Shown: piece after piece, positions 1 to 64,000 of the stretch
Layout of the letters: the number at the start of each line of letters is the position of its first letter
How positions within the stretch are numbered: position 1 is the first letter of the stretch
DNA from: Caecitellus pseudoparvulus
Taxonomy: Eukaryota; Protista; Bigyra: Bicosoecida
Direction: 5' to 3'
DNA length: 64,000 nt
Assembly: GCA_965644315.1 (NCBI GenBank)
Contig: CBFFRQ010000034.1
Span: 62,001 to 126,000 of the forward strand
Notes under the pieces: model-generated
What the model was told of the DNA's origin: nothing
Seen by the model: only the letters and a program-made list of their open reading frames with translations
Database searches by the model: none
Translations under genes and position numbers: made by a program

Positions 1-549
1 GAATCGATGTTGCTGTGCTTGAGGAAGGTGCACTGCGTGCCTGGGACCGAGATGCCGCAGGTTGAAGCTCTGAGAGGACTGGCAGCCATTGGGCGAGGCG
101 AAGCGCCAAATGGACAAGCCGCACCGAAAACTGTGAATGTGGAAGAGCTGCAAGGTCTTCTGCGTGATGCGGGGAGTGCGCTGTTGGAGCAGGCTGGGCT
201 GTTGGCGGGGCAGCATGAACGAGGTGGTGCGTGTGCTGCGCTGCAGTATCTGTCGTTCCGGTGTTTTACCGCGGTGGATGTGCTGCATCAGGCGGCGAGC
301 GGTGTGAGTGAAGATGCAGTGCCGGAGGGTGATGCACTGTGGGACGATGTTCTGCAAGCGTGGAGCAATGTGCGGAGCGGTGCGAACGTCGACGGTGCGC
401 TGGCGGATGTGTCGCGATGGTGGCGCCAGCGCCAGGTGGCGGATGTGGCTGAGCAGGGTTGCCCGGTTGCACATGCAGACACTACTGAGGCAGCATTGGA
501 GGCAGCTTTGACTGACTTGCAGCAGCAGGCTGAGCAGGAGCAAGGCTGA
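1..549 (+). CDS. 3' end of a hypothetical protein (5'-truncated by the window edge)
   Basis: Frame 1 is open from base 1 to TGA at 547-549. The translation is helical and Ala/Leu/Glu-rich with no recognisable motif. It converges on the next gene. Confidence 0.6.
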   Translation, partial: ESMLLCLRKVHCVPGTEMPQVEALRGLAAIGRGEAPNGQAAPKTVNVEELQGLLRDAGSALLEQAGLLAGQHERGGACAALQYLSFRCFTAVDVLHQAASGVSEDAVPEGDALWDDVLQAWSNVRSGANVDGALADVSRWWRQRQVADVAEQGCPVAHADTTEAALEAALTDLQQQAEQEQG

Positions 550-676
550 CGCTGGGGAAAGTGGGAAGGGGGGGTTGCCGACAAAGAGTGCTGCAGAGCG
601 GGCTTGGCGTGTACGCAATGCATTCGATGGCGCAAGCCGTTGAAACCTGGGGCCCAAGTATAAAGCGCAGCAAGTA

Positions 677-2854
677 CTACCTCGCACCACCTTGTTTCAC
701 TGCAATACGCAGACGCACAATGGCGCTGCGCAGTCCGGTCAGGGGCAGTCCGCAGTCCTCCCACGCCAAGCGACGTGCTTGGCGTTTCTGCTCCTCCGTC
801 ACAAACGCGACCACAGTGGGGTCTGCAGTCAGTGCCAGCCGCACAGACATGGCGCTGAGTCGTGCACCTGGTGTGGCTGAGTCGGGGTCAGCTGCGTGCT
901 GCTGGTGCAGGGCTGTGGCCAGCGCTGACCCAAGTGGCTGGTGGGCCGCTGGGGGCAGGACGGCCAGGCTGGACAGACACAGGCCCGTTGACACCGCACT
1001 TCCAGCCAGTGCAGCTGCACACGCGTGCAGGTGTGCAGTGTGATCCGTGGAACGGGTCGCGTCGCTTGGCTGTGGTAGGCCAGGGGCACGGCAGGCGACG
1101 GCGAGGCACAGCGCCATGACGAGCTGCGCTGAGACGGAGGCGGCAGCCCCCATGATGGGCTGTGCCTTGAACAAAACCGTTTCTTCGCGTGTTCCGTGTT
1201 CCAGCTGTGTGGTGGCCCAGGCGGCGTTGAGGTAGGGGCAGTCTGCGACCATGTTGGGCAGGGGCGGGATGTTGACTCCTGCGGCGGCGGTGAGGGCCGA
1301 TGCGAGGTCGGGCGAGTCACCCCGCCGTGTGGCCGCGACGAGGGATGCATCGGGAGGCGGCAGCGCCCACCCCCCCCGGGCACAAATGGCGTCCAGGCAC
1401 TGCTCTGCGGCAGCCAGGGTGCGGGGGCAGCCGTTAACGGCGGCAGCACCGCGGAACGCCTTAGCTACGTCTGGCAACGTGTCCAGGGTGCAGGGGAGCA
1501 GGGCTGTCAAGGAGGGCAGTGCGTCCACTTGGCCTGCAGTGAGGCAGGGCCCAATGGTGGTGTCAATCATGCTCTCCAGCAGCTCGTCGGGGGACATGAT
1601 GGTGGTGGGAGTGGCTAGGACGGCGTTGTGCAGGAGGGTGACGGCGAGGGGGGTGTGACCCCCCCTCACGGCGGCCAGGGCCAGGATGAGGCTGGGCTCC
1701 ACATCCCCACCCTCAACTTGCACTGCCGCGGGGTCCAGCGTGCCCGCCACGGCGGCGTGGATATTGCGGAGTGCGACGGGGTGGTCAGTGCTGGCGGAGG
1801 TGCCGAGGTCGCACAGGGTGGTCGCAAAGTCAGGGGGCGGCGGTGCGTACCACAGCCAGTGCGTGTACACTCCCTGTGAATACATCATGCCTGTGCGCAT
1901 GTCCACGGCACTGGGGCGTGCGACCAGCACGGCTCGCAGACGGTCGGCGCCGTCCGGCAGCTGCGACATGCGTGCGAGCATGAGCTCGTTCAAGTACAGG
2001 AAGACACGGGGCGTGTCTGCGAAGGCTGTGACGAGGGAAGGCAGCAGGTCGGGCAGGCTGTCCACGGTGCAGCCCATGTGCACGAGGGCGCGGAGGAAGG
2101 AGGTGCGTTCTGCGTCGTGGGCGTCGATTTCCGTCCAGTTTGAGAGGCCGCCGGTGGGCGTCATGGTCACGGTGCGCCCAGTGGCGTCGAGGAGGGTGAG
2201 CGCGCCGCCGGGTGCGGAGAGGTCGTCGGCCCACAGCAGGGGGGAGAACTGCATCATGCCGAGGATGATGCTGGGCGCCACGCGCGCACGGCAGAGGCGA
2301 GATAAGGCGGCGTGGTGTCCGGGCGGCACGTGTTGCAGTGCGACGTCCAACAGAGGCTGAAGGGGGGGTGGCAGGTCGCCTGCGCCACAGCTGGTGAGCA
2401 GGGTGTAAACGGTCGATACGCAGCGATCGAGGGTCTTGTTGCCGGGCTTGTCCTCCGCCTCGAGGTGTGTGCGCAGCAGGTCGCACGCTCGTCGCAGCGT
2501 GGCGTCCTCGCCCGTCTCTGCAGCTCCTAGTCGGATGAGGATGGGGAGGAAGCGGAGAGAGTGCGTGCTGAAATCGCGCTGGAGGGCGGTGATGGGCATC
2601 AGGGCAACCTTGCGCACGAAGGTTTCCAGCCCCTTCCATGTGCAAGGCGGTGTGGAGGGTTCGGCGATGAAGGGCTCCAGGTCAAGTTCCGCACCGCTCG
2701 CCGCTGCGCGGTCTACGGCTGGGCAGCAGCGTGCCAGGAAGGGCAAGGGCATGCGCTTGCGCACACCGGCTATGCGTGTGTTGACGAACACCAGGGGCGG
2801 CAGCAGGCTCGCAGGCGGGTGACACAGGGCCTGGGAGCGGGGTTTGGCTGCCAT
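677..2854 (-). CDS. Hypothetical protein, ~725 aa, predicted all-helical (solenoid-like)
   Basis: Longest ORF in the region (677..2914). The first ATG is at 2854 (MAAKPRSQ). The translation is Leu/Ala-rich and amphipathic. No family recognised. Confidence 0.7.
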   Translation of the reverse strand: MAAKPRSQALCHPPASLLPPLVFVNTRIAGVRKRMPLPFLARCCPAVDRAAASGAELDLEPFIAEPSTPPCTWKGLETFVRKVALMPITALQRDFSTHSLRFLPILIRLGAAETGEDATLRRACDLLRTHLEAEDKPGNKTLDRCVSTVYTLLTSCGAGDLPPPLQPLLDVALQHVPPGHHAALSRLCRARVAPSIILGMMQFSPLLWADDLSAPGGALTLLDATGRTVTMTPTGGLSNWTEIDAHDAERTSFLRALVHMGCTVDSLPDLLPSLVTAFADTPRVFLYLNELMLARMSQLPDGADRLRAVLVARPSAVDMRTGMMYSQGVYTHWLWYAPPPPDFATTLCDLGTSASTDHPVALRNIHAAVAGTLDPAAVQVEGGDVEPSLILALAAVRGGHTPLAVTLLHNAVLATPTTIMSPDELLESMIDTTIGPCLTAGQVDALPSLTALLPCTLDTLPDVAKAFRGAAAVNGCPRTLAAAEQCLDAICARGGWALPPPDASLVAATRRGDSPDLASALTAAAGVNIPPLPNMVADCPYLNAAWATTQLEHGTREETVLFKAQPIMGAAASVSAQLVMALCLAVACRAPGLPQPSDATRSTDHTAHLHACAAALAGSAVSTGLCLSSLAVLPPAAHQPLGSALATALHQQHAADPDSATPGARLSAMSVRLALTADPTVVAFVTEEQKRQARRLAWEDCGLPLTGLRSAIVRLRIAVKQGGAR

Positions 2855-3056
2855 GCTGCGGCGGCTTGGCGTGGTGAGGCGAGGGGCCAATGTGCGTGCT
2901 GCTGCAGGGTGCAAAACGTAAGAGTCCTGGGCGCGGTGAAGGGCGCGCTTGAATGAGCACCGATAACAGTACTACCAGGACTGCTGCCTTGGGTTTTGGT
3001 GCCGCCTTGCGTTTGGCGGCTTGGCACCAAGGCCGCTCTCGCACCCACTGAACGCG
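2855..3056. promoter_or_regulatory. Putative bidirectional promoter (202 bp)
   Basis: Lies between divergent start codons; inferred from position only. Confidence 0.45.
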
Positions 3057-6000
3057 ATGGCAGTGCAGATCAGCTGCCGAGTGGCGGGTGTGCCTGTGTT
3101 GCTGCCAGAGGGGTATGATGAAATCCTGGCATGGCATGCGAGTGACCGACGCCTTGTGGGTGCGCCGAGCCTTGGCGGGCGGGTGCCCAGTGCGCACGCG
3201 TTTCGTGTCGCTGGCGTTACGCGTGCCGGCGCACACGGCACGGCGTCCATTCAGGCCCACACCGCTGCCGAAAGCACAGCCCCAGTGTTGGCTCGTTGCG
3301 CTTCACACGGAAACGCAGCTTGGTTGGATGTGCAGGGCATCGTGCGGGTGCTGGTTGGTCAGACAGGCGCTCAAACGGCCGCGCCGTGCCCCGGCGATTT
3401 GCTGCTGCCTTGCCACCGCGTCACTCTGTCCCTGGCAGCGCAGGGGTCGGTGGTGGTGCTGACGTCTCAGGTCCAGCAAGCGACGTGGATTGGACGTGTC
3501 ACGCATGCGCACCACATTGCCTGGCACCGCGCCATTGCGCGCTCTGCTCTGTCCAAGGCTGCTGTGCATGGTGGCGAGGCTGCGTTTCATGCAGTGGCGT
3601 TTCAGGCTCGGGGGCCAGCTACAAAGGCCGCCACTGGCGTGCTGAACGTGAGCGCTCGGCCAGTGGAGGACGCTGTGCAGCTGCGCCACCCCTCTGGTGA
3701 TGACGAGGGGCGGCTTTGGAAGGTTGACCTGCACGCGTTTCGAGTGCAATTGCCGCAGGCCGGTGGTCACTCTGAGCCACCGGTGAACGCCGGCACCGCC
3801 AGCGAGGAGGAGGAGGAGGAGGTGGACGCCTGGCCGCCTCGTCTGCTGAGCGCGGAGACATTCTCTCTGCGTCTGCCACGTGGCGTGGGCGCTGAGCAGG
3901 TACGGGTGAAGGTGGGTGGAGGGGGCGACTGGGTGGCGGTGTGCGGAGGGGGGGCGGAGGGCCCCTCCTGCCTCGTAACGCACCACAGACCCACAGGCAT
4001 GACGTACACCCTGCCCCTGCACCATCTCAGCGCGACGGTCGTGTCAGGGCCTGAGGCGCACGTCCTGGAGGGGGGGTCCATGACACCCTGGAGGGGGGGT
4101 CCGGCGGGTGTCCACTCTGGACTCCCGTCGCCAACCACCACCATCCACGACTTTGCGTGGCTGGAACATGGCGCAGGGTTGGTGGTGTTGTCGGAACACG
4201 GCAGCCTGGGCGTGTTCCTGCCCAGTGGCCTGCCTCTGCCCCTGGCTGTGACTCTGAGCACGCGGGGTGGGTCAGCAGCCTCTGCCGCCTTCGCAGCTCA
4301 CCCACTGGGCAGGCATGGGTCAGGGGGGGGGAGCAGGAGTCAGCACGCGGGTGGCGAGGCCAGGGAATCGGCTCTGGACACGCCAGGCACTGACTCGTCC
4401 AGTGACTCGGAGGACCGCAGCATCGTGGAGGGTGGCAGGGCGAGCGGGTCAGCGAGCGCCCTGCGCCTGGCACTGGGGGTGTTCCCGGCCCCCCCTCCAG
4501 GGCAGGTCGACCCCCCCTCACGCCACACCATCGCCGTGCACACGAGTGCAGCGCGGTCGCCCGTGGCAGGGGGTGGGCCCACCCCCCCCGGCTCCCCGCA
4601 TTCCCTCGTCATCGCCAACGGCAGCATGGCGTTCGTGCTGAGCCTGAGTGGGCCTGAGTCAGACTGCGGGTCACCCGACGGGCGCACGGCAGTCATGCAG
4701 TGCCTGGTGACTCCCCACGCCCTCAGCGGGTTGGGTTCCACCCTCAGCCGCACTGCAGCGGAAGCACGTGCGACCCTGCTGCCGACCAGTCGACACCGCC
4801 CCTTCACCCGGTCGCACAGCGACGCTTGTGTCGCATCTGCCCTGGCACTGCTTCAAGTGCTGCCTCAGACACACGCGGAAGCGGCGACTTTGCGTGATGC
4901 GTTGGCGCCCCATGTGCGTGAGCTGCAGGCCCAGCTGCAAAGCACACCTCGTGCGGGGGACAGTGGAAGTGCCGGTCGCGTGGCCGCCGAGCTGGTCGCA
5001 GGGGTCGAGTGTCTGACACGTGGCCTGCACGCCTGGTGTCTCCTGTGTGCACAGCCCCCCCCCCCCCCCCCCTCATCTGACGATGACGTGGCGCCTGCCA
5101 GGGAACAGCTGGTGCGCGCTGCCGTGTGTCGGCTGGTCGCAGACGGGCTCGCTGCGACCACCAGCGCCGTGCTGGATCTGCGCGCCGTCGCCGACGCCGC
5201 TGCCGGGCGGCGTGATGTGCGCACCGCAGTGTTGGCGCTGCACAGCGCTGTGATGACGACGGCACTTGCTGCAGCAGGACAGGTGGCGCCGCAGCCCGTC
5301 GCACTGCGACCGGGTGTCGCACACGACGACCAGCTGAGCGTGGCACCCAGCACGACCCTGCAGCGCCGACTGGAGCTGCTGGGCGACGTGGTGCCCGATG
5401 GCGTCGACGACGGCGCGGTGCTGGCGCCAGCGGCGCAGGCAAATGCCCAGCAAGTGTTTGCGCTGGTGAAGGCTATTGTTGACACCTGGACGTGGCAGCT
5501 GACGTCGCGTGAGCACCCCAATGCGCTGGTCGCGCCGACGCTGGACGCCGGTGCAGCTCGCGACGCGACCAGCTCGGCCTCCTCGCCCCTCCTGCAGCAG
5601 CTGCCTCAGTACGTGGCAGAGGCGGTGTTGCAGTGCTTGGGTGCGGGGCATGCGTGGCTGGGGCGCTCGGGGGAGGAGGTGGCGGCGGCGCCTCTTGACT
5701 TGCACCCCCCCTTGACACCCCTTCACGTGGGCTGGGTGCTGACCATGCGGCGGCTCGCACAGGTCGCACAGGAGGTCGCACAGGCGGTCGCAGCTGGCGA
5801 CGACGAAGGCGTCGAGGACCAGGCGTACTGGGTGCACTACGCCGCGCACGTCGCACGTGACGACCTCCTCGCGCAAGAGGTCGCAGCCACCGACGCCATT
5901 CTGCAGGTCGAGCGAGTCGCACTGGCCCTGGGTGCCGAAACGCCCGTGCCCCCCGCTGCACACAGAGCCCTGTGCGCAGCACTGGACCGCGTGCGCGAGC

Positions 6001-9000
6001 TGCACTGCCTGGATCGGCGCCTGCGACCAGCTGCCGCGCCTCAACTGCATCCTGCCGCAGAAACAGCCGCTGCGGCTGCTGTGGCCGCGGCAGCTGCAGC
6101 GTACCAGGCTGCCCTGGCGAGGGGACTGGCAGCGGTGGCTGCTGGGGACTTGCTCGGCGCCTGCGACCAGCTGCACTTGGCAGGGCCTGCCGGGCTGCCC
6201 GCACTGATGGTGGTGCTGCTCCTGCGGCAGCGACCCGCAGAGGCGCTGTCGCTGGGGCGACGCGCCTGCCACAAAGTACAGGCGGCGGCAGAGGGTGAGG
6301 GGCGTGAGGTCAGTGGCTACGCTGCTGCTGCACTTGTGCTGGGCAGTGCCCTGGCGCAGTCCTTCTGGGGCGACGGGGAGGGGCTGCCGGTGGGCGTTTC
6401 TGCGACGGGGCGCCTGGTGTGGGGAGCGGAATTTGACAAGGCCCTGTCGGGCGAGGCACTAGTGCTGCCACACCCCGCCTGTGCTGGGGCATGCGCCACC
6501 GAGCCCGCCCCGGAGTCAGGGTGGGCGGAGGATGGGCCCACTGTGCGGCCGTCCCCCCGTCATGTCCCCCGAGCGCCGCTCCTGCTGGCTGCGGCGCACT
6601 TGCACGACTGGAGCCCCCACACGGCGGTGGAGCTGCTGGTCGCAGGCGGCGCGTGCGACCTGGCGGGTGCCCTCGCTGCGACCTGCCCCGCCCGCGTCGT
6701 GCAGGTGCAGGTGACGCAGCCCTCATCCATGCTGGCAGACACCGACCCACATTCTACCCCCACAGCTGTGCTGACAGTGGGCGTGCGCGTGCCGGACGGG
6801 GCGCTGCCGCCCATCCTGCCGCAGGATGGGCCCATGTCCCCACAGGGTGGGCCCAGTCTGGACCCCACGCCCCTCGTCACCTTCCACCACGAGGAGGACG
6901 GCCCACTGTTCTGGCTGCGACCAGGACAGGCTGCGTGGCTGGATACAGCCACAGTGCGTCACCTGCACACTGCCCACGATGCGATCGGCAACCACGCGCT
7001 GCTGCGGGCACACTGGGACGATCTGGACTCGGACGCGGTGCAGGTAGGCCTGCGGGCGGCGGCCCGCGTCGCCATGTCGCACTGCGACCGACGACACTTC
7101 AACGAGCTGCTGTACCTGGTCAGAAGCTTGCCGCTGCCGCCGCCTGCCGTGGCTGCGTGGCTGAGCTGTGTGGCACGCGATGCGGGCTCTGCCCTGGATG
7201 TGCTCGCCGCACAAGTCACGCTCGCCGACGCCGCTCGTGCGTTGTCGGGCCTGGGCGGCGAGGACAGTGACTCGCCGACCCTCGTCGCGCTGCTGGCGCG
7301 CGGTGTGCTGGCGCCACCTTTCACACACCGCCCCGCCAACCCCGCCATGCACACCACGGCGCAGTGGCTGCAAGCGGTGCAAGACGCCGCTGCGGCACTG
7401 CCCCTGCCCAGTGTTCCGAGCTGGGTCCCTGTTCCGCATGTGCGGCGTTCCGGGCAGCGCCACGCACCCCGCACACACCGACCCAGCGCTGACGCGCAAC
7501 CTGACGGTAGTGCCACGGACACGACGCACTTCGACGCGACGGGGCGCACGGCGTCGAGAGTCAGTGCCGGCCACGCAGGACTCGCCTTTCAGACTCAGCT
7601 GCAGTTCGGCGGCGCAGTCGCTGGCGATGCGTTGGTGCGATTCCCAGCGCCGCCCGATGGCGCTTGCGATGCGGGGGGCGAGGGAGAGGCGGTCGACGCC
7701 GCGATGCAGCACATCGCCTTGTGCGACCTGCCGCACGCGCGACCCCTCGTCGTCTTTCCCGGCCTGCAGGCTCTGTGCCGCACCGGTGTCGGCCATGCCC
7801 CAGCGCTGGCATACATCTGCCACGTGTCAGGCGCTGGGCGGACAGCCCACGCTACGCTCGCAGGGCTACTGTCAGTCGCAGACTCAGGGAACGCGCAGCA
7901 GGTCGCAGGGTCGACGGAAGGGCAGGAGGGAGAAGGGGCGGAGCTGGTCGCAGCCCCCTCCCCAACTCCGCGCTTGCTGCTGGCGGCTGTGTTGGTGCTT
8001 GATGCGATCCATGCGGCGCTGGAGTGCGAGGCGGGCGTCGGCGCCTGCGACCAGCTCACGTGGCGTGACCTGTTCACTGCAGCACTGCCGCCACCCGAAG
8101 CGCTCCTGGCTGGCAGTGCTGCCACCCACCCCGCACCCGCCCTGGCGCCGTTGGTGTCGCCGCTGCAGAGCGTGCTGCTGGCGACGTGGCGATGGGACAG
8201 CCTGCTGGCGCTGTCGAGCTGGGGTCGGCAGGTCGCACGCCGAGCGTCGCAGGCGGCAGCGGCGCCCCCTTCTCCGTCGATCCCACCTCCCCCCACACCA
8301 GTGCGCGCATTTGGCTCGCCTGGCTGGCACGGCAGCTTCGTGCAGCTGGCTGGCGAGTCGGCGCTGCAGCTGGTCGCTGACGCCGACGTGCGACCTCGGC
8401 TGGCGTCCCTCGTCCTGACGACGCCGCCCTCTGCTGGGTCTGCTCTGGTCGCGGGGGAGGCGGAGGCGGTGGCTGCCTCGCTGACTCCCCTGCGTATTAC
8501 GGCCGAGGCAGCTCTGGCCGGAGCTGTTACCGCCCTCGCCCTCACCGCGCCCCCCGTAGACACGCCCGGGGGCCCTTCCCGCAGCAGTGCCGCTGAAACG
8601 CAGCACATGGTGGCGGGGTTGCTGGCACTGGCGAGTGGCTCAGCCCCCGCCCTGGCCATGCAAGCGCTGGCCGTGGCGCCACAGCACACACTGCTGCAGG
8701 GTGCGGCGGCGGCAGTGGCGGGTGCGTGGCGCACGGTGCAGCGACGGGGGGGTTGGGGGGGGGGTGCCGCCGCTTCGACCCCCCCCCCTGATCCCGTCGA
8801 CCCCTCCAGTTGGGACGCCGTGCAGGGTGTACTGCAGCGGCAGCTGGTGGGGCGCGGCGTCGCACTGCGACGTGCTGTGTGGGCGCTGTGGCCCATGCTT
8901 CGGTCGGTGCGACCAGCGCGCGACCAGGGCGACGCCGCGGCAGCCCAGTGGCAAGCCGCACTGCATGGGGGGCTGGGCACGGCGGGGCGTTGGTTACGAC

Positions 9001-12000
9001 GCCACCACGCCGCGCTGGTCGCAGCTGACGACCGCGTCGAGCGCGACCTGCCCCGCCCCGTGCAGACCCTCCGCGCTGCACTGCGAGCCAAGTGTGCCGT
9101 GCAGGCATGGGCGCACCAGCAGGCGTTTCTCGACCAGCACGTGCGACCCGGCACAGTGCACCACGCACTGGCTGGCCGGGCGCTGTCCACGGATGCGTTT
9201 CGGGGCTTTGCTGGCGCGTTTCGGCAGCTCTTCCAGGGCCGCGGCCTGTTCACACCGTGGCACAGCTCCGAAGCCAACGACCTCAGATCGGCCGTGCTGA
9301 CCAGTGTGCAGGAGCCTGCACCGGACAGCTCCCGCGGCCTGGATGTGTCTCTGTCACTGCAGCAGGACCGGCGGCGCTCTGATGCGTTTCACGCAGGGGC
9401 GGGCGGCACGCCAGTCAGTCTGCCCACCCTGGCGCTGCCCCCCTCCCCCCACCGGACAGGGGGGGGAGGGGGGGTCGTGTCACGATCACCCCCCTCCACG
9501 GTGGGCCTGCTGCGCACCGCCCTACCTCAGGTCGCACCTTCCCCTGGCCGCCTGTCCCTTCTGGACATCAGCGCCGTGTCAGTGGAGTCCGGAGGGGGGC
9601 GGGGTGTTCCGGATGGGGTGGAGGCGGAACACGAGGGGGGTCTGCGGCCCCCCCTTCTGCCCTCCCACTCCCTGGCACATCACTTGCAGAGCGCAAGGGG
9701 TGTGGCACAACACTCCGCCCTGCTGGCGTGGCGTGACGACACACAGGCTGTGCTGGGGGGGGCAGGGGGGCGCGGAGAACGTGAGGGGGGGGGCGCAGAT
9801 GTTCCGGGTGAACTGTCGGAGTACCAGGCTGGACTGCTGCAGGAGGCACAGGCGGCTGCGGCGGCAGCGCGAGCAAGGGCGGAGCAATTGTCTGCAGCTG
9901 CAACGAATGGCGGCAGCCCCAGTGAAGTACAGGTGGCTCCTGAAACGGAACAGGAGGGTGGTGGGGAGAGTGCAACGCAGCAGCCCCTAGCGAGTGTACT
10001 GTTGGAAACGCTGTCGTTGCCGATGCTGCTGGGAACGCGCGGAGTCGACTCCGAGTCAGGCAGTGGCGCCAGCGTGGCCAGTGACATTGACTTGGAGCAG
10101 GAAGCCGCTGGGTCCAGCCGTCGCGGTGACTCGCCGCCACCCCCCTCCCCACCCCCCGCTTCCCCCCCCCTGAACTCCACACGAGCAGTGACGGCAGTCT
10201 GGGCGATGTGGTGCCGGAGCGCAACGCGAGTGCGCAGTTGCGACCACCTAGCGGCACTGCAGCTGTGAAACGCATGGTGCATGCGGACACGCAGACGGCG
10301 TCGTGGGATATGGCGCCTGAAGGGTTAGAGCAGAGGCGGCAGCCATGGACAGCGGAGTCACCGAGTGCACCGTCAGGGAGCGGCGCGGCGACATTGCCGA
10401 GGGGAGTCGAGTCACCGCGAGGTCAGCGGTGGGAAACGCAGCATGCGGCGCCCAGCAGCCCAAGCAGCGCAGGGGCGCCAAACGCACACGAAGTCGTGCA
10501 TGCGGTTTTCGGAGGTGACTCGACAGGTGTTGACTCGTGGCTGATGGACGGCGGCAGCGCAAGCCCGACAGGGACGCCTGCCGACGACACCAGTGACTCC
10601 CTGACCCGCGCCATCGACAACGCAGCACACCTCGATGCCGCCCACAGCCCTGCCCGCAAAGCCGCCGCCACTGGCGCACTGGGTGACGTCTCTGTTCTGC
10701 ATTCCATGTGTTCTTCCTCACAGTGGAGTGCCGATGATGCTGGCGTGCTGGTGCCTGCGTTGCAGCCCACGCACAACGCAGCAGACGCGCCACCGCCAGC
10801 AACAGCAACGTCAGTGGCGCGGGAGTGGCTGCGCGGCAGCGCCGCTTCAGACGCCCTGCGAGCAAGCCTGGTCGCAGCTGCCGACGCAGGCGACGCCTTG
10901 CACATGCCTTCTAGCCTGCCGTTGCCCAGCGGACCACTGCCGTTGCTGGCGTGGGAGGACGAGGGGGTCGGCGGGTCGCACAGTGCGACGTCGCAGAGCA
11001 GCTCCGATGAGGCCGCCAGTGATTCGGAGGAGTCACTGGCCTCCGAAGCCGCCGCGCCCCCCCCTGCACCCCCCTCCGACCCCGCCCCCATCCGGGCTGC
11101 TGACGTCAGTGTGGAGTTGGACCCCCACGGCCGCATCGCAGCGGCCCAGGCACGCATGCAGCGTGCGGTGCGGAAATTGAGCAACCTGGGCGTGCCCGAC
11201 CTCGCAAATTCCGCACTGCGGGCAGCCCTGCCTGACCCTGCAGCCGACCTACCTGCCGCCCTGGCAGCTCAGCTGGCTGCTGCGTTACGCGGTGAGGACG
11301 TGCCGTCGTCGGGGGGAATAGCACGAGTGCGCGGGAGGGGGCGCGTGGCAGTGGCGGCGGAGGAGGGCGACTCAGACGCCCCGTCGCAGGAGCCGACCCC
11401 GGTCGCACCCGCCCCTCGCATCCGCAGTCGACGCCGCCTCCCCAGCACCTTCTTCCACCAGGCACCGGACACGCACAGCAGCGGCAGCGGCCGTGGTGGG
11501 GCTGTGGTGTCTCCTGGGGAAGGCACACCGCCGGGCGCATCAGGTGAACATCAGCCTGCTTCAGGTGCGCCACGCCCCCTGCTGGATGGGCGTGGGCAGC
11601 CCGTGACGAACCACCCCCTGCCCCAGAGTGACGCGAAGGCCGGTGACGCACACAGCAGTCCCCAGCGTGGAAGCATTCACGAGCCCCCCTCCAGCAAGGT
11701 TGCGACCCTCCCCCTGCCGGAGGGCTGGGTGCCGTCAGGCGACCTGATGCAGAAACGCTCTGCGGCAGTGGGGCGGGCCATCGATGCGATGCTGGCAGAC
11801 ACGTTGCAGTTGGAGGCGGATGTGGCGGCGTCGCGGCAGATTCTGGCTGACGCGTCGCGGCTGGAGGCGGAACACAAACGGAGTGTTCGGCTCGCAGGCC
11901 TGAAGACCCGGGCGAGTCACCTTGGTCTCGATGGCGCCACTGCGGCGCACGATGGCGTGCCTGCAGCGACGCCCGGCGACACCTCGTTCACGGGCGGGTC

Positions 12001-12115
12001 GCACGTCGGCGGCGACGAGGTGCGACCCCCGGACAAGGTCGCAGACTCCGCCACACGAGCGGTGTCTGATGCGCGCGCCTTACTGAATTCCCTGAAGCAG
12101 GGGCGGCGGTGGTGA
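3057..12115 (+). CDS. CPLANE1: CPLANE1/JBTS17 (C5orf42)-like ciliogenesis protein, ~3020 aa, with an apparent frameshift at ~10130-10171
   Basis: ORFs 3021..10268 and 10208..12115 overlap in different frames. IHDFAWLEHGAGLVVLSEHGSLGVFLPSG (~4143-4230), RHTIAVH...SLVIANGSMAFVL (~4520-4640) and WSPHTAVELLVAGG (~6608) resemble, in order, the CPLANE1 segments I recall (DISWTHDSLFLACMLKRGSL; RFSIKAH..LVISDG; WTVEYALELLFIGG). The joined length is close to vertebrate CPLANE1. Confidence 0.65.
5055..5072 (+). repeat. C18 homopolymer inside coding sequence (poly-Pro)
   Basis: 18 consecutive C with the frame preserved. Confidence 0.9.
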
Positions 12116-12403
12116 GGGGGCGCGCTCAGTGAGTGCGTTAAGGCTGGGCTGGTGAGGTTGGGGTGGGGGGTGTCGACGCAGCAGCTTGTGGCGCGGTGAA
12201 TTCATACGTTTCCGCAACTGTCACACGTCGCCAGGCCAGGGTGCAGGCAGACGGGGGGGGGGGCGTCGCACAGCCCCGAGCAATATGCCAGCAGAAACGC
12301 TCCTGCAAGGGGAAGCTTCGACGCTTTACGCCAAGCCAAGGCGCAAGGAGGGTGACGATGCTGGTTTGGCAAGGGGTGTGCGACAACGGGGAAGGGGGGG
12401 GTG

Positions 12404-13861
12404 TCAGGGGGGTGACGAGGGGGGGTCGGGCTCCATCGACTGGATGGGCACTGCGTCACGGGTGCTGTCTTGAGAGGAGTGCTGCTCGGAGGCCGGCGCG
12501 GTGGTGGCGGCGGGAGTGACTCGCGAGTCACCTGCTGGGAGAGCGGCGACGTCAGCAGCACGTTCGAGTTGCACTGCTTTACCTTGCTCATGGGGGGGGC
12601 TGGGGCTGGACTCCGCGAGGGGGGGGGCGGCATCCCCCCCCTCGTCACTGCTGCGCATCAGCCCGCCATCAGCTTGCACGCGCCACGTGGACAGGGAGCC
12701 CCCCTCGTCACTTTGTAACTCAGAGTGCTCGGCGATGGGCGAGCCAGGCTGAGTCAGGGGGGGGTGCAGTGACTCCTGCTGCGCCGCGAGACTGGCCAAG
12801 CCGCTGTCGTGCGGCACGCTGGGCTGTGTCAGCGTGTCAAGAGCTGTGCCCGGTGCAAGCCACTGCAGCGGTGCTGACACAGCCCAGCCCACAGTGCTGC
12901 CCACCCACACCCCCGTGCCCACCAACCACGCAGCTCGTCGCCACCACACCCACGCAACGCACAGCGTGAAGATCACCAGCCCTGCTCCAATTACCGCACG
13001 GTCCATGATGTTGGCACGCTGCATGGCGCAGGGACGGGGGGGGGCGGTGAAACGCACCACGAGCACTTGGCGCGTGCGTACTGCCCTGCCCCACGCACCC
13101 TCAGTCGCTGCACTCGATCACGAGCAGTGCTGGCGTGTAACGCATAGGACGTCTGCAACCCCAGTGTGGACTTGAGTGAGTCGGTGCCCTCAGCTGCAGG
13201 GGGGGTGAGGAGGGGGGAGGGTGCTACCCAGCTCGTTGGCGGACATGTGTGTGAAACGCACCAAGCACGCTGGCTGCGCCTTGCACGCGAGTCAACTCTG
13301 CCGCCAGCAGGCTGTGTGCTTGCTGCAGCGCAGAGGTGGACGCAGCAGGGGCAGCCGAGTCAAGCGAGTCAGTGGCGAGGGCGGGCAAGGGCCCAGATAC
13401 CGCCGTCTGCATCTGCGGACCTTGCAGTTGCCGCACGCGCTCCTGGGCCTGTGCACGGCAGGGGAGGGGGGGTGTGGGCTGTGCTGTGCATGCCACGTGA
13501 GAAGGCCAGCCCTAACTCGGCCAGTCCCCATGGCACGGTGACAGCAGCACCAACGCACAGCTCGGCAGATGGCAAGTCCATGCTTCACTTGCTGGGTTGT
13601 TTCTCCCTGGGTGCCCTGTGGCAGCGCGGCGTGGGCGCCAAGCGAGGTGCGGTGGGCCCCGCGAAACGCCGTCGAAACGCGCACCTCAAACTTGAGCATG
13701 CGCAGGGACGCCTCGTAGAACCGCAGGTGCAGGCCGATTTCCTTCACACGCATCACATCTGCCATCCTTCCTTCTTCCCCTGCCACCTCTCGGCCCAGTT
13801 GCTGCACTTTGTCGAGCAGCCCTTCAACCTGCAGCGCCTGGCCGGCTGGTGTGGTCGCCAT
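12404..13861 (-). CDS. SEC20: Sec20/BNIP1 ER SNARE, 376 aa, 5 exons
   Basis: Exons 13861-13685, 13615-13559, 13448-13262, 13193-13099 and 13018-12404, joined by GT-AG introns of 69, 110, 68 and 80 nt, give an intact frame. The product STSALQQAHSLLAAELTRVQGAASVLAEGTDSLKST...VQRLRRANIMDRAVIGAGLVIFTLCVAWVWWRR fits the Sec20 SNARE helix, D(R/K) and TM anchor pattern. Confidence 0.85.
12516..12531. repeat. Perfect 16-bp palindrome GTGACTCGCGAGTCAC
   Basis: Self reverse-complementary; built from two inverted GAGTCA words. Confidence 0.9.
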
Positions 13862-14239
13862 GCGTGTGGCCGGCGCGCTGGGTTAGTGGCCCGAACCAGG
13901 CGTGGAGGACGGGGGGCAGACGCACAGTGAGGTGCCTGCACCACTTGCGCCGTGTCCGCAGCAGGGCTGAAGCCAGTGGGCTGCGTGAGATATGGTGGTT
14001 GCAGGCCACTGTGCAGATGGCACTGCCCACTCAGTGGCGCCTCAACCCCAAACCAGAAAACACACAAGAATCAAGTCCACAGACATCCTAGCATGCACTG
14101 CTCCTCCTCAGCACCCGTGGGACGTGCCCATTGCGGCGCTGGCTCGACGCGTGCGCTGCGCGTGCGGCCAATTTCCGCAGCGCTGTAAGGGGTGGCAGAC
14201 ACGGCGCCCAGCGCCCCGCAGCCCACGCCCTGCGTCGCC
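13862..14239. promoter_or_regulatory. Putative bidirectional promoter, SEC20 / cNMP protein
   Basis: 378 bp between divergent ATGs, with an A-rich patch at 14044-14075. Confidence 0.45.
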
Positions 14240-17200
14240 ATGTCTGAGGCAAAGACGGAACCCGCGCCTAGAGAAGGCACAGAGCAAGGCGTGGCTGAGA
14301 CGGAGTCCGGAAAGGGCGTGTTTTTGACCGAGGTCGCGGGGGCCGAGGGGGCAGGTCGCAGCGACACGCATGGCGACCGATCCCCCCCCCGCGCGGGAAG
14401 CCCGGACAGCGTGCCACGGCCCAAAGTGCAGACGGAGGCACGGGCTAAGCCACGCTCTGTGGCGGGCAGTGCAAGGGGGGGTGGCACTGGCAACCCCCCC
14501 TCGCGCAAGGGCCGACCCCCCCTCACGCTCATCCAGCGCAAGGTACAGGACCCCCTCGCCCTGCGGAATATGGAGGAGGTGCAGCTGGTGACGGCCATGA
14601 AGACTGCCCGCCCAGTGGCGCTGCGCCAAGTGCTGCAGCGGCACCGTGAGGAGGCGGAGGGGGGTGAGGGGGGTGAAGGGGGGGGTGCCACACCCCCCCC
14701 CAACCCCCCCTCGCGCCCCGATTCCCAGGGCAGCTCTGTCTCCGCCCCGTGGCTACTGCTGCAGCGCCTGTTCCAAGACGCCACCTCCAAGAGTGAGGGC
14801 ATCAACGAAGCATCAGATTTCGCGCTCATGCGACGGTGTCGGGTCGCAGCGCTGCACGATCGCACGCTGGTGCCGCCCAGCGACCTGCTGAGCATCTTTG
14901 GCGACCTGCCGCCGCCAGCTGGGTCGAACGTCAGCGGGGCAGGGGGGGGTCGGCATGTGCGACGCCCATCGGCGACCCCCCTGCCCAGCGCTCGCACTGC
15001 GACCGAGGCGTGGTCGCACAGCGCCGCGGTGGCGCCCATGGTGAGGCAGTCGCGCAACGAGGCCGCTGTTCGTTCCCTCATGGGGCTGCAGATGCCGACG
15101 CCGTTCACGGAGGAGGAATCCTCCGCATTTGACTCATTTCTCCGCGATGGCGCGTCCCTGCGCAAGCATGCCGCCGCTGCCAGTGTCGTGAGTGTGAATT
15201 GGGCGCGACGAGGACTGAGCAGCCCAGGGGGGGCGGGGGGCAGACGCAGCGGGTCACCGGGGCCTCGCGGTGCGTTGGTGCCGTCCACGCCGCAGGATGG
15301 CGCGGGTCGTGGACCCACTGACTCGCGCCGTGACTCCACCACTGCGACCGCCGAGGAGTCCCCCACCCTGGCTGGCTTTGCCTTTGGAGCCAGTGCAGAG
15401 GACCTGAGCAAGGAGGGTGGGGCACTCGGAACACCCGTGTTCCGAGCTGCCCTCCCACCCGATGACCTGCCCTCCCGCGTCCCCTCTGTCCTCAGCAGCG
15501 GCAGCGGCAGCGGTGGCGCCGGCAACTCCAGTCTCCTGGAAGCCCTGCAGTGGGGGGAGGGGGGTGAGGTGTCCGATGATACGGAGGAGGAGGAGGAGGT
15601 GGGGGCGGGGGCCAAACCCGCGACCCCAGATCGTGCATTCGCCCCCCGCGGCCCCGCGTCCCCAGGCGCTGCGGAGTTGCGGCGGGAAGCGGCCGCGAAA
15701 GCTGCGACGACGACGCCGGACTCGACGCCGACCCTGCCGGCGGTCGCAGGTGGTCGCACCGCGTCGGTCGCGTCGCGCCCTTCCCGTCTTGCCCGCGTTG
15801 TGCAAGGGCGCCTCTCTGCCGCCACGTCCGCCGCCCTCAAGTCGGGCCTGCTGGCGACGGCGAAAGCTGCGTCGCGTCGCCACCAGCGAGCTCGCATGCG
15901 ACGTGCTCGGTCGGGGGAGCAGGCCAGCATGCTGGCGTCGGCGCTGTCGCAGTCTGTCGGTTTCTTCAAGGGACTGAAGGACCCCACGGTGGCCATCACG
16001 CTGTGCAAGTACATGCGCACGGCAGTGGTGGCACCCGGGTCGCTGGTCGCGAAACGCGGCGACCTCGGCGACCACATAGCCGTCATCCTGTCCGGTTCCG
16101 TCGTCGTGCACATTGAAGATGGGCGTGGGTTCGTCGATTTCGTGCCTCTGCCGCGGGGGGCCGCGTACGGCTCCTTCGCCCTGCTCACCAACAAACCCCG
16201 CATGGCCAGCTGCTACAGCGGCAAAGAAACGCCCACGGTGCTGGGCGTCATCCCCCGCACAGTGTACCTGGCAGTGCTGCGGAGGAGCCAAGAAGCGGAC
16301 ATGGTGCACAAGATGAACGCCATGCTCGGCTGCGACATGCTGCGGGCCGTGCCGCCAGCCGTGTTGCAGAAGGCTTCGTACTACTTCCGCCCCGCCACGC
16401 TGACGCACGGGGAAGTGTTGCTGCCAGCACACACCGTGCCCCGCACGCTGTTCCTGCTGCTGTCGGGGGAGGTCACGGTGTTCATGGATGCAGACCCAGC
16501 CGGAACACAGAACGCCCTGCGCCGCACCCAGGTCGCGGCGTACGCGGAACAGTCTGCCGCCCACATCGGCCGCCAACGCCGTGGTGCGTTGCTGGCCAGT
16601 GTGCGGGAGCTGCAAGCCGCGATCGTGGGCGCCTTCGCCGCACATGCGCGGGAGGGGGGCAGCGAGAACACGAGGGAGGGCCTGTTCCGCCGTCTCGCGG
16701 TCGCCGCTGCGGGGGGCGCTGCCCCGCCAACTCGAGACGCTGACCTGCTGTCGGCCATCGGCGGGTCACTGCAGGTGTCCCATGATGCGTTGGGGGGTGA
16801 CCCGGCGTTGCACGCGGCGTCAGGGGCAGGTCCCCTGCCTCGGTCCGGCGCCGCGGCGGAGTCGGCAGGTCGCATCCGGTCGCTGCCGGTCGCACGCTTC
16901 CAGAGCGGCGAGTACATCGGCGAGCTGGGCTTCGCGGGCGTGCCATCACCCGGAACACTCGTCGTGACCAGCCGTTCCGCCCTCCTCCTGTCCATCCCCA
17001 TCGACGTGTTCGCGAAACGCTTCGGCCCTGAGGCGGTCGCGTCGGGCGTGCAGGTCGCACAGCGACGCCTGGATCTGTGGGTGTCCCGTGTCGAGGCTGC
17101 CCATGCTCGCTCCTCCGCTGCCTCCAACCTGCTGCGAGAGGTGGGGTCCATGGCGGGGGCGGGGGTGCACCTGGGTGGGCAGGCGGGGGAGGTCGCACGC

Positions 17201-20200
17201 CTGGTCGCAGCTCACGCGGAGCTGGTGCGGGGCCCCACTGCGTCGCCATTTTCCGCGCCACCCTCAGAGCAGAAGCAGCACCAGCAGGGGGGTGGGCACC
17301 CCCCTTCCGCAGGCGCAAGCGAGGGTAGTCGGAACACGGAACACGCCAAGGTGTTCCAGAAGGCCGGTCGAGGCATCGGCGCACCGCTGCTGGCGCTGGA
17401 GGCGGAACTGGACTCCGTCGTCGCGCGTCGCAACGCACACCCGGCAGGTCGCGCCAGTCGACGTCCGCGCCGCGCCAAGCCCCGCGCTGCACACCTCATC
17501 GCGTCGGCCACGGACCCGGCATTCGCGAACATCGGCGTCGGAACACTGCAGGACATTCAGCGCGCACAGCGCCGGGCTGCGAGCGCCCTGCAAGGGGGCG
17601 GAGGTCGGCACGCGCGACCAGCTTCCCTGTCCCGTGCCGGCCGACGCCAGCGCGGCGCGACCGAGCCAGGTACCCGAGTCCCCCCCCGAACCCCCGCGGC
17701 TGGCAGTGACTCCACCGCACCCCAGCCTGGCGCGTCGTTTCTGGGAGTCATCCTGCAGTCGGAGTCAGTGACGGCGCCCGCCAACCCCCCCACGCGCCAG
17801 GTGACTGCTGCAGCGGTGCAGGGCAAGCCTGCCCTGCTGGGGTTGCAGCGCCTGCGAGCGCGCCAGCTCAGTGATGCGTTACACCGGGAGGCCATCGCCG
17901 CAGCGCACACACAGGCGGCGGCAGCGGCTGTGGCGTCCCTCGGGCCTGAAGCCCCCTCAGGGGAGAGCGTGAGGGGGGGTGCGAGCGGCACACACCCCTC
18001 CTTTGAGCGAACATTGAACGGCGCGCTGCTGCACCCAGAACACTCACGACGAGGGCAGGGGGGCTCCCACACACCGCCCTTCGCTGGCGGCGACGGCAGC
18101 GACTCCGACCCTGATGCGCCGCTGATTCTTCCCGGAACACCGTCAGGTGCACTGCCCCCCGCCAAGCTCGTCGCGGCAGTGGCGCCACGGGGTGTTCGGC
18201 GTCCGACCCTGTCCCGTGCGGCAGGTGTTCTGCCTGGCGGCGCCAGTGGCGGCGGCGCAGCGGCCGTTCCCTATGCGGTGATCGAAGAAACGCTCACGCA
18301 GCTGGCGGAAGGTCGCTTTGGCAGCACAGACGGCAGCCTCTCCATCCAGCTCAAGCGGGTGCATGCGGCACGGCTGGCAGGCAAGCTGGGGGGGGGCTCA
18401 GGAGGGGTGTCGAGGGGGGGGTCCACATCCCCCCCCCGCCGCATCACGTACGGCGATGCCGGGGCGAGCAGTGCCCCTGGGTCGCCGCTGCGGGCAGGCG
18501 TGACTCCCCACATCAGCAGCGCATCAAGTCTTCCCCCGGCTGGCACCCCCCCTCACGCAGGCCAGGGAAGGGGGGTGGTGGTGTCCAACCCCGCTGTCTG
18601 GGACGCTGTCATTGGGGGTCGCCTGCGGGCGGAGGCCGTGCGACCTCTGGATGACGGCGGGTCGCACGGGCCGACCCCTGGCAGGGCAGCGCAGGGCGGG
18701 CCCCTGCATCGGCGCAGTGCGCTGGCTGGCACGTCGCACGCGACGACTCCTGGACCACAGCCCAGCGCCAGCGCTTCCTGCGGCAGCCTTCCAAATTCCG
18801 CACCCGGCCCCCGCCCCGCCCAGACACATGAACCGCCTGCCGGGGGCCCCACCGCCCAGGGCACCCGTGTAACGCACGACGTGTACGGCATCGACATCGA
18901 CCTGGGCGCCATCCGTGCGACCACCAGCGACCAGCAGCTGGTCGCAAGCCTGCAGCAGTACCTATCGTACGCATCCCGCTGGGGCCTGCTGCCGCCCCAG
19001 CACCAGCGCCGCTTAGTGCGCATCATCCACAAACAAGACGCCGACATTCGCCACGAACTGCGACGACTGCGGGCAGGGGGGGTGTCCCTACCCCCCCTGC
19101 CGACAGGTGACGAGGCGGCACTGGCCGCCAGCGAGGCTGTCGTGCGGAATTTGATACCGCCCCGCCCCGCCAGCTCCGGCGGCGGCGGTGGGCCCACCAG
19201 TCCCGAAGCACGTCGCAGTGGGCGAGCGTCGTCGCGGGGAGGGGGCGGCTCACGCCAGGGGTCGCGGCCCGGCAGTGGTGGGGAGGAGGGGGGGGTGGTG
19301 TCGCCCCCCCTCCCCGCCGCCCCACCCTCCCCACACCCCCGCACCCCCAGCGCCTTTGGGGAGGACCTGTACGAGGCGGAGCGAGGAGGGGCACTCGGAA
19401 CAGGCGGTGTTCCGGGTGGATCTGCCGCCGCAGGTGTCGCCGCCGCGACGCAGTCCGCCACCCAACGCAGCAAACCCATGCCTGGGGAGAGTGTGCTGCG
19501 GCACGGACCACGCCAGCCGACCAGCGGAAACACCGGGTCCAGGCGTGTTCTCAGTGTCTCGGCCAGCGGCACGCTGTCCCGGCAAGGGGATGCCCCAGCC
19601 ACGCAGACGCGGGTGGGGGGGGAGGGTGCGGAAATTGATGCCCCCCTCGCCACCCGACTGCAGGCCGGCGCAGACACGGCGGTGGCTGTGACGAGTCCAG
19701 AGGTTGAGGAAGGGGGGGGGCGGGGGGGCAGCGTCTCTCGTGCGTTTCACGAGGGGCACGCATCCCCCCTGGCTGCTGTGGCTGTGCTGGAGGGGGGGGG
19801 CGAGGAGGGGGCAGGGGCGCACACCCACCGCCCCCGCCCTCACACGAGCAGTAGTGGTGGGGGCGCCCTGCGTATTACGTCACCCCTGCGCACGACGGCT
19901 TCCCGTGGGGGGCCTCGCGCTGCGACCAGCTCAGGCCCCACCGAGGCGCAGCGCGTCGACGCCCTGAGCGGCACACGCGGGGCCTTCGCAGCACAGGTGG
20001 CTGCGCGTGAGGCGGAACACGCCCAGGCAGAACACGAGTCACTCGCCCCCCACGGCGTGCACCCCTCTGACATGTGGCTCGTCAGCGCCGTCGCTGGAGC
20101 GCATGCCGCGGAGCGAGGAGTCACCGGAGCGGAAGGGGGGGGCAGTGACTCGCCACCCACCCCCCCAGCCACACCCCAGCCCCGCCGCCGCCGCCACGCC

Positions 20201-20869
20201 AGCCCACACACAGGATCCACGCACGTCGCCACAGTGCATGTGGGGCCACCTGGGGGTGATGGGGTGGCTGGTGACTCGGAACACGACCAGGAACACGCGC
20301 TGGCCGTGCTCATGGGCAGTCGAGGGAGCAGTGCGTGGAGCGAGGCGCTGCTGGAAGCCCCCCCCGCGGCGGCGGCGGCCCCCCCCACGACACTCAAGGT
20401 CGTGCACAGCCGGCGGGGGGGTCGACCCACGACGCCGCATCGCGCCGCCACGGCCGGGGCGCCGCACCACCCCACCACGCCCGATCTCAGGTCGCGCACG
20501 GGGCAGGGTCCTCGACGCAGTCCCCGCCGCCCCACATCTGGCCTGCGCGGGTGGCTGCCCACGCCCCAGGATGTGCTGGGGGCGGCGCACTCGGTGGGGT
20601 CGCTGGCGAGCACGATGCCAGGTCGCACGCGCCGACCGCCCTCTGCGACCTCCTTCGTCGGCGACCTCGACGCGGGGGACGGCATGCTGCTGGGCGCTGC
20701 CATCGCCCAGGGGGGGCGCCTGCCCTCTGACGAGGACGGGACGGGTGGGGGAGGTTGGAACACGGAACACAGAACAGGAACCGTGGAAGCTGCCATGGCC
20801 CCAGCGGCCGTCACCTACCGTGGGCGACGGGCGCACTCCCAGCGCCGCCGACGTGCCCGCAACACGTGA
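14240..20869 (+). CDS. Cyclic-nucleotide-binding domain protein (two CNB domains, CNBD1/2-like) in long disordered flanks, 2209 aa
   Basis: Single ORF with first ATG at 14240. CNB-1 (~15960-16280): KRGDLGDHIAVILSGSV...GAAYGSFALLTNKPRMAS. CNB-2 (~16330-17030): GEVLL...LFLLLSGEVTV...FQSGEYIGELGF. Confidence 0.8.
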   Translation: MSEAKTEPAPREGTEQGVAETESGKGVFLTEVAGAEGAGRSDTHGDRSPPRAGSPDSVPRPKVQTEARAKPRSVAGSARGGGTGNPPSRKGRPPLTLIQRKVQDPLALRNMEEVQLVTAMKTARPVALRQVLQRHREEAEGGEGGEGGGATPPPNPPSRPDSQGSSVSAPWLLLQRLFQDATSKSEGINEASDFALMRRCRVAALHDRTLVPPSDLLSIFGDLPPPAGSNVSGAGGGRHVRRPSATPLPSARTATEAWSHSAAVAPMVRQSRNEAAVRSLMGLQMPTPFTEEESSAFDSFLRDGASLRKHAAAASVVSVNWARRGLSSPGGAGGRRSGSPGPRGALVPSTPQDGAGRGPTDSRRDSTTATAEESPTLAGFAFGASAEDLSKEGGALGTPVFRAALPPDDLPSRVPSVLSSGSGSGGAGNSSLLEALQWGEGGEVSDDTEEEEEVGAGAKPATPDRAFAPRGPASPGAAELRREAAAKAATTTPDSTPTLPAVAGGRTASVASRPSRLARVVQGRLSAATSAALKSGLLATAKAASRRHQRARMRRARSGEQASMLASALSQSVGFFKGLKDPTVAITLCKYMRTAVVAPGSLVAKRGDLGDHIAVILSGSVVVHIEDGRGFVDFVPLPRGAAYGSFALLTNKPRMASCYSGKETPTVLGVIPRTVYLAVLRRSQEADMVHKMNAMLGCDMLRAVPPAVLQKASYYFRPATLTHGEVLLPAHTVPRTLFLLLSGEVTVFMDADPAGTQNALRRTQVAAYAEQSAAHIGRQRRGALLASVRELQAAIVGAFAAHAREGGSENTREGLFRRLAVAAAGGAAPPTRDADLLSAIGGSLQVSHDALGGDPALHAASGAGPLPRSGAAAESAGRIRSLPVARFQSGEYIGELGFAGVPSPGTLVVTSRSALLLSIPIDVFAKRFGPEAVASGVQVAQRRLDLWVSRVEAAHARSSAASNLLREVGSMAGAGVHLGGQAGEVARLVAAHAELVRGPTASPFSAPPSEQKQHQQGGGHPPSAGASEGSRNTEHAKVFQKAGRGIGAPLLALEAELDSVVARRNAHPAGRASRRPRRAKPRAAHLIASATDPAFANIGVGTLQDIQRAQRRAASALQGGGGRHARPASLSRAGRRQRGATEPGTRVPPRTPAAGSDSTAPQPGASFLGVILQSESVTAPANPPTRQVTAAAVQGKPALLGLQRLRARQLSDALHREAIAAAHTQAAAAAVASLGPEAPSGESVRGGASGTHPSFERTLNGALLHPEHSRRGQGGSHTPPFAGGDGSDSDPDAPLILPGTPSGALPPAKLVAAVAPRGVRRPTLSRAAGVLPGGASGGGAAAVPYAVIEETLTQLAEGRFGSTDGSLSIQLKRVHAARLAGKLGGGSGGVSRGGSTSPPRRITYGDAGASSAPGSPLRAGVTPHISSASSLPPAGTPPHAGQGRGVVVSNPAVWDAVIGGRLRAEAVRPLDDGGSHGPTPGRAAQGGPLHRRSALAGTSHATTPGPQPSASASCGSLPNSAPGPRPAQTHEPPAGGPTAQGTRVTHDVYGIDIDLGAIRATTSDQQLVASLQQYLSYASRWGLLPPQHQRRLVRIIHKQDADIRHELRRLRAGGVSLPPLPTGDEAALAASEAVVRNLIPPRPASSGGGGGPTSPEARRSGRASSRGGGGSRQGSRPGSGGEEGGVVSPPLPAAPPSPHPRTPSAFGEDLYEAERGGALGTGGVPGGSAAAGVAAATQSATQRSKPMPGESVLRHGPRQPTSGNTGSRRVLSVSASGTLSRQGDAPATQTRVGGEGAEIDAPLATRLQAGADTAVAVTSPEVEEGGGRGGSVSRAFHEGHASPLAAVAVLEGGGEEGAGAHTHRPRPHTSSSGGGALRITSPLRTTASRGGPRAATSSGPTEAQRVDALSGTRGAFAAQVAAREAEHAQAEHESLAPHGVHPSDMWLVSAVAGAHAAERGVTGAEGGGSDSPPTPPATPQPRRRRHASPHTGSTHVATVHVGPPGGDGVAGDSEHDQEHALAVLMGSRGSSAWSEALLEAPPAAAAAPPTTLKVVHSRRGGRPTTPHRAATAGAPHHPTTPDLRSRTGQGPRRSPRRPTSGLRGWLPTPQDVLGAAHSVGSLASTMPGRTRRPPSATSFVGDLDAGDGMLLGAAIAQGGRLPSDEDGTGGGGWNTEHRTGTVEAAMAPAAVTYRGRRAHSQRRRRARNT
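15425..15446. repeat. Inverted repeat CTCGGAACAC-CC-GTGTTCCGAG
   Basis: Perfect 10-bp arms with a 2-nt spacer. A related copy lies at 19392-19418. Confidence 0.85.
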
Positions 20870-20990
20870 GTGACTCCAGCTGCAACGCAGCAAGGTCGAG
20901 CACAGCGCAGGCAACACAATGCACTGCATTTTCCAGAGCGGAATCCAATCACCTTGTAGCAGGTGTGGCCCTGTGGCTTCAGACATGCCA

Positions 20991-22389
20991 TCACTTGGCA
21001 CCGCCGCCGCCGCTGCTGCTGCTGCTGCTGCTTGACACGTCAACAGTCGAAGCGGCTTCATGCAGGGCGCGTGCGACGCTGCGCATGCGGTCGACATACT
21101 CGAGGTCGCGCGTGTGTTCTTCCGGAACACCCGACAGGCCGTGCAGTGCCCCCCACCACGCCCCCGCGATGGCGCCGGTGCTGTCGTTGTCCCCGCCATG
21201 CAGCATGGCTGTCGTGACGAGGCGGGCGTAGGAGTCACCGCTGGCGAGTAACGCATCATACGCGATGAGCGTCGCACCCCGCCCCGTGCCGCCTGGCCAC
21301 TTGCAGGGCGTAATGGCGGCATAGTGAGCGTCTCGGGCGGCAGCGGCGGTCTCGGTCAGGTCCCACCAGGTCGCGTCGCGAGCAGGCGGCGCCGGCGGCG
21401 GGTCGCATCCGCCGAGGGTCAGTGGCAGGCCCATCGCCTCCGCATACGCCGTCCAGCCATCCACTTCGCGCTGCAGGTGGTCAAGCTGGTGCACTTGGCG
21501 CCCTGTGGAGACGATGTGAGCGGTGCAGGCGGGGACGAGGTCGACGAGTAGGTGTGCGACCCAGGTGGTCGGCGGCAGGTCGCGCAGGGCGAGGGCGGTG
21601 AAGTACGCCGCCACCGCCCCTCCAAACCACCCCAGCGGGTTGTGGTGCGTCATGCGCGATGAGTCAACGGCGTAGGCCACCAGCCACGGCAGGTGGCCGG
21701 GTGCGGAGAATAGAAGCCCCACCCCCATCGCACGCATCGCTGCGCCACAGCCACCACCCCCTTTTTCCGTGTACCGCAGGGCATCCCACCCGCCCCCGTC
21801 CTCAGCGATGCGGGACATGCTGTGCATGGTGCCGTGGCCCGGCGCGCGCCCCTGCATGTCCCGCATGCCGACCTTGTACGCCGCGGCGATGCCCTGCAGC
21901 ACGCGCCGAGGACGTTTGAATGCGCTGCTGCCTGCCGCTGCTAGAGGTTCTAGCGTGGCCAGGTGCAGCACGGTGTCGTCAGAGACAATCCAGTCGGGGC
22001 TGGTCAGTGCCAGGGCCAGGGGCCCCACGCCCTCTGCGGCAGGGGGGGGAGGGGGCGTGATGCACAGAACCAGCTCCCACCCGCGACATTTCTCCGGCAC
22101 AGCGCTGGCTGGGTGCGCGTCCCGCCACGTAACCACGCACTGGTCAGGGACATGCAGCTGCGGACGATTTCAGCACCCTCCATGCAAAACTCCCAGTGCC
22201 CTCGGCGGTATCCAAGGGCGTCCCCTGTGATGGGGGCGTGGTGAGTGCGGAAATTGCAAGCGCACACTACCACGCCAAAGCGCCACGCCACGCACCCACT
22301 CCTGACAGCACGATGCAGGCCTCGAAGCGCTCAGAGAGGGGAGTGGATGCATCATCCATGCCTTCGCGCGTGTCAGCAACGGCTGCCAT
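20991..22389 (-). CDS. ADPRH: ADP-ribosylglycohydrolase, ARH1-like (arginine), 406 aa, 3 exons
   Basis: Exons 22389-22296, 22224-22141 and 22033-20991 (introns 71 and 107 nt, GTGCGT...CAG) give VGDALGYRRGHWEF, WIVSDDTVLHLAT, GGGCGAAMRAMGVGL, RMTHHNPLG and HGGDNDSTGAIAGAWWGALHG, which are the ARH1 signature motifs. Confidence 0.93.
21001..21032 (+). repeat. Compound microsatellite (CCG)4(CTG)6-7 encoding the poly-Ser/Gly tail of the ARH1-like protein
   Basis: ccgccgccgccgctgctgctgctgctgctgct read directly. Confidence 0.9.
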
Positions 22390-23183
22390 GGCGGTCGACG
22401 GAGGTCCGCTCGGAAGACTTCGCGGCAGGTGCGGGAGCGGAGCCCGAGAGATCACGGAGGCGCGGAAGGGAAAGCAGGAAGAGTTCTCCAGCAGGCAAGG
22501 GGGGCGGGGTGGGGCACAGCGCGTGGAGGTGAAATGCGGCAGGCAAGCTTGTGTGGTTGTGGTGGGTAAATTGGCAGCTAGGTTCTGCTGGGCTTGTCTG
22601 CGCTTCGCAAGATCATGTTGCCAAAGCGCCTTGCGCCGCCCGCGTTTCAACGTTTCAGTGCACTTTGCAGGCAGCTGAGGGACGTGCACTGTGCGGTAGC
22701 TCCGCTGGCGTGCAGCGGCCCCAAGGCATCCCAGCTTGTCGAGCAGGTGGCTCATTACACACGGCACTTGTCCACGCAGCGATAGCGCAAGTGCCTGGCG
22801 CCGGAAACCCACGAGTTTGTGTGCGTGCCCCAGGAATGACCCGCGTTTCACGCTGGCACGCGAGAACAGAGGCGGCCCTCTTGAAGAGAGACTGCGCCTC
22901 AGCTCCTCTGGCGCCAATGGCCATCAAAGAGGGCAGTGCATGACTGTGACGGAGCCTTTCGCGGTGAAGTGCCACAGCTTCGTGGATTCAGGCGGGGGTG
23001 CGGGGAGCGGGAGGTGAAGAGCGGTGTGCACACACTCCGCCAGCATCAAAACACACAAAGCAGAGAAGCACATCTCGTAGCAAGCATCGTAAGCACACTA
23101 AGCAGCAAAGCAGTTCGCAACTTTGCCCCCTTTCAACTCGCATGTTGCTCTGAGTGACGTTCAGCTCAGCAGCACAAGCAAGC
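22390..23183. promoter_or_regulatory. Putative bidirectional promoter and UTRs, ARH1 / mosaic adhesin
   Basis: 794 bp between divergent ATGs, with an A/C-rich tract at 23041-23110. Confidence 0.4.
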
Positions 23184-26100
23184 ATGGAGTCACTGCCAGC
23201 TGCCCGATCAGCTGCCGGCTTCACCTTGGCCCTCCTCGCGTTTTGGGGCATGGTCAAGAGTGTGGACGCCAGAAGTGACGCACTGGATGCCACCCTCATT
23301 GGTGGCGAGTGCTTCATGAAGGGCAAGTACATGGAGATCGGCATTCACGCGGTGAGTGAAGTGCAGGGGTGTGGCAGTGCAACGCGGGCCCACACTGCCT
23401 TCTGAAAACTCTCCGCCCCCGGCAGGTAGGATCATACGGCACGACAAATCAGCCCCCGACTACGTACAATGGAAAGGCTGGTGCTTATCGAAGCTGGGGA
23501 TACGGCTTGGGTTTCACGGCTGACCACGGTGGGTGCCCGCGTTGCGGAACTCGGCCCGCTTCCACGCGGCCTGCTCCACACCTCAACGAAACACGGCTCC
23601 TGCTCCCACCCCCACACCTTTCCAGGCAAGGACGGGTACAGTGTTGGTAGTCCACCATACAGCGGAGACTACTTCGTTCCTGGTTCGCCCCTGGAAGGGT
23701 GGGGCATCAGCTGGAGAACGGGCTCACCAAGCGGAAGCCGCACCACGAGGTTGATGAAGGGCCTCGTGGGGTACCGCCAGTTCACAGGCTCCTACAGCAC
23801 TGAATGTTTTGCAAGTGAAGGCCGTGCCTCAGCCACGTGGACAGGCACGACAGACGGCGTCATTCAAATGCTGCAGTCAACCTCCTTCGATGAGGATGAG
23901 CTGTTCTTCACCACGAGCATCACTATCACGAACACTGGGTCCTCCCCCCTATACGAATTCCACTACCTCAGAAACGTTGACCCTGACCAAGAGCAGCCCC
24001 ACAGCGGTTCGTACGTGACGTTGAACTGGGTGCAGTACCAGCCGTATGTGTCTGGGGACCCCTCTGGCTTCGTGCACCCTGACTACCCCGACACTGCCCT
24101 CGTCATGGCAACGGGGACTACACACACCCAGCTGGCTCTCGGTTTGGGCGCTGTGCATCCCCAGGCTCGCGCAAACCACTTTGGTTTCAACAACAACGAC
24201 CCTGAGGCTGCCTGGAGCAACTCAGAGTGGAAGTCGTACTCCCGAAGCTCCAAGCGCACAGCGGATCAGGGCATCAACCTCGTGTTTCGCTTCCCCTGCA
24301 TCGACCCAGGTGCCTCCATCTCCTTCACATGGGTCTACGTGCTGGATGAGAGTGACCTGCAGAAGGCCATCATGGGCATTGAAGCTGTGACGATCCTGCA
24401 GCCCTCAGCTGCTGCGTCAGGCATGGTCCTGTTCAGTGCCTCTGTCATCAGCAAGATCAAAACCGTCATTTTCACGGTGCAGAGCACACGTGGCGAGACG
24501 GTCTTCCGGCAGGAGGTTAGCGGCGTTCCAGACTACAAGCAGCCCAACGGCAAGCTCGTGTACTCCACCCGCGTGAACACGGAGCTGTTCGAGAGCGGCC
24601 TGGCATCCTACGTCTTTGAGGTGCGAGGAATCCAGGACACTGGCAAGTCCAGCACTGCAAGCTCGGTCGTGGAGCTGAACAACAATGCCCCCAAGATGGA
24701 GTGGACATCCCACCCGACCGACGGCTCCGCCATCTTCCGGAACTACGCTCCCAACACACTCACCGTGCGCCAGGCCAGCTCCACGTCCTTCTCCATCACA
24801 TCTGTCACTTTCATCCGGGAGGTGGCTGGCAGCTCCATCAACCTTGGCACCGGCGTCCGGCGAGGCGTGGGCGCGCTGACCACTTGGTCCCTTGACTTGG
24901 ACGCCAGCGACCTGGAGGTGTACACGCCCGTGGCCATCAAAGCCGTGGCCCTCGCCTCCACCGGCATCCGCGGCACGGCAGTCGCCACTGGCAAGGTGGT
25001 GGAGCTGAACTTCCCCCCCACCAGCATCTCCCTCACCTCCTCCACCGTGCTCGAGAACAAGCCGGCCGGGACTGCTGTGGGCACGCTGAGTGCAGCTGAC
25101 GCCAACAAGTATGACTCGCACAAGTTCACCTTTGACACACCCACCAGCTACTTCAAGGTTGTTGACGGGGACCAGCTCGTCACCAGCGCAGTCCTGAACC
25201 GGGAGCATATTTCCAGTCACAGCCTGCGCATCCGCGCAACTGATCCGCAGGGAGAGCAGTATGTCAGGTCATTCACCATCACCGTGGGCAACGTCAACGA
25301 AGCCCCCACTGCAGTGACGCTCAGCTCGAACTCCATCCTCGAGAATTCCCCGGTGTATTCTGTCGTGGGCACGCTGTCCGCTGTCGACCCCGACGTTGGG
25401 GACAGCCACTCCTTCAAGATCGTGGGCGGGTCCAGCGGCTTCGCCATCCACAGCGGCAACAAGCTCGTGGTGACCTTTGTCCCTGACTTTGAAGCCAAGT
25501 TCCGCTATGATGTGGCCATCTCAGCCACCGATGCTGCAGGCCTGACCACTTCGACGCTCTTCCCCATCACCATCACCGACGTACGTGAAGACTGCTGCAG
25601 GTACGAGTCAGGGGACACGGTCATGTCATACTGCCACGAATGTTGGGATGCCACAGAGATCGTAAATGTGAAACTGGCTCGTATTGAGCCTGGAGCGTTC
25701 AGCGATGGCAGCCACGCTGAAGTACTGTCGCTCAAGATCTCGACCATGGCACCCCTGCACATCCCTGCTGGGGCCTTCGCTGGGCTTGAAAACATGCACA
25801 CCCTTCAGATCTGGGGTGCCCCCAGCCTCGACCTGGAGCCAGGGTGTTTTGAGGGGCTGCCTTCGTTGACCAGGATTGACATCTCAGAGTCAACCCTTGC
25901 TGCAGTGCCAGCTGGGGTCCTCGCAGACGTCCCCAGGCTGACCACCTTGAATCTGCACAAAAACGGCCTATCTGACGCAACCAGCATAGTGAAGGAGACG
26001 AGCCTCGTCGAGCTGTCTTTTGCATTTAATCGGATCGAATCCCTGCCAACTCGTCTGCTCCATTCAGGCAGCCGTCTGAAGAGGCTTGATCTGCTCGGGA

Positions 26101-29100
26101 ACCCAGGGGAGCACTCTTGTCCTGTCGGTTCTCCCTCATCGTGTGCGCTGTACACGAAGTCCAACGAAGCTGGTGCTGTCGCGAAGTTCTGCTGGTGCTC
26201 AGATGGCGGCGACAGCAGCATCTTCCTGCTGCCTGCATCCACTCCCTACGGCACGGCATTCGCAACCTTGGACGCCTGCCTTGCGTGGGAAGCATCCACC
26301 GGCTCCCGCAGCTTCTGCACAGCGAGTTCGACCAGCCCAAAAGGGCACCGTGGCGTTTGTAAGTAACTCCTTTTTGCCGTTGAGGCCCCATGCCCGCCTC
26401 ATTTCCCCCCACCCCTCCATTCACAGACACTTGCGCTGCTGGGCAGCGCCTCGTCATGCCTGCCTCGCCAAACTACGCATCCGCTTCTGGCTTCGGCTGC
26501 TCAGTGTGCAGCGCAGGCCAGTACCAGGCAGACAAGACCCATGGCTGGACGAGCTGCAACGCCTGCCCAGCCGGGCGGTATCAGGGCAGCACCGGGCAGA
26601 GTGCGTGCTCGACGCCAAGCACAGGGTACTACGTGGACACTGGAACAGGGCGGACGTTGCAGCGCGCATGCCCTTCGGGCACTGAAGGAGGGCGGGGTTA
26701 CCTGTCCTCCTGCTCCAACTGCCCTGCAGGGAAGTACGGCCATTCCAGTGGGGGGGCAGCCTCTTCGCCATGCGCATCGGCCTGTCCTGCAGGCTACTAT
26801 TGCCCGGCAGGAACAAGCTATGCAGCCCGGACATCAAACGGGTGTGGGGGTCCCAAGTACTACTGCCCAGCTGGATCAGGCAGTCGCATCACAACACCCG
26901 CTGGATATCGGGCCACGTCCTCAGTCAACGCTGGCTCCATTGAACCCTGCAAGCCTGGGCATCGGTGCTTGAATGGCGAACAGTACGAGTGCGCGCCAGG
27001 AGAGTACCAGCCATCCTCTGGGGCATCATCTTGCAAAAAGTGTGGCGAAGGTTCCCTTGCTTCGACAGAGCAGTTTGCTTCATCGGACGATCACCGGTCG
27101 TGCGTGAAGATTGTCTGCGCGGCAGGGGAGTACATCGACACAAGCGCTGCTTCCAAGGCGATCAATGGGTACGGAGTTTGCAGAGCCTGCCCAGCCGGAA
27201 GGCGCGGGCCACTTGGGCGAGCAGACCTCTTCTCATGCCTTGCCTGTCCCTCGGAGCAGTACTCAGCCGCTGGAGCTGACAAGTGCACACCTTGGGCCAA
27301 GTGTGGCGGAGGGCAGATGGTGCATCCCAGCTATCCCGGCTCTCCCACTGTCAACAGGCGGTGCAGCACCTGCCCCGCCAACACCTTCCAGCCCTCCACC
27401 AGCCACGCCGAGACGAGCTGCAAGCCCCACAGTGGTTGTGGGCCTGGAACGGCGGTGCTTGTGCACGGCACGACCTCCGCTGACACACGCTGCAAGCCAT
27501 GCCTGACGGGGCAGTGGCAGCACCTGTCAGGGTTCAAGGAGACCACCTGCCCCGCCAAGCGCACATGTGCACCAGGAAGCTTTGTCAAGACCGAGGGTGG
27601 AGCAACGGTGGATCGCATCTGCCAGAGCTGCCAAGCGGGCACATACAGCACGTCATCCAACGTGGCTTCGTGCACTTTGTGTGGGCTGTCCTATTACGGC
27701 ACAATAACGGGGGGCGCGTCCGCCAGCGCTGCATGCAAGGCTTGCAGTCCAGGCACATACACCGACTCTCAGATCAAGGGCATTGCGGCAACTTCGTGTG
27801 TGACCTGTGAGCCGGGGCGGTTCAGGGACTCGTCCATGAGCGTCGTCGGTGTGTGCGCCCGAGGGCAGTACTCACCCGCCGGGGCCACAGCTTGCCTGTC
27901 ATGTAACCGCGGCTTCTACGGGAGCTTCGCACACACAGCTCTCACACCTCTCGGCCCAAGCCACTCAGACGCATGCTCCACCTGCCCCAACGGCCGCTAC
28001 TCCGCATCCCCTGGGTCTGATGCAAGCTCTGATTGTGCTGCTTGTCCTGGCGGCCAGTGGGCATCGGGCGGCTCGGCGTGTGCAAAGTGCGCTCCAGGCA
28101 AGTACAAGCACCCTTCGTACGGCTGCCTCACGTGTGGCAAGGGGACCTACTCAGGGGCTGGCCAGGACTCATGCACTGCCTGCTCCAGCGGACGGTACGG
28201 TCTGTCAACAGGTGCAACCACACTGGAGGCCTGCACGAAGTGTCCAGCTGGCACGATCGGCACCGGGTCTGGGAAGAGCACCCTGGCCAGCGGGTGCACG
28301 GAGTGCGACAGCGGCGAGTGGTCGCCTGAGGGCGCCACCAGCTGCTACAACTGCCCCACTGGCAGGAAGCAGACCTCGTCAGGCTGCGTCGCCTGCGGCA
28401 GCGGGCTGTACCAAGACGAGGAGAAGTCACTTGGGTGCAAGTCTTGCCCTGCGGGACGGTACCACCCCTTCATGGGGCAACGCTCAGAGGGAAGCTGCAG
28501 GTGGTGCAGCGCCGGGCGCTTCACAGGTTCGGCAGTGCTGCCGTACACTGTCTCCGTGGGGCAGTCTGCCTGCACTGACTGCATGGTCGGGCGGTACCGC
28601 GGAGAGACCGTCGGCGGCAACTGTGACTTGTGCCCGGTTGGCCTGTATGCAGATGAGCGTGCGTCGCTGGAGTGCAAACATTGTCCGAAAGGAAGGTACA
28701 ACGCCTTGATTGGCAGGACAACGCTTTCGGCTTGCAATGACTGCCCACCAGGCACCATCACAAGCACCACAGGTCAATCAGTCTGCAGCGTGTGCTCTGC
28801 TGGATTCTTCGCGAATGGATACGGCAACAGCGATTGCACACAGTGCGCCCCGGGGACATATGCAGATGGCCCTCGCACACCTGTCTGCCAGGCGTGCCCG
28901 GCTGGTACCTACGCTGCTGGGTCGGCCTCGACAAGCTGCACCGCCTGCCCCACTGGCCGGTTCATGTCCAGCAAAGGGGCATCGGTGTGTGCCCTGTGCG
29001 CGCCAGGGAAGTTCCGAGACGCGACCAACCCTGCGCATTCAGACGCCACCAAATGCTATGACTGCCCCGCTGGTCGATTCACCGTTGGGTACGGCGCTCA

Positions 29101-32100
29101 TGGTAGTTGCTCTGCGTGCAACCCAGGAAGGTTCCAGTCCGCCGCTGGCCAAACTCGGTGCAACGCTTGCAACTACGGCAAGTTCTCTGATACCTCGGCA
29201 GCGAGCACCTGCACGTCGTGCCCCAGGGGCCGGTATGAAGACACTGTCGGGGACACTGGCATCGTGCTGTGCAAGGCTTGCCCGGTGGGGCACATGTGCG
29301 AGGCGTCCAACATGGTCACCCCCACGCAGTGCGCCTTGGGCACTTCTCAGCCAAGCAGCGGGAAATCGTTTTGTGTGGACTGCGCAAAAGGGCGGTATGC
29401 GCCCACCCGAGGCCTTGGCTCGTGCCCCGCATGTGGACTGGGGCTGCACCAAGATGCTACTGGGAAGAGTGTCTGTCAGAGCTGCGCCCCTGGCCTGTAT
29501 GCAGGGTCACCTGGGCACGTGAACTGCGTTCCATGCGCAAAGGGCACCTGGTCGGCGTCAACTGCGGCAGCTTGCACCAACTGTGCGCCTGGAAAGTACG
29601 CACCAGCTACTGGGCGCTCTGCTTGCACGCTGTGCGAGGCAGGGCGGCAGCAGGACAAGGAAGGCTTCAGCACGTGCAACGACTGCGCGCCAGGGAAAGT
29701 GTCAAGCACGCCAGTGTGGTTCATGGAGTCGACATGGAACGTGCACTGCAAGGGCTGCAGTGTTGGCAAGTACTTCCCTGGTGAGGGCGGTGCAGAGTGC
29801 ACTGCCTGCGAGGCTGGCCGCTTCCAAGATCTCACAAGCCAGTCCATGTGCAAGGACTGTCCGTACGGCACCCACCAAGATGCAAGGGGGAAGACGGTGT
29901 GCACGACGTGCAAGCCGGGTTTGTTTGGCAATGAGCGGGGCTTGGTGACCTGCAAGAACTGCGTGAAGGGGCGGTACTCCATGGATTGGGCTGGGGGCGA
30001 CGTCAAGAAAGGCTACTTGAACATGTACTGCCGCTGGTGTGGGCCAGGTACTCAATCACAAGGCGTGTCAGGGAAGGAGTCGATGGTCTCCAGCATTGCA
30101 GCAGCGCTCGTGTCGAAGCCACTGAGCTCAGGGTGGGATCTCCTCGGCATGTCCGAGCTGTTCGACCCAGTAGCCGCCAAGCCTTCACCTGATGTCATCA
30201 AGGCATCCTTGCCCCCAAACACGGCCAGGGGCGTCTACCGCATGCCGCTCACCGATGCGAGTGCGCTGGCAAAGGTGGAAGACGTCACGCCGGCAGTGCT
30301 GAACCCTCTGAAGGCCATGCTTGGTGGGTATGGGTGCCTCATGTGCACGCCGGGCAAGTACGCCAGCAGTTGGGGGTCTTCAGGGTGCACAAACTGCCCT
30401 CACGGCACGTACCAAGCAGGCCATGGGCACCGCATGTGCAACGCATGCCAGCCTGGCAAGTATTCTGCGGCGCTAACGATTGCAGGCGTCGCTCCCAAGC
30501 ACAAGGCAGGCTCCACTGCATGCTGGGACTGCCCTGCAGGGCGGTCACAGATTGCGCTTGGATCGACCACCTGTGGCAAGTGCGCTCCAGGGCGGTACAA
30601 CGGTGGGCTCGGCAAGACCAGCTGCGAAGAGTGCCCCCGAGGCACGTACACGCCGGACTTTGGCTACCACTCCTGTGCGGCTTGCCCAGCCGGGAAGTAC
30701 AACCTTATCCCAGGCCAGAGTGTCTGTGTCGAGTGTGATAAGGGCACATACGCACCAACGGCAGGCATGTCCATGTGCACTGCCTGCCCAGCTGGACAGT
30801 TCCAGGAGTCCACTGGCAGGTCCAAGTGCTCGCAGTGCGGCCCGGGAACCTTCTCTTCAACAACTGGCTTCACAGTCTGCAGCCTGTGCCAAGCTGGCCG
30901 CCACTCTTCCTTGCACTTTACTCATGGGCTGGGCGCTTCAGTGTGCCAGGAATGCGCTCGCGGTCGTTACGCCGCGTCCACTGGTTCTGTGCAGTGTACG
31001 TTGGCGCCACCCGGGCGCTTCGCACCGCGCCGCGGCCTGAAGGAGACGACAGCCTGCCTCAAGGGATCATACATGGACGAGCAGGGAGCAGCTGCAGATG
31101 CTGAGTCATCCTTGGAAGCACCCGGTGTGGTCGGGATGCCCGGCGGTGTGGGAGTGCCCACCAGGGACTCTGACAAATACTGCAAAGCCTGCCCGGCGGG
31201 ATACTACTGTGAGGACCAGGGCATGACAAACGGAAGGACTGCAAAGTGCCCGGCAGGGCGCTTCGGAGGCCTGAACCAAGTCCGCAGCTTGTGCTCAGGC
31301 GCCTGCCCTGAAGGCTACCGCTGCCCACCAGGGACTGGGGACAGAGAGTGGCTGGACTGCGAGGAAGGGCGCCTGTGCCCAACAGGCACGGGGTCAGAAG
31401 GCCAGGTGACTGTTCCTGGTTACTTCTGTGTGAAACCGTCTGATCCGGCCAAACGCTGGACCACGTGCACAGACCAGGAGCGCTGTCCCCCAGGCTCGTA
31501 CTGTGAGGGAGGAGTGCGCCGGGCGTGCCCCGCAGGGAGGTTCCAAAGCCTGTCGGGCAAGACTGTCTGCAACGGCGTGTGCACTGCAGGGTACTACTGT
31601 CCGGAAGGCTCTGTGGATGACAAAGTGGAGCCCTGCGCACCAGAAGGTGCGGCTGAGCCGCAGACCTACTACTGTCCGTCAGGCACGACCAGCCGGAATG
31701 TGGTCCGGGACTACACCTCCCTCACCTTGCGCGGGTCGTACACCCTTGCATTCGAAGACCCACGTTTCAGGACGACTGCCATTCCGTGCCCGGCTGGCAC
31801 TGCATGCTGGCAAGGTGCGAAGTACCCCGAGGTGGCGTTCTCCGACTCAGTTTGCGGCTCAGGAGTCATGAGCGCCGTGCTGAGCCCCGCCAGCGCAGGA
31901 CCGGAGCCAGTCATGTCATTCATGACGACTACGTTTGCAGCCAAGGATCGTACGACAGGCGCAGTGGGGACGCTGGTGCCCGTGGACAAGCTTGAGTATT
32001 CGCTCGTGGACTACTTCACACCACCCGGCTGCGACCTTCCGAACCCCTTCAGGCTGTCCCCTTCGGGTGACTTGAGCCTTGCAGATGCACACATCTCCGC

Positions 32101-33154
32101 CGTCGAGTGCCCTAGCATCAAAGTTACAGTGGTGGCCAAGAAGGACGCCGCTGCCACGCGCTGTGTCATCGAGGCGACGGTCCAGAACGGAGCGGCGCCA
32201 GTTCGCCGTGCCTCCTCCGCCATCTCCGCAGGGTGGGGCCACATGTGCTACATTACCTCACCAGCAAGTGATGCATGGGGTGGATCCGTGACCTGTGTCG
32301 CAGCCTCGTCTTCCTCCGGCTTAGCTGTAGAGCTGCCAGCTCCGTCGGCAGACTACGGCTGGGTGCAGGTGGCGTCTGGCACATCCCACAGCTGTGCAGT
32401 CGATGCCATGGGCCGCATGAGTTGTTTCGGGGGATCTACCCTCACGACCAGAGGAACGGAGCATGTATGGAGCCCTCCCTCGTCCTTCGGTCCCATTGCA
32501 GCTGTGTCAGCAGGCGAAGACTTCACCTGCGTCGTTGCCAAGGGGCGTGCCGTGGATGGAGGCTACGTGGACGTTGGCGCCCTCACCTGCAAGGGTTCCA
32601 ACGAAGACCTGGGTGCTGCCTGGGGCGCTCAGAAGTCCTTCTTTGCGGAGAACCCCGTCCTTGCAGTCAGTGTGGGCAGCACTGCCGTGTGTGCAGTGCT
32701 GAAGGCTGACAACAGCCTGCGCTGCTTCGGCGGGGGCTCTGCATCGCGCCTGCTCACCAACACGCCCACTGGTGCCTTTGTTCAGGTGTCTGTGGGCATC
32801 ACAAGCAATGCTTGTGGAATCCGAGCATCAGATTCCCACATCGTCTGCTGGGGTGAGCAGTGGAGCACCGGCTCGTACGTGTATGCCGACGCCTACGACA
32901 GTGTGGTGGTTGGAGAGGACTGGTTCTGTGCGACGAGGACTGAAGGCAACGCCCTGACCTGCCTCGGCATGATCGTGCCTCGCGTCTTCTCCAGCTACAA
33001 CAGCATGCCTCGCAAGCCTCTGGTGCAGGTTGCAGCTAGCAAAGACTTGCTATGCACTGTGGATGAGGAAGACAACTTGAACTGCTTCGGACGGGGGCAA
33101 ACTGCAGGGCCAGTTGTGAGCCGCTTGCCTTACATCCTCCCATTGGTGTCCTGA
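23184..33154 (+). CDS. Giant secreted mosaic protein, 3243 aa, 4 exons: signal peptide, bacterial-adhesin-type N-domain, Ig-like, 2 cadherin repeats, LRRs, Cys-rich (GCC2/GCC3, ephrin-receptor-like, TNFR-like) repeats, RCC1/BLIP-II-like propeller
   Basis: Exons 23184-23351, 23426-23528, 23626-26358 and 26427-33154 (introns 74, 97 and 68 nt) fuse four ORFs in frame. Hydrophobic leader GFTLALLAFWGMVKSVDA. Cadherin motifs VGTLSAADAN and NVNEAP...DPD (~25008-25590). LRRs ~25660-26110. CxxCPxGxY repeats ~26430-31830. ISAGWGHMC, VASGTSHSC and VSAGEDFTC repeats ~32215-33100. Confidence 0.88.
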
Positions 33155-33472
33155 GACACCACAGTGTGAGCAGGATGCCTTGGTGTTCTACCAAGTGCTC
33201 CTGCGACACGCTCCTCGCTTCGTCCCACTGGCGTCACCAGTGAGTGTCCTAAACTCCAAGCAGCACGGCACCTCTGTGACCCGGATCGCTTTCGCTTTGC
33301 TCCAGCAAGACTGCACACCCATGGGGCCCTCTGCTCCAACTTGTCGCTGTACATACTTCGCTTTAATGCATTCTGAACAGTGCGGCAGTGGCAACGAGAT
33401 ACGGCTCGAGCGGATACGGCGAACCATGCCGTTTGCCGTGGTTGGGGGGATGGCCCGTGTCTGCAGCGCCTT

Positions 33473-35707
33473 TCACACCTTGTGCACCTTGCGGAAGAGC
33501 AGTGCATCGCGTCGGCGCTCCCAGCCAAGGCACTGCAAGAAGGGCGCGCAGCCAAACCCCTGCTGTCCCTGAGCTGCATCCCTGCTCCACACGTCAAGGA
33601 TGACAGGCGGGAACTCAGGCAGCTCCCTGAGCACACTCGGAAGCATGGCGCGGAGAAGAGGGGCGAGGAACACTGGCAAGCGCTGGTGCAGGGGCACGTC
33701 AAACATACCACTCAGGTCAGCTGAGGAAGCGGGCCGCACAAACTCGAAGGGTGCGAGCCCTGTGAGCTTGGGCATGCCCGGTGGCAGCCCGTGTTCCTCG
33801 AGCGAGGTGGGCGGCTGCGGCACATTCCAGGTGAAGGCAGCGGCGGTCAGCAGCCCGATGCCGGAGGAACCGAGGGAGGAGGTGTTGAGGGAGTGTACGA
33901 TGAAGCCGTGCAGGTGTCGCGCCCGTTCCATGCTTGCTGCCAATTGGGGGTTCTCCGGAGCGGGGGGCAAATCTCCAGCCAACGTGAAGGTGTCTGGACC
34001 AGGCGTTGTGACTTCAGCCAAAAGATTGGTGTGGTCGAAGGTGGCACCCGCGGTGCAGAGCTGGCGAATGATGCTCGCAGCCAGGCGTGGCTCGTCTTGC
34101 GCTGCCGATGCCGGCGAAGCCGCGCTTTCACGCAAGTGGTGCCCAGCAGACCACCAGTCCTTGATGCGTTTCACAAGCAGGCGCAAAATCTCCGTGCCCA
34201 GGGATGTCGGCGGCTCACGAACGCCAAACCCCGGAGGCGTGAAGCTATATGCCACTTTCATGGGCAATGCCGGCGCCGTCTCCGCCAGAGCAACTCCTGT
34301 GGGCTCGTTGAGAGTTGACAGCAGGGCGGCCTGTGCTGCCCCGCCACACCGCAGGGACGCCGAGCACTGCACAATCCGCAAAGCACACGCAAGCGGACGG
34401 CACTGCAGCACTTGCAGGAAGTGAAAGAGGGAGGCCCTGTGCCGTCGGTGACGCGTCTCGTGAGTTTCGCCAGCTCTGACCTCTGCTTCTGACAGGGGCG
34501 GCGTGTTGGCCTCGTCATACGCGACGCGGTGCAGGGGAGCCTGGGAGAAACGCCGGGGCAACGCTGCGTCAGGTTCAGGTGAGTCCGCGAACTCGCCGCC
34601 AGGCAGGGGCATGTCACCCAGCATGGGCTGCGGACAGACGCCGAGGGCAGCGCCGTGGAAGGGAGGGGACGCCTCGGGCCGAACGCAGAACTCCACCGCA
34701 CTGGCGATGTGCTGCAGTGGGTCAGGGCCTGCTGCGTTGAGCGGCACGAGGACAGAGGGTGGTGACCCGCGCTCTGCTGTCAGCACAGCGGCTGCAAGTG
34801 AGAGCGGCAGGGACATGAAGCTGGGGTGCAAGAAATTGCTGCGGGGATGTTTCGGCGTTCGGGTGGTGTCCAGAAGGGGCAGAGGTGTGAAGGGGGTCAC
34901 GTGTTCCGCCTGCAGCATGTGTTCCATGCAACCCCGCAGCCCGCCCAGCACTGCCAAGTGTGTGACGGTGATGTTCCCAGCGCAGAATGGGTCAGTGGCT
35001 GGCACGCCGGCGAGCAGTGCGGCGCGGAGCACGGCGGCGCAATTGCCTGGCAAAGGCGTGGAAGCAGCGCCACCCCCGCACTGAAACCAGCACTGCGCCA
35101 AGTCTTGCCCGTGGAACATCGCTGGCAGCGTCGACACCGCGCTATCTCTCGAGTGAAGTTTGAACGCGGAGCTTGTGAGACGACCCCACCTCTCCGCACT
35201 GGCGTCGTGTACACCCGACAAGTCAACCGAGTCACTTCGGACCAGGGCCGCAGGAGGCACCGCGTGGCCCGCGAACGGCACAGCCAATCGCAAGGCAGCT
35301 ACGAGGGGGTGTGACGGCTGGGAAGCGCCTGCTCCTGTGCGATCTGGCGTCGCACCAGGAACGGAGCGTGCTTGCTGTGTCTCTGCACCGGGCCCGCCAT
35401 TCGGCCTTGCTGCTGGGCAGCGACCCAGCAGCGTTTCTGGACAGGGTAAGGTCGGAGAGGAGATCACAAGGGCTGTTAGTGCGCCAGTGGAGTCATCGAG
35501 CATGGCCTGGGTCAGCGCCTGGCGCGGGTCGGCCGATGCTGCAGCTGGCGTGGTGGACTCGCTCTGCTGCAGTGCACCTGCCCCCACCACACCGTCGCAC
35601 AGCGCTACCAGAGCATCCCGCGCAGTTTCCAGCAAACCAACCAGTTGTTTGACCTCATATGATACGACTGGCACGTCGCGGTCCGCTGCCCCGGCTCTGT
35701 GCGCCAT
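33473..35707 (-). CDS. Hypothetical protein, 744 aa, with one ankyrin-like repeat; 5' end uncertain
   Basis: Long ORF with ATG at 35707. LLAGVPATDPFCAGNITVTHLAVLGGLRGCMEHML resembles an ankyrin repeat. An upstream exon within 35780-36000 cannot be excluded. Confidence 0.65.
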   Translation of the reverse strand: MAHRAGAADRDVPVVSYEVKQLVGLLETARDALVALCDGVVGAGALQQSESTTPAAASADPRQALTQAMLDDSTGALTALVISSPTLPCPETLLGRCPAARPNGGPGAETQQARSVPGATPDRTGAGASQPSHPLVAALRLAVPFAGHAVPPAALVRSDSVDLSGVHDASAERWGRLTSSAFKLHSRDSAVSTLPAMFHGQDLAQCWFQCGGGAASTPLPGNCAAVLRAALLAGVPATDPFCAGNITVTHLAVLGGLRGCMEHMLQAEHVTPFTPLPLLDTTRTPKHPRSNFLHPSFMSLPLSLAAAVLTAERGSPPSVLVPLNAAGPDPLQHIASAVEFCVRPEASPPFHGAALGVCPQPMLGDMPLPGGEFADSPEPDAALPRRFSQAPLHRVAYDEANTPPLSEAEVRAGETHETRHRRHRASLFHFLQVLQCRPLACALRIVQCSASLRCGGAAQAALLSTLNEPTGVALAETAPALPMKVAYSFTPPGFGVREPPTSLGTEILRLLVKRIKDWWSAGHHLRESAASPASAAQDEPRLAASIIRQLCTAGATFDHTNLLAEVTTPGPDTFTLAGDLPPAPENPQLAASMERARHLHGFIVHSLNTSSLGSSGIGLLTAAAFTWNVPQPPTSLEEHGLPPGMPKLTGLAPFEFVRPASSADLSGMFDVPLHQRLPVFLAPLLRAMLPSVLRELPEFPPVILDVWSRDAAQGQQGFGCAPFLQCLGWERRRDALLFRKVHKV

Positions 35708-36079
35708 TCCACTGCCGCGTGTGGGAGGCTCGGTTGCGGCGTGTGGTTCTCCGCAGAAGTGCTTCTCTCCTTGAGCCGCGTGTTAAACGAAGCAGCGCTC
35801 GGAGTAGGGAGGTGAGTGAGACAATGAGCATGTGTGCGCTGATTTTTGGGGGGATGTCACGGGCTGCAGAGCTTTGCATGAGCATCTTTGCGTGAAGAGC
35901 AGTGATTGCAAGGATCTTGTCCTGCAACCTGCACGGATGCTAGTCGGATAGGCAGCGACTTCCACCCTTTGAACTTGCGCCCGCCCACGGATGTCAATTC
36001 AAACTCACCTAATTGAAGCTTGACGCAGTGCTCCAGGCAGTGGGTGGCAAAGAGGGCCGTTTTTCGGGATTGTGGAACC

Positions 36080-37723
36080 ATGGCAGGCTCGACAGAGCTG
36101 GTGCGTGCGCGGAGCAAGAGCCAGCAACCTGCAGCAGCGCTCACCGCCGTCCTATTGACGAATTCCGCAGCTAAGCTCGCTGTTTGAAGCCATCCATGGC
36201 GTGTCAGCGTACACTTTGAGGAGCGTCTTCTACGACTTGGCGCAGCAGGCCGACGAGACGTGGCAGCGCAGGTTTGTGTACCTGCGTTTCACGCGCGTTT
36301 CGCCCACCTCGCATGTTTGCGCCTGCGCGACGCAGGGCGATCGAAATGCTGCAGGGCAAGGCTCAGGTCGAAGCACCCAGCCTACCCGCAGCATCCATGC
36401 CAGCTTTCACAAGTGATCCCACCCCACCCAGTGTGGCCCAGGCTCCCGACATGAGCTGGTTTGAGCCGCCTGCAAGCCTGGCCAGCTCGCACGCGCTCCC
36501 CCCCGCTCCAGCGCCGACACACCCACTTGGCGACTGCCCCCAGCCCCCTGCCTTGCCCAGCGATCTCTTTGAAGGGCAGGGTGAGCAGGCAAGCACGGAT
36601 TTTGGGGTGGTGCCTGAGGCGGGGACGGGCGTCAGTGTGGTCACTGCCTTGCCGGGGGAGGCTGCCTCGCGGGGAGGTGAAGGTGTTGTTGTTCCGGGTG
36701 GTGTTCCTGATGACGCGCCTGTGGATAGATCCTCCCCAACGCCGCCGGCTGAGGCGGCGCCAGGGGCAGGTGCCTTGTCACGGCAACAGCGTACTGCGGA
36801 CGAACAGGGCGGCGCCTCTTCAGGCAAGGGCGCAGCAATTGCTTCGGCTGCGCCTGCCCCCCTGAGCATCCGCCTCCCTTCTGACTTCTCGGCCCTGGTG
36901 TCGCCTCTGCCCTTTCGATTCCAGCGCCCTGCCGCGTCAGGGGAGGCACACGGCTTCATTTTTCACTGCAACGGGCGCACGCACCCAGAGTGCCTGGCCC
37001 GGGGACTGTTTGGGTGAGTCAACGAGTCACTGCGCCCGGCAGTGGCGGCGCGGCTGCCCGCAGAGCTGCAACCTCCCCGCCCTACCCTTCCCCCGCAGCA
37101 TGCCTGCCTGCCCCGCCAATGAGTCACTGGTGGCGGGGGTGACTCCTGTGTTCACGCAGTTGTTCCTGTTCAACATCGACACGAAGTGCATTGAGGGCGT
37201 GTGGGAGGGCACAGCGCCCGCCGCCCACAACTTGTACCCGTACGCATGGACCGCCAAGCGCTGGGCGGATGTGGCCGAAGATGTGGCTGCCGCTGACTCA
37301 GCTGCCGCCGCCGCCGGCAGCAAGCAGTCGAAGTTCGGCCTGCAGATGCCGGTTCGGCGTGCGTTTGAGGGGCAGGCGTGGGAGTGCCAGGTGCGGCACG
37401 TGCTGCCGCGCTCCAAGCGTGGGCTGGTGCAGGGCCTGAACGAGGAACACACGCTGTTCTTGATCGCGACGCTGGTGCGGAATGCCAGAGAGCCGGAGAT
37501 CGCGTCAGCAGCGAAAGTTGCGCAATCTAAGGTCGCAGCCAAACCGGGCGGAGGCGGCGGCGGTGGTGCCTCGAAGACGACGCCTGCTGCTCCGAGCCAG
37601 AACACAACTACGAACACCCAGGGCAGAGGTAGGGGCAGAAAGGGCAGGCGTGGGCCCCGCCCTGGCACTGGGCGCCAGGTGGATGGGCGGAGGCAGGCCA
37701 AAGCGGCGACTAGCAAAGCGTGA
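36080..37723 (+). CDS. DCD (development and cell death) domain protein with N-terminal CUE/UBA-like helices, 474 aa, 4 exons
   Basis: Exons 36080-36100, 36171-36271, 36336-37013 and 37099-37723 (introns 70, 64 and 85 nt). The spliced sequence GFIFHCNGRTHPECLARGLFGMP...VTP..TQLFLFNIDTKCIEGVWEG...NLYPYAW...SKFGLQ matches the DCD consensus (GxIFxCN...LFGLP...LFLYN...GIFEA...NIDPxAW...FPAQ). Confidence 0.8.
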
Positions 37724-38328
37724 GGGGGGGTACAGCTGCGCCACAGGGGGGTTCGAGGTGCTCTTCAGTCTGCAGACACTCCACCCCGGGCGACACATCC
37801 ATCCGCCTACATAATGAACGCCCAACCACTTTCGTCTATGTACGATTCCGCCCTCACGTTGTGGTGGTTCGGGCGGTGTGTGTGCTGTTGCGGCCGCGGA
37901 ATTTGGTCCGCTGTCAGCACAGAGAAGGAGCCTCCCCGCTCGGCAAGCGCACTTGCGTGCGTTGCTGCTGGCACCCAGATGCTTCAAACATCCTGTCTAG
38001 GTGCGTGATTGACCGATGCAAGCGCTTCACTGTGCCATCTGGGCGACGTATCTGCGCACTGGCTGGGCGTGGCGCGATCCTTCGCTTCACGGCCAATAGC
38101 CAGGGTGTTCAAATCCCGACCCTACAGCAGCTTGCGCGGCTCGTCTGGTCACGAGGCGCGCTGCATCCACACAGTCTTGCCCTGGCGACCAGTGCCAGGC
38201 TGAGATGACGGCATGCCTACACTCACAGCACGCCTACCTGTGCTGCACAGGTCTCCCCCTCCCGGTGTTTCTCAACGCCTCACACACGAAGCAGACCCAC
38301 GCCAGCGCACCAGCCGGCTGGTGTTCCG

Positions 38329-39429
38329 TCAAGAATGCACTCCACCTTGTTCGGCTGTGCTTTGCTCATGCGTGTGAGGCTTGATACCTAGGGCATGCAC
38401 AAACACGCGACGAATGCACGTGCCTTTCTTCCGATTTCTGTTCAGAACACGAGCGTAGGAGGCTTCACGCACTGCCAGCCCGGCTCGACTCAGGAGGCTG
38501 GCGATGTAGTCAGGCGTCGCGTAATACGCGAGGGTCCCGTCTCCACGTGTGAACAACGGCCCAGCCGCACCACGATCCACCAACGCCCGCGCCTTGAAAC
38601 GCAGCATGGCGTGGTCCCACACGCCATAGTCCCGGAAACACAGCGCACCACCCGGGGCCAACGCAGCTGCTGCGTTTCGCACCGCCACTTCGTGCTTGTC
38701 TGGGTGCAGCGCCGAAAGCACGAACATCAGTAGCACAGCCTGCACTCCATGTGCGCCGTGGCGCTGAAACGCATCAGAAGGCGCCGCCGCTCCAAGACTG
38801 CCCTGCGTAATGTCACCCACGAACGCTGTCGTCCGAGTTGCGTCAAAGTCGGGGTGCCCTTGCAACGCAGCAACTGCAGACGGCGCAAAGTCGCTCGCAA
38901 AAACGTGCAGAGTGGGGGAGGGTGTGGTTTGCAACAGCGGCAAGACGTTGCTACCCGCCCCACAGCCCACCTCCCACACAGTGGCAGGGGAGGGGGAGGA
39001 CGTTTCTGGGCCAGGAGGAGCGCCGGCGTGTTCTGGCCCCCCTGACTCGGCGGCGGAACACAGTGCCCGGAGACACGGGAACTCCAACAGCAGAAACATG
39101 CGAGGCTTGAAGAACCGCCCGTGCGTGCTGGCGTGGAACGCCTCCCAACAGCCCCCCTGCACTTCAACACTGACAGCGTCTATCGTCTTCCCCCTACGTG
39201 CTGCTGCGGTAGTGGCACTGCCTTGTGCCGCGGCAGCCGTGCTGGTCAGCCCAGCACCATCGCTCGCCTGGCCAGGGCCACCAGCCCCTCCAGCACCAGC
39301 GTCTTCAAGCTGCGCAAGAAGCTGGTCACGGTATGCGGGCCATCCCCCCTCTTGCACAACCTCCTCCATATCAAAGTCCTCGCAGTGGTACTGCCCTGCT
39401 CCACCACGCGCAAGGTGTCCCGCATCCAT
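38329..39429 (-). CDS. METTL6: tRNA N3-methylcytidine methyltransferase, METTL2/6 (Trm140/141) family, 366 aa
   Basis: Motifs WEAFH...FFKPRMFLLLEFPCL, EVGCGAG (SAM motif I), ASDFAPSAV, MFVLSALHP, FRDYGVWDHAMLRFK and RGDGTLAYY. METTL2 versus METTL6 is not resolved. Confidence 0.9.
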   Translation of the reverse strand: MDAGHLARGGAGQYHCEDFDMEEVVQEGGWPAYRDQLLAQLEDAGAGGAGGPGQASDGAGLTSTAAAAQGSATTAAARRGKTIDAVSVEVQGGCWEAFHASTHGRFFKPRMFLLLEFPCLRALCSAAESGGPEHAGAPPGPETSSPSPATVWEVGCGAGSNVLPLLQTTPSPTLHVFASDFAPSAVAALQGHPDFDATRTTAFVGDITQGSLGAAAPSDAFQRHGAHGVQAVLLMFVLSALHPDKHEVAVRNAAAALAPGGALCFRDYGVWDHAMLRFKARALVDRGAAGPLFTRGDGTLAYYATPDYIASLLSRAGLAVREASYARVLNRNRKKGTCIRRVFVHALGIKPHTHEQSTAEQGGVHS

Positions 39430-39649
39430 GCCGGCGAAACGCAGGCAAAACGCCGGCCCCTAGAAGCAGTGCCCGCTTCACACTGAAGGAATCAAAGCAG
39501 GATTCCTCACAAAAAATGAACTATGGTACAGTGTTCCGGGCGTATGTAACCAGACGAAGCCTTGCTGTCTGGATTTTGCTGCACGCAGCACTCTTGCCGG
39601 GTCTCTGGACCAGCTTGACAGGAACTCGCATTCGCAGGCTCCCGCAAGC
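39430..39649. promoter_or_regulatory. Putative bidirectional promoter, METTL / EFG1
   Basis: 220 bp between divergent ATGs, with a locally AT-rich core (cacaaaaaatgaactat). Confidence 0.5.
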
Positions 39650-41463
39650 ATGGCTCAGGTATTCCGAGACATGCGCCGGGCGGCGTCCCTCAAACGCAAG
39701 CTTGAAGCCGAGGCAGAGGCCCCCTCGTCTTCCGCTGCAGCGGAGGGCCCCCCCAAGCGAGCCACGCTCAAGCAGCGCATTCGCAGTCTACGGCGCTTGC
39801 TCGCGAGCGAGGTGCGTGAACACACCCCAGAGCACCTCGCACATCAACATGGCAAGCAGCGCCGCGCACACGTTTGCTAACTGATTTCGTCTACACAGAC
39901 CCTACCGCCTAAGGCGCACAAGGACAAGCGGCGCATGCTGCGCAAGCTCGAAAGTGCTGTAGGTGATCCAATTTCCGCACGCACTCTTGCCCGGCGCTGC
40001 ACCCACGCGACACCCCCCCCCCCTGCGCGACGCAGCTGGAAAAGAAGTCGTTGGCAAAGAAGGAACTGGCCATGGCCAGTCGGTACCACAAGATCAAGTT
40101 CTTCGAGCGCAAGAAGCTGCAGCGCAAGATCAAACAGGCCGAACGGGCTCTGGCCGAGGCGTCCACTGCTGCCGCTGCTGCCTGCGGACGAGCCAACGAC
40201 TCCGCCGAGTCAGAGCTGGTGGCCGCACGGACACGCCTGGCCCGACTGCAAGAGGACATGAACTACGTCAGGTGGTTTCCGCGTTCCGAGCGTTACATCG
40301 CGCTGTTCGCGGAGGGTGACTCGAAGGCAGACCCCGCCAAGGCTGCTACGCTGCGGCGATGGGCACTGGCCAGCGCCGCAGCTGGCCGGTGGCTGACCAA
40401 GGACGAGGCTTTGCAGGGCCAGGATGACGGTGCGTCTGTGGACGACTCTGGCAGCTCCAGTGATGCCTCTGGGTCAGGGGACGATGAGGAGGAGGGTGCG
40501 GTGGTGAGGGGAACTGGGGTTGTCGTGAAGGAGCGGGCGAAAGCGCGCCAGGCTGCCCCTGACTCCGGGTCAGGGTCAAACTCTGAGTCTGACTCCGAGT
40601 CGGAGTCCGAGTCTGAGTCAGGGGCTGCCTCTGATGCAGCCAGCCCCGACCTGCATGCGTTGAAGCCGGCTCTGCGCGGACCCGACCCGTCAAAACGGCT
40701 GGCCCCACCCCCCTTCGTGCCCCCCCCTGAACACCCCAAAGTGGCAGCCGATGACGAGTCGGGTTTCAAGCTTCCTGACGTGGAGGGCCGGCTCGGCGGC
40801 GACGCGCTGTTCATGGCGATGCCGACGGACGGCGACGGCGACGGCGAAGACGCGGCCACCGGCGACACGCTGTTCGCAGCTGCCGACCCCACCTCCATAG
40901 GCATTGTGTGGAAGGAAGAGGCGATTGGCGGGTTCGAGGGGGATGGGGAGGAAGAAGAGGGGGCTGGGGGCGATGGTGACAACAGTGCGCCACCTGGTCG
41001 CACGTGGCGACCAGGCGGATGGGTTGAAGAACAGCGCGCACGGCAGTACGTGCACAAGGGCAGGTACCGCGACACAGCGGCTGGAGCAGCCCCAGAGTCG
41101 CACGATGCTGCCCACAGTGTGCAGGGGGGGGGCAGACACTGGCGGGCAAGTGATGGCGAGGGTGACGCACGTGGTGGGTTTGGGCAGTTTGGGGCAGGGC
41201 GGGGCCGCGGCGGAGGTCGCGGCGGAGGTCGCGGCGGAGGTCGCGGAGGTGGTCGTGGAGGTGGTCGTGGAGGTGGTCGTGGAGGTGGCCGTGGAGGTGG
41301 TCGCGGGGGCGGTCGTGGAGGTGGCTTCGGTGGAGGGCGACAGGCGGACTCGTTTGGGGGGCACAAACGGTCTTGGAAGAGCACCTCGTCAAGTGCGACC
41401 AGCCGTCCTCCTCGCGCCAAGAAGCCGACTCTCACTTCCAAACGCACTCACATGACGTTCTAG
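39650..41463 (+). CDS. EFG1: rRNA-processing protein Efg1 with acidic and RGG C-terminal extension, 549 aa, 3 exons
   Basis: Exons 39650-39811, 39899-39958 and 40036-41463 (introns 87 and 77 nt; GCTAAC branch point in the first). Efg1 motifs LKQRIRSLRRLL, MASRYHKIKFFERKK and DMNYVRWFPRSERYIALF are present. Confidence 0.9.
41209..41340 (+). repeat. 12-bp tandem repeat encoding (GGGR)9 plus two variant units (RGG/GAR box)
   Basis: GGCGGAGGTCGC and GGAGGTGGTCGT units read directly. Confidence 0.95.
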
Positions 41464-41714
41464 CTTGGAGCCTGCCAGACAGCACCCAAACGATACTTGC
41501 GTGACTTGCTCCGGCTCGAAGTGGCGACGGCAAAGGACTCTTTGGGTCGTTGAGGGGCAGACGAAGAAAATCACAGCGAAGCGCGAAAGTGTCCCTTTGC
41601 TGACTGTCATGGGCAAGGGTCAGACCGCGTGCAAGGCACAGCAATGCCGAAACCATCGACGCCTCTTGACAGAAAATGCATTGCCGGCCCGTTACCTGGC
41701 GCAGTGACTCCTGC

Positions 41715-44700
41715 TCAGGCGGATTTGCGAGCGGGCGGAGTGAGCAGGCCGCTGTCCTCCCCCAGCTCGTCGCCGCTGTGAGTCTCCCAGCAGCTGCTGT
41801 CGGAATCACTTGAGGCGCCGTCACGGGCGGCAGGTTCAGGCAAACTTGCCTTGGAAGCGCTCGCCGCCCCAGCAGCAGTGGCCGGTGCAATGGCGGAGTC
41901 AGCAGTTGGCGGGGAACTGTCTGGCGAGTCGGCCGGCAGGGCGGGAGTCCCTGACGCCTCAACTGCTTCGGCGACTTTGCCAGTGCCATCTGCCTCCGGC
42001 GACGACGCAACTTGGGCTATCGGGGCACTCACATCCGCGACCGGAGAGTCTGCGGGTGGACGTGCTCTGCCGGGTTCATCTCCCACAGGCACGCTCACCG
42101 CAGGAGGGTCGGCGGCTTCATCGCTGCCACCGCTGGACACGAGCAGCAGCGCCGAGCCGCTCTCGCCATGTGCCTGACTTGGGTCCGGTTGCCCCCCTGC
42201 AGCGTACTGCTGCGAACGCGCTCGGCCGCTGCGCCACACCACCACCACCATGCCCAGCACCGCCACGAACAGCACCAGCACCACCAGGGACAAGCCAGCG
42301 TACTGACCCCCCTGCGCCGCCTCTTCATCGCGCACCTGGCCGGCGCCGTCAGTGGCCTCCGAGGTAGGAGGCACGACCTCTACTTGCACACTCACATTCG
42401 ATGCGTGGCCGTGGGCATCAGTGGCAGTCAGTACGAACACACTGCGCCCCAACCGGGCACCAGACACGGCGAGAACACCGTGTCGCGAACCCGGCAAACC
42501 CACCGCGGCACTGGCGTCAGGTGGAGCACTCCATACGAGTTCAGGTCGTGGCTGGGCGTCCTCAAAGTCGCGCGAGTCTCGCCCAGACAAAGCAAGCGTA
42601 CCGCCAAGCGGCAGTTGCGCAGAGTACCCCAGCGGTCCCAGAACAAGAGACCCCGCACCATCCCCGAGCCCCGTGACGTTCACCTTGGGCGGGGCATCCA
42701 CTGTGATGCGCAGGCGAGTAGAGAGCAGCACTCGCGTGCTCGATTGCGACGCCGTGCCGACCACACCCAGGAGCAGGGCTCGCGGCGACACGAGTGCGAC
42801 CAGGGTGGCCTTCAAGGTATACACACCCGGCCCAGGCACGCTGTTCAGCTGCAGAGGCGGGAACGACACCGTCCCAGTGCCAGCTGCCACCCGTGGTTGT
42901 GGCATGGGAGGTGTCACATCCACGCTGAGGCAGGCATCCGGGGCGTGTGGCCACGCGGCTGCCACTGCCTCGGTTATCTCGCAAGAAACTGCTGCAGACA
43001 CCAGGCGCACAGAGGCGGACAGCACCGCGCCAAGGGCAGGCAGGTCCATCTGTGTACTGCCTCGCCACCCGCGCTGTAGATCCCAAGGCAGGGTCTGCCA
43101 CCCAGACACCGCAGGGACATTGGCCAGTACCCGGATGGAGGCTGTGGTCGCAGCGACCTCTCCGCTGTCGTCCGTGACGGTCAACTGCACCACGTACGTC
43201 CCGACGGGGAGAGAGGCATTGCTCTGCAGTGGCGTGTTGAGAGCCGTCGGCATTTGCAGCAGAGCGCTGGTGACCTCAGGCAGAGTCAGTTGCGAGGGAG
43301 GGGCAGACACCACACGCCACGCCGAACTCAACAGTGTGCCGTCTGGGTCGAACGAGGAAGAGCCACGCAGCACGGCCTGTGCGCCACTCCACAACAGCAC
43401 ATCCAAGGCATCCGCTTCGACCCGTGCCTGGGGCGGCAAGTTGAACGTCAGAAGGCGCTCGGCAACGCCCACACCCCCCAGCACATCCCGCACAGACACT
43501 CTGACAACCACGCTGGAAGTCGCGTTCAGGCCCACCACGGTGACTGTGTGGCCCACCGCGGGCCCCAGGCGCGCTGTGAAGCCGCCTCGAAGCAAGGAGT
43601 CAGCAACTGCTTGCACTGCCGGCACGCCAGCGTGCTCTTGCCACACCCCGCTGCCAAGCACGGGGACCATCGCAAATGTGTCGTCAGCGACGCCCCACTC
43701 CAAGTCAGCAATGCCCAGGGCTCGGACGGAGGCGACCAGAGCTGGGTGGATGGAGATGGGGATCTTGTACGCTGCACTCCACTCATACCCAGCAATGGCA
43801 TGCGAGTCTGAGGAGCGAGCAGCCGACACGTTCACTGACTGCTGCCCCCGAACCAGCGGAGCTGACTGCAGCCGAGCAAGGGGCTGGTCGTTCACAAACC
43901 ACTCAAGTGAGGTGCTGTGCGATGCCCCATGCTCATCAGTGGCGGTGACCCCGAGGGTGTACTCACCAGCACACGTCGCACGCACGACAGTGCGCACCGA
44001 TTCTGGCTGCAGGAGCAAGGCACGGCACACAACACCTGAAATGGGAGGCGGAGATCGCAGCACCTGCCAAACGAAGGTGAGCCCTTGGCGTTCCGGGTCA
44101 CTGCTGCTGCCCGCGGTGACCTCGCTTGACGTTTCGGATGGCCACTGCACCACTGGCTGCGCGATGCTCGCGCCTGCAGTGGGCTTGGCGTTCACACGCA
44201 GGATGACGGAGCGCGTGGACCAGGCGTCAAAGTCGTCCACCACGCGGTGGGTGACGTAGTACACGCCGGGGGTGATCACAGGCCCCACCACTGCCGTCTG
44301 ACCATCGCCTACCACCTGCAGCGGCACTGCGTCGCCCAGGGTCAAGTCACCATCCAGTCCGATACCCTGCACAGTCCACGAGCGCTGCGTGATGGTGCCA
44401 TCGGGGTCCACAGACGACGAACCGTCCAGGGTGATCGTGCCAGCTTGCCCTTCGTTCCAAGTGTACACGAGGAAGGAGCTGTTGAAGTCCTTGGCATTGG
44501 TGGTGAAGGCCGTGTGCCCCGCTGCCAGAGCGGCGTCCACCACCACAGCGCCAGCTCCCGCAGGGTCCATGGCCGACACAACTGTCGCGTTGGAGGCTGC
44601 TGTCACGGTCACTGCTGCCTGGGGGCGCAGCTGCTGGAACACGCCGAACTGCGTCAAGTGGCACACGTGCACGCTGTACTGGTTCAGCGCAGGGAACACC

Positions 44701-47700
44701 TCCTCGTACCGGTCCTCCCCTGTGCAGGTGTCCACAGCATTCATCCACTGCTCCGTCGCAGCCGACCAGAAGAACAGCTTCGGCACGCTGGCTTGCTGGG
44801 CCTCCAGGTCCTCGCCAACCTTGTAGAACATGGACACCAGGATGGGCTTGGCAAAGCGGTAGCCCTCCACTGGCTCCCCATCATCATCCAGCGCACGCAG
44901 GGAGAAGGAGTACTCCCCGAACTTGAAGTTGTCAGCCGGCGGCGGCGTCGCGTCGCCATCCACCAGGGATGGGTCGTCGTCGCCTTTCGTCGAGCCGGCC
45001 GTGAACCGCTGCCCTTCTCCCGCTGCACCTGGCGGCAGCTGCACAGCACCCATAGTTGTGGAAGGCACAGCTGCTTCCTCTTGCCCTTCGTAGTCAGTAC
45101 TGGGCGCAGTGTCGAAGCCCATGACCGTTTCCTCGTCAGGCTGTGCCTTGGCATCAGACTTCCCCACGATGAGTCCATCGGACGACGCCACCCCCGACAC
45201 GAGGCCCACTTGGTTGTGGGCTCGAATCCACGTGAACACTGGCGTGCCGGCCGACACATTCTGCAGCAGTGGGCGGCGCACGACCGAGCCGAATGTCTGC
45301 GGGCCGATGAGTTCCCACTGCAGCAGGTCAGGCACAGGCAACATGGACGCGTTGGGGTGCAGCCACTGCCCTTCGAGCAGCGTGGCCTCCAGCGCAAAGG
45401 CAGTGTCGGCCACGTCGTGGGTCGCGATGGCCCACTCGAAGTCAGCTACTTCCCCCTCAACATCCGAACCTGCCTCCCAGTTGTTCGTAAAGGCATCTGT
45501 GAGTGTTTGCTGGTCCAAGTCCGGACCAGACAGACCGTCCTTCACCCACAGCATGACAGGCGCAGTGCGGTCCACAAAGAAGCCGTCTGAACACGAGCTG
45601 TTGCTGGGCAGGCCTGCGCCGTTCACTGCCAGGACACAAGACACGATGTGGTCGCCCTGCTGCAGGTCCAGGCCGCTGATGGTGGTGTTGCGCCGCGTGC
45701 CCACTGAACGCCAGGGCACGCGCTCCACACCGTTGACGAGCACAGACACGAGGTAGTCAGCGATGGAGGACTCGTCGTCCTGGAAGCCCACCCACGACAC
45801 GACGGCAGAGGAGTTGTCCATGGTGAAGGCAATCTCGTCATCGCACAGATCACCGCAGGATTCAGAGTCCTCTGTGGAGTCCAGACTCAGGCCATCTGCC
45901 ACCTGCCCAGCTGCAGGAGGCGTCCAGTCCACACGGAAGATGTGGCTCACCGACATCGTGCTGGCGCCAGTCAAACTGATGGCCTTGATGTCCACCTGGT
46001 AGTCTGCTCCCAGCTCCAGGGGCAAGTCGCCCCACTGCCCGCTAAACACCGTCGTGCCTGCATCAGTGCACACGCGGTCGGTGCAGTCCATGCAGGTGGG
46101 GTCAGCGCCTCCGTGGGACGCAGTCGCAGCTGCAGGGCACGCCTTGCACTTGAAAGGCAGGGCGCCGCTTCGGTCGTGGGCCTTGGAGGTGCCTGGCGTG
46201 CACCAGGTCGCAGCGTACACCGCACCAGTGCTTGTGGCGCTCTCTGCCCAAGTGCTGGCATGCGGAGCGCCAGCCACCAGCAGCGGCCCTGAGTCACTGT
46301 CCATGAACGCCACAGCATGCCCAACATCCGAGGCGGGCCCAGACGGCACGCCTTCCAACGTTGCAGTCTTGATGGCATGGGGCCGCAAGACAGCCACCAC
46401 GCGGCACCAAGGCATGGCGTGGGTAGCATCGGCACTGCCAATGGCGGGAGCAGGAGCCTGCGGTGTGCCTGCTCGCTGCAAGTCCACCTTGAACAGCACA
46501 GCCGCGGACACGCCAGGCGCACCCACCGCCACCAGCAGTTCACCTGACGGGTCTTGCCGCACTGCGACGGAAGCACCCAGCTGGCCAGCGGCAGGGCCGG
46601 CGAAGCTGCACACCTCCACCCCACTGGACGCTTCAACCATGCGCACTGCACCGTTTCCAGATCCTGCACTAGCTGCGCCAAGCACCACAAGGCCTGCTGA
46701 CGATGCGGTGGCCGTCACATTGCTGGCGAGGTCTGCAGGGGTCAGGGCTGAAACGGAAACGTCGGGCACTGACACACCCGGAGCAGTGCCCTCTACCTGC
46801 CCAAGCTCGAGCACATGAAGCACTTGGCTGTCACCACGCACAAGCACACCGGCATGCTCCACTTGCTGAGCACCCAGAGCGCCACACTCGCCGTCCAGGC
46901 TCAGCGTGACGATGGCAACCGTTCCGTTGGGGCCAACTGCCATGACACTCGCCGTTGATCCCGCCACAGACAGGTGGCTCGGTTGCGGGCTGAATGCAGT
47001 GAAGGCGGCGCCTGTGGCGTTGGCTGCGTCAGCTGCAGCCACTGTGCACACGACTTCAGCAGCGAGGCGCCCCTGCTGCAACTCGAACAGGGTCACCTGG
47101 CCAGCCTGCACAGCAACAAGGCCGAGATCACCGGCCTGTCCTGTGAGCGCGGCCAGACTCGGCACGCTCTGCTCGCTCAAGGGAACGCGCGCAGCATCAG
47201 CGCCTTGCAGCAGAACGATCGCTCCACGCGCTGAAGCTGCCAGCACTCCATGCGACAATCCCACCAAGCCACTCCCTAGCGACTCAGTCTGCGTCGTTGG
47301 CTTCCAGGCCCAGTCAAAGGGCAGGTGCAGCGAGAGCAGCTCGTTGTAGGAGCTGCAGCATGCAGACCAGGCAGAAGCGTATGCTGGGCCAGTGACTTCC
47401 CACGGAGTCACCACTTGTGACGTGCTCTCGGTGGAGTTTGCGAGGCTGAAAAGAGTGGCGTTGGGCACGGGACCCTCCGTGGCATTCCCGTCTCGAACCG
47501 TGTTTGCCAGCTCTGTCGCGTTTCCGACGGGGCTGGTGTCAAAGACAGTCTCGTTGGTTGCCACGCTCGTGTTCAACAGTGTCACTGGAAGGTCCTCCAC
47601 TGGCAAGAAGACCCGCAGTTGCCACTCAAAGTGGCTGATGGGCGCTGCAGGCACTGCCCAGTCCACATCTGTTCCGTTGCCCGCCTGCACCTGTGTGCCG

Positions 47701-50700
47701 TCTTCGCGCTGGGCCCCGACACAGTCCGACGTATTGGGCAGCGCAAAGGCGGGGTCCACCACGGCAGTCCAGGTGGCAGCGAGGGAGTCCTCGAACGGCA
47801 TGTACTCCACATCCTGCAGCGGGTCAGCGCCCATGGACACGTTGCCGACACAGGGCTGGCCGTCGTCAATGGTGAAGCCGTCCGACAGCACCTCGGTGCA
47901 CAGCTTGGCAGGGTTGCAGGCGCGCACTGCAGCTCGGTAGCGCTTGGACACGTCAAAGGCGAGGCCGTCCACGAAGCCCTCCAGGGCGCTGCCCACGTCA
48001 GCCCACAGCGTCACTTGGTCCCTGTTCAGCCACTGCGCCGAGTCTTCCCCTGGCTGCTGCACCGACACCACAGGGTCAGTGCGGGATTCCGCGAACAGAG
48101 TCCACTCGTAGAACTCAATGCCGCTGTCAGAGTCCAGGAAGGGACTCCACCGCACTGTGACAGAGCTGGTTGCCGCGACAATGTAGTCCACGTCCACGCT
48201 GGAGGAGTTGCTGTTGGGCAGCTCCAGCACCTCGCCCTCGGCAGGTGGCGTGGCGTCCACCAGCGTGTGTGGAGATGCAGCGACCGACAACTTGCCTGAT
48301 GATGTGATGCCTGCCACGACGACGTGGTAGGAGCCTCCTTGGTGCAGGGGCAGTCCTGATGCAACAGCGACCAACTCTTCACCTGCCTGCACGCGGGTGA
48401 GCGGCAGCACGTCAAGCTCCGGCCATGGCTGCGCAGCACAGTCCATGATGGAGCTGGCAGCAGTGCAGGATGCGTCAAAGGATGCCAGCGCTGCGAGGGA
48501 ATCCAGACCTGCAGTGGAGACAACACCCCAGAAGTACCCAAGCATGTCTGCGTCAGGGTCAGCCCACGGCGTCCACCGGGCGCCCAGCACATGCAGCGAG
48601 GAGGAATGCAGCGAATGCTGCAGAGCAGTGAAGTTGGCGCTGTCCGAGGCGTTTGGCGACAGGAGCGGAGCTGGCACGTCAGATTGAGCAGCGACTTCAC
48701 CTGGCACAGGCGCCGACAGGTCCACCCGCAAGGCGCCACTGGACAGATCTGCAGTGAGACCTGCCCCGTTCTCCACTCGGAGAGTCACGTACACATCCAC
48801 AAAGGTGGGTTCGGCATTGTCCTGCAAGAAGCGCCGAAGCGAGGCAGGCACAGCCTCTGCATGGCCTTCCTGCACCAGACGCCGTCGGCGGTGCACAACG
48901 GTCAATGCCCTGCGCAGCGCAGTGTCGTGCTGGTCGCCCAGCTCAGTGGCCAGGAACGACCCGCGCTCAATGGCGTCGCGAGCCGTGTGGAACGGCAGGT
49001 GCACCCACTCCAGCACATCGCACTGGCCTGGCTCACTCCCAGCGCACCAAGACACGCCCACCACGCCACTGTGGGGGTCGCTCACACCCGCGAAGCGCAC
49101 TCGCACTCCTCTCAGGCTTGCCACTCGCACACTGCCGCCGTCGGCCAGCGTCTGCACCCAGTGGTCCGACACCATGTTCGTGGCATCCGAAGGCCAGCCT
49201 TGCATGGTCTGGGCGTCTGTCGTCGGCTCCAGGCGCACAGTCGGCGAGTCCAGGGAAGGAGCCGAGTCGTCCATGAGCCAGGAGCGCCCCGTGGAGGTGG
49301 ACGTCAGTCCTGCGCCGTCTGTGGCCCGCAGCACACACGCATACCGCATGCCGTTGGCCAGGTCCAGCCCAGCCACCTGAGCGTACCGTGCGGCACCAGC
49401 GCTGTACCACGTCGTGTTGCTACTGACAGTGCAGGCCTGCAGCGCATCGCCTGGGCAGATGGCCACCGAGTATGTCACTGGATGCGCCCCGACAGTGGAG
49501 TGCAGTGCTGGCCACATGCACACAACTCGGTTGCTCTGACTGTGGACCGCAGCTGGCTGCAGCTGGGCAAAGGGACTCTGCAGACGGAGCTGGGTGGCAT
49601 TGCTGCCCAGTTCCGGCACTGGGAACGGCAACACGTCGGGTGCCACTTCAGGGGGCGTCAGCGCAACTGTGGCGCCGTTCGACCACGCTGTAGACTTGGC
49701 TCCCTGAGGAGAAAGTGCAGTCACTGTCGCAAACAGGGTCTGCCCAGACCACGGATGCAGGTCCAGTCCAGTAACAGTCAGGCTTTCGACAGCCCCCGCA
49801 GCAACAGGGGCCTGGACGTCGCCCAGCCCTGGCGCCGTGCCCCACTGCACAGTGTACGCAATGTCCAGGTCAGCGTCGCCATCCACATGCTTCGCGGCCG
49901 TGTCTGCGGCAGTGAAGCCGCCCCAGCGGGCTGACAGGGTCGTCGCGCTGGTGTAGTACTGGGCATCCTCGAAGGCCACTCCGTCCTGCACGACGGCAGC
50001 TGCAGGCACCGGGCCAGCTGGCCGCACCAGCACTTCCGAGGCAGTGCTGGGCGTCTGCAGCCCAGCACCGTTCTCGCCGCGTACTGTGACAAAGGCAAAG
50101 GCTGCAGTGGAAAGTCCACGAGGCAAGGCTGACACATTCAGCTGTGCGTGCGAAAAGGTGTGCGAGTTCACGCTGGGGCCGAGGTTCACCCGGGGATACA
50201 CGTCACAGGCGCCAGGCACGGAGCCGACGCAGACATCGTACCCAGCAACACTGCTCTCGTCATCAGAGAAGCCATCCCACAGCACAGTCAGCGGTGCCCA
50301 CGTGGTGAGGGTCGCGCGCTCAACACCCATGGAGCGCAGGTACTCTCCTGCACCCGGTGTCTCCAGTGACGCGTTTGCATGCAGTGTACAAGAAGCAGGG
50401 TCCACCAACAGCTCACTCCAGTTGCCAGCACTGGCACTGACCATGTGGTCGCATGCAAATCGCAGTGCGTGAGGGACGACCGCCACTGTGCCCCCGCTAG
50501 GGGGTGTGTTGTCCACGACGAAGGAGGGGGAGGCGTGCACAGCCGAGACATGCCCCAGGCCATCCCGAGCCCGAACACGGGCGCTGTACGCGCTGCCAGC
50601 TTCAAACTCAAGGAGCTGAACAGAAATGGCCGTCTCCATGCCAACATCCAGCCACGGCAGGGGGCAGTCCTCCGCCTCTGCGCTGAAGTCGACGTCACTG

Positions 50701-53700
50701 CACACAGCCACTTCATGCCCCACAACACCGACACCTGGGCCGTCATCCGTGCTGAAGGCAATGCTGAGCGTCTCAGCTGAGGAAACTGCAGCAGTGCGCA
50801 CCCCCAGCGCTGTGTGGATGCTGGCCGACGTCTCAGAGCTCGTGGAGGTGGAGATGTCCGACACAGCGGGCGCCTGGGCATCCACACGGATGCCGTCCGA
50901 CGTCGCTGTGGCTTGCAGCCCCGCCCCGTCTGTGCCTGTGACAGACACAAACACCACTTGGCCATCTGCAATGCCCAAGCCAGCAGCTGCTGCTGACGTG
51001 GCAAGGCCCACTGAAGTCATGGGCAGCACATCACAGACGCCCTGGGCTGTGCCGATGCACCAGGCGTACTCGGCCATGGCCCCAGCCAGGTCGTCAAAGC
51101 CACTCCAAGCCGCTGCGATGCGGTCGCCCTGCGTTGTCCAGTCAACATCCTGCAGCTGCGCTGGAGTCAGGGTCAGCGCGTCACCTACAGCCACATGGCC
51201 TGGCAGATCCACCACGACCCCGGCAGTTGGCGCCAGGGAGTCCACAAAGCAGCCGTCAGAGTAAGCGGTGCTGCTCAGGCCTGCAGAGTTCTCGCCCGTC
51301 ACAGTCACGTAGAATGCGGACAAGGAGCGGGAGCCAGAGGCTGCACGTGCGGCATCATCAGCCTCCAGCGCGCTGGCGACGCCCTCTGCCACAGCCAGCT
51401 GCACGACTGTGCGCAAGCCTGTGCTAGTGCAAGGGACAATGTCATCCAGCCCAGGCGCGCTGCCTACACATGCGACATACTCCACCACAGGGCTCTCAGC
51501 GTCTTGCCACGGCGTCCAGTGAGCTGCGATGCTGCGCCACGAGCCCTGCACGCTGATGTCCGTGCTGACGCCAGAGGAAGACCCGGTCAAGTGCCCGGGC
51601 AGGCCGTCGGACACTGTCCCTGGTTCAGGCGGCGTCGTGTCCACGTGCAGCGGGGTGGAAGCAATGGTGCTGCTGTGCCCCACAGCATCTGTCGCCCTCA
51701 CGTACGCTGTGTAGGACACACCGCTCTGCAGAACGGTGCGAGGCAAGGCGAGAGATGAAGATGAAAGGAGTCCCCAGTCTTGCATGCAGCTTCGCTGCAA
51801 AGTAAGGCCACCGTCTTGGTTGCTGGTGAACTCCAGAGCGACTCGCCCTGCTCGAACAGCTGCACCACGTTTGATTGGCACGGTCTGGCACACAACTGCG
51901 TGAAGCGAAATGTTCCCAGCACTTGCATCAGTTGCCGATCCGGCCGTGGAAATGTCAAGGTGTGAGCCTGCGTCTGAAAGCTGCACGGTGAGCTGGCTGA
52001 CATCAGGAGGCGTTGTATCAACCTGCACGCAGGGTGCCTGAACCGCGCCACTTGTCGCTTGCAAAGAGTTCGATACAGTCAACTCGGCGCAGTACGTTCC
52101 ATCGCTGAGGGAAAGCCCCGAGACAGAAGCGCTTCCAGCAGACGCGAGAACGGTGATGCTGCCAACAGGTGCACTCGTTTCATCCACCCACTGAACTGAC
52201 ACGTCTGCTAGGGACGAGTGCGGCTCAAGAATCGTGGCCAGCTCCCAGCTTACGGCAAGGGCACTTGAGTCTGCCTGCACCCCAGCATTGACTCCTGCAG
52301 AGCTGCTACTGTAGACCTGCGCAGACGACACGTCGGGCGGCGACCGGTCGATTCGCAGGGGGTCTGAAGTTGCAGTCGTGTTCAGCCCAACGCCGTTCAC
52401 GACTGTGAGGGTGGCAAACAGCGCATCACCATCAGCGCCGACTCCAAAAGCTAAATCATGCTGCGCTGCCGAGCTCATGAGGGTCTTGGGCATGACGTTG
52501 TCTGAATCTGGGGCAGTGCCAATGTGAAGGAAGATGGCATGCACGTCACTTTCCTGGTCAGCGAAGCCCTCCCATGCAACAGCAAGATGGTTCGAAGCAG
52601 TTGCGAGCACAGGGTTGAACGTGGCGTCCGTCGTCCCTGCAGCCAGCACGCTCTCCCCGAAGAATACTCGGCCACTTATAGGGGGAGTTGAGTCGATGGT
52701 GAAGGCAACGCGCTCTTCGGATCGCAGGCCCGCGCCGTTCTCACAAGAAACCAGAGTGCTGACACTGGCCAAGCCCTGAGCCGCTCCCAAGCCAAGAGGG
52801 ATCGACAAAGTGCTGGACTTGTGCAATACCAACTGCTCTGATCCCAGCTGGGTTTGGTTCGCTGCCGTACCTGTGTGCAGGGAGCAGAAGGTCGGCGGGG
52901 TCTCGTCCTCCGCCACGGACAACTGCAACACAGCGGCAGACGCGTCCACGACAAAGGAATTCGCCAGGTCTGGGTTGCTGGAGTCCAGCACGGCGGTGTT
53001 CGTCAGGACCGGCGCAGTGGAATCATACGTTGCGCCGTCAGACAGGGCTACAACGCGCTCGCCCAGGGGGTTGCTGGTCACAACAGCTGCAAATACTTGG
53101 ACTCCCAGTGGGAATCCGGGACCCACCTGGTGAACTGCAAAGAGAGCATCATCCACGCTCTTGAGGTTTGTGACGGTGCAGTTGGGTTCCCCACTTGGAA
53201 GCAGTGCCACGGCGCGCGTGAGGCACCACTCGTACGTGAAGTCTCCAGTCTGGAAACGGCCATCTTGCGCAGCTCCCCATGTCAGGTGAACAAGGGTGTC
53301 ATGCAAGGCAGCAGTGTCAACTTCCTGCCCGGCTGGGCCGTCACTCACAGTCCCAGGCACGGTGACCGTTGTGCTGACTTTGCGTGGCCTGGAGCTGACG
53401 GGGGAAGTGGGCAGACCAACTCCGTTGGTGGCTGTGACAACTGCCCTCACTCGTGCACCGTCGAAGACTGTCACTGCTGGGCTTTCAGCCCGCAGAGCGC
53501 CCTGTGCGTCAACAGCAGCATCCACGGTTGCAATGACAACATCCGTCCCGGGCGGCACAGACTCTGCGTCCCACACAAACTGGACGCGGGCAGCAGCGAC
53601 ACCTGACTGTGCATCTGCGAAGGGCGTTGCTGCAACTGACAGTACAGCATCCGTTACGACGCCTGGCCACCCGCTCTGCGAGCTGAACCCAGTCGGGAAG

Positions 53701-56700
53701 GTGATGCGAGGGCGCAGCAGGCGTGCGCTGTCAGGAGAGACGACGGGTGGCGAAGTCTCCACAGCAACACCGTTGGAGCTGCGCTGACTGAGCAGGCCTG
53801 CGGTGTTGCGTACCTTGAATGTTGCGTAGTACGTGCCCTCTGGCAGGTCAGCGGAGGCTGTAAAGCTGCAGGTGAGCTGATCCTGACCAGCGGACAGAGC
53901 CAGGGGAATGACGGGTGAAGCGTCTGCTGCTCCAGGAGCAGTGCCGAAGAAGCACTCAACCGACTGGATCCCGGACTCGGAATCGATGGGGGCTTGCATG
54001 GTAGCGGCAAACTTCCGCACGCTGCGCTGAACGGCTGCATCGCCTCGAAGCGAAACCCCATCCACAACGGGCCCCAGCACGGGAGGCGTGAAGTCCACGA
54101 GAACGCCGTCGCTCCAGTGCACACTAGTAAGGCCTTGCCTGTTAGTTGCACGCACGGCAATCCTGTAATTCCCCGTGGTGAGCACTTCCACCGCTCCGCA
54201 CTCGGCACTTGGGCTGATGGACAACCAGCTTGCTGGTTGCGTCCAATGGCTGCCGTTCAAGCGAGAGAAGCCGAGTTCAACAGCAGTTATAGTGGAGGCG
54301 TCTTCACTGCAGCTCCAGCACACCCCCAGCAGGCCTTGCTGCGCCCACATATCAACGTCTTGCCCTGGCACGGGCCCGTCCGTCGGAGTCTGGCAGGTAG
54401 GGGGTGTCACGTCAACCGTGACTCCAGACGTCGCAATTTCTGTGCTCAAACCAGCCTTGTTAGTGGCCTTGAACTCGACCTTCAGCTGTGCTCCCTGTGA
54501 TGCAGGTGGCATGGGCAGTGTGATGCCAGCTGCTGGGTCCCCTTCAACTGCAGTCCACGCGGTCACTGGCGACACAGCGCCTCCAGCCAAGGTCTCAACC
54601 ACGCGGGCATCAACGCCAGCAATGTTTGTCTCGCCATCAACAAAGGATGCCGTGGCACTCAAGTGGGTGGCGTTGGAGGTGAACTGCACATCCTCAGCCC
54701 CTACTCCATCCCGTGGCTCGAACAGCGACAGGGGGGGCGTCGAGTCCACGATGACGCCGTCTGAGGTGCAGACGCCCACGCTGCCCGCACCATTCGTGAC
54801 AACGACCACCGTGTACAGCTTCTCACCAGAGGGCAGCAGCACCCCCTGCTCCATGAAGTGGGCAGCTTCCCGAGCACTGGCGGGAGCGTCTTGCAGAGGC
54901 AGGAAGTCATCTGCCCCTTGCAGACGCCCGATGCCGTACTGCACACGCGCGACGCCGGACTCGGGGTCGGTAGCCGACCACTGCAGCCAGGGAAGGAAGG
55001 AAGAGGTGAAGTCCTCGTCAACGCCCTTCACAGGGCCGTCCCATGCGAAACACGAGGGGGGCGTGGTGTCCACACTCACCGGCACGGTGGATACTGCGTG
55101 GGACATGCCGATGCCGTTCACGGCTCGCACGAGTCCGTACACTGTCTGCCCATGCGCCAGATCCAGCCCCACCATGGCGGCCTGGGTGGACAGCGTGCCG
55201 CGTGTGAAGAACACGATGTCAGCTGCTTCTGGCGTGGAGCCCAGCCCCACATCGTACCGCACAATGCCAGTCTGGTTGTCCGCGAAGCCCGCCCAGTGCA
55301 GGGTGAAGGTGGACGTGCTGGAGATGAAGGTGCCTGAGGCTGGTGCGGCACCTGCCAGACCCAGACGGGCCCAGGCAGCGCCATCCACAGGCCCCGTATC
55401 GTCGATGAAAATACCGTTGCTCCAGACACTGGTGGCCTGGCCTGCCTCGTCCACGGCCGTGACGCGCGTGAAATACGTCTGCTGTGGGGTGAGCGGGTCG
55501 TCTTGCAGGTCCAGCACCGTCCACTCTAGCAGCCCGACACTGTGGTCGGGCACGACGTCACAGGGGCCGTCCGCGGCGGTGGCAGCGCAGACACGGTAGT
55601 CCACGATGGAACTCTCCAAGTCCAGGAAGTTGGCCCAGCTGATGACCAGCACCTCCGTCATGCTCTGTGCGACAGCGTCTGCGGCGCCAGGCATGCCGTC
55701 CGTCACAATGCCCGGCAGGGGGGGGCGGGTGTCAATGAGGATCGTGCTGGGCACATCTACAATGCGCACCCCGCTGGCTTCGTTGTCACAGCGAATGTGC
55801 GCGTGCAGGGTGCCAGACTCAGGCAAGCTAGCGCCAGATACCGTGATCCAGTGTGTGCTAGATCGGGCCTGAGCTGCGGTTGGCAGTCGAGTTCGCAGCT
55901 GCAGTGCAGCAGACAGCGTGTCAGCGAATATACTCCCAAAGCCCGGGTGGTGCACGCGCGGAGGCAAGCTCACAGACCCATCGGCGTATTGGTTCGCCCC
56001 CACAGGTGCAGGTAGCTGGCCTGGGAACAGCACAGCATTGTCTACAATGTCTGTGCCGCGGTAGTATGTTCCGATAGATGCTCTACAGAGCAAGTTGGCA
56101 CTCTCCAGCTCCTCAGCGGTCCAAGTCAGAACCACCACATCGCTGCGGTCGACGACGGTGCGCCGACCGAAGGAGCTGTTTGTGAACAGTGCCAGGCCCT
56201 TGATATCCGGGGGTGTAGTGTCAATCGCGAAGCCAGGACTCCGGCTGGTTTGAGAGAGCTGGGCCGCGTTGATGCTTTGCACTGCGAAGCGATACTTGCC
56301 ACCTTGCAGCAAAGACTGGAAGGTAGGGAGAGAAGCTTCGTATGTCGTTGATGCTTGGGAGTTCGGAAGGGCGTAAACCGGCGTGACTCGCTCGCTTGTG
56401 GCGGCGTCCTCACCCCAAATGCGGTACTGAACAATGTCTGATTCGGCATCTGCTGCGGCCTGCCAAGTGCCGTGAAGCACGTTGGGCTCGTCCTGGAAGG
56501 TGAGCTGGAGAGAGGCAGCAGCCGGGTCAACGTTGGGAATGCCGCCTGCGCGGGAGTTGCCGTCTGCCACGGACGTGGAAGCTGGCGGGGTGGTGTCGAT
56601 GACGACGCCGGACGTGGACATCCAAGACACCAATCCTGCCAAGTTCGTGGCCTTGATCGTAGTGAAATAGCTGTGGCCGTGCTGTAGGGGCTGGGTCAAA

Positions 56701-59700
56701 TTCGACCAGCTCCACTCTGTTGTTGTGCGTGGGAGGCGGACGGGCCCCGCCAGGTCGTGGAAGGACGGCCCGTCCAGGCTCGCAGCACACTCTCCTGAGT
56801 CCACTAGCCTGGCCACTGTCGCCCGGCGAACCTTGTCACCGTCGAGAATCTCGGGGGAAATATCCCCTCGCTCATACCCGGCAACATCCGCACACTGCTC
56901 CACAGCGGCCGAAAAAGGCGCTCTTCCCAGGAACACTTCGAAGTGGGCGACAAAAGAGTCGGCGTCGAAGAAGCCAGCCGCCCAGCGACTGTGGATGCCG
57001 GCGGTGCTGGCCTGCGCAGCCACATCCACCCGGGGATTGCACAGGGTGGTCGTAAAGTTGCAGTCCAAGAAGCGGTACGGGCGGTCGGTCAGAGGCGGCG
57101 TGGTGTCAACCATTAGCCCGTCGCCCACCATCCACTCCTCTGCCCTGGCGCCGTTGCGCACTCGGACAGTGACAAAGGCCGGCATTTGAGCCTGCAGGTT
57201 GACGTTGCGTAGGACAACTTCTTGCTGGTTTCGTTTGGGCAGGGTCTGCCAGGGGAGGATGTCGGCGCCACCCGGGGTGATGCCCACTCCCACCAAGATC
57301 TCCTCCACGCCTGACGTCTCATCCCACGACTGCCATGCAGCGTGCAGGATGGCCCCAGAAGACGTGAAGTCTAGCTCCTGGGACAGGTACTCGGACGGCA
57401 GCAACGGGGCCTGTGTTCGGAAAGGATCGGCCGATGCCGGGTTACGCACAATGTCCGCGTAGTCGACGTCGGGGTCAACCTTCAACTCCCGTACGTTGAG
57501 AACACTTGCGCGCGTGGCGTCCACAATGAAGCCATTGGAGAAAGCTTCATCCCGCACACCTGCGACGTTGGCGGAGATGATGCTCCACCTGTACTCTGTC
57601 TCGTGCTGCAACATGCCGTCAAGCGGCAGTGTGTACGCCCAAGACCTGGAAGTGCCCAAGTGCACATGCCGGCTCTCTCCGACGCGCGCAGGCACCATCA
57701 TTCGGGATGGCTCGACTTCCTCGAGGTTGACCCAGTAGTCAGTGACTTCTGAGCCTTCGCGGTCAACGAAGGACTGGAAGGTCACCGCGATGCGCTGTCT
57801 GGACGGCCAGAACGTCACATCTTCCCGCTCGCCCCAGCCCAGCGTGCCGCCGCTCTCGGAGATGATGCGGGGCAAGGCGGGGGTGTGGTCCACAAACAGA
57901 GCATGGCTTGTAAACACTGCCTGCAAGCCCAAGCTGTTTGTGCTTTCCACATTTACCCAGTAGTATACGCCGTGCTGCAAGTCCAAGCCACCCGCTTCTG
58001 CGAAGTACCAGTCCGCGGACTTGCTGGCCATGAGGTCTTGCGAGCCAGTGTCAGCCCACGGCAGCACGTCATCCACGCCTTCCTGCGTACCGATGGAGAA
58101 CCGGACCTGGGAGATCTCTGCGTGCTCAGCAGGCTCCACGACTTTGAAGCGGATGGACAACACATCAGTGGCATTGATGACTTGGAAGTCGCCGTAGTTC
58201 AAGTACTGCCCTGTCGCCGCGTTCTTCACTTGGATATCCAGCACTTGAGGAGCGCTAGCATCGCAGACAAAGGGCACAGAGATGCCCGATGCAAGCCCTT
58301 CCACGTTTGCTGCAACGACGCTGACAAAAGCTGGTGCGTCTTCACCTGGGCAGTCCACGCCATTGAAGGTGAAAGTTGTGATGTCTTCATCATCGAAGTA
58401 CTCGGCAATGTCCTGCATCATGGGAGTTTTTCCCAGCGCAACAGAGAACTGCCGGACATAGTTCTCATCGTCATAGAAGCCCCCAAACTCCGTCACAACT
58501 GTCGTAGCATCCACTTGCAGAGCCGAAGCGTAGGCTGCGTCAATTTCAGGTGGAGTCGTGTCAGGGGGCAAGTTGCAGATCTTGAACAGCTCGGTGGTGT
58601 GCCACGCGTCGCCATATGGCTTGTAGCTGGCAATCTCAAAAGTCTTCTCTGCGCACATGACGAGGCTGCACTTCGGCAGCTTGATTGTGGCGAAGCCGAT
58701 CTTGATGCGGATGGGGCAGCAGGTGCACTTGATGCAGAGACGGAAGGCAAAGTATGCCTCAATAGTAATGGAGGGGTAGATGATGGCAAGATCCATGCTG
58801 AGACACAGGCGCACCGCCCCCCCCGGGGTAATGCCGAATGAAGCGGTGGGAATGATGCCAAGCGAGAACAGGCGCACAACTGCTCGCACGCCGGCATACC
58901 CCAGTCCGACATCAATTTGGATCGCAGCAGAGAAGAAGGGGGTCACAATGGGCACTAATGATGCAGCCAAGAGTTTCTCCTGCAGCAGAAGGGAGATGAC
59001 GAGGTCCACCTTGACCTCCACACCGGCATCGACGATGAGGAAGAGCGGGACGATGGGAACAGGAATGGGGTGCTTGAGGTGGAAAAAAAGGAAGGAACCT
59101 TCCATGAGCACCGACGTTTCTTGGATGCCCGCGTCAAACTTCGGATCCAGAGCACCAACCTTTGGGGCTTCTGGCGTCAGGCTGGTGACCCCGCCAGGCT
59201 GCCCCACCTGCAGCTCCCGGGACTCGGTCAGGTGCACTGAAGGCTTGTTCAAAGCATCTGCAGCACCCAACAAACCTGGCTCCATCACGTGCGCCATTCG
59301 CACTCGCAGCTCGCGGCCATCCTCCGTCACGATCGTGACTGCTGGCAGAGAACCCTCTGTGCGGCCAGCATGCACCAGTTCAGCTGGAAGAGCAAGGTGC
59401 TCGACGTGGGGCGCCTCTCCAGCCTGCAGACTGCGCCTGTAAGGACTGACAGCGTGTGCCCGCCCCTCTTCGGCCAGGCGCCGGTTGAAGCTGTACTTGG
59501 GCCGCTGAGACACCTCCTTGCAGTAGTCCCCACCAACTGGCAGCAGGCAGCGAGGACCAATGTGAGAAAACAGCATGAACGGGGGCTTGTGCTGGCGCAC
59601 CTTGAAGTACAGGATGTTCTCAGTGAACTGTGGGTTCACATTTCGCACCACAGGCAAGCCCAGTTTGTACACGCTGTCGTCCCGCAGCGCCCCGATCCGC

Positions 59701-62700
59701 TGCACCTGGTCGTACACATGGCTGGATCCAGACGACGTGAGGACAAGCAGGAAGGTCACATCCGTACCATCGTACATAGAGATGGACTCCATGCCTGCCG
59801 GCCCTCGCATCTTTAGTGTGGACGTCCCCAGGGACTGCTTGGACGACTGCCCCTTGGTGGGGGCTGTCTTGGAGGGCTTGGCATTGGGAGTGCGCTGGGC
59901 CGTGGAACCCTTGGTCTTTGACTGCCTGCGTTTCTTGAGCTTGTCAGGCTCTGGTGGCTGCACGAGCTTGTAGTGCTTTGCAGTCAACTGCTTGGAGGTA
60001 TCCAGGGACAACACCTTGCCCAGCACGATGCCGTCCTGGAAGGGCAGCAGTGTCGTGCCATCTGCCAGAGTGTGGAAGTCAAGAGCGCACGTGCTGCCAT
60101 CACGAGTGTAGGTGCACCGGTTCACACCAAGATTCTTGAAGCCCAACTGGTCGTACACAATGAGACCCTTGATGCGGGCACCAGCACTGACAACCAAGTT
60201 TGGAGCAAGCACCTCCGTCTCCTCCACGGTGGTGGTCAGCGAGAAGTCTAGCCCACGTGGCATGCCGTTCAAACCGACCGTGTACCCAACCACCCAGCCC
60301 TTGTTGCACTTGCGCCAGTAGTTGTCCTCGCCATACTCGTCATTGCTCGGGCGCCTTGCAGTAGAACCGTGAGAGAACGGCCCGTATGGACCATGCGCAC
60401 AGGCAGACGAGTCGTACTCATGCGAAACTGTGTGGTGAGCCGCTACATCCATAGTGTACGTGAAGTAGTTCTCCTGGCTCTCTTCATCGGCAGTGCGGGC
60501 GGGAGGGTCCTTGGCGTCCTCAGTATCTCCTTCAGCAGGGGGTGGCGTGCGTCCAGAAAGGCGCATGCGTGTGCTGGACCGCTGGCGGGGCTTGGCAGGC
60601 GGCTTGGGGGCAAACTTGGGCTGCTTCGCGTCTCCCGGCTCGTAATACTCCCCGACCCACAGAATGCCTTCCGCATCGAATGACTCCCTGTCATAGAACA
60701 GCGAGTTGGCTTTCACGTCCACCTCGATCTGCTCGCGCTTCGCGACAAGCTCCGCGAAGAGCGTCGAGTCGTCGCTGACCAAATCCATCAACTCGCTGTA
60801 GTCGAACGGCACGATGTGGTTCTCACGCGCTGTTGACGGCAGGAACTTGCGCTCCACATCTGCTGCGGACCAGTCCGGCTTGTCAGAGCAGGTCCACAGA
60901 ATGTCGTGGTCGGGGTCGATGGCGATGTCTGCCACGGAGCCCGTGTATGGTTCCTCCTCGGACGTCAGCAGGGAGACCACTTTCAGGATCTCCTCATCGT
61001 CATTCATGACAACGAGGATGCTGGCGGCGCCTTCGTTGGCCCCCACGCCGTAATACGACATGATGAAGCGCCGGTAGTCGATGGCCTCCACGCCCTGGGG
61101 CATCCAGTCCTCGAACAGCCCAGGCACAGTGTACCGCCACTTGTCGTCGCGGCAAGGGTACCCGAAGATCTGGCACGAGCCAAAGGCAGGTGGGAAGTTC
61201 TGGTACCAGAAGTGCGTCATCTTGACGGCCATCAGGCCCGAGTACGTTTCGGCTCGCCGCTTGACGGTGTGAATGCAAGGCACGAACTCCTCGCACGGGG
61301 GCTCCAGTGCCTCAGGGTCCACCTCCCCTTCAGGGGTGCCGTTTCCGAGAAGTCGGCGCGCCTTGGCAACATAGCGTTGAATGATGTCAGCATAGCTCTC
61401 GACCTTGTCGCGCACAGGCCGCACTCGGTCAACGACGCTTGTGGCGCCCTGCAGCACTTCCAGGGCAAGCTCCGGGATGCGGATGAACTTGTCTCGGGCA
61501 AGCAAGGCAAGCTTCTTCGAGAAGCCCCTGGCAAAGTCCACGACGTCATTAAGCTTCGTGATGACGCCTGAGCGGAACTTCTTAAAGTACTCCAGTGCTA
61601 GGCGGACGGGGGACAGGACGAAGTCTGTCACCTGCTTGATGCGCGCAGCCACCCACGCGCCTGGGTTGAAAGTCTGCAGGGCTGTGATGACTGTGCGGAC
61701 GCCCTTGGAAATGGGGCTCAGGAAGTCGCTGACTTTGTACACCAAGTCCCGCACGAACTCCGTGCCGGACACGACAAGGTTGGCGAACTTCAGCGCAAAG
61801 CCGCTCACACGAGCGAGGACTGACCGCACGCTCAGAGACCTGGGCGCGAGGGGCAGGGACAAGTGCCGCCCATGCTGCTGCACCACCCCTTCAAGACGGC
61901 GGGTGCCAGCTAGTGGATCGAACAGCATCTTCACGCTGCGCACCACCGTCGCGCCAGCTTGGAGCAAGGCGTCCTTGGCTCCGAAGATAGCCTGACTGAG
62001 CGCCTTCCCCTCGTTCTTCATCAGCTTGATGAAGTCCTGCACGCCCTTGACGCCGTCAGCGTAGACGCCTGCCTCACCAATGAGGGTGTCCATGGTTGCC
62101 TTGAGCACTGCCTTGATACACACGCTGCCTGTCATGCAGGCTTGCAAGTCGAAAGTGTTGACCAGGGCCGGCAGGCGCTCCTTCAGCTGAGCGATCACTT
62201 CAGCGTGCTTCTCCGTGTCTGCCAGCATGTTGCGAGCATTCTCCGCCGCGTCAAACAGCGTCACAGCGCTGTTCACACTGCTGGAAATGGCGACTGGCAC
62301 GGCCTTGACAGCCTGCAACGCCGCGGCGACGTCGGAAAACACCTTCACCACGGCCTTGCGCGCGTCCAGGAAGTCAATGGCGTCCTGGCCGTAGTCCAAC
62401 AGCTCCCGGACGCTGCGCGCCACCCGGGCAACAAACTCGAAGACGCCAGCCAGCTTGTCAAGGATGTAGGAGAGGAGTTTGCTGCTGGTCTCTTCCAGGA
62501 ACGCCTGCCCCTTGTCCAGCAGCCTGGAGATGGTGTCGGGGACAAAGTTGGCGAAGGAGACGGCGTAGCTTCGCAGGACCTCCACCCACGAGCTGATGAG
62601 GCCCTCCAGACGGTCAATGAGGCCCTGCACCAGCCCGCGAATCATGTCCACGACCGCGCTGGCATCCACCATCTTTGATGCCACCTGCTGCACCTTTCGA

Positions 62701-64000
62701 GCTGTGGTAAGTATGTCCTTCGCCTTGGTGGCCACCTCCACGAGCAGCTCGCCAGCTTCGAAGACAGTACCCGACACGGATTCCGGCATGCCCTGCGCCA
62801 TGCCGAGGGCGGCTGTGCCGACCTCCTTCACAAGGTCCACCACGGGGAAGGCCTTGTCAAGGAGTGTGTCGGTGACATTGGACACCTTCTGCACGAAGCG
62901 CAGGGCCTTGTCCACCGTCGAGCTGTTGGACGCGAAGGATTCCACCTTGTCCAGAATGACGCCAGTGAAGTTGCTCAGCTTTTCGATGCCGAGGTCCACA
63001 ACACCCTGCACCTCGTCGGCGATGCGGTTCGCAAGACTGACCAGGACAGTGCGCAGGTCCTCCACATACTCGTCAGCCAGGGACCGCATGTTTGCGATGA
63101 GCTGGTACATGCGCGGCTCCACCTGTGCGCGAACAAAGTCGGCAATCGCATCGGAGTCGGTCAACACATCGAAGACATCGTTGGCAATGTCCATGTAGCC
63201 TTGCAGCTGAGCCTGCACGTCTCCTACAACAGCGTCGATGTTGGCGGACAGGGATAGGATTTGACTCGTCCACCCGTCCAGCGTGTCGATGGTGGGCCCC
63301 AGCACTGCGTCCAGTCGTTCAGCAATGCCCTGCACCACAGGCTTCACTCCCAGGACTGCGTCCACTGCCTTGAGAAGTGGCGCTGGGGAGGGGAGTTTGG
63401 ACACGACCTTGGACACCAGGTCCTCAGCCATGGCCAGCACACGGTTCTTCAAGTTAATAACGCGGCCACCCACCGCGTCTGCCAGCTGCTTGATCTCGTC
63501 CCGCGCCAGAGTCAGCTGTGCTGCGGACGACGCACCCGCAGCCTTCATCTTCGCCACCTGCAGGGCTTTTGCCGCAGAGGCCTCAAATGCCGCTAGATCC
63601 CCCAGAGCCAGGGACAAGACGTCTGTGGACTGGGCCGGCACGGACAAGAGCGCCGTCTGCGCCGAAGCCAGAAGCGGGCCCAGTCCAGGTGAGGCCGCAA
63701 GTGTGCTTGGCGTGGCAGCTTGAACAACTGCTGCAACACGCTGCAACATGGCAACAGCTTGGAGCGCTTCGTGCCCGTCTGGAGGGACAGTTGCGAAGAG
63801 GGAGGCTTCCTCGGTGTCGTCCAGTGCCGCCTCTGCTGCGTTGAGGTCGACGGAAACGCTGGCCCACTGCGCTTGGGAGTCCTCAGGCAGGCTGGCCAGG
63901 GCATCTTCACTGTCCACCAGCCCACTGGCAAGCAGGAAGAGGGCATCAGAGAGGGTGCCAGCTTCATCATTCGCCAGAGCAAGGGTGGATGTGGACGCTG
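41715..64000 (-). CDS. Giant (>7400 aa, 5'-truncated) single-pass surface protein: amphipathic helical region, ~30 FN3-like repeats, FG-GAP-like propeller, GPS-like motif, PKD-like repeats, TM
   Basis: Uninterrupted 22.3-kb frame, open to the window end. Repeats SDGxxVDxTPP..GxVxDG..WxGFxDxES span ~58570-45170. LGASVAV...VAVGAPG and LVAGAP lie at ~46200-46700. VCHLTQFG is at 44643-44666. LDGSSSVDPDG-type repeats span 44440-42400. TM LSLVVLVLFVAVLGMVVVVW is at ~42234-42296. Confidence 0.9.
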   Translation of the reverse strand, partial: ASTSTLALANDEAGTLSDALFLLASGLVDSEDALASLPEDSQAQWASVSVDLNAAEAALDDTEEASLFATVPPDGHEALQAVAMLQRVAAVVQAATPSTLAASPGLGPLLASAQTALLSVPAQSTDVLSLALGDLAAFEASAAKALQVAKMKAAGASSAAQLTLARDEIKQLADAVGGRVINLKNRVLAMAEDLVSKVVSKLPSPAPLLKAVDAVLGVKPVVQGIAERLDAVLGPTIDTLDGWTSQILSLSANIDAVVGDVQAQLQGYMDIANDVFDVLTDSDAIADFVRAQVEPRMYQLIANMRSLADEYVEDLRTVLVSLANRIADEVQGVVDLGIEKLSNFTGVILDKVESFASNSSTVDKALRFVQKVSNVTDTLLDKAFPVVDLVKEVGTAALGMAQGMPESVSGTVFEAGELLVEVATKAKDILTTARKVQQVASKMVDASAVVDMIRGLVQGLIDRLEGLISSWVEVLRSYAVSFANFVPDTISRLLDKGQAFLEETSSKLLSYILDKLAGVFEFVARVARSVRELLDYGQDAIDFLDARKAVVKVFSDVAAALQAVKAVPVAISSSVNSAVTLFDAAENARNMLADTEKHAEVIAQLKERLPALVNTFDLQACMTGSVCIKAVLKATMDTLIGEAGVYADGVKGVQDFIKLMKNEGKALSQAIFGAKDALLQAGATVVRSVKMLFDPLAGTRRLEGVVQQHGRHLSLPLAPRSLSVRSVLARVSGFALKFANLVVSGTEFVRDLVYKVSDFLSPISKGVRTVITALQTFNPGAWVAARIKQVTDFVLSPVRLALEYFKKFRSGVITKLNDVVDFARGFSKKLALLARDKFIRIPELALEVLQGATSVVDRVRPVRDKVESYADIIQRYVAKARRLLGNGTPEGEVDPEALEPPCEEFVPCIHTVKRRAETYSGLMAVKMTHFWYQNFPPAFGSCQIFGYPCRDDKWRYTVPGLFEDWMPQGVEAIDYRRFIMSYYGVGANEGAASILVVMNDDEEILKVVSLLTSEEEPYTGSVADIAIDPDHDILWTCSDKPDWSAADVERKFLPSTARENHIVPFDYSELMDLVSDDSTLFAELVAKREQIEVDVKANSLFYDRESFDAEGILWVGEYYEPGDAKQPKFAPKPPAKPRQRSSTRMRLSGRTPPPAEGDTEDAKDPPARTADEESQENYFTYTMDVAAHHTVSHEYDSSACAHGPYGPFSHGSTARRPSNDEYGEDNYWRKCNKGWVVGYTVGLNGMPRGLDFSLTTTVEETEVLAPNLVVSAGARIKGLIVYDQLGFKNLGVNRCTYTRDGSTCALDFHTLADGTTLLPFQDGIVLGKVLSLDTSKQLTAKHYKLVQPPEPDKLKKRRQSKTKGSTAQRTPNAKPSKTAPTKGQSSKQSLGTSTLKMRGPAGMESISMYDGTDVTFLLVLTSSGSSHVYDQVQRIGALRDDSVYKLGLPVVRNVNPQFTENILYFKVRQHKPPFMLFSHIGPRCLLPVGGDYCKEVSQRPKYSFNRRLAEEGRAHAVSPYRRSLQAGEAPHVEHLALPAELVHAGRTEGSLPAVTIVTEDGRELRVRMAHVMEPGLLGAADALNKPSVHLTESRELQVGQPGGVTSLTPEAPKVGALDPKFDAGIQETSVLMEGSFLFFHLKHPIPVPIVPLFLIVDAGVEVKVDLVISLLLQEKLLAASLVPIVTPFFSAAIQIDVGLGYAGVRAVVRLFSLGIIPTASFGITPGGAVRLCLSMDLAIIYPSITIEAYFAFRLCIKCTCCPIRIKIGFATIKLPKCSLVMCAEKTFEIASYKPYGDAWHTTELFKICNLPPDTTPPEIDAAYASALQVDATTVVTEFGGFYDDENYVRQFSVALGKTPMMQDIAEYFDDEDITTFTFNGVDCPGEDAPAFVSVVAANVEGLASGISVPFVCDASAPQVLDIQVKNAATGQYLNYGDFQVINATDVLSIRFKVVEPAEHAEISQVRFSIGTQEGVDDVLPWADTGSQDLMASKSADWYFAEAGGLDLQHGVYYWVNVESTNSLGLQAVFTSHALFVDHTPALPRIISESGGTLGWGEREDVTFWPSRQRIAVTFQSFVDREGSEVTDYWVNLEEVEPSRMMVPARVGESRHVHLGTSRSWAYTLPLDGMLQHETEYRWSIISANVAGVRDEAFSNGFIVDATRASVLNVRELKVDPDVDYADIVRNPASADPFRTQAPLLPSEYLSQELDFTSSGAILHAAWQSWDETSGVEEILVGVGITPGGADILPWQTLPKRNQQEVVLRNVNLQAQMPAFVTVRVRNGARAEEWMVGDGLMVDTTPPLTDRPYRFLDCNFTTTLCNPRVDVAAQASTAGIHSRWAAGFFDADSFVAHFEVFLGRAPFSAAVEQCADVAGYERGDISPEILDGDKVRRATVARLVDSGECAASLDGPSFHDLAGPVRLPRTTTEWSWSNLTQPLQHGHSYFTTIKATNLAGLVSWMSTSGVVIDTTPPASTSVADGNSRAGGIPNVDPAAASLQLTFQDEPNVLHGTWQAAADAESDIVQYRIWGEDAATSERVTPVYALPNSQASTTYEASLPTFQSLLQGGKYRFAVQSINAAQLSQTSRSPGFAIDTTPPDIKGLALFTNSSFGRRTVVDRSDVVVLTWTAEELESANLLCRASIGTYYRGTDIVDNAVLFPGQLPAPVGANQYADGSVSLPPRVHHPGFGSIFADTLSAALQLRTRLPTAAQARSSTHWITVSGASLPESGTLHAHIRCDNEASGVRIVDVPSTILIDTRPPLPGIVTDGMPGAADAVAQSMTEVLVISWANFLDLESSIVDYRVCAATAADGPCDVVPDHSVGLLEWTVLDLQDDPLTPQQTYFTRVTAVDEAGQATSVWSNGIFIDDTGPVDGAAWARLGLAGAAPASGTFISSTSTFTLHWAGFADNQTGIVRYDVGLGSTPEAADIVFFTRGTLSTQAAMVGLDLAHGQTVYGLVRAVNGIGMSHAVSTVPVSVDTTPPSCFAWDGPVKGVDEDFTSSFLPWLQWSATDPESGVARVQYGIGRLQGADDFLPLQDAPASAREAAHFMEQGVLLPSGEKLYTVVVVTNGAGSVGVCTSDGVIVDSTPPLSLFEPRDGVGAEDVQFTSNATHLSATASFVDGETNIAGVDARVVETLAGGAVSPVTAWTAVEGDPAAGITLPMPPASQGAQLKVEFKATNKAGLSTEIATSGVTVDVTPPTCQTPTDGPVPGQDVDMWAQQGLLGVCWSCSEDASTITAVELGFSRLNGSHWTQPASWLSISPSAECGAVEVLTTGNYRIAVRATNRQGLTSVHWSDGVLVDFTPPVLGPVVDGVSLRGDAAVQRSVRKFAATMQAPIDSESGIQSVECFFGTAPGAADASPVIPLALSAGQDQLTCSFTASADLPEGTYYATFKVRNTAGLLSQRSSNGVAVETSPPVVSPDSARLLRPRITFPTGFSSQSGWPGVVTDAVLSVAATPFADAQSGVAAARVQFVWDAESVPPGTDVVIATVDAAVDAQGALRAESPAVTVFDGARVRAVVTATNGVGLPTSPVSSRPRKVSTTVTVPGTVSDGPAGQEVDTAALHDTLVHLTWGAAQDGRFQTGDFTYEWCLTRAVALLPSGEPNCTVTNLKSVDDALFAVHQVGPGFPLGVQVFAAVVTSNPLGERVVALSDGATYDSTAPVLTNTAVLDSSNPDLANSFVVDASAAVLQLSVAEDETPPTFCSLHTGTAANQTQLGSEQLVLHKSSTLSIPLGLGAAQGLASVSTLVSCENGAGLRSEERVAFTIDSTPPISGRVFFGESVLAAGTTDATFNPVLATASNHLAVAWEGFADQESDVHAIFLHIGTAPDSDNVMPKTLMSSAAQHDLAFGVGADGDALFATLTVVNGVGLNTTATSDPLRIDRSPPDVSSAQVYSSSSAGVNAGVQADSSALAVSWELATILEPHSSLADVSVQWVDETSAPVGSITVLASAGSASVSGLSLSDGTYCAELTVSNSLQATSGAVQAPCVQVDTTPPDVSQLTVQLSDAGSHLDISTAGSATDASAGNISLHAVVCQTVPIKRGAAVRAGRVALEFTSNQDGGLTLQRSCMQDWGLLSSSSLALPRTVLQSGVSYTAYVRATDAVGHSSTIASTPLHVDTTPPEPGTVSDGLPGHLTGSSSGVSTDISVQGSWRSIAAHWTPWQDAESPVVEYVACVGSAPGLDDIVPCTSTGLRTVVQLAVAEGVASALEADDAARAASGSRSLSAFYVTVTGENSAGLSSTAYSDGCFVDSLAPTAGVVVDLPGHVAVGDALTLTPAQLQDVDWTTQGDRIAAAWSGFDDLAGAMAEYAWCIGTAQGVCDVLPMTSVGLATSAAAAGLGIADGQVVFVSVTGTDGAGLQATATSDGIRVDAQAPAVSDISTSTSSETSASIHTALGVRTAAVSSAETLSIAFSTDDGPGVGVVGHEVAVCSDVDFSAEAEDCPLPWLDVGMETAISVQLLEFEAGSAYSARVRARDGLGHVSAVHASPSFVVDNTPPSGGTVAVVPHALRFACDHMVSASAGNWSELLVDPASCTLHANASLETPGAGEYLRSMGVERATLTTWAPLTVLWDGFSDDESSVAGYDVCVGSVPGACDVYPRVNLGPSVNSHTFSHAQLNVSALPRGLSTAAFAFVTVRGENGAGLQTPSTASEVLVRPAGPVPAAAVVQDGVAFEDAQYYTSATTLSARWGGFTAADTAAKHVDGDADLDIAYTVQWGTAPGLGDVQAPVAAGAVESLTVTGLDLHPWSGQTLFATVTALSPQGAKSTAWSNGATVALTPPEVAPDVLPFPVPELGSNATQLRLQSPFAQLQPAAVHSQSNRVVCMWPALHSTVGAHPVTYSVAICPGDALQACTVSSNTTWYSAGAARYAQVAGLDLANGMRYACVLRATDGAGLTSTSTGRSWLMDDSAPSLDSPTVRLEPTTDAQTMQGWPSDATNMVSDHWVQTLADGGSVRVASLRGVRVRFAGVSDPHSGVVGVSWCAGSEPGQCDVLEWVHLPFHTARDAIERGSFLATELGDQHDTALRRALTVVHRRRRLVQEGHAEAVPASLRRFLQDNAEPTFVDVYVTLRVENGAGLTADLSSGALRVDLSAPVPGEVAAQSDVPAPLLSPNASDSANFTALQHSLHSSSLHVLGARWTPWADPDADMLGYFWGVVSTAGLDSLAALASFDASCTAASSIMDCAAQPWPELDVLPLTRVQAGEELVAVASGLPLHQGGSYHVVVAGITSSGKLSVAASPHTLVDATPPAEGEVLELPNSNSSSVDVDYIVAATSSVTVRWSPFLDSDSGIEFYEWTLFAESRTDPVVSVQQPGEDSAQWLNRDQVTLWADVGSALEGFVDGLAFDVSKRYRAAVRACNPAKLCTEVLSDGFTIDDGQPCVGNVSMGADPLQDVEYMPFEDSLAATWTAVVDPAFALPNTSDCVGAQREDGTQVQAGNGTDVDWAVPAAPISHFEWQLRVFLPVEDLPVTLLNTSVATNETVFDTSPVGNATELANTVRDGNATEGPVPNATLFSLANSTESTSQVVTPWEVTGPAYASAWSACCSSYNELLSLHLPFDWAWKPTTQTESLGSGLVGLSHGVLAASARGAIVLLQGADAARVPLSEQSVPSLAALTGQAGDLGLVAVQAGQVTLFELQQGRLAAEVVCTVAAADAANATGAAFTAFSPQPSHLSVAGSTASVMAVGPNGTVAIVTLSLDGECGALGAQQVEHAGVLVRGDSQVLHVLELGQVEGTAPGVSVPDVSVSALTPADLASNVTATASSAGLVVLGAASAGSGNGAVRMVEASSGVEVCSFAGPAAGQLGASVAVRQDPSGELLVAVGAPGVSAAVLFKVDLQRAGTPQAPAPAIGSADATHAMPWCRVVAVLRPHAIKTATLEGVPSGPASDVGHAVAFMDSDSGPLLVAGAPHASTWAESATSTGAVYAATWCTPGTSKAHDRSGALPFKCKACPAAATASHGGADPTCMDCTDRVCTDAGTTVFSGQWGDLPLELGADYQVDIKAISLTGASTMSVSHIFRVDWTPPAAGQVADGLSLDSTEDSESCGDLCDDEIAFTMDNSSAVVSWVGFQDDESSIADYLVSVLVNGVERVPWRSVGTRRNTTISGLDLQQGDHIVSCVLAVNGAGLPSNSSCSDGFFVDRTAPVMLWVKDGLSGPDLDQQTLTDAFTNNWEAGSDVEGEVADFEWAIATHDVADTAFALEATLLEGQWLHPNASMLPVPDLLQWELIGPQTFGSVVRRPLLQNVSAGTPVFTWIRAHNQVGLVSGVASSDGLIVGKSDAKAQPDEETVMGFDTAPSTDYEGQEEAAVPSTTMGAVQLPPGAAGEGQRFTAGSTKGDDDPSLVDGDATPPPADNFKFGEYSFSLRALDDDGEPVEGYRFAKPILVSMFYKVGEDLEAQQASVPKLFFWSAATEQWMNAVDTCTGEDRYEEVFPALNQYSVHVCHLTQFGVFQQLRPQAAVTVTAASNATVVSAMDPAGAGAVVVDAALAAGHTAFTTNAKDFNSSFLVYTWNEGQAGTITLDGSSSVDPDGTITQRSWTVQGIGLDGDLTLGDAVPLQVVGDGQTAVVGPVITPGVYYVTHRVVDDFDAWSTRSVILRVNAKPTAGASIAQPVVQWPSETSSEVTAGSSSDPERQGLTFVWQVLRSPPPISGVVCRALLLQPESVRTVVRATCAGEYTLGVTATDEHGASHSTSLEWFVNDQPLARLQSAPLVRGQQSVNVSAARSSDSHAIAGYEWSAAYKIPISIHPALVASVRALGIADLEWGVADDTFAMVPVLGSGVWQEHAGVPAVQAVADSLLRGGFTARLGPAVGHTVTVVGLNATSSVVVRVSVRDVLGGVGVAERLLTFNLPPQARVEADALDVLLWSGAQAVLRGSSSFDPDGTLLSSAWRVVSAPPSQLTLPEVTSALLQMPTALNTPLQSNASLPVGTYVVQLTVTDDSGEVAATTASIRVLANVPAVSGWQTLPWDLQRGWRGSTQMDLPALGAVLSASVRLVSAAVSCEITEAVAAAWPHAPDACLSVDVTPPMPQPRVAAGTGTVSFPPLQLNSVPGPGVYTLKATLVALVSPRALLLGVVGTASQSSTRVLLSTRLRITVDAPPKVNVTGLGDGAGSLVLGPLGYSAQLPLGGTLALSGRDSRDFEDAQPRPELVWSAPPDASAAVGLPGSRHGVLAVSGARLGRSVFVLTATDAHGHASNVSVQVEVVPPTSEATDGAGQVRDEEAAQGGQYAGLSLVVLVLFVAVLGMVVVVWRSGRARSQQYAAGGQPDPSQAHGESGSALLLVSSGGSDEAADPPAVSVPVGDEPGRARPPADSPVADVSAPIAQVASSPEADGTGKVAEAVEASGTPALPADSPDSSPPTADSAIAPATAAGAASASKASLPEPAARDGASSDSDSSCWETHSGDELGEDSGLLTPPARKSA

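Follow-up and report, generated by a model that had tools for sequence, protein, structure and literature searches.

In the marine single-celled flagellate Caecitellus pseudoparvulus, a protist, we find that a block of five adjacent genes is packed with short DNA words that pair up at fixed spacings, resist change between strains and look like docking sites for several DNA-binding proteins, although binding and function are inferred from sequence alone. The window analysed is a 64,000-nucleotide stretch of one contig (CBFFRQ010000034.1, assembly GCA_965644315.1, forward-strand positions 62,001 to 126,000; positions below are those of the window). In the coding DNA at 600-22,300, GGTCGCA, GAGTCA, CGGAACA, GAAACGC and AGGGGGG are 4-12x above protein-preserving, codon-pair-aware nulls, on both strands and in several frames.

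The original prediction, based on by-eye counts, was that five words and long G/C runs recur through coding sequence and introns at roughly 5-15x a simple base-composition expectation, often as tandem or inverted pairs, most densely over ~1-22 kb, moderately over 33-41.5 kb and near background in two giant genes. This observation is confirmed. In 1-22,300, counting both strands, we found 93 GTCGCA, 42 GAGTCA, 25 GGAACAC, 27 GAAACGC and 8 AATT(T)CCGC, 6-12x the mononucleotide expectation (higher for the rare 9-mer); the ratio was about 1x in 22.3-33 kb and 41.5-64 kb and intermediate in 33-41.5 kb. To test whether the proteins or their codons explain the words, as had been set beforehand as a condition for rejection, we used progressively stricter nulls. 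Enrichment survived synonymous shuffling gene by gene (3-6x), codon shuffling (172 observed vs 28) and codon-pair-aware models trained on word-poor genes: GGTCGCA 61 vs 8.9, GAGTCA 41 vs 9.8, CGGAACA 25 vs 2.0, GAAACGC 25 vs 2.5 and AGGGGGG 62 vs 12.2. The synonymous-shuffle expectation of 40 exceeds the codon-shuffle expectation of 28, as for words that pull amino-acid usage. Sense/antisense counts in the hot coding DNA were 53/38, 16/25, 17/8 and 12/13, the words occurred in several frames, and same-word pairs within 40 bp numbered 58 vs 25 expected.

Three points of the original prediction needed correction. First, the claim that introns also carry the words is only weakly supported: in non-coding DNA of the contig, GTCGCA and GAGTCA are at or below chance, and only AATT(T)CCGC, GAAACGC and G-runs are enriched. 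Second, GTCGCA is not enriched in 33-41.5 kb, where only the other words are. Third, the G/C runs are not random runs, because a G-run followed by a C-run within 15 bp occurs 11 times and the reverse order 2 times.

The word-rich domain (600..22300, GC about 0.70) starts with g1 (677..2854, minus strand), an orphan helical protein gene of 725 aa with 14 words vs 4.4 expected. Next, g2 (3057..12115, plus strand) is a large, fast-evolving gene in two frames (change near 10130-10268) with a propeller-plus-helical look, no homolog found, and 91 words vs 21 expected. g3 (12404..13862, minus strand) is a three-exon gene of unknown function with GAGTCA- and GAAACGC-rich exons, and g4 (14240..20869, plus strand) encodes a 2209-aa, mostly low-complexity protein with a cNMP-binding domain and carries 60 words vs 12.7 expected. 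Finally, g5 (20991..22184, minus strand) encodes an ADP-ribosylhydrolase (ARH1-like), a conserved enzyme that still carries 7 words vs 1.4 expected. Homolog searches for g2 and g4, a metagenome scan with g4 and exact look-ups were all blank; the spliced genes g3 and g5 were searched by single ORFs or exons only. Beyond the domain lies a word-poor island (23183..33154, plus strand) of cadherin-LRR and ephrin-receptor-like secreted genes, in which words are at 1x and not detectably conserved and 4-fold divergence is higher. A moderately word-rich zone follows (33400..41500; GAGTCA, GGAACAC and GAAACGC at 3-7x), and then the word-poor part (41715..63917, minus strand) of a giant ORF of about 12,400 aa that continues beyond the window.

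The words behave like binding sites of dimeric proteins. Genome-wide, we found one preferred arrangement per pair. GTCGCA-N-TGCGAC had a 1-bp spacer in 24 of the first 50 sites (p 5e-7), TGACTC-N-GAGTCA a 1-bp spacer in 16 of 60 (p 8e-9) and tandem GGAACAC a spacer of 0 in 21 of 87 (p 1e-11). GAAACGC direct pairs numbered 371 vs 14 for the control, with the 4-bp spacer of GAAACGC-N4-GAAACGC in 41 of the first 100, and G-run/C-run pairs preferred AGGGGGGT-N4-ACCCCCCT, with a 4-bp spacer in 11 of 14 pairs against 0 for the control. In the window, the GTCGCA-S-TGCGAC inverted dimer lies at 5298..5310, 7076-7088 and 8859-8871 (read in frames 0, 2 and 0), and a TGACTC-NN-GAGTCA inverted dimer lies at 12517..12530, one base wider than the genome-wide mode. 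GGAACAC tandem direct dimers lie inside CDS at 17331..17344 and 20757-20770 on the plus strand and at 1189-1202 on the minus strand in another frame. The GAAACGC-N4-GAAACGC direct dimer (11-bp period) is found at 13663..13680 (plus strand) and at 36284-36301 (non-coding), and the AGGGGGGT-N4-ACCCCCCT palindrome at 17286..17305; 13 oriented G-run/C-run pairs within 20 bp occur in the domain. Generic hairpin perfection or slippage is rejected as the source of the dimers, since generic inverted repeats in the contig show no spacer-1 peak and 7-bp tandems inside CDS cannot come from slippage without a frameshift. A de novo dyad search in the 76 kb of word-rich DNA was swamped by local tandem repeats.

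To test whether the words are maintained, we compared strains, matching bases for degeneracy class and base and counting both directions. Word bases varied about three times less than matched bases (12 variable vs 34.6 expected, O/E 0.35, P about 1e-5), whereas random hexamer sets averaged 0.91. Conservation held at synonymous and non-coding word positions (8 vs 24.4) and in the 33400..41500 zone (2 vs 11.3 expected). In a smaller subset for g2, limited to 35 listed differences, 2 word-breaking differences were seen against 2.5 expected.

One word is also a promoter element. A(A/T)TTCCGCA lies upstream of DnaJ and TPPII genes in relatives with about 55% protein identity. In the window, the promoter-type word AATTTCCGCA is found at 14170..14179 (plus strand), 70 bp upstream of the g4 ATG, and at 22246..22255 (minus strand), about 60 bp upstream of the g5 ATG, where it is kept in two other strains. 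GCGTTTC as a splice-donor by-product is rejected, as only 1-2 of 25 non-coding or exon-edge copies fit GTGCGT donors.

The domain is not unique. At least six similar word-rich zones lie on other contigs (C19:439-450k, C27:29-35k, C43:218-223k, C44:203-211k, C77:125-133k and C94:233-238k, given as contig and position), which we studied only through pattern counts and coordinates. On other contigs GAGTCA pairs co-locate with GGTCGCA pairs (14 of 58 within 10 kb vs 5.6). Within the domain, GTCGCA pairs peak at 140-165 bp (26 vs 16, p 0.0015) with a weak second harmonic; outside this window the counts were 31 vs 22 pairs and the spacing was not confirmed. No dinucleotide periodicity was seen.

The original prediction offered two interpretations, motif-directed mutation or repair analogous to cyanobacterial HIP1, or gene-body binding sites or chromatin marks defining a gene class, and it is partly supported. 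Dimer spacing, conservation between strains and the intergenic use of one word support gene-body binding sites, whereas the HIP1-like option is not supported. A gene class is only partly right because the signal is regional as well as per gene: it grades along one giant ORF and over about 90 kb, and a surface-protein gene left of the window is 2x enriched.

What are the words, and what keeps them in place? We think it somewhat more likely than not that they are half-sites for about six sequence-specific, mostly dimeric DNA-binding proteins of transcription-factor or general-regulatory-factor type. In this view, A(A/T)TTCCGCA and GAAACGC are ordinary promoter or intergenic elements of this genome, and in discrete 5-25 kb domains their sites and those of the other factors would have spread through fast-evolving coding sequence by point substitution wherever the protein tolerates it, pulling amino-acid choice with them. 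Weak DNA-level selection would keep them: an enrichment of 3-6x means a scaled coefficient of about 1-2, easily visible in a large population, and weak-selection theory predicts an O/E of 0.43-0.55 for this enrichment. The likeliest benefit is chromatin organisation of the domain, such as holding it open or positioning nucleosomes, although this does not explain why these domains and not others were chosen. The analysis itself establishes the protein-independent enrichment on both strands, the word-specific dimer geometry, the reduced strain variation, the promoter location of one word and the co-location of different words on other contigs; protein binding, the identity of the binders, any effect on expression, selection rather than drive and the chromatin role are inferences. 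Candidate reader families exist in the genome (6 Zn2Cys6 and 1-3 bZIP matches), none of them matched to any word, and no RNA run holding this DNA was found.

Alternatively, and less probably, the words could spread by binding-biased gene conversion, in which the bound allele is favoured as donor, or spared from breaks, during recombination. A set of transcription-factor words would then invade coding sequence in recombination-rich domains regardless of benefit, alongside GC-biased conversion, and rewrite the proteins there. Such a eukaryotic motif drive would be the mirror image of PRDM9 hotspot erosion and an analogue of uptake-sequence drive. Consistent with this, word enrichment along the contig tracks GC at codon positions 1-2 (rho 0.51), 4-fold GC (0.31) and CpG retention (0.34). 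Hot proteins are rich in Gly/Ala/Arg/Pro, lack detectable homologs and have high dN/dS in parts (0.84 at the g4 end), and several words differ between strains through non-synonymous changes. Drive gives the same reduced variation as selection, so population data cannot separate the two, nor exclude local mutation protection. However, drive presupposes sex and elevated recombination in these domains, which remain assumptions here, known TF- or PRDM9-directed hotspots lose their motifs (PMC11703093), and three of the words are not enriched in non-coding DNA, where drive would meet least resistance (a small sample in the hot zone).

It is also possible, but unlikely, that bound proteins or linker position lower the mutation rate inside the words 3-5x, so that they accumulate neutrally. 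The O/E of 0.35 is compatible with 1/enrichment (0.2-0.33), and variation also rises with distance from words (not normalised per gene). Contrarily, bound factors usually raise local mutation rates, and protection would have to cover all substitution types and differ by domain.

A chromosome-level site (replication origin zone, pericentromere or pairing site), whose machinery the words would load rather than serving the genes, appears still less likely. There is about one strong zone per contig on seven contigs, and the gradient over about 90 kb crosses gene borders. However, the words occur on both strands throughout with no polarity switch along the contig, unlike Chi/KOPS-type polar motifs, and many large contigs show no strong zone. 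A word-free island sits inside the gradient, and no low-GC island was seen beside the domain, in DNA that excluded 2 kb just left of the window. One domain per centromere is not supported for the same lack of an adjacent low-GC island and of zones on many contigs.

Methyltransferase-directed repair, as proposed for HIP1 (PMC4390886), is very doubtful. The words are sharp and frame-independent, most contain or prefer a CpG, and a putative NPPY amino-methyltransferase has been noted elsewhere in the genome. Yet exon-wise profile searches of the genome for C5, N6/N4 and type I DNA methyltransferases (PF00145, TIGR00675, PF01555 and PF02384) gave no match while controls were detected, which does not exclude a very divergent enzyme, and an MT-A70 search was blank but lacked a responding control. 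Six unrelated non-palindromic words would need six enzymes, and single-site repair predicts neither fixed dimer spacing nor restriction to domains. We also considered a CpG methylation island: CpG is better retained in the domain (C fraction 0.67 vs 0.49) and C/T differences per CpG are fewer (0.026 vs 0.085), but the effect is modest and no C5 methyltransferase was found. Finally, an artefact of low-complexity Ala/Gly/Pro/Ser proteins plus codon-pair bias is largely refuted: although different words avoid each other locally, as expected if protein context decides which word fits, and Asp-Ser-Glu-Ser can be encoded by the TGACTC/GAGTCA dimer, enrichment survives every null above, even with the codon-pair model trained on the hot genes themselves, occurs on both strands and comes with conserved synonymous and non-coding word positions.

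These results provide putative half-sites and dimer geometries for about six inferred DNA-binding proteins in a lineage for which our literature searches found no host promoter code, and they show a second code strong enough to shape protein sequence over a whole gene cluster. Compact, intron-poor genes, a large population and available strains make this a clean system in which to ask whether exonic binding sites are kept by selection or by recombination drive, and either answer bears on why some gene clusters evolve so fast that homologs become undetectable.

The closest known systems are exonic transcription-factor sites or exonic enhancers ('duons'; PMC13216554), in which factor-type sites also lie inside protein-coding exons and are constrained at synonymous and non-synonymous positions. 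As in those, the words here are constrained beyond protein needs, and A(A/T)TTCCGCA and GAAACGC, but not GTCGCA or GAGTCA, match elements enriched in non-coding DNA. Here, however, the putative sites fill a contiguous 22-kb, five-gene domain at about 9 sites per kb, are visible from sequence alone, shift amino-acid content and show fixed dimer geometry in a bicosoecid-like protist, and any enhancer activity would be by analogy. Bacterial DNA uptake sequences (PMC2817400) are likewise short words on both strands inside ORFs that raise the peptides they encode, favour poorly conserved genes and are absent from some apparently mobile or young genes; the present case involves about six words rather than one, restriction to domains, dimer spacings, a promoter element among the words and a eukaryote with no known uptake bias. 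HIP1 shares frame-independent over-representation in coding DNA, but it is a single palindrome, genome-wide, with cognate methyltransferases, whereas these words are asymmetric half-sites at about 1x over most of the contig and no cognate enzyme was found. The DNMT5 linker-CG periodicity reported for Micromonas, Emiliania and Aureococcus is a gene-body signal with which the 140-165 bp GTCGCA peak, possibly tied to nucleosome spacing but not confirmed outside this window, may be compared; it concerns CG rather than 6-8-mers, and here no C5 methyltransferase was found and no dinucleotide periodicity was seen. Yeast general regulatory factors, TF-directed recombination hotspots, and C. elegans pairing-centre motifs and PATCs involve several factors with additive short sites that organise chromatin, as proposed for the words here, or clustered sites with fixed spacing; those are mostly intergenic or intronic, whereas here the sites run through coding exons and the same words are shared across chromosomes.

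The assembly comprises 30.6 Mb in 215 contigs and carries a 1697-nt 18S gene, and DNA near-identical to the window occurs in marine metagenomes. To place the window (positions 62001-126000 of contig 34) in context, we examined the rest of contig 34 except for 2 kb just left of the window, and built a six-frame coding map. The interval at 780-22300, where the original prediction placed its short words, holds five tightly packed genes: an orphan (g1), a 9-kb gene without detectable homologs (g2), a three-exon gene (g3), a gene for a 2209-aa protein with a cNMP domain (g4) and an ADP-ribosylhydrolase gene (g5). Two irregularities were seen in g2. The gene changes frame in a C-rich tract at 10130-10268, where contigs of another sample show 1-3 base deletions, but these also occur at many other homopolymers, so that an assembly error is not settled; and three other strains carry a 39-base insertion or joint at 8451-8726. 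Left of the window lie the ciliary genes CFAP58 and ODAD1 (L005:4472-7042 and L008:4269-6395, segments of contig 34), of which ODAD1 is 4.3x word-enriched. The left end of the contig (segment L004:1-5400) is a tandem array with a 1241-bp unit, each copy holding one AATTTCCGC, and the right end carries TTAGGG telomere repeats. A 771-bp non-coding stretch with a GC of 0.32 near the telomere (segment L020, contig position about 227.3-228.1 kb) is the only strong low-GC patch seen on this contig. Over the whole of contig 34, CCGG, CTAG, GGCC, CGCG and GATC are depleted, GTAC is doubled and TpA is strongly avoided (o/e about 0.3).

Are the words enriched beyond what the encoded proteins require? 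Raw ratios to expectation are 6-12x in 1-22,300 and about 1x in the giant genes. When each protein was held fixed and synonymous codons were shuffled, the four main words were found to be 3-6x enriched in every hot gene, including the conserved hydrolase (7 vs 1.4), and only 1.0-1.1x in the two secreted genes at 23-33 kb. We then modelled codon choice on neighbouring bases, training the model on word-poor genes, and obtained observed versus expected counts of 61 vs 8.9 for GGTCGCA, 41 vs 9.8 for GAGTCA, 25 vs 2.0 for CGGAACA, 25 vs 2.5 for GAAACGC and 62 vs 12.2 for AGGGGGG; no simulation reached the observed value, even when the model was trained on the hot genes themselves. An unbiased scan of all 6-8-mers returned the same words at the top. 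One-mismatch neighbours are near expectation except at degenerate edges, which gives SGTCGCA, SGAGTCAC, CGGAACAC and GWAACGC. Both strands and several frames are used, and GAGTCA and GAAACGC are also enriched left of the window, outside the DNA in which the words were first picked out (44 vs 18.8 and 25 vs 4.9). The observation behind the original prediction is real. Its claim that the words also run through introns is weak, because non-coding DNA shows no excess of GTCGCA or GAGTCA.

Genome-wide pattern searches gave each word one favoured partner arrangement. GTCGCA-N-TGCGAC has a spacer of 1 in 24 of the first 50 sites, TGACTC-N-GAGTCA has a spacer of 1 in 16 of 60, and GGAACAC forms an immediate tandem in 21 of 87. 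GAAACGC forms 371 direct pairs within 14 bp against 14 for the control, with a spacer of 4 (an 11-bp period, one helical turn) in 41 of the first 100 and side peaks at 5 and 6, while the one inverted arrangement tested numbers 19; in the window, GAAACGC-N4-GAAACGC lies at 13663-13680 and 36284-36301. This abundant spaced element is probably the site of a major promoter factor. The G/C runs resolve into AGGGGGGT-N4-ACCCCCCT, with a spacer of 4 in 11 of 14 and none in the control, and in the window a G-run precedes a C-run 11 to 2. In contrast, generic inverted repeats in the contig show no spacer-1 peak, and the copies in the window are read in different frames. Fixed spacing and orientation are what cooperative or dimeric DNA-binding proteins select, and binding is here inferred from geometry alone.

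By their location, two of the words are ordinary regulatory elements. AATTTCCGC lies mostly in non-coding segments of the contig, and 60-70 bp upstream of g4 and g5. The same word, A(A/T)TTCCGCA, lies upstream of DnaJ and TPPII genes in two distant relatives whose hydrolase is about 55% identical (L023:1865 and 12409; L024:6426 and 17854, the relatives' sequences), so the element is old. The relatives' neighbourhood, however, is not syntenic and shows no coding excess of the other words. GAAACGC is enriched in non-coding DNA (21 vs 5) and is not a splice-donor artefact.

To test whether the words are constrained, we used two metagenome contigs from other strains that cover 19.3-41.3 kb of the window at about 95% identity. 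After matching for degeneracy class and base, 3 word bases vary where 20.5 are expected, whereas random hexamer sets average an O/E of 0.91. Taking each strain as reference in turn gives 12 vs 34.6 (O/E 0.35, P about 1e-5), including 8 vs 24.4 at synonymous and non-coding positions. In the word-poor island the count is 3 vs 5.2, which is not significant, and a short list of strain differences in g2 shows 2 word-breaking changes against 2.5 expected, which is uninformative on its own. Words are gained and lost between strains, so this is a running equilibrium. In one strain, the ephrin-receptor-like gene (L026/L029, strain sequences orthologous to window 26390-33154) is called as many short fragments while the other strain has a 1944-aa ORF, possibly a broken allele.

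The pattern recurs elsewhere in the genome, where contigs other than 34 were examined by pattern searches. Clusters of three or more GTCGCA-class pairs occur on contigs 19, 27, 34, 43, 44, 77 and 94, one per contig, and GAGTCA pairs fall near them more often than chance (14 of 58 within 10 kb vs 5.6). The zone in the window has the most listed pairs (15; contig 19 has 12). On contig 34, enrichment grades over about 90 kb and along a single giant ORF; this minus-strand ORF (window 41715-63917 and segments L010-L011) continues to about contig position 140.9 kb, roughly 12,400 codons without a stop, and its 5' half has 1.5-2.3x word enrichment. Enrichment correlates with GC at codon positions 1-2, with 4-fold GC and with CpG retention. 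Four-fold divergence is 0.06-0.08 in g4 and g5, 0.10-0.14 in the secreted genes and 0.03-0.09 in the moderate zone. There is no strand polarity. GTCGCA pairs with unrelated flanks peak at 140-165 bp (26 vs 16, p 0.0015), which would fit a nucleosome repeat, but outside this window the excess is only 31 vs 22.

What maintains the words? The original prediction proposed either motif-directed mutation or repair, analogous to the methyltransferase-driven model for HIP1, or gene-body binding sites or chromatin marks defining a gene class, and this interpretation is supported only in part. Searches of the genome found no C5, N6/N4 or type I methyltransferase, and a search for MT-A70, run without a positive control, was also blank. 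There is no PF00145 or TIGR00675 match at all, so even DNMT2 may be absent or very divergent. Zn2Cys6 and bZIP genes are present. CGGAA-containing words resemble fungal Zn2Cys6 half-sites and TGACTC resembles a bZIP site, a resemblance that is only a lead. We favour, as somewhat more likely than not, the view that the words are binding sites of several dimeric factors, accumulated in tolerant coding DNA and held by weak selection on chromatin state. In this view, an enrichment of 3-6x implies a scaled advantage of about 1-2, which predicts an O/E of 0.43-0.55, close to the 0.35 seen. The analysis itself shows the protein-independent enrichment on both strands, the dimer geometry, the reduced variation between strains, the upstream position of one word and the co-location of different words on other contigs; that proteins bind the words, which proteins these are, that selection acts and that it acts on chromatin are all inferred.

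Alternatively, binding-biased gene conversion could drive the words into coding sequence. This reading is possible but less likely, although it predicts much the same as weak selection, cannot be excluded here and is well fitted by the GC and fast-protein correlates. Mutational protection also predicts much the same and cannot be excluded, but is more doubtful still. Taken together, the readings that involve bound proteins are very probable. The chromosome-site, methyltransferase and codon-artefact readings are less likely.

How does this arrangement compare with known systems? In the literature searched, which was incomplete, we found no description of such a multi-word, domain-restricted coding overlay in a protist, although coding-sequence words and exonic factor sites are themselves known. 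The words are asymmetric and at about 1x over most of the contig, and no cognate DNA methyltransferase was found, unlike cyanobacterial HIP1 (PMC4390886). They resemble bacterial uptake sequences in how they sit in ORFs and favour poorly conserved genes (PMC2817400), and in our interpretation, from sequence alone, the system works like exonic factor sites (PMC13216554).
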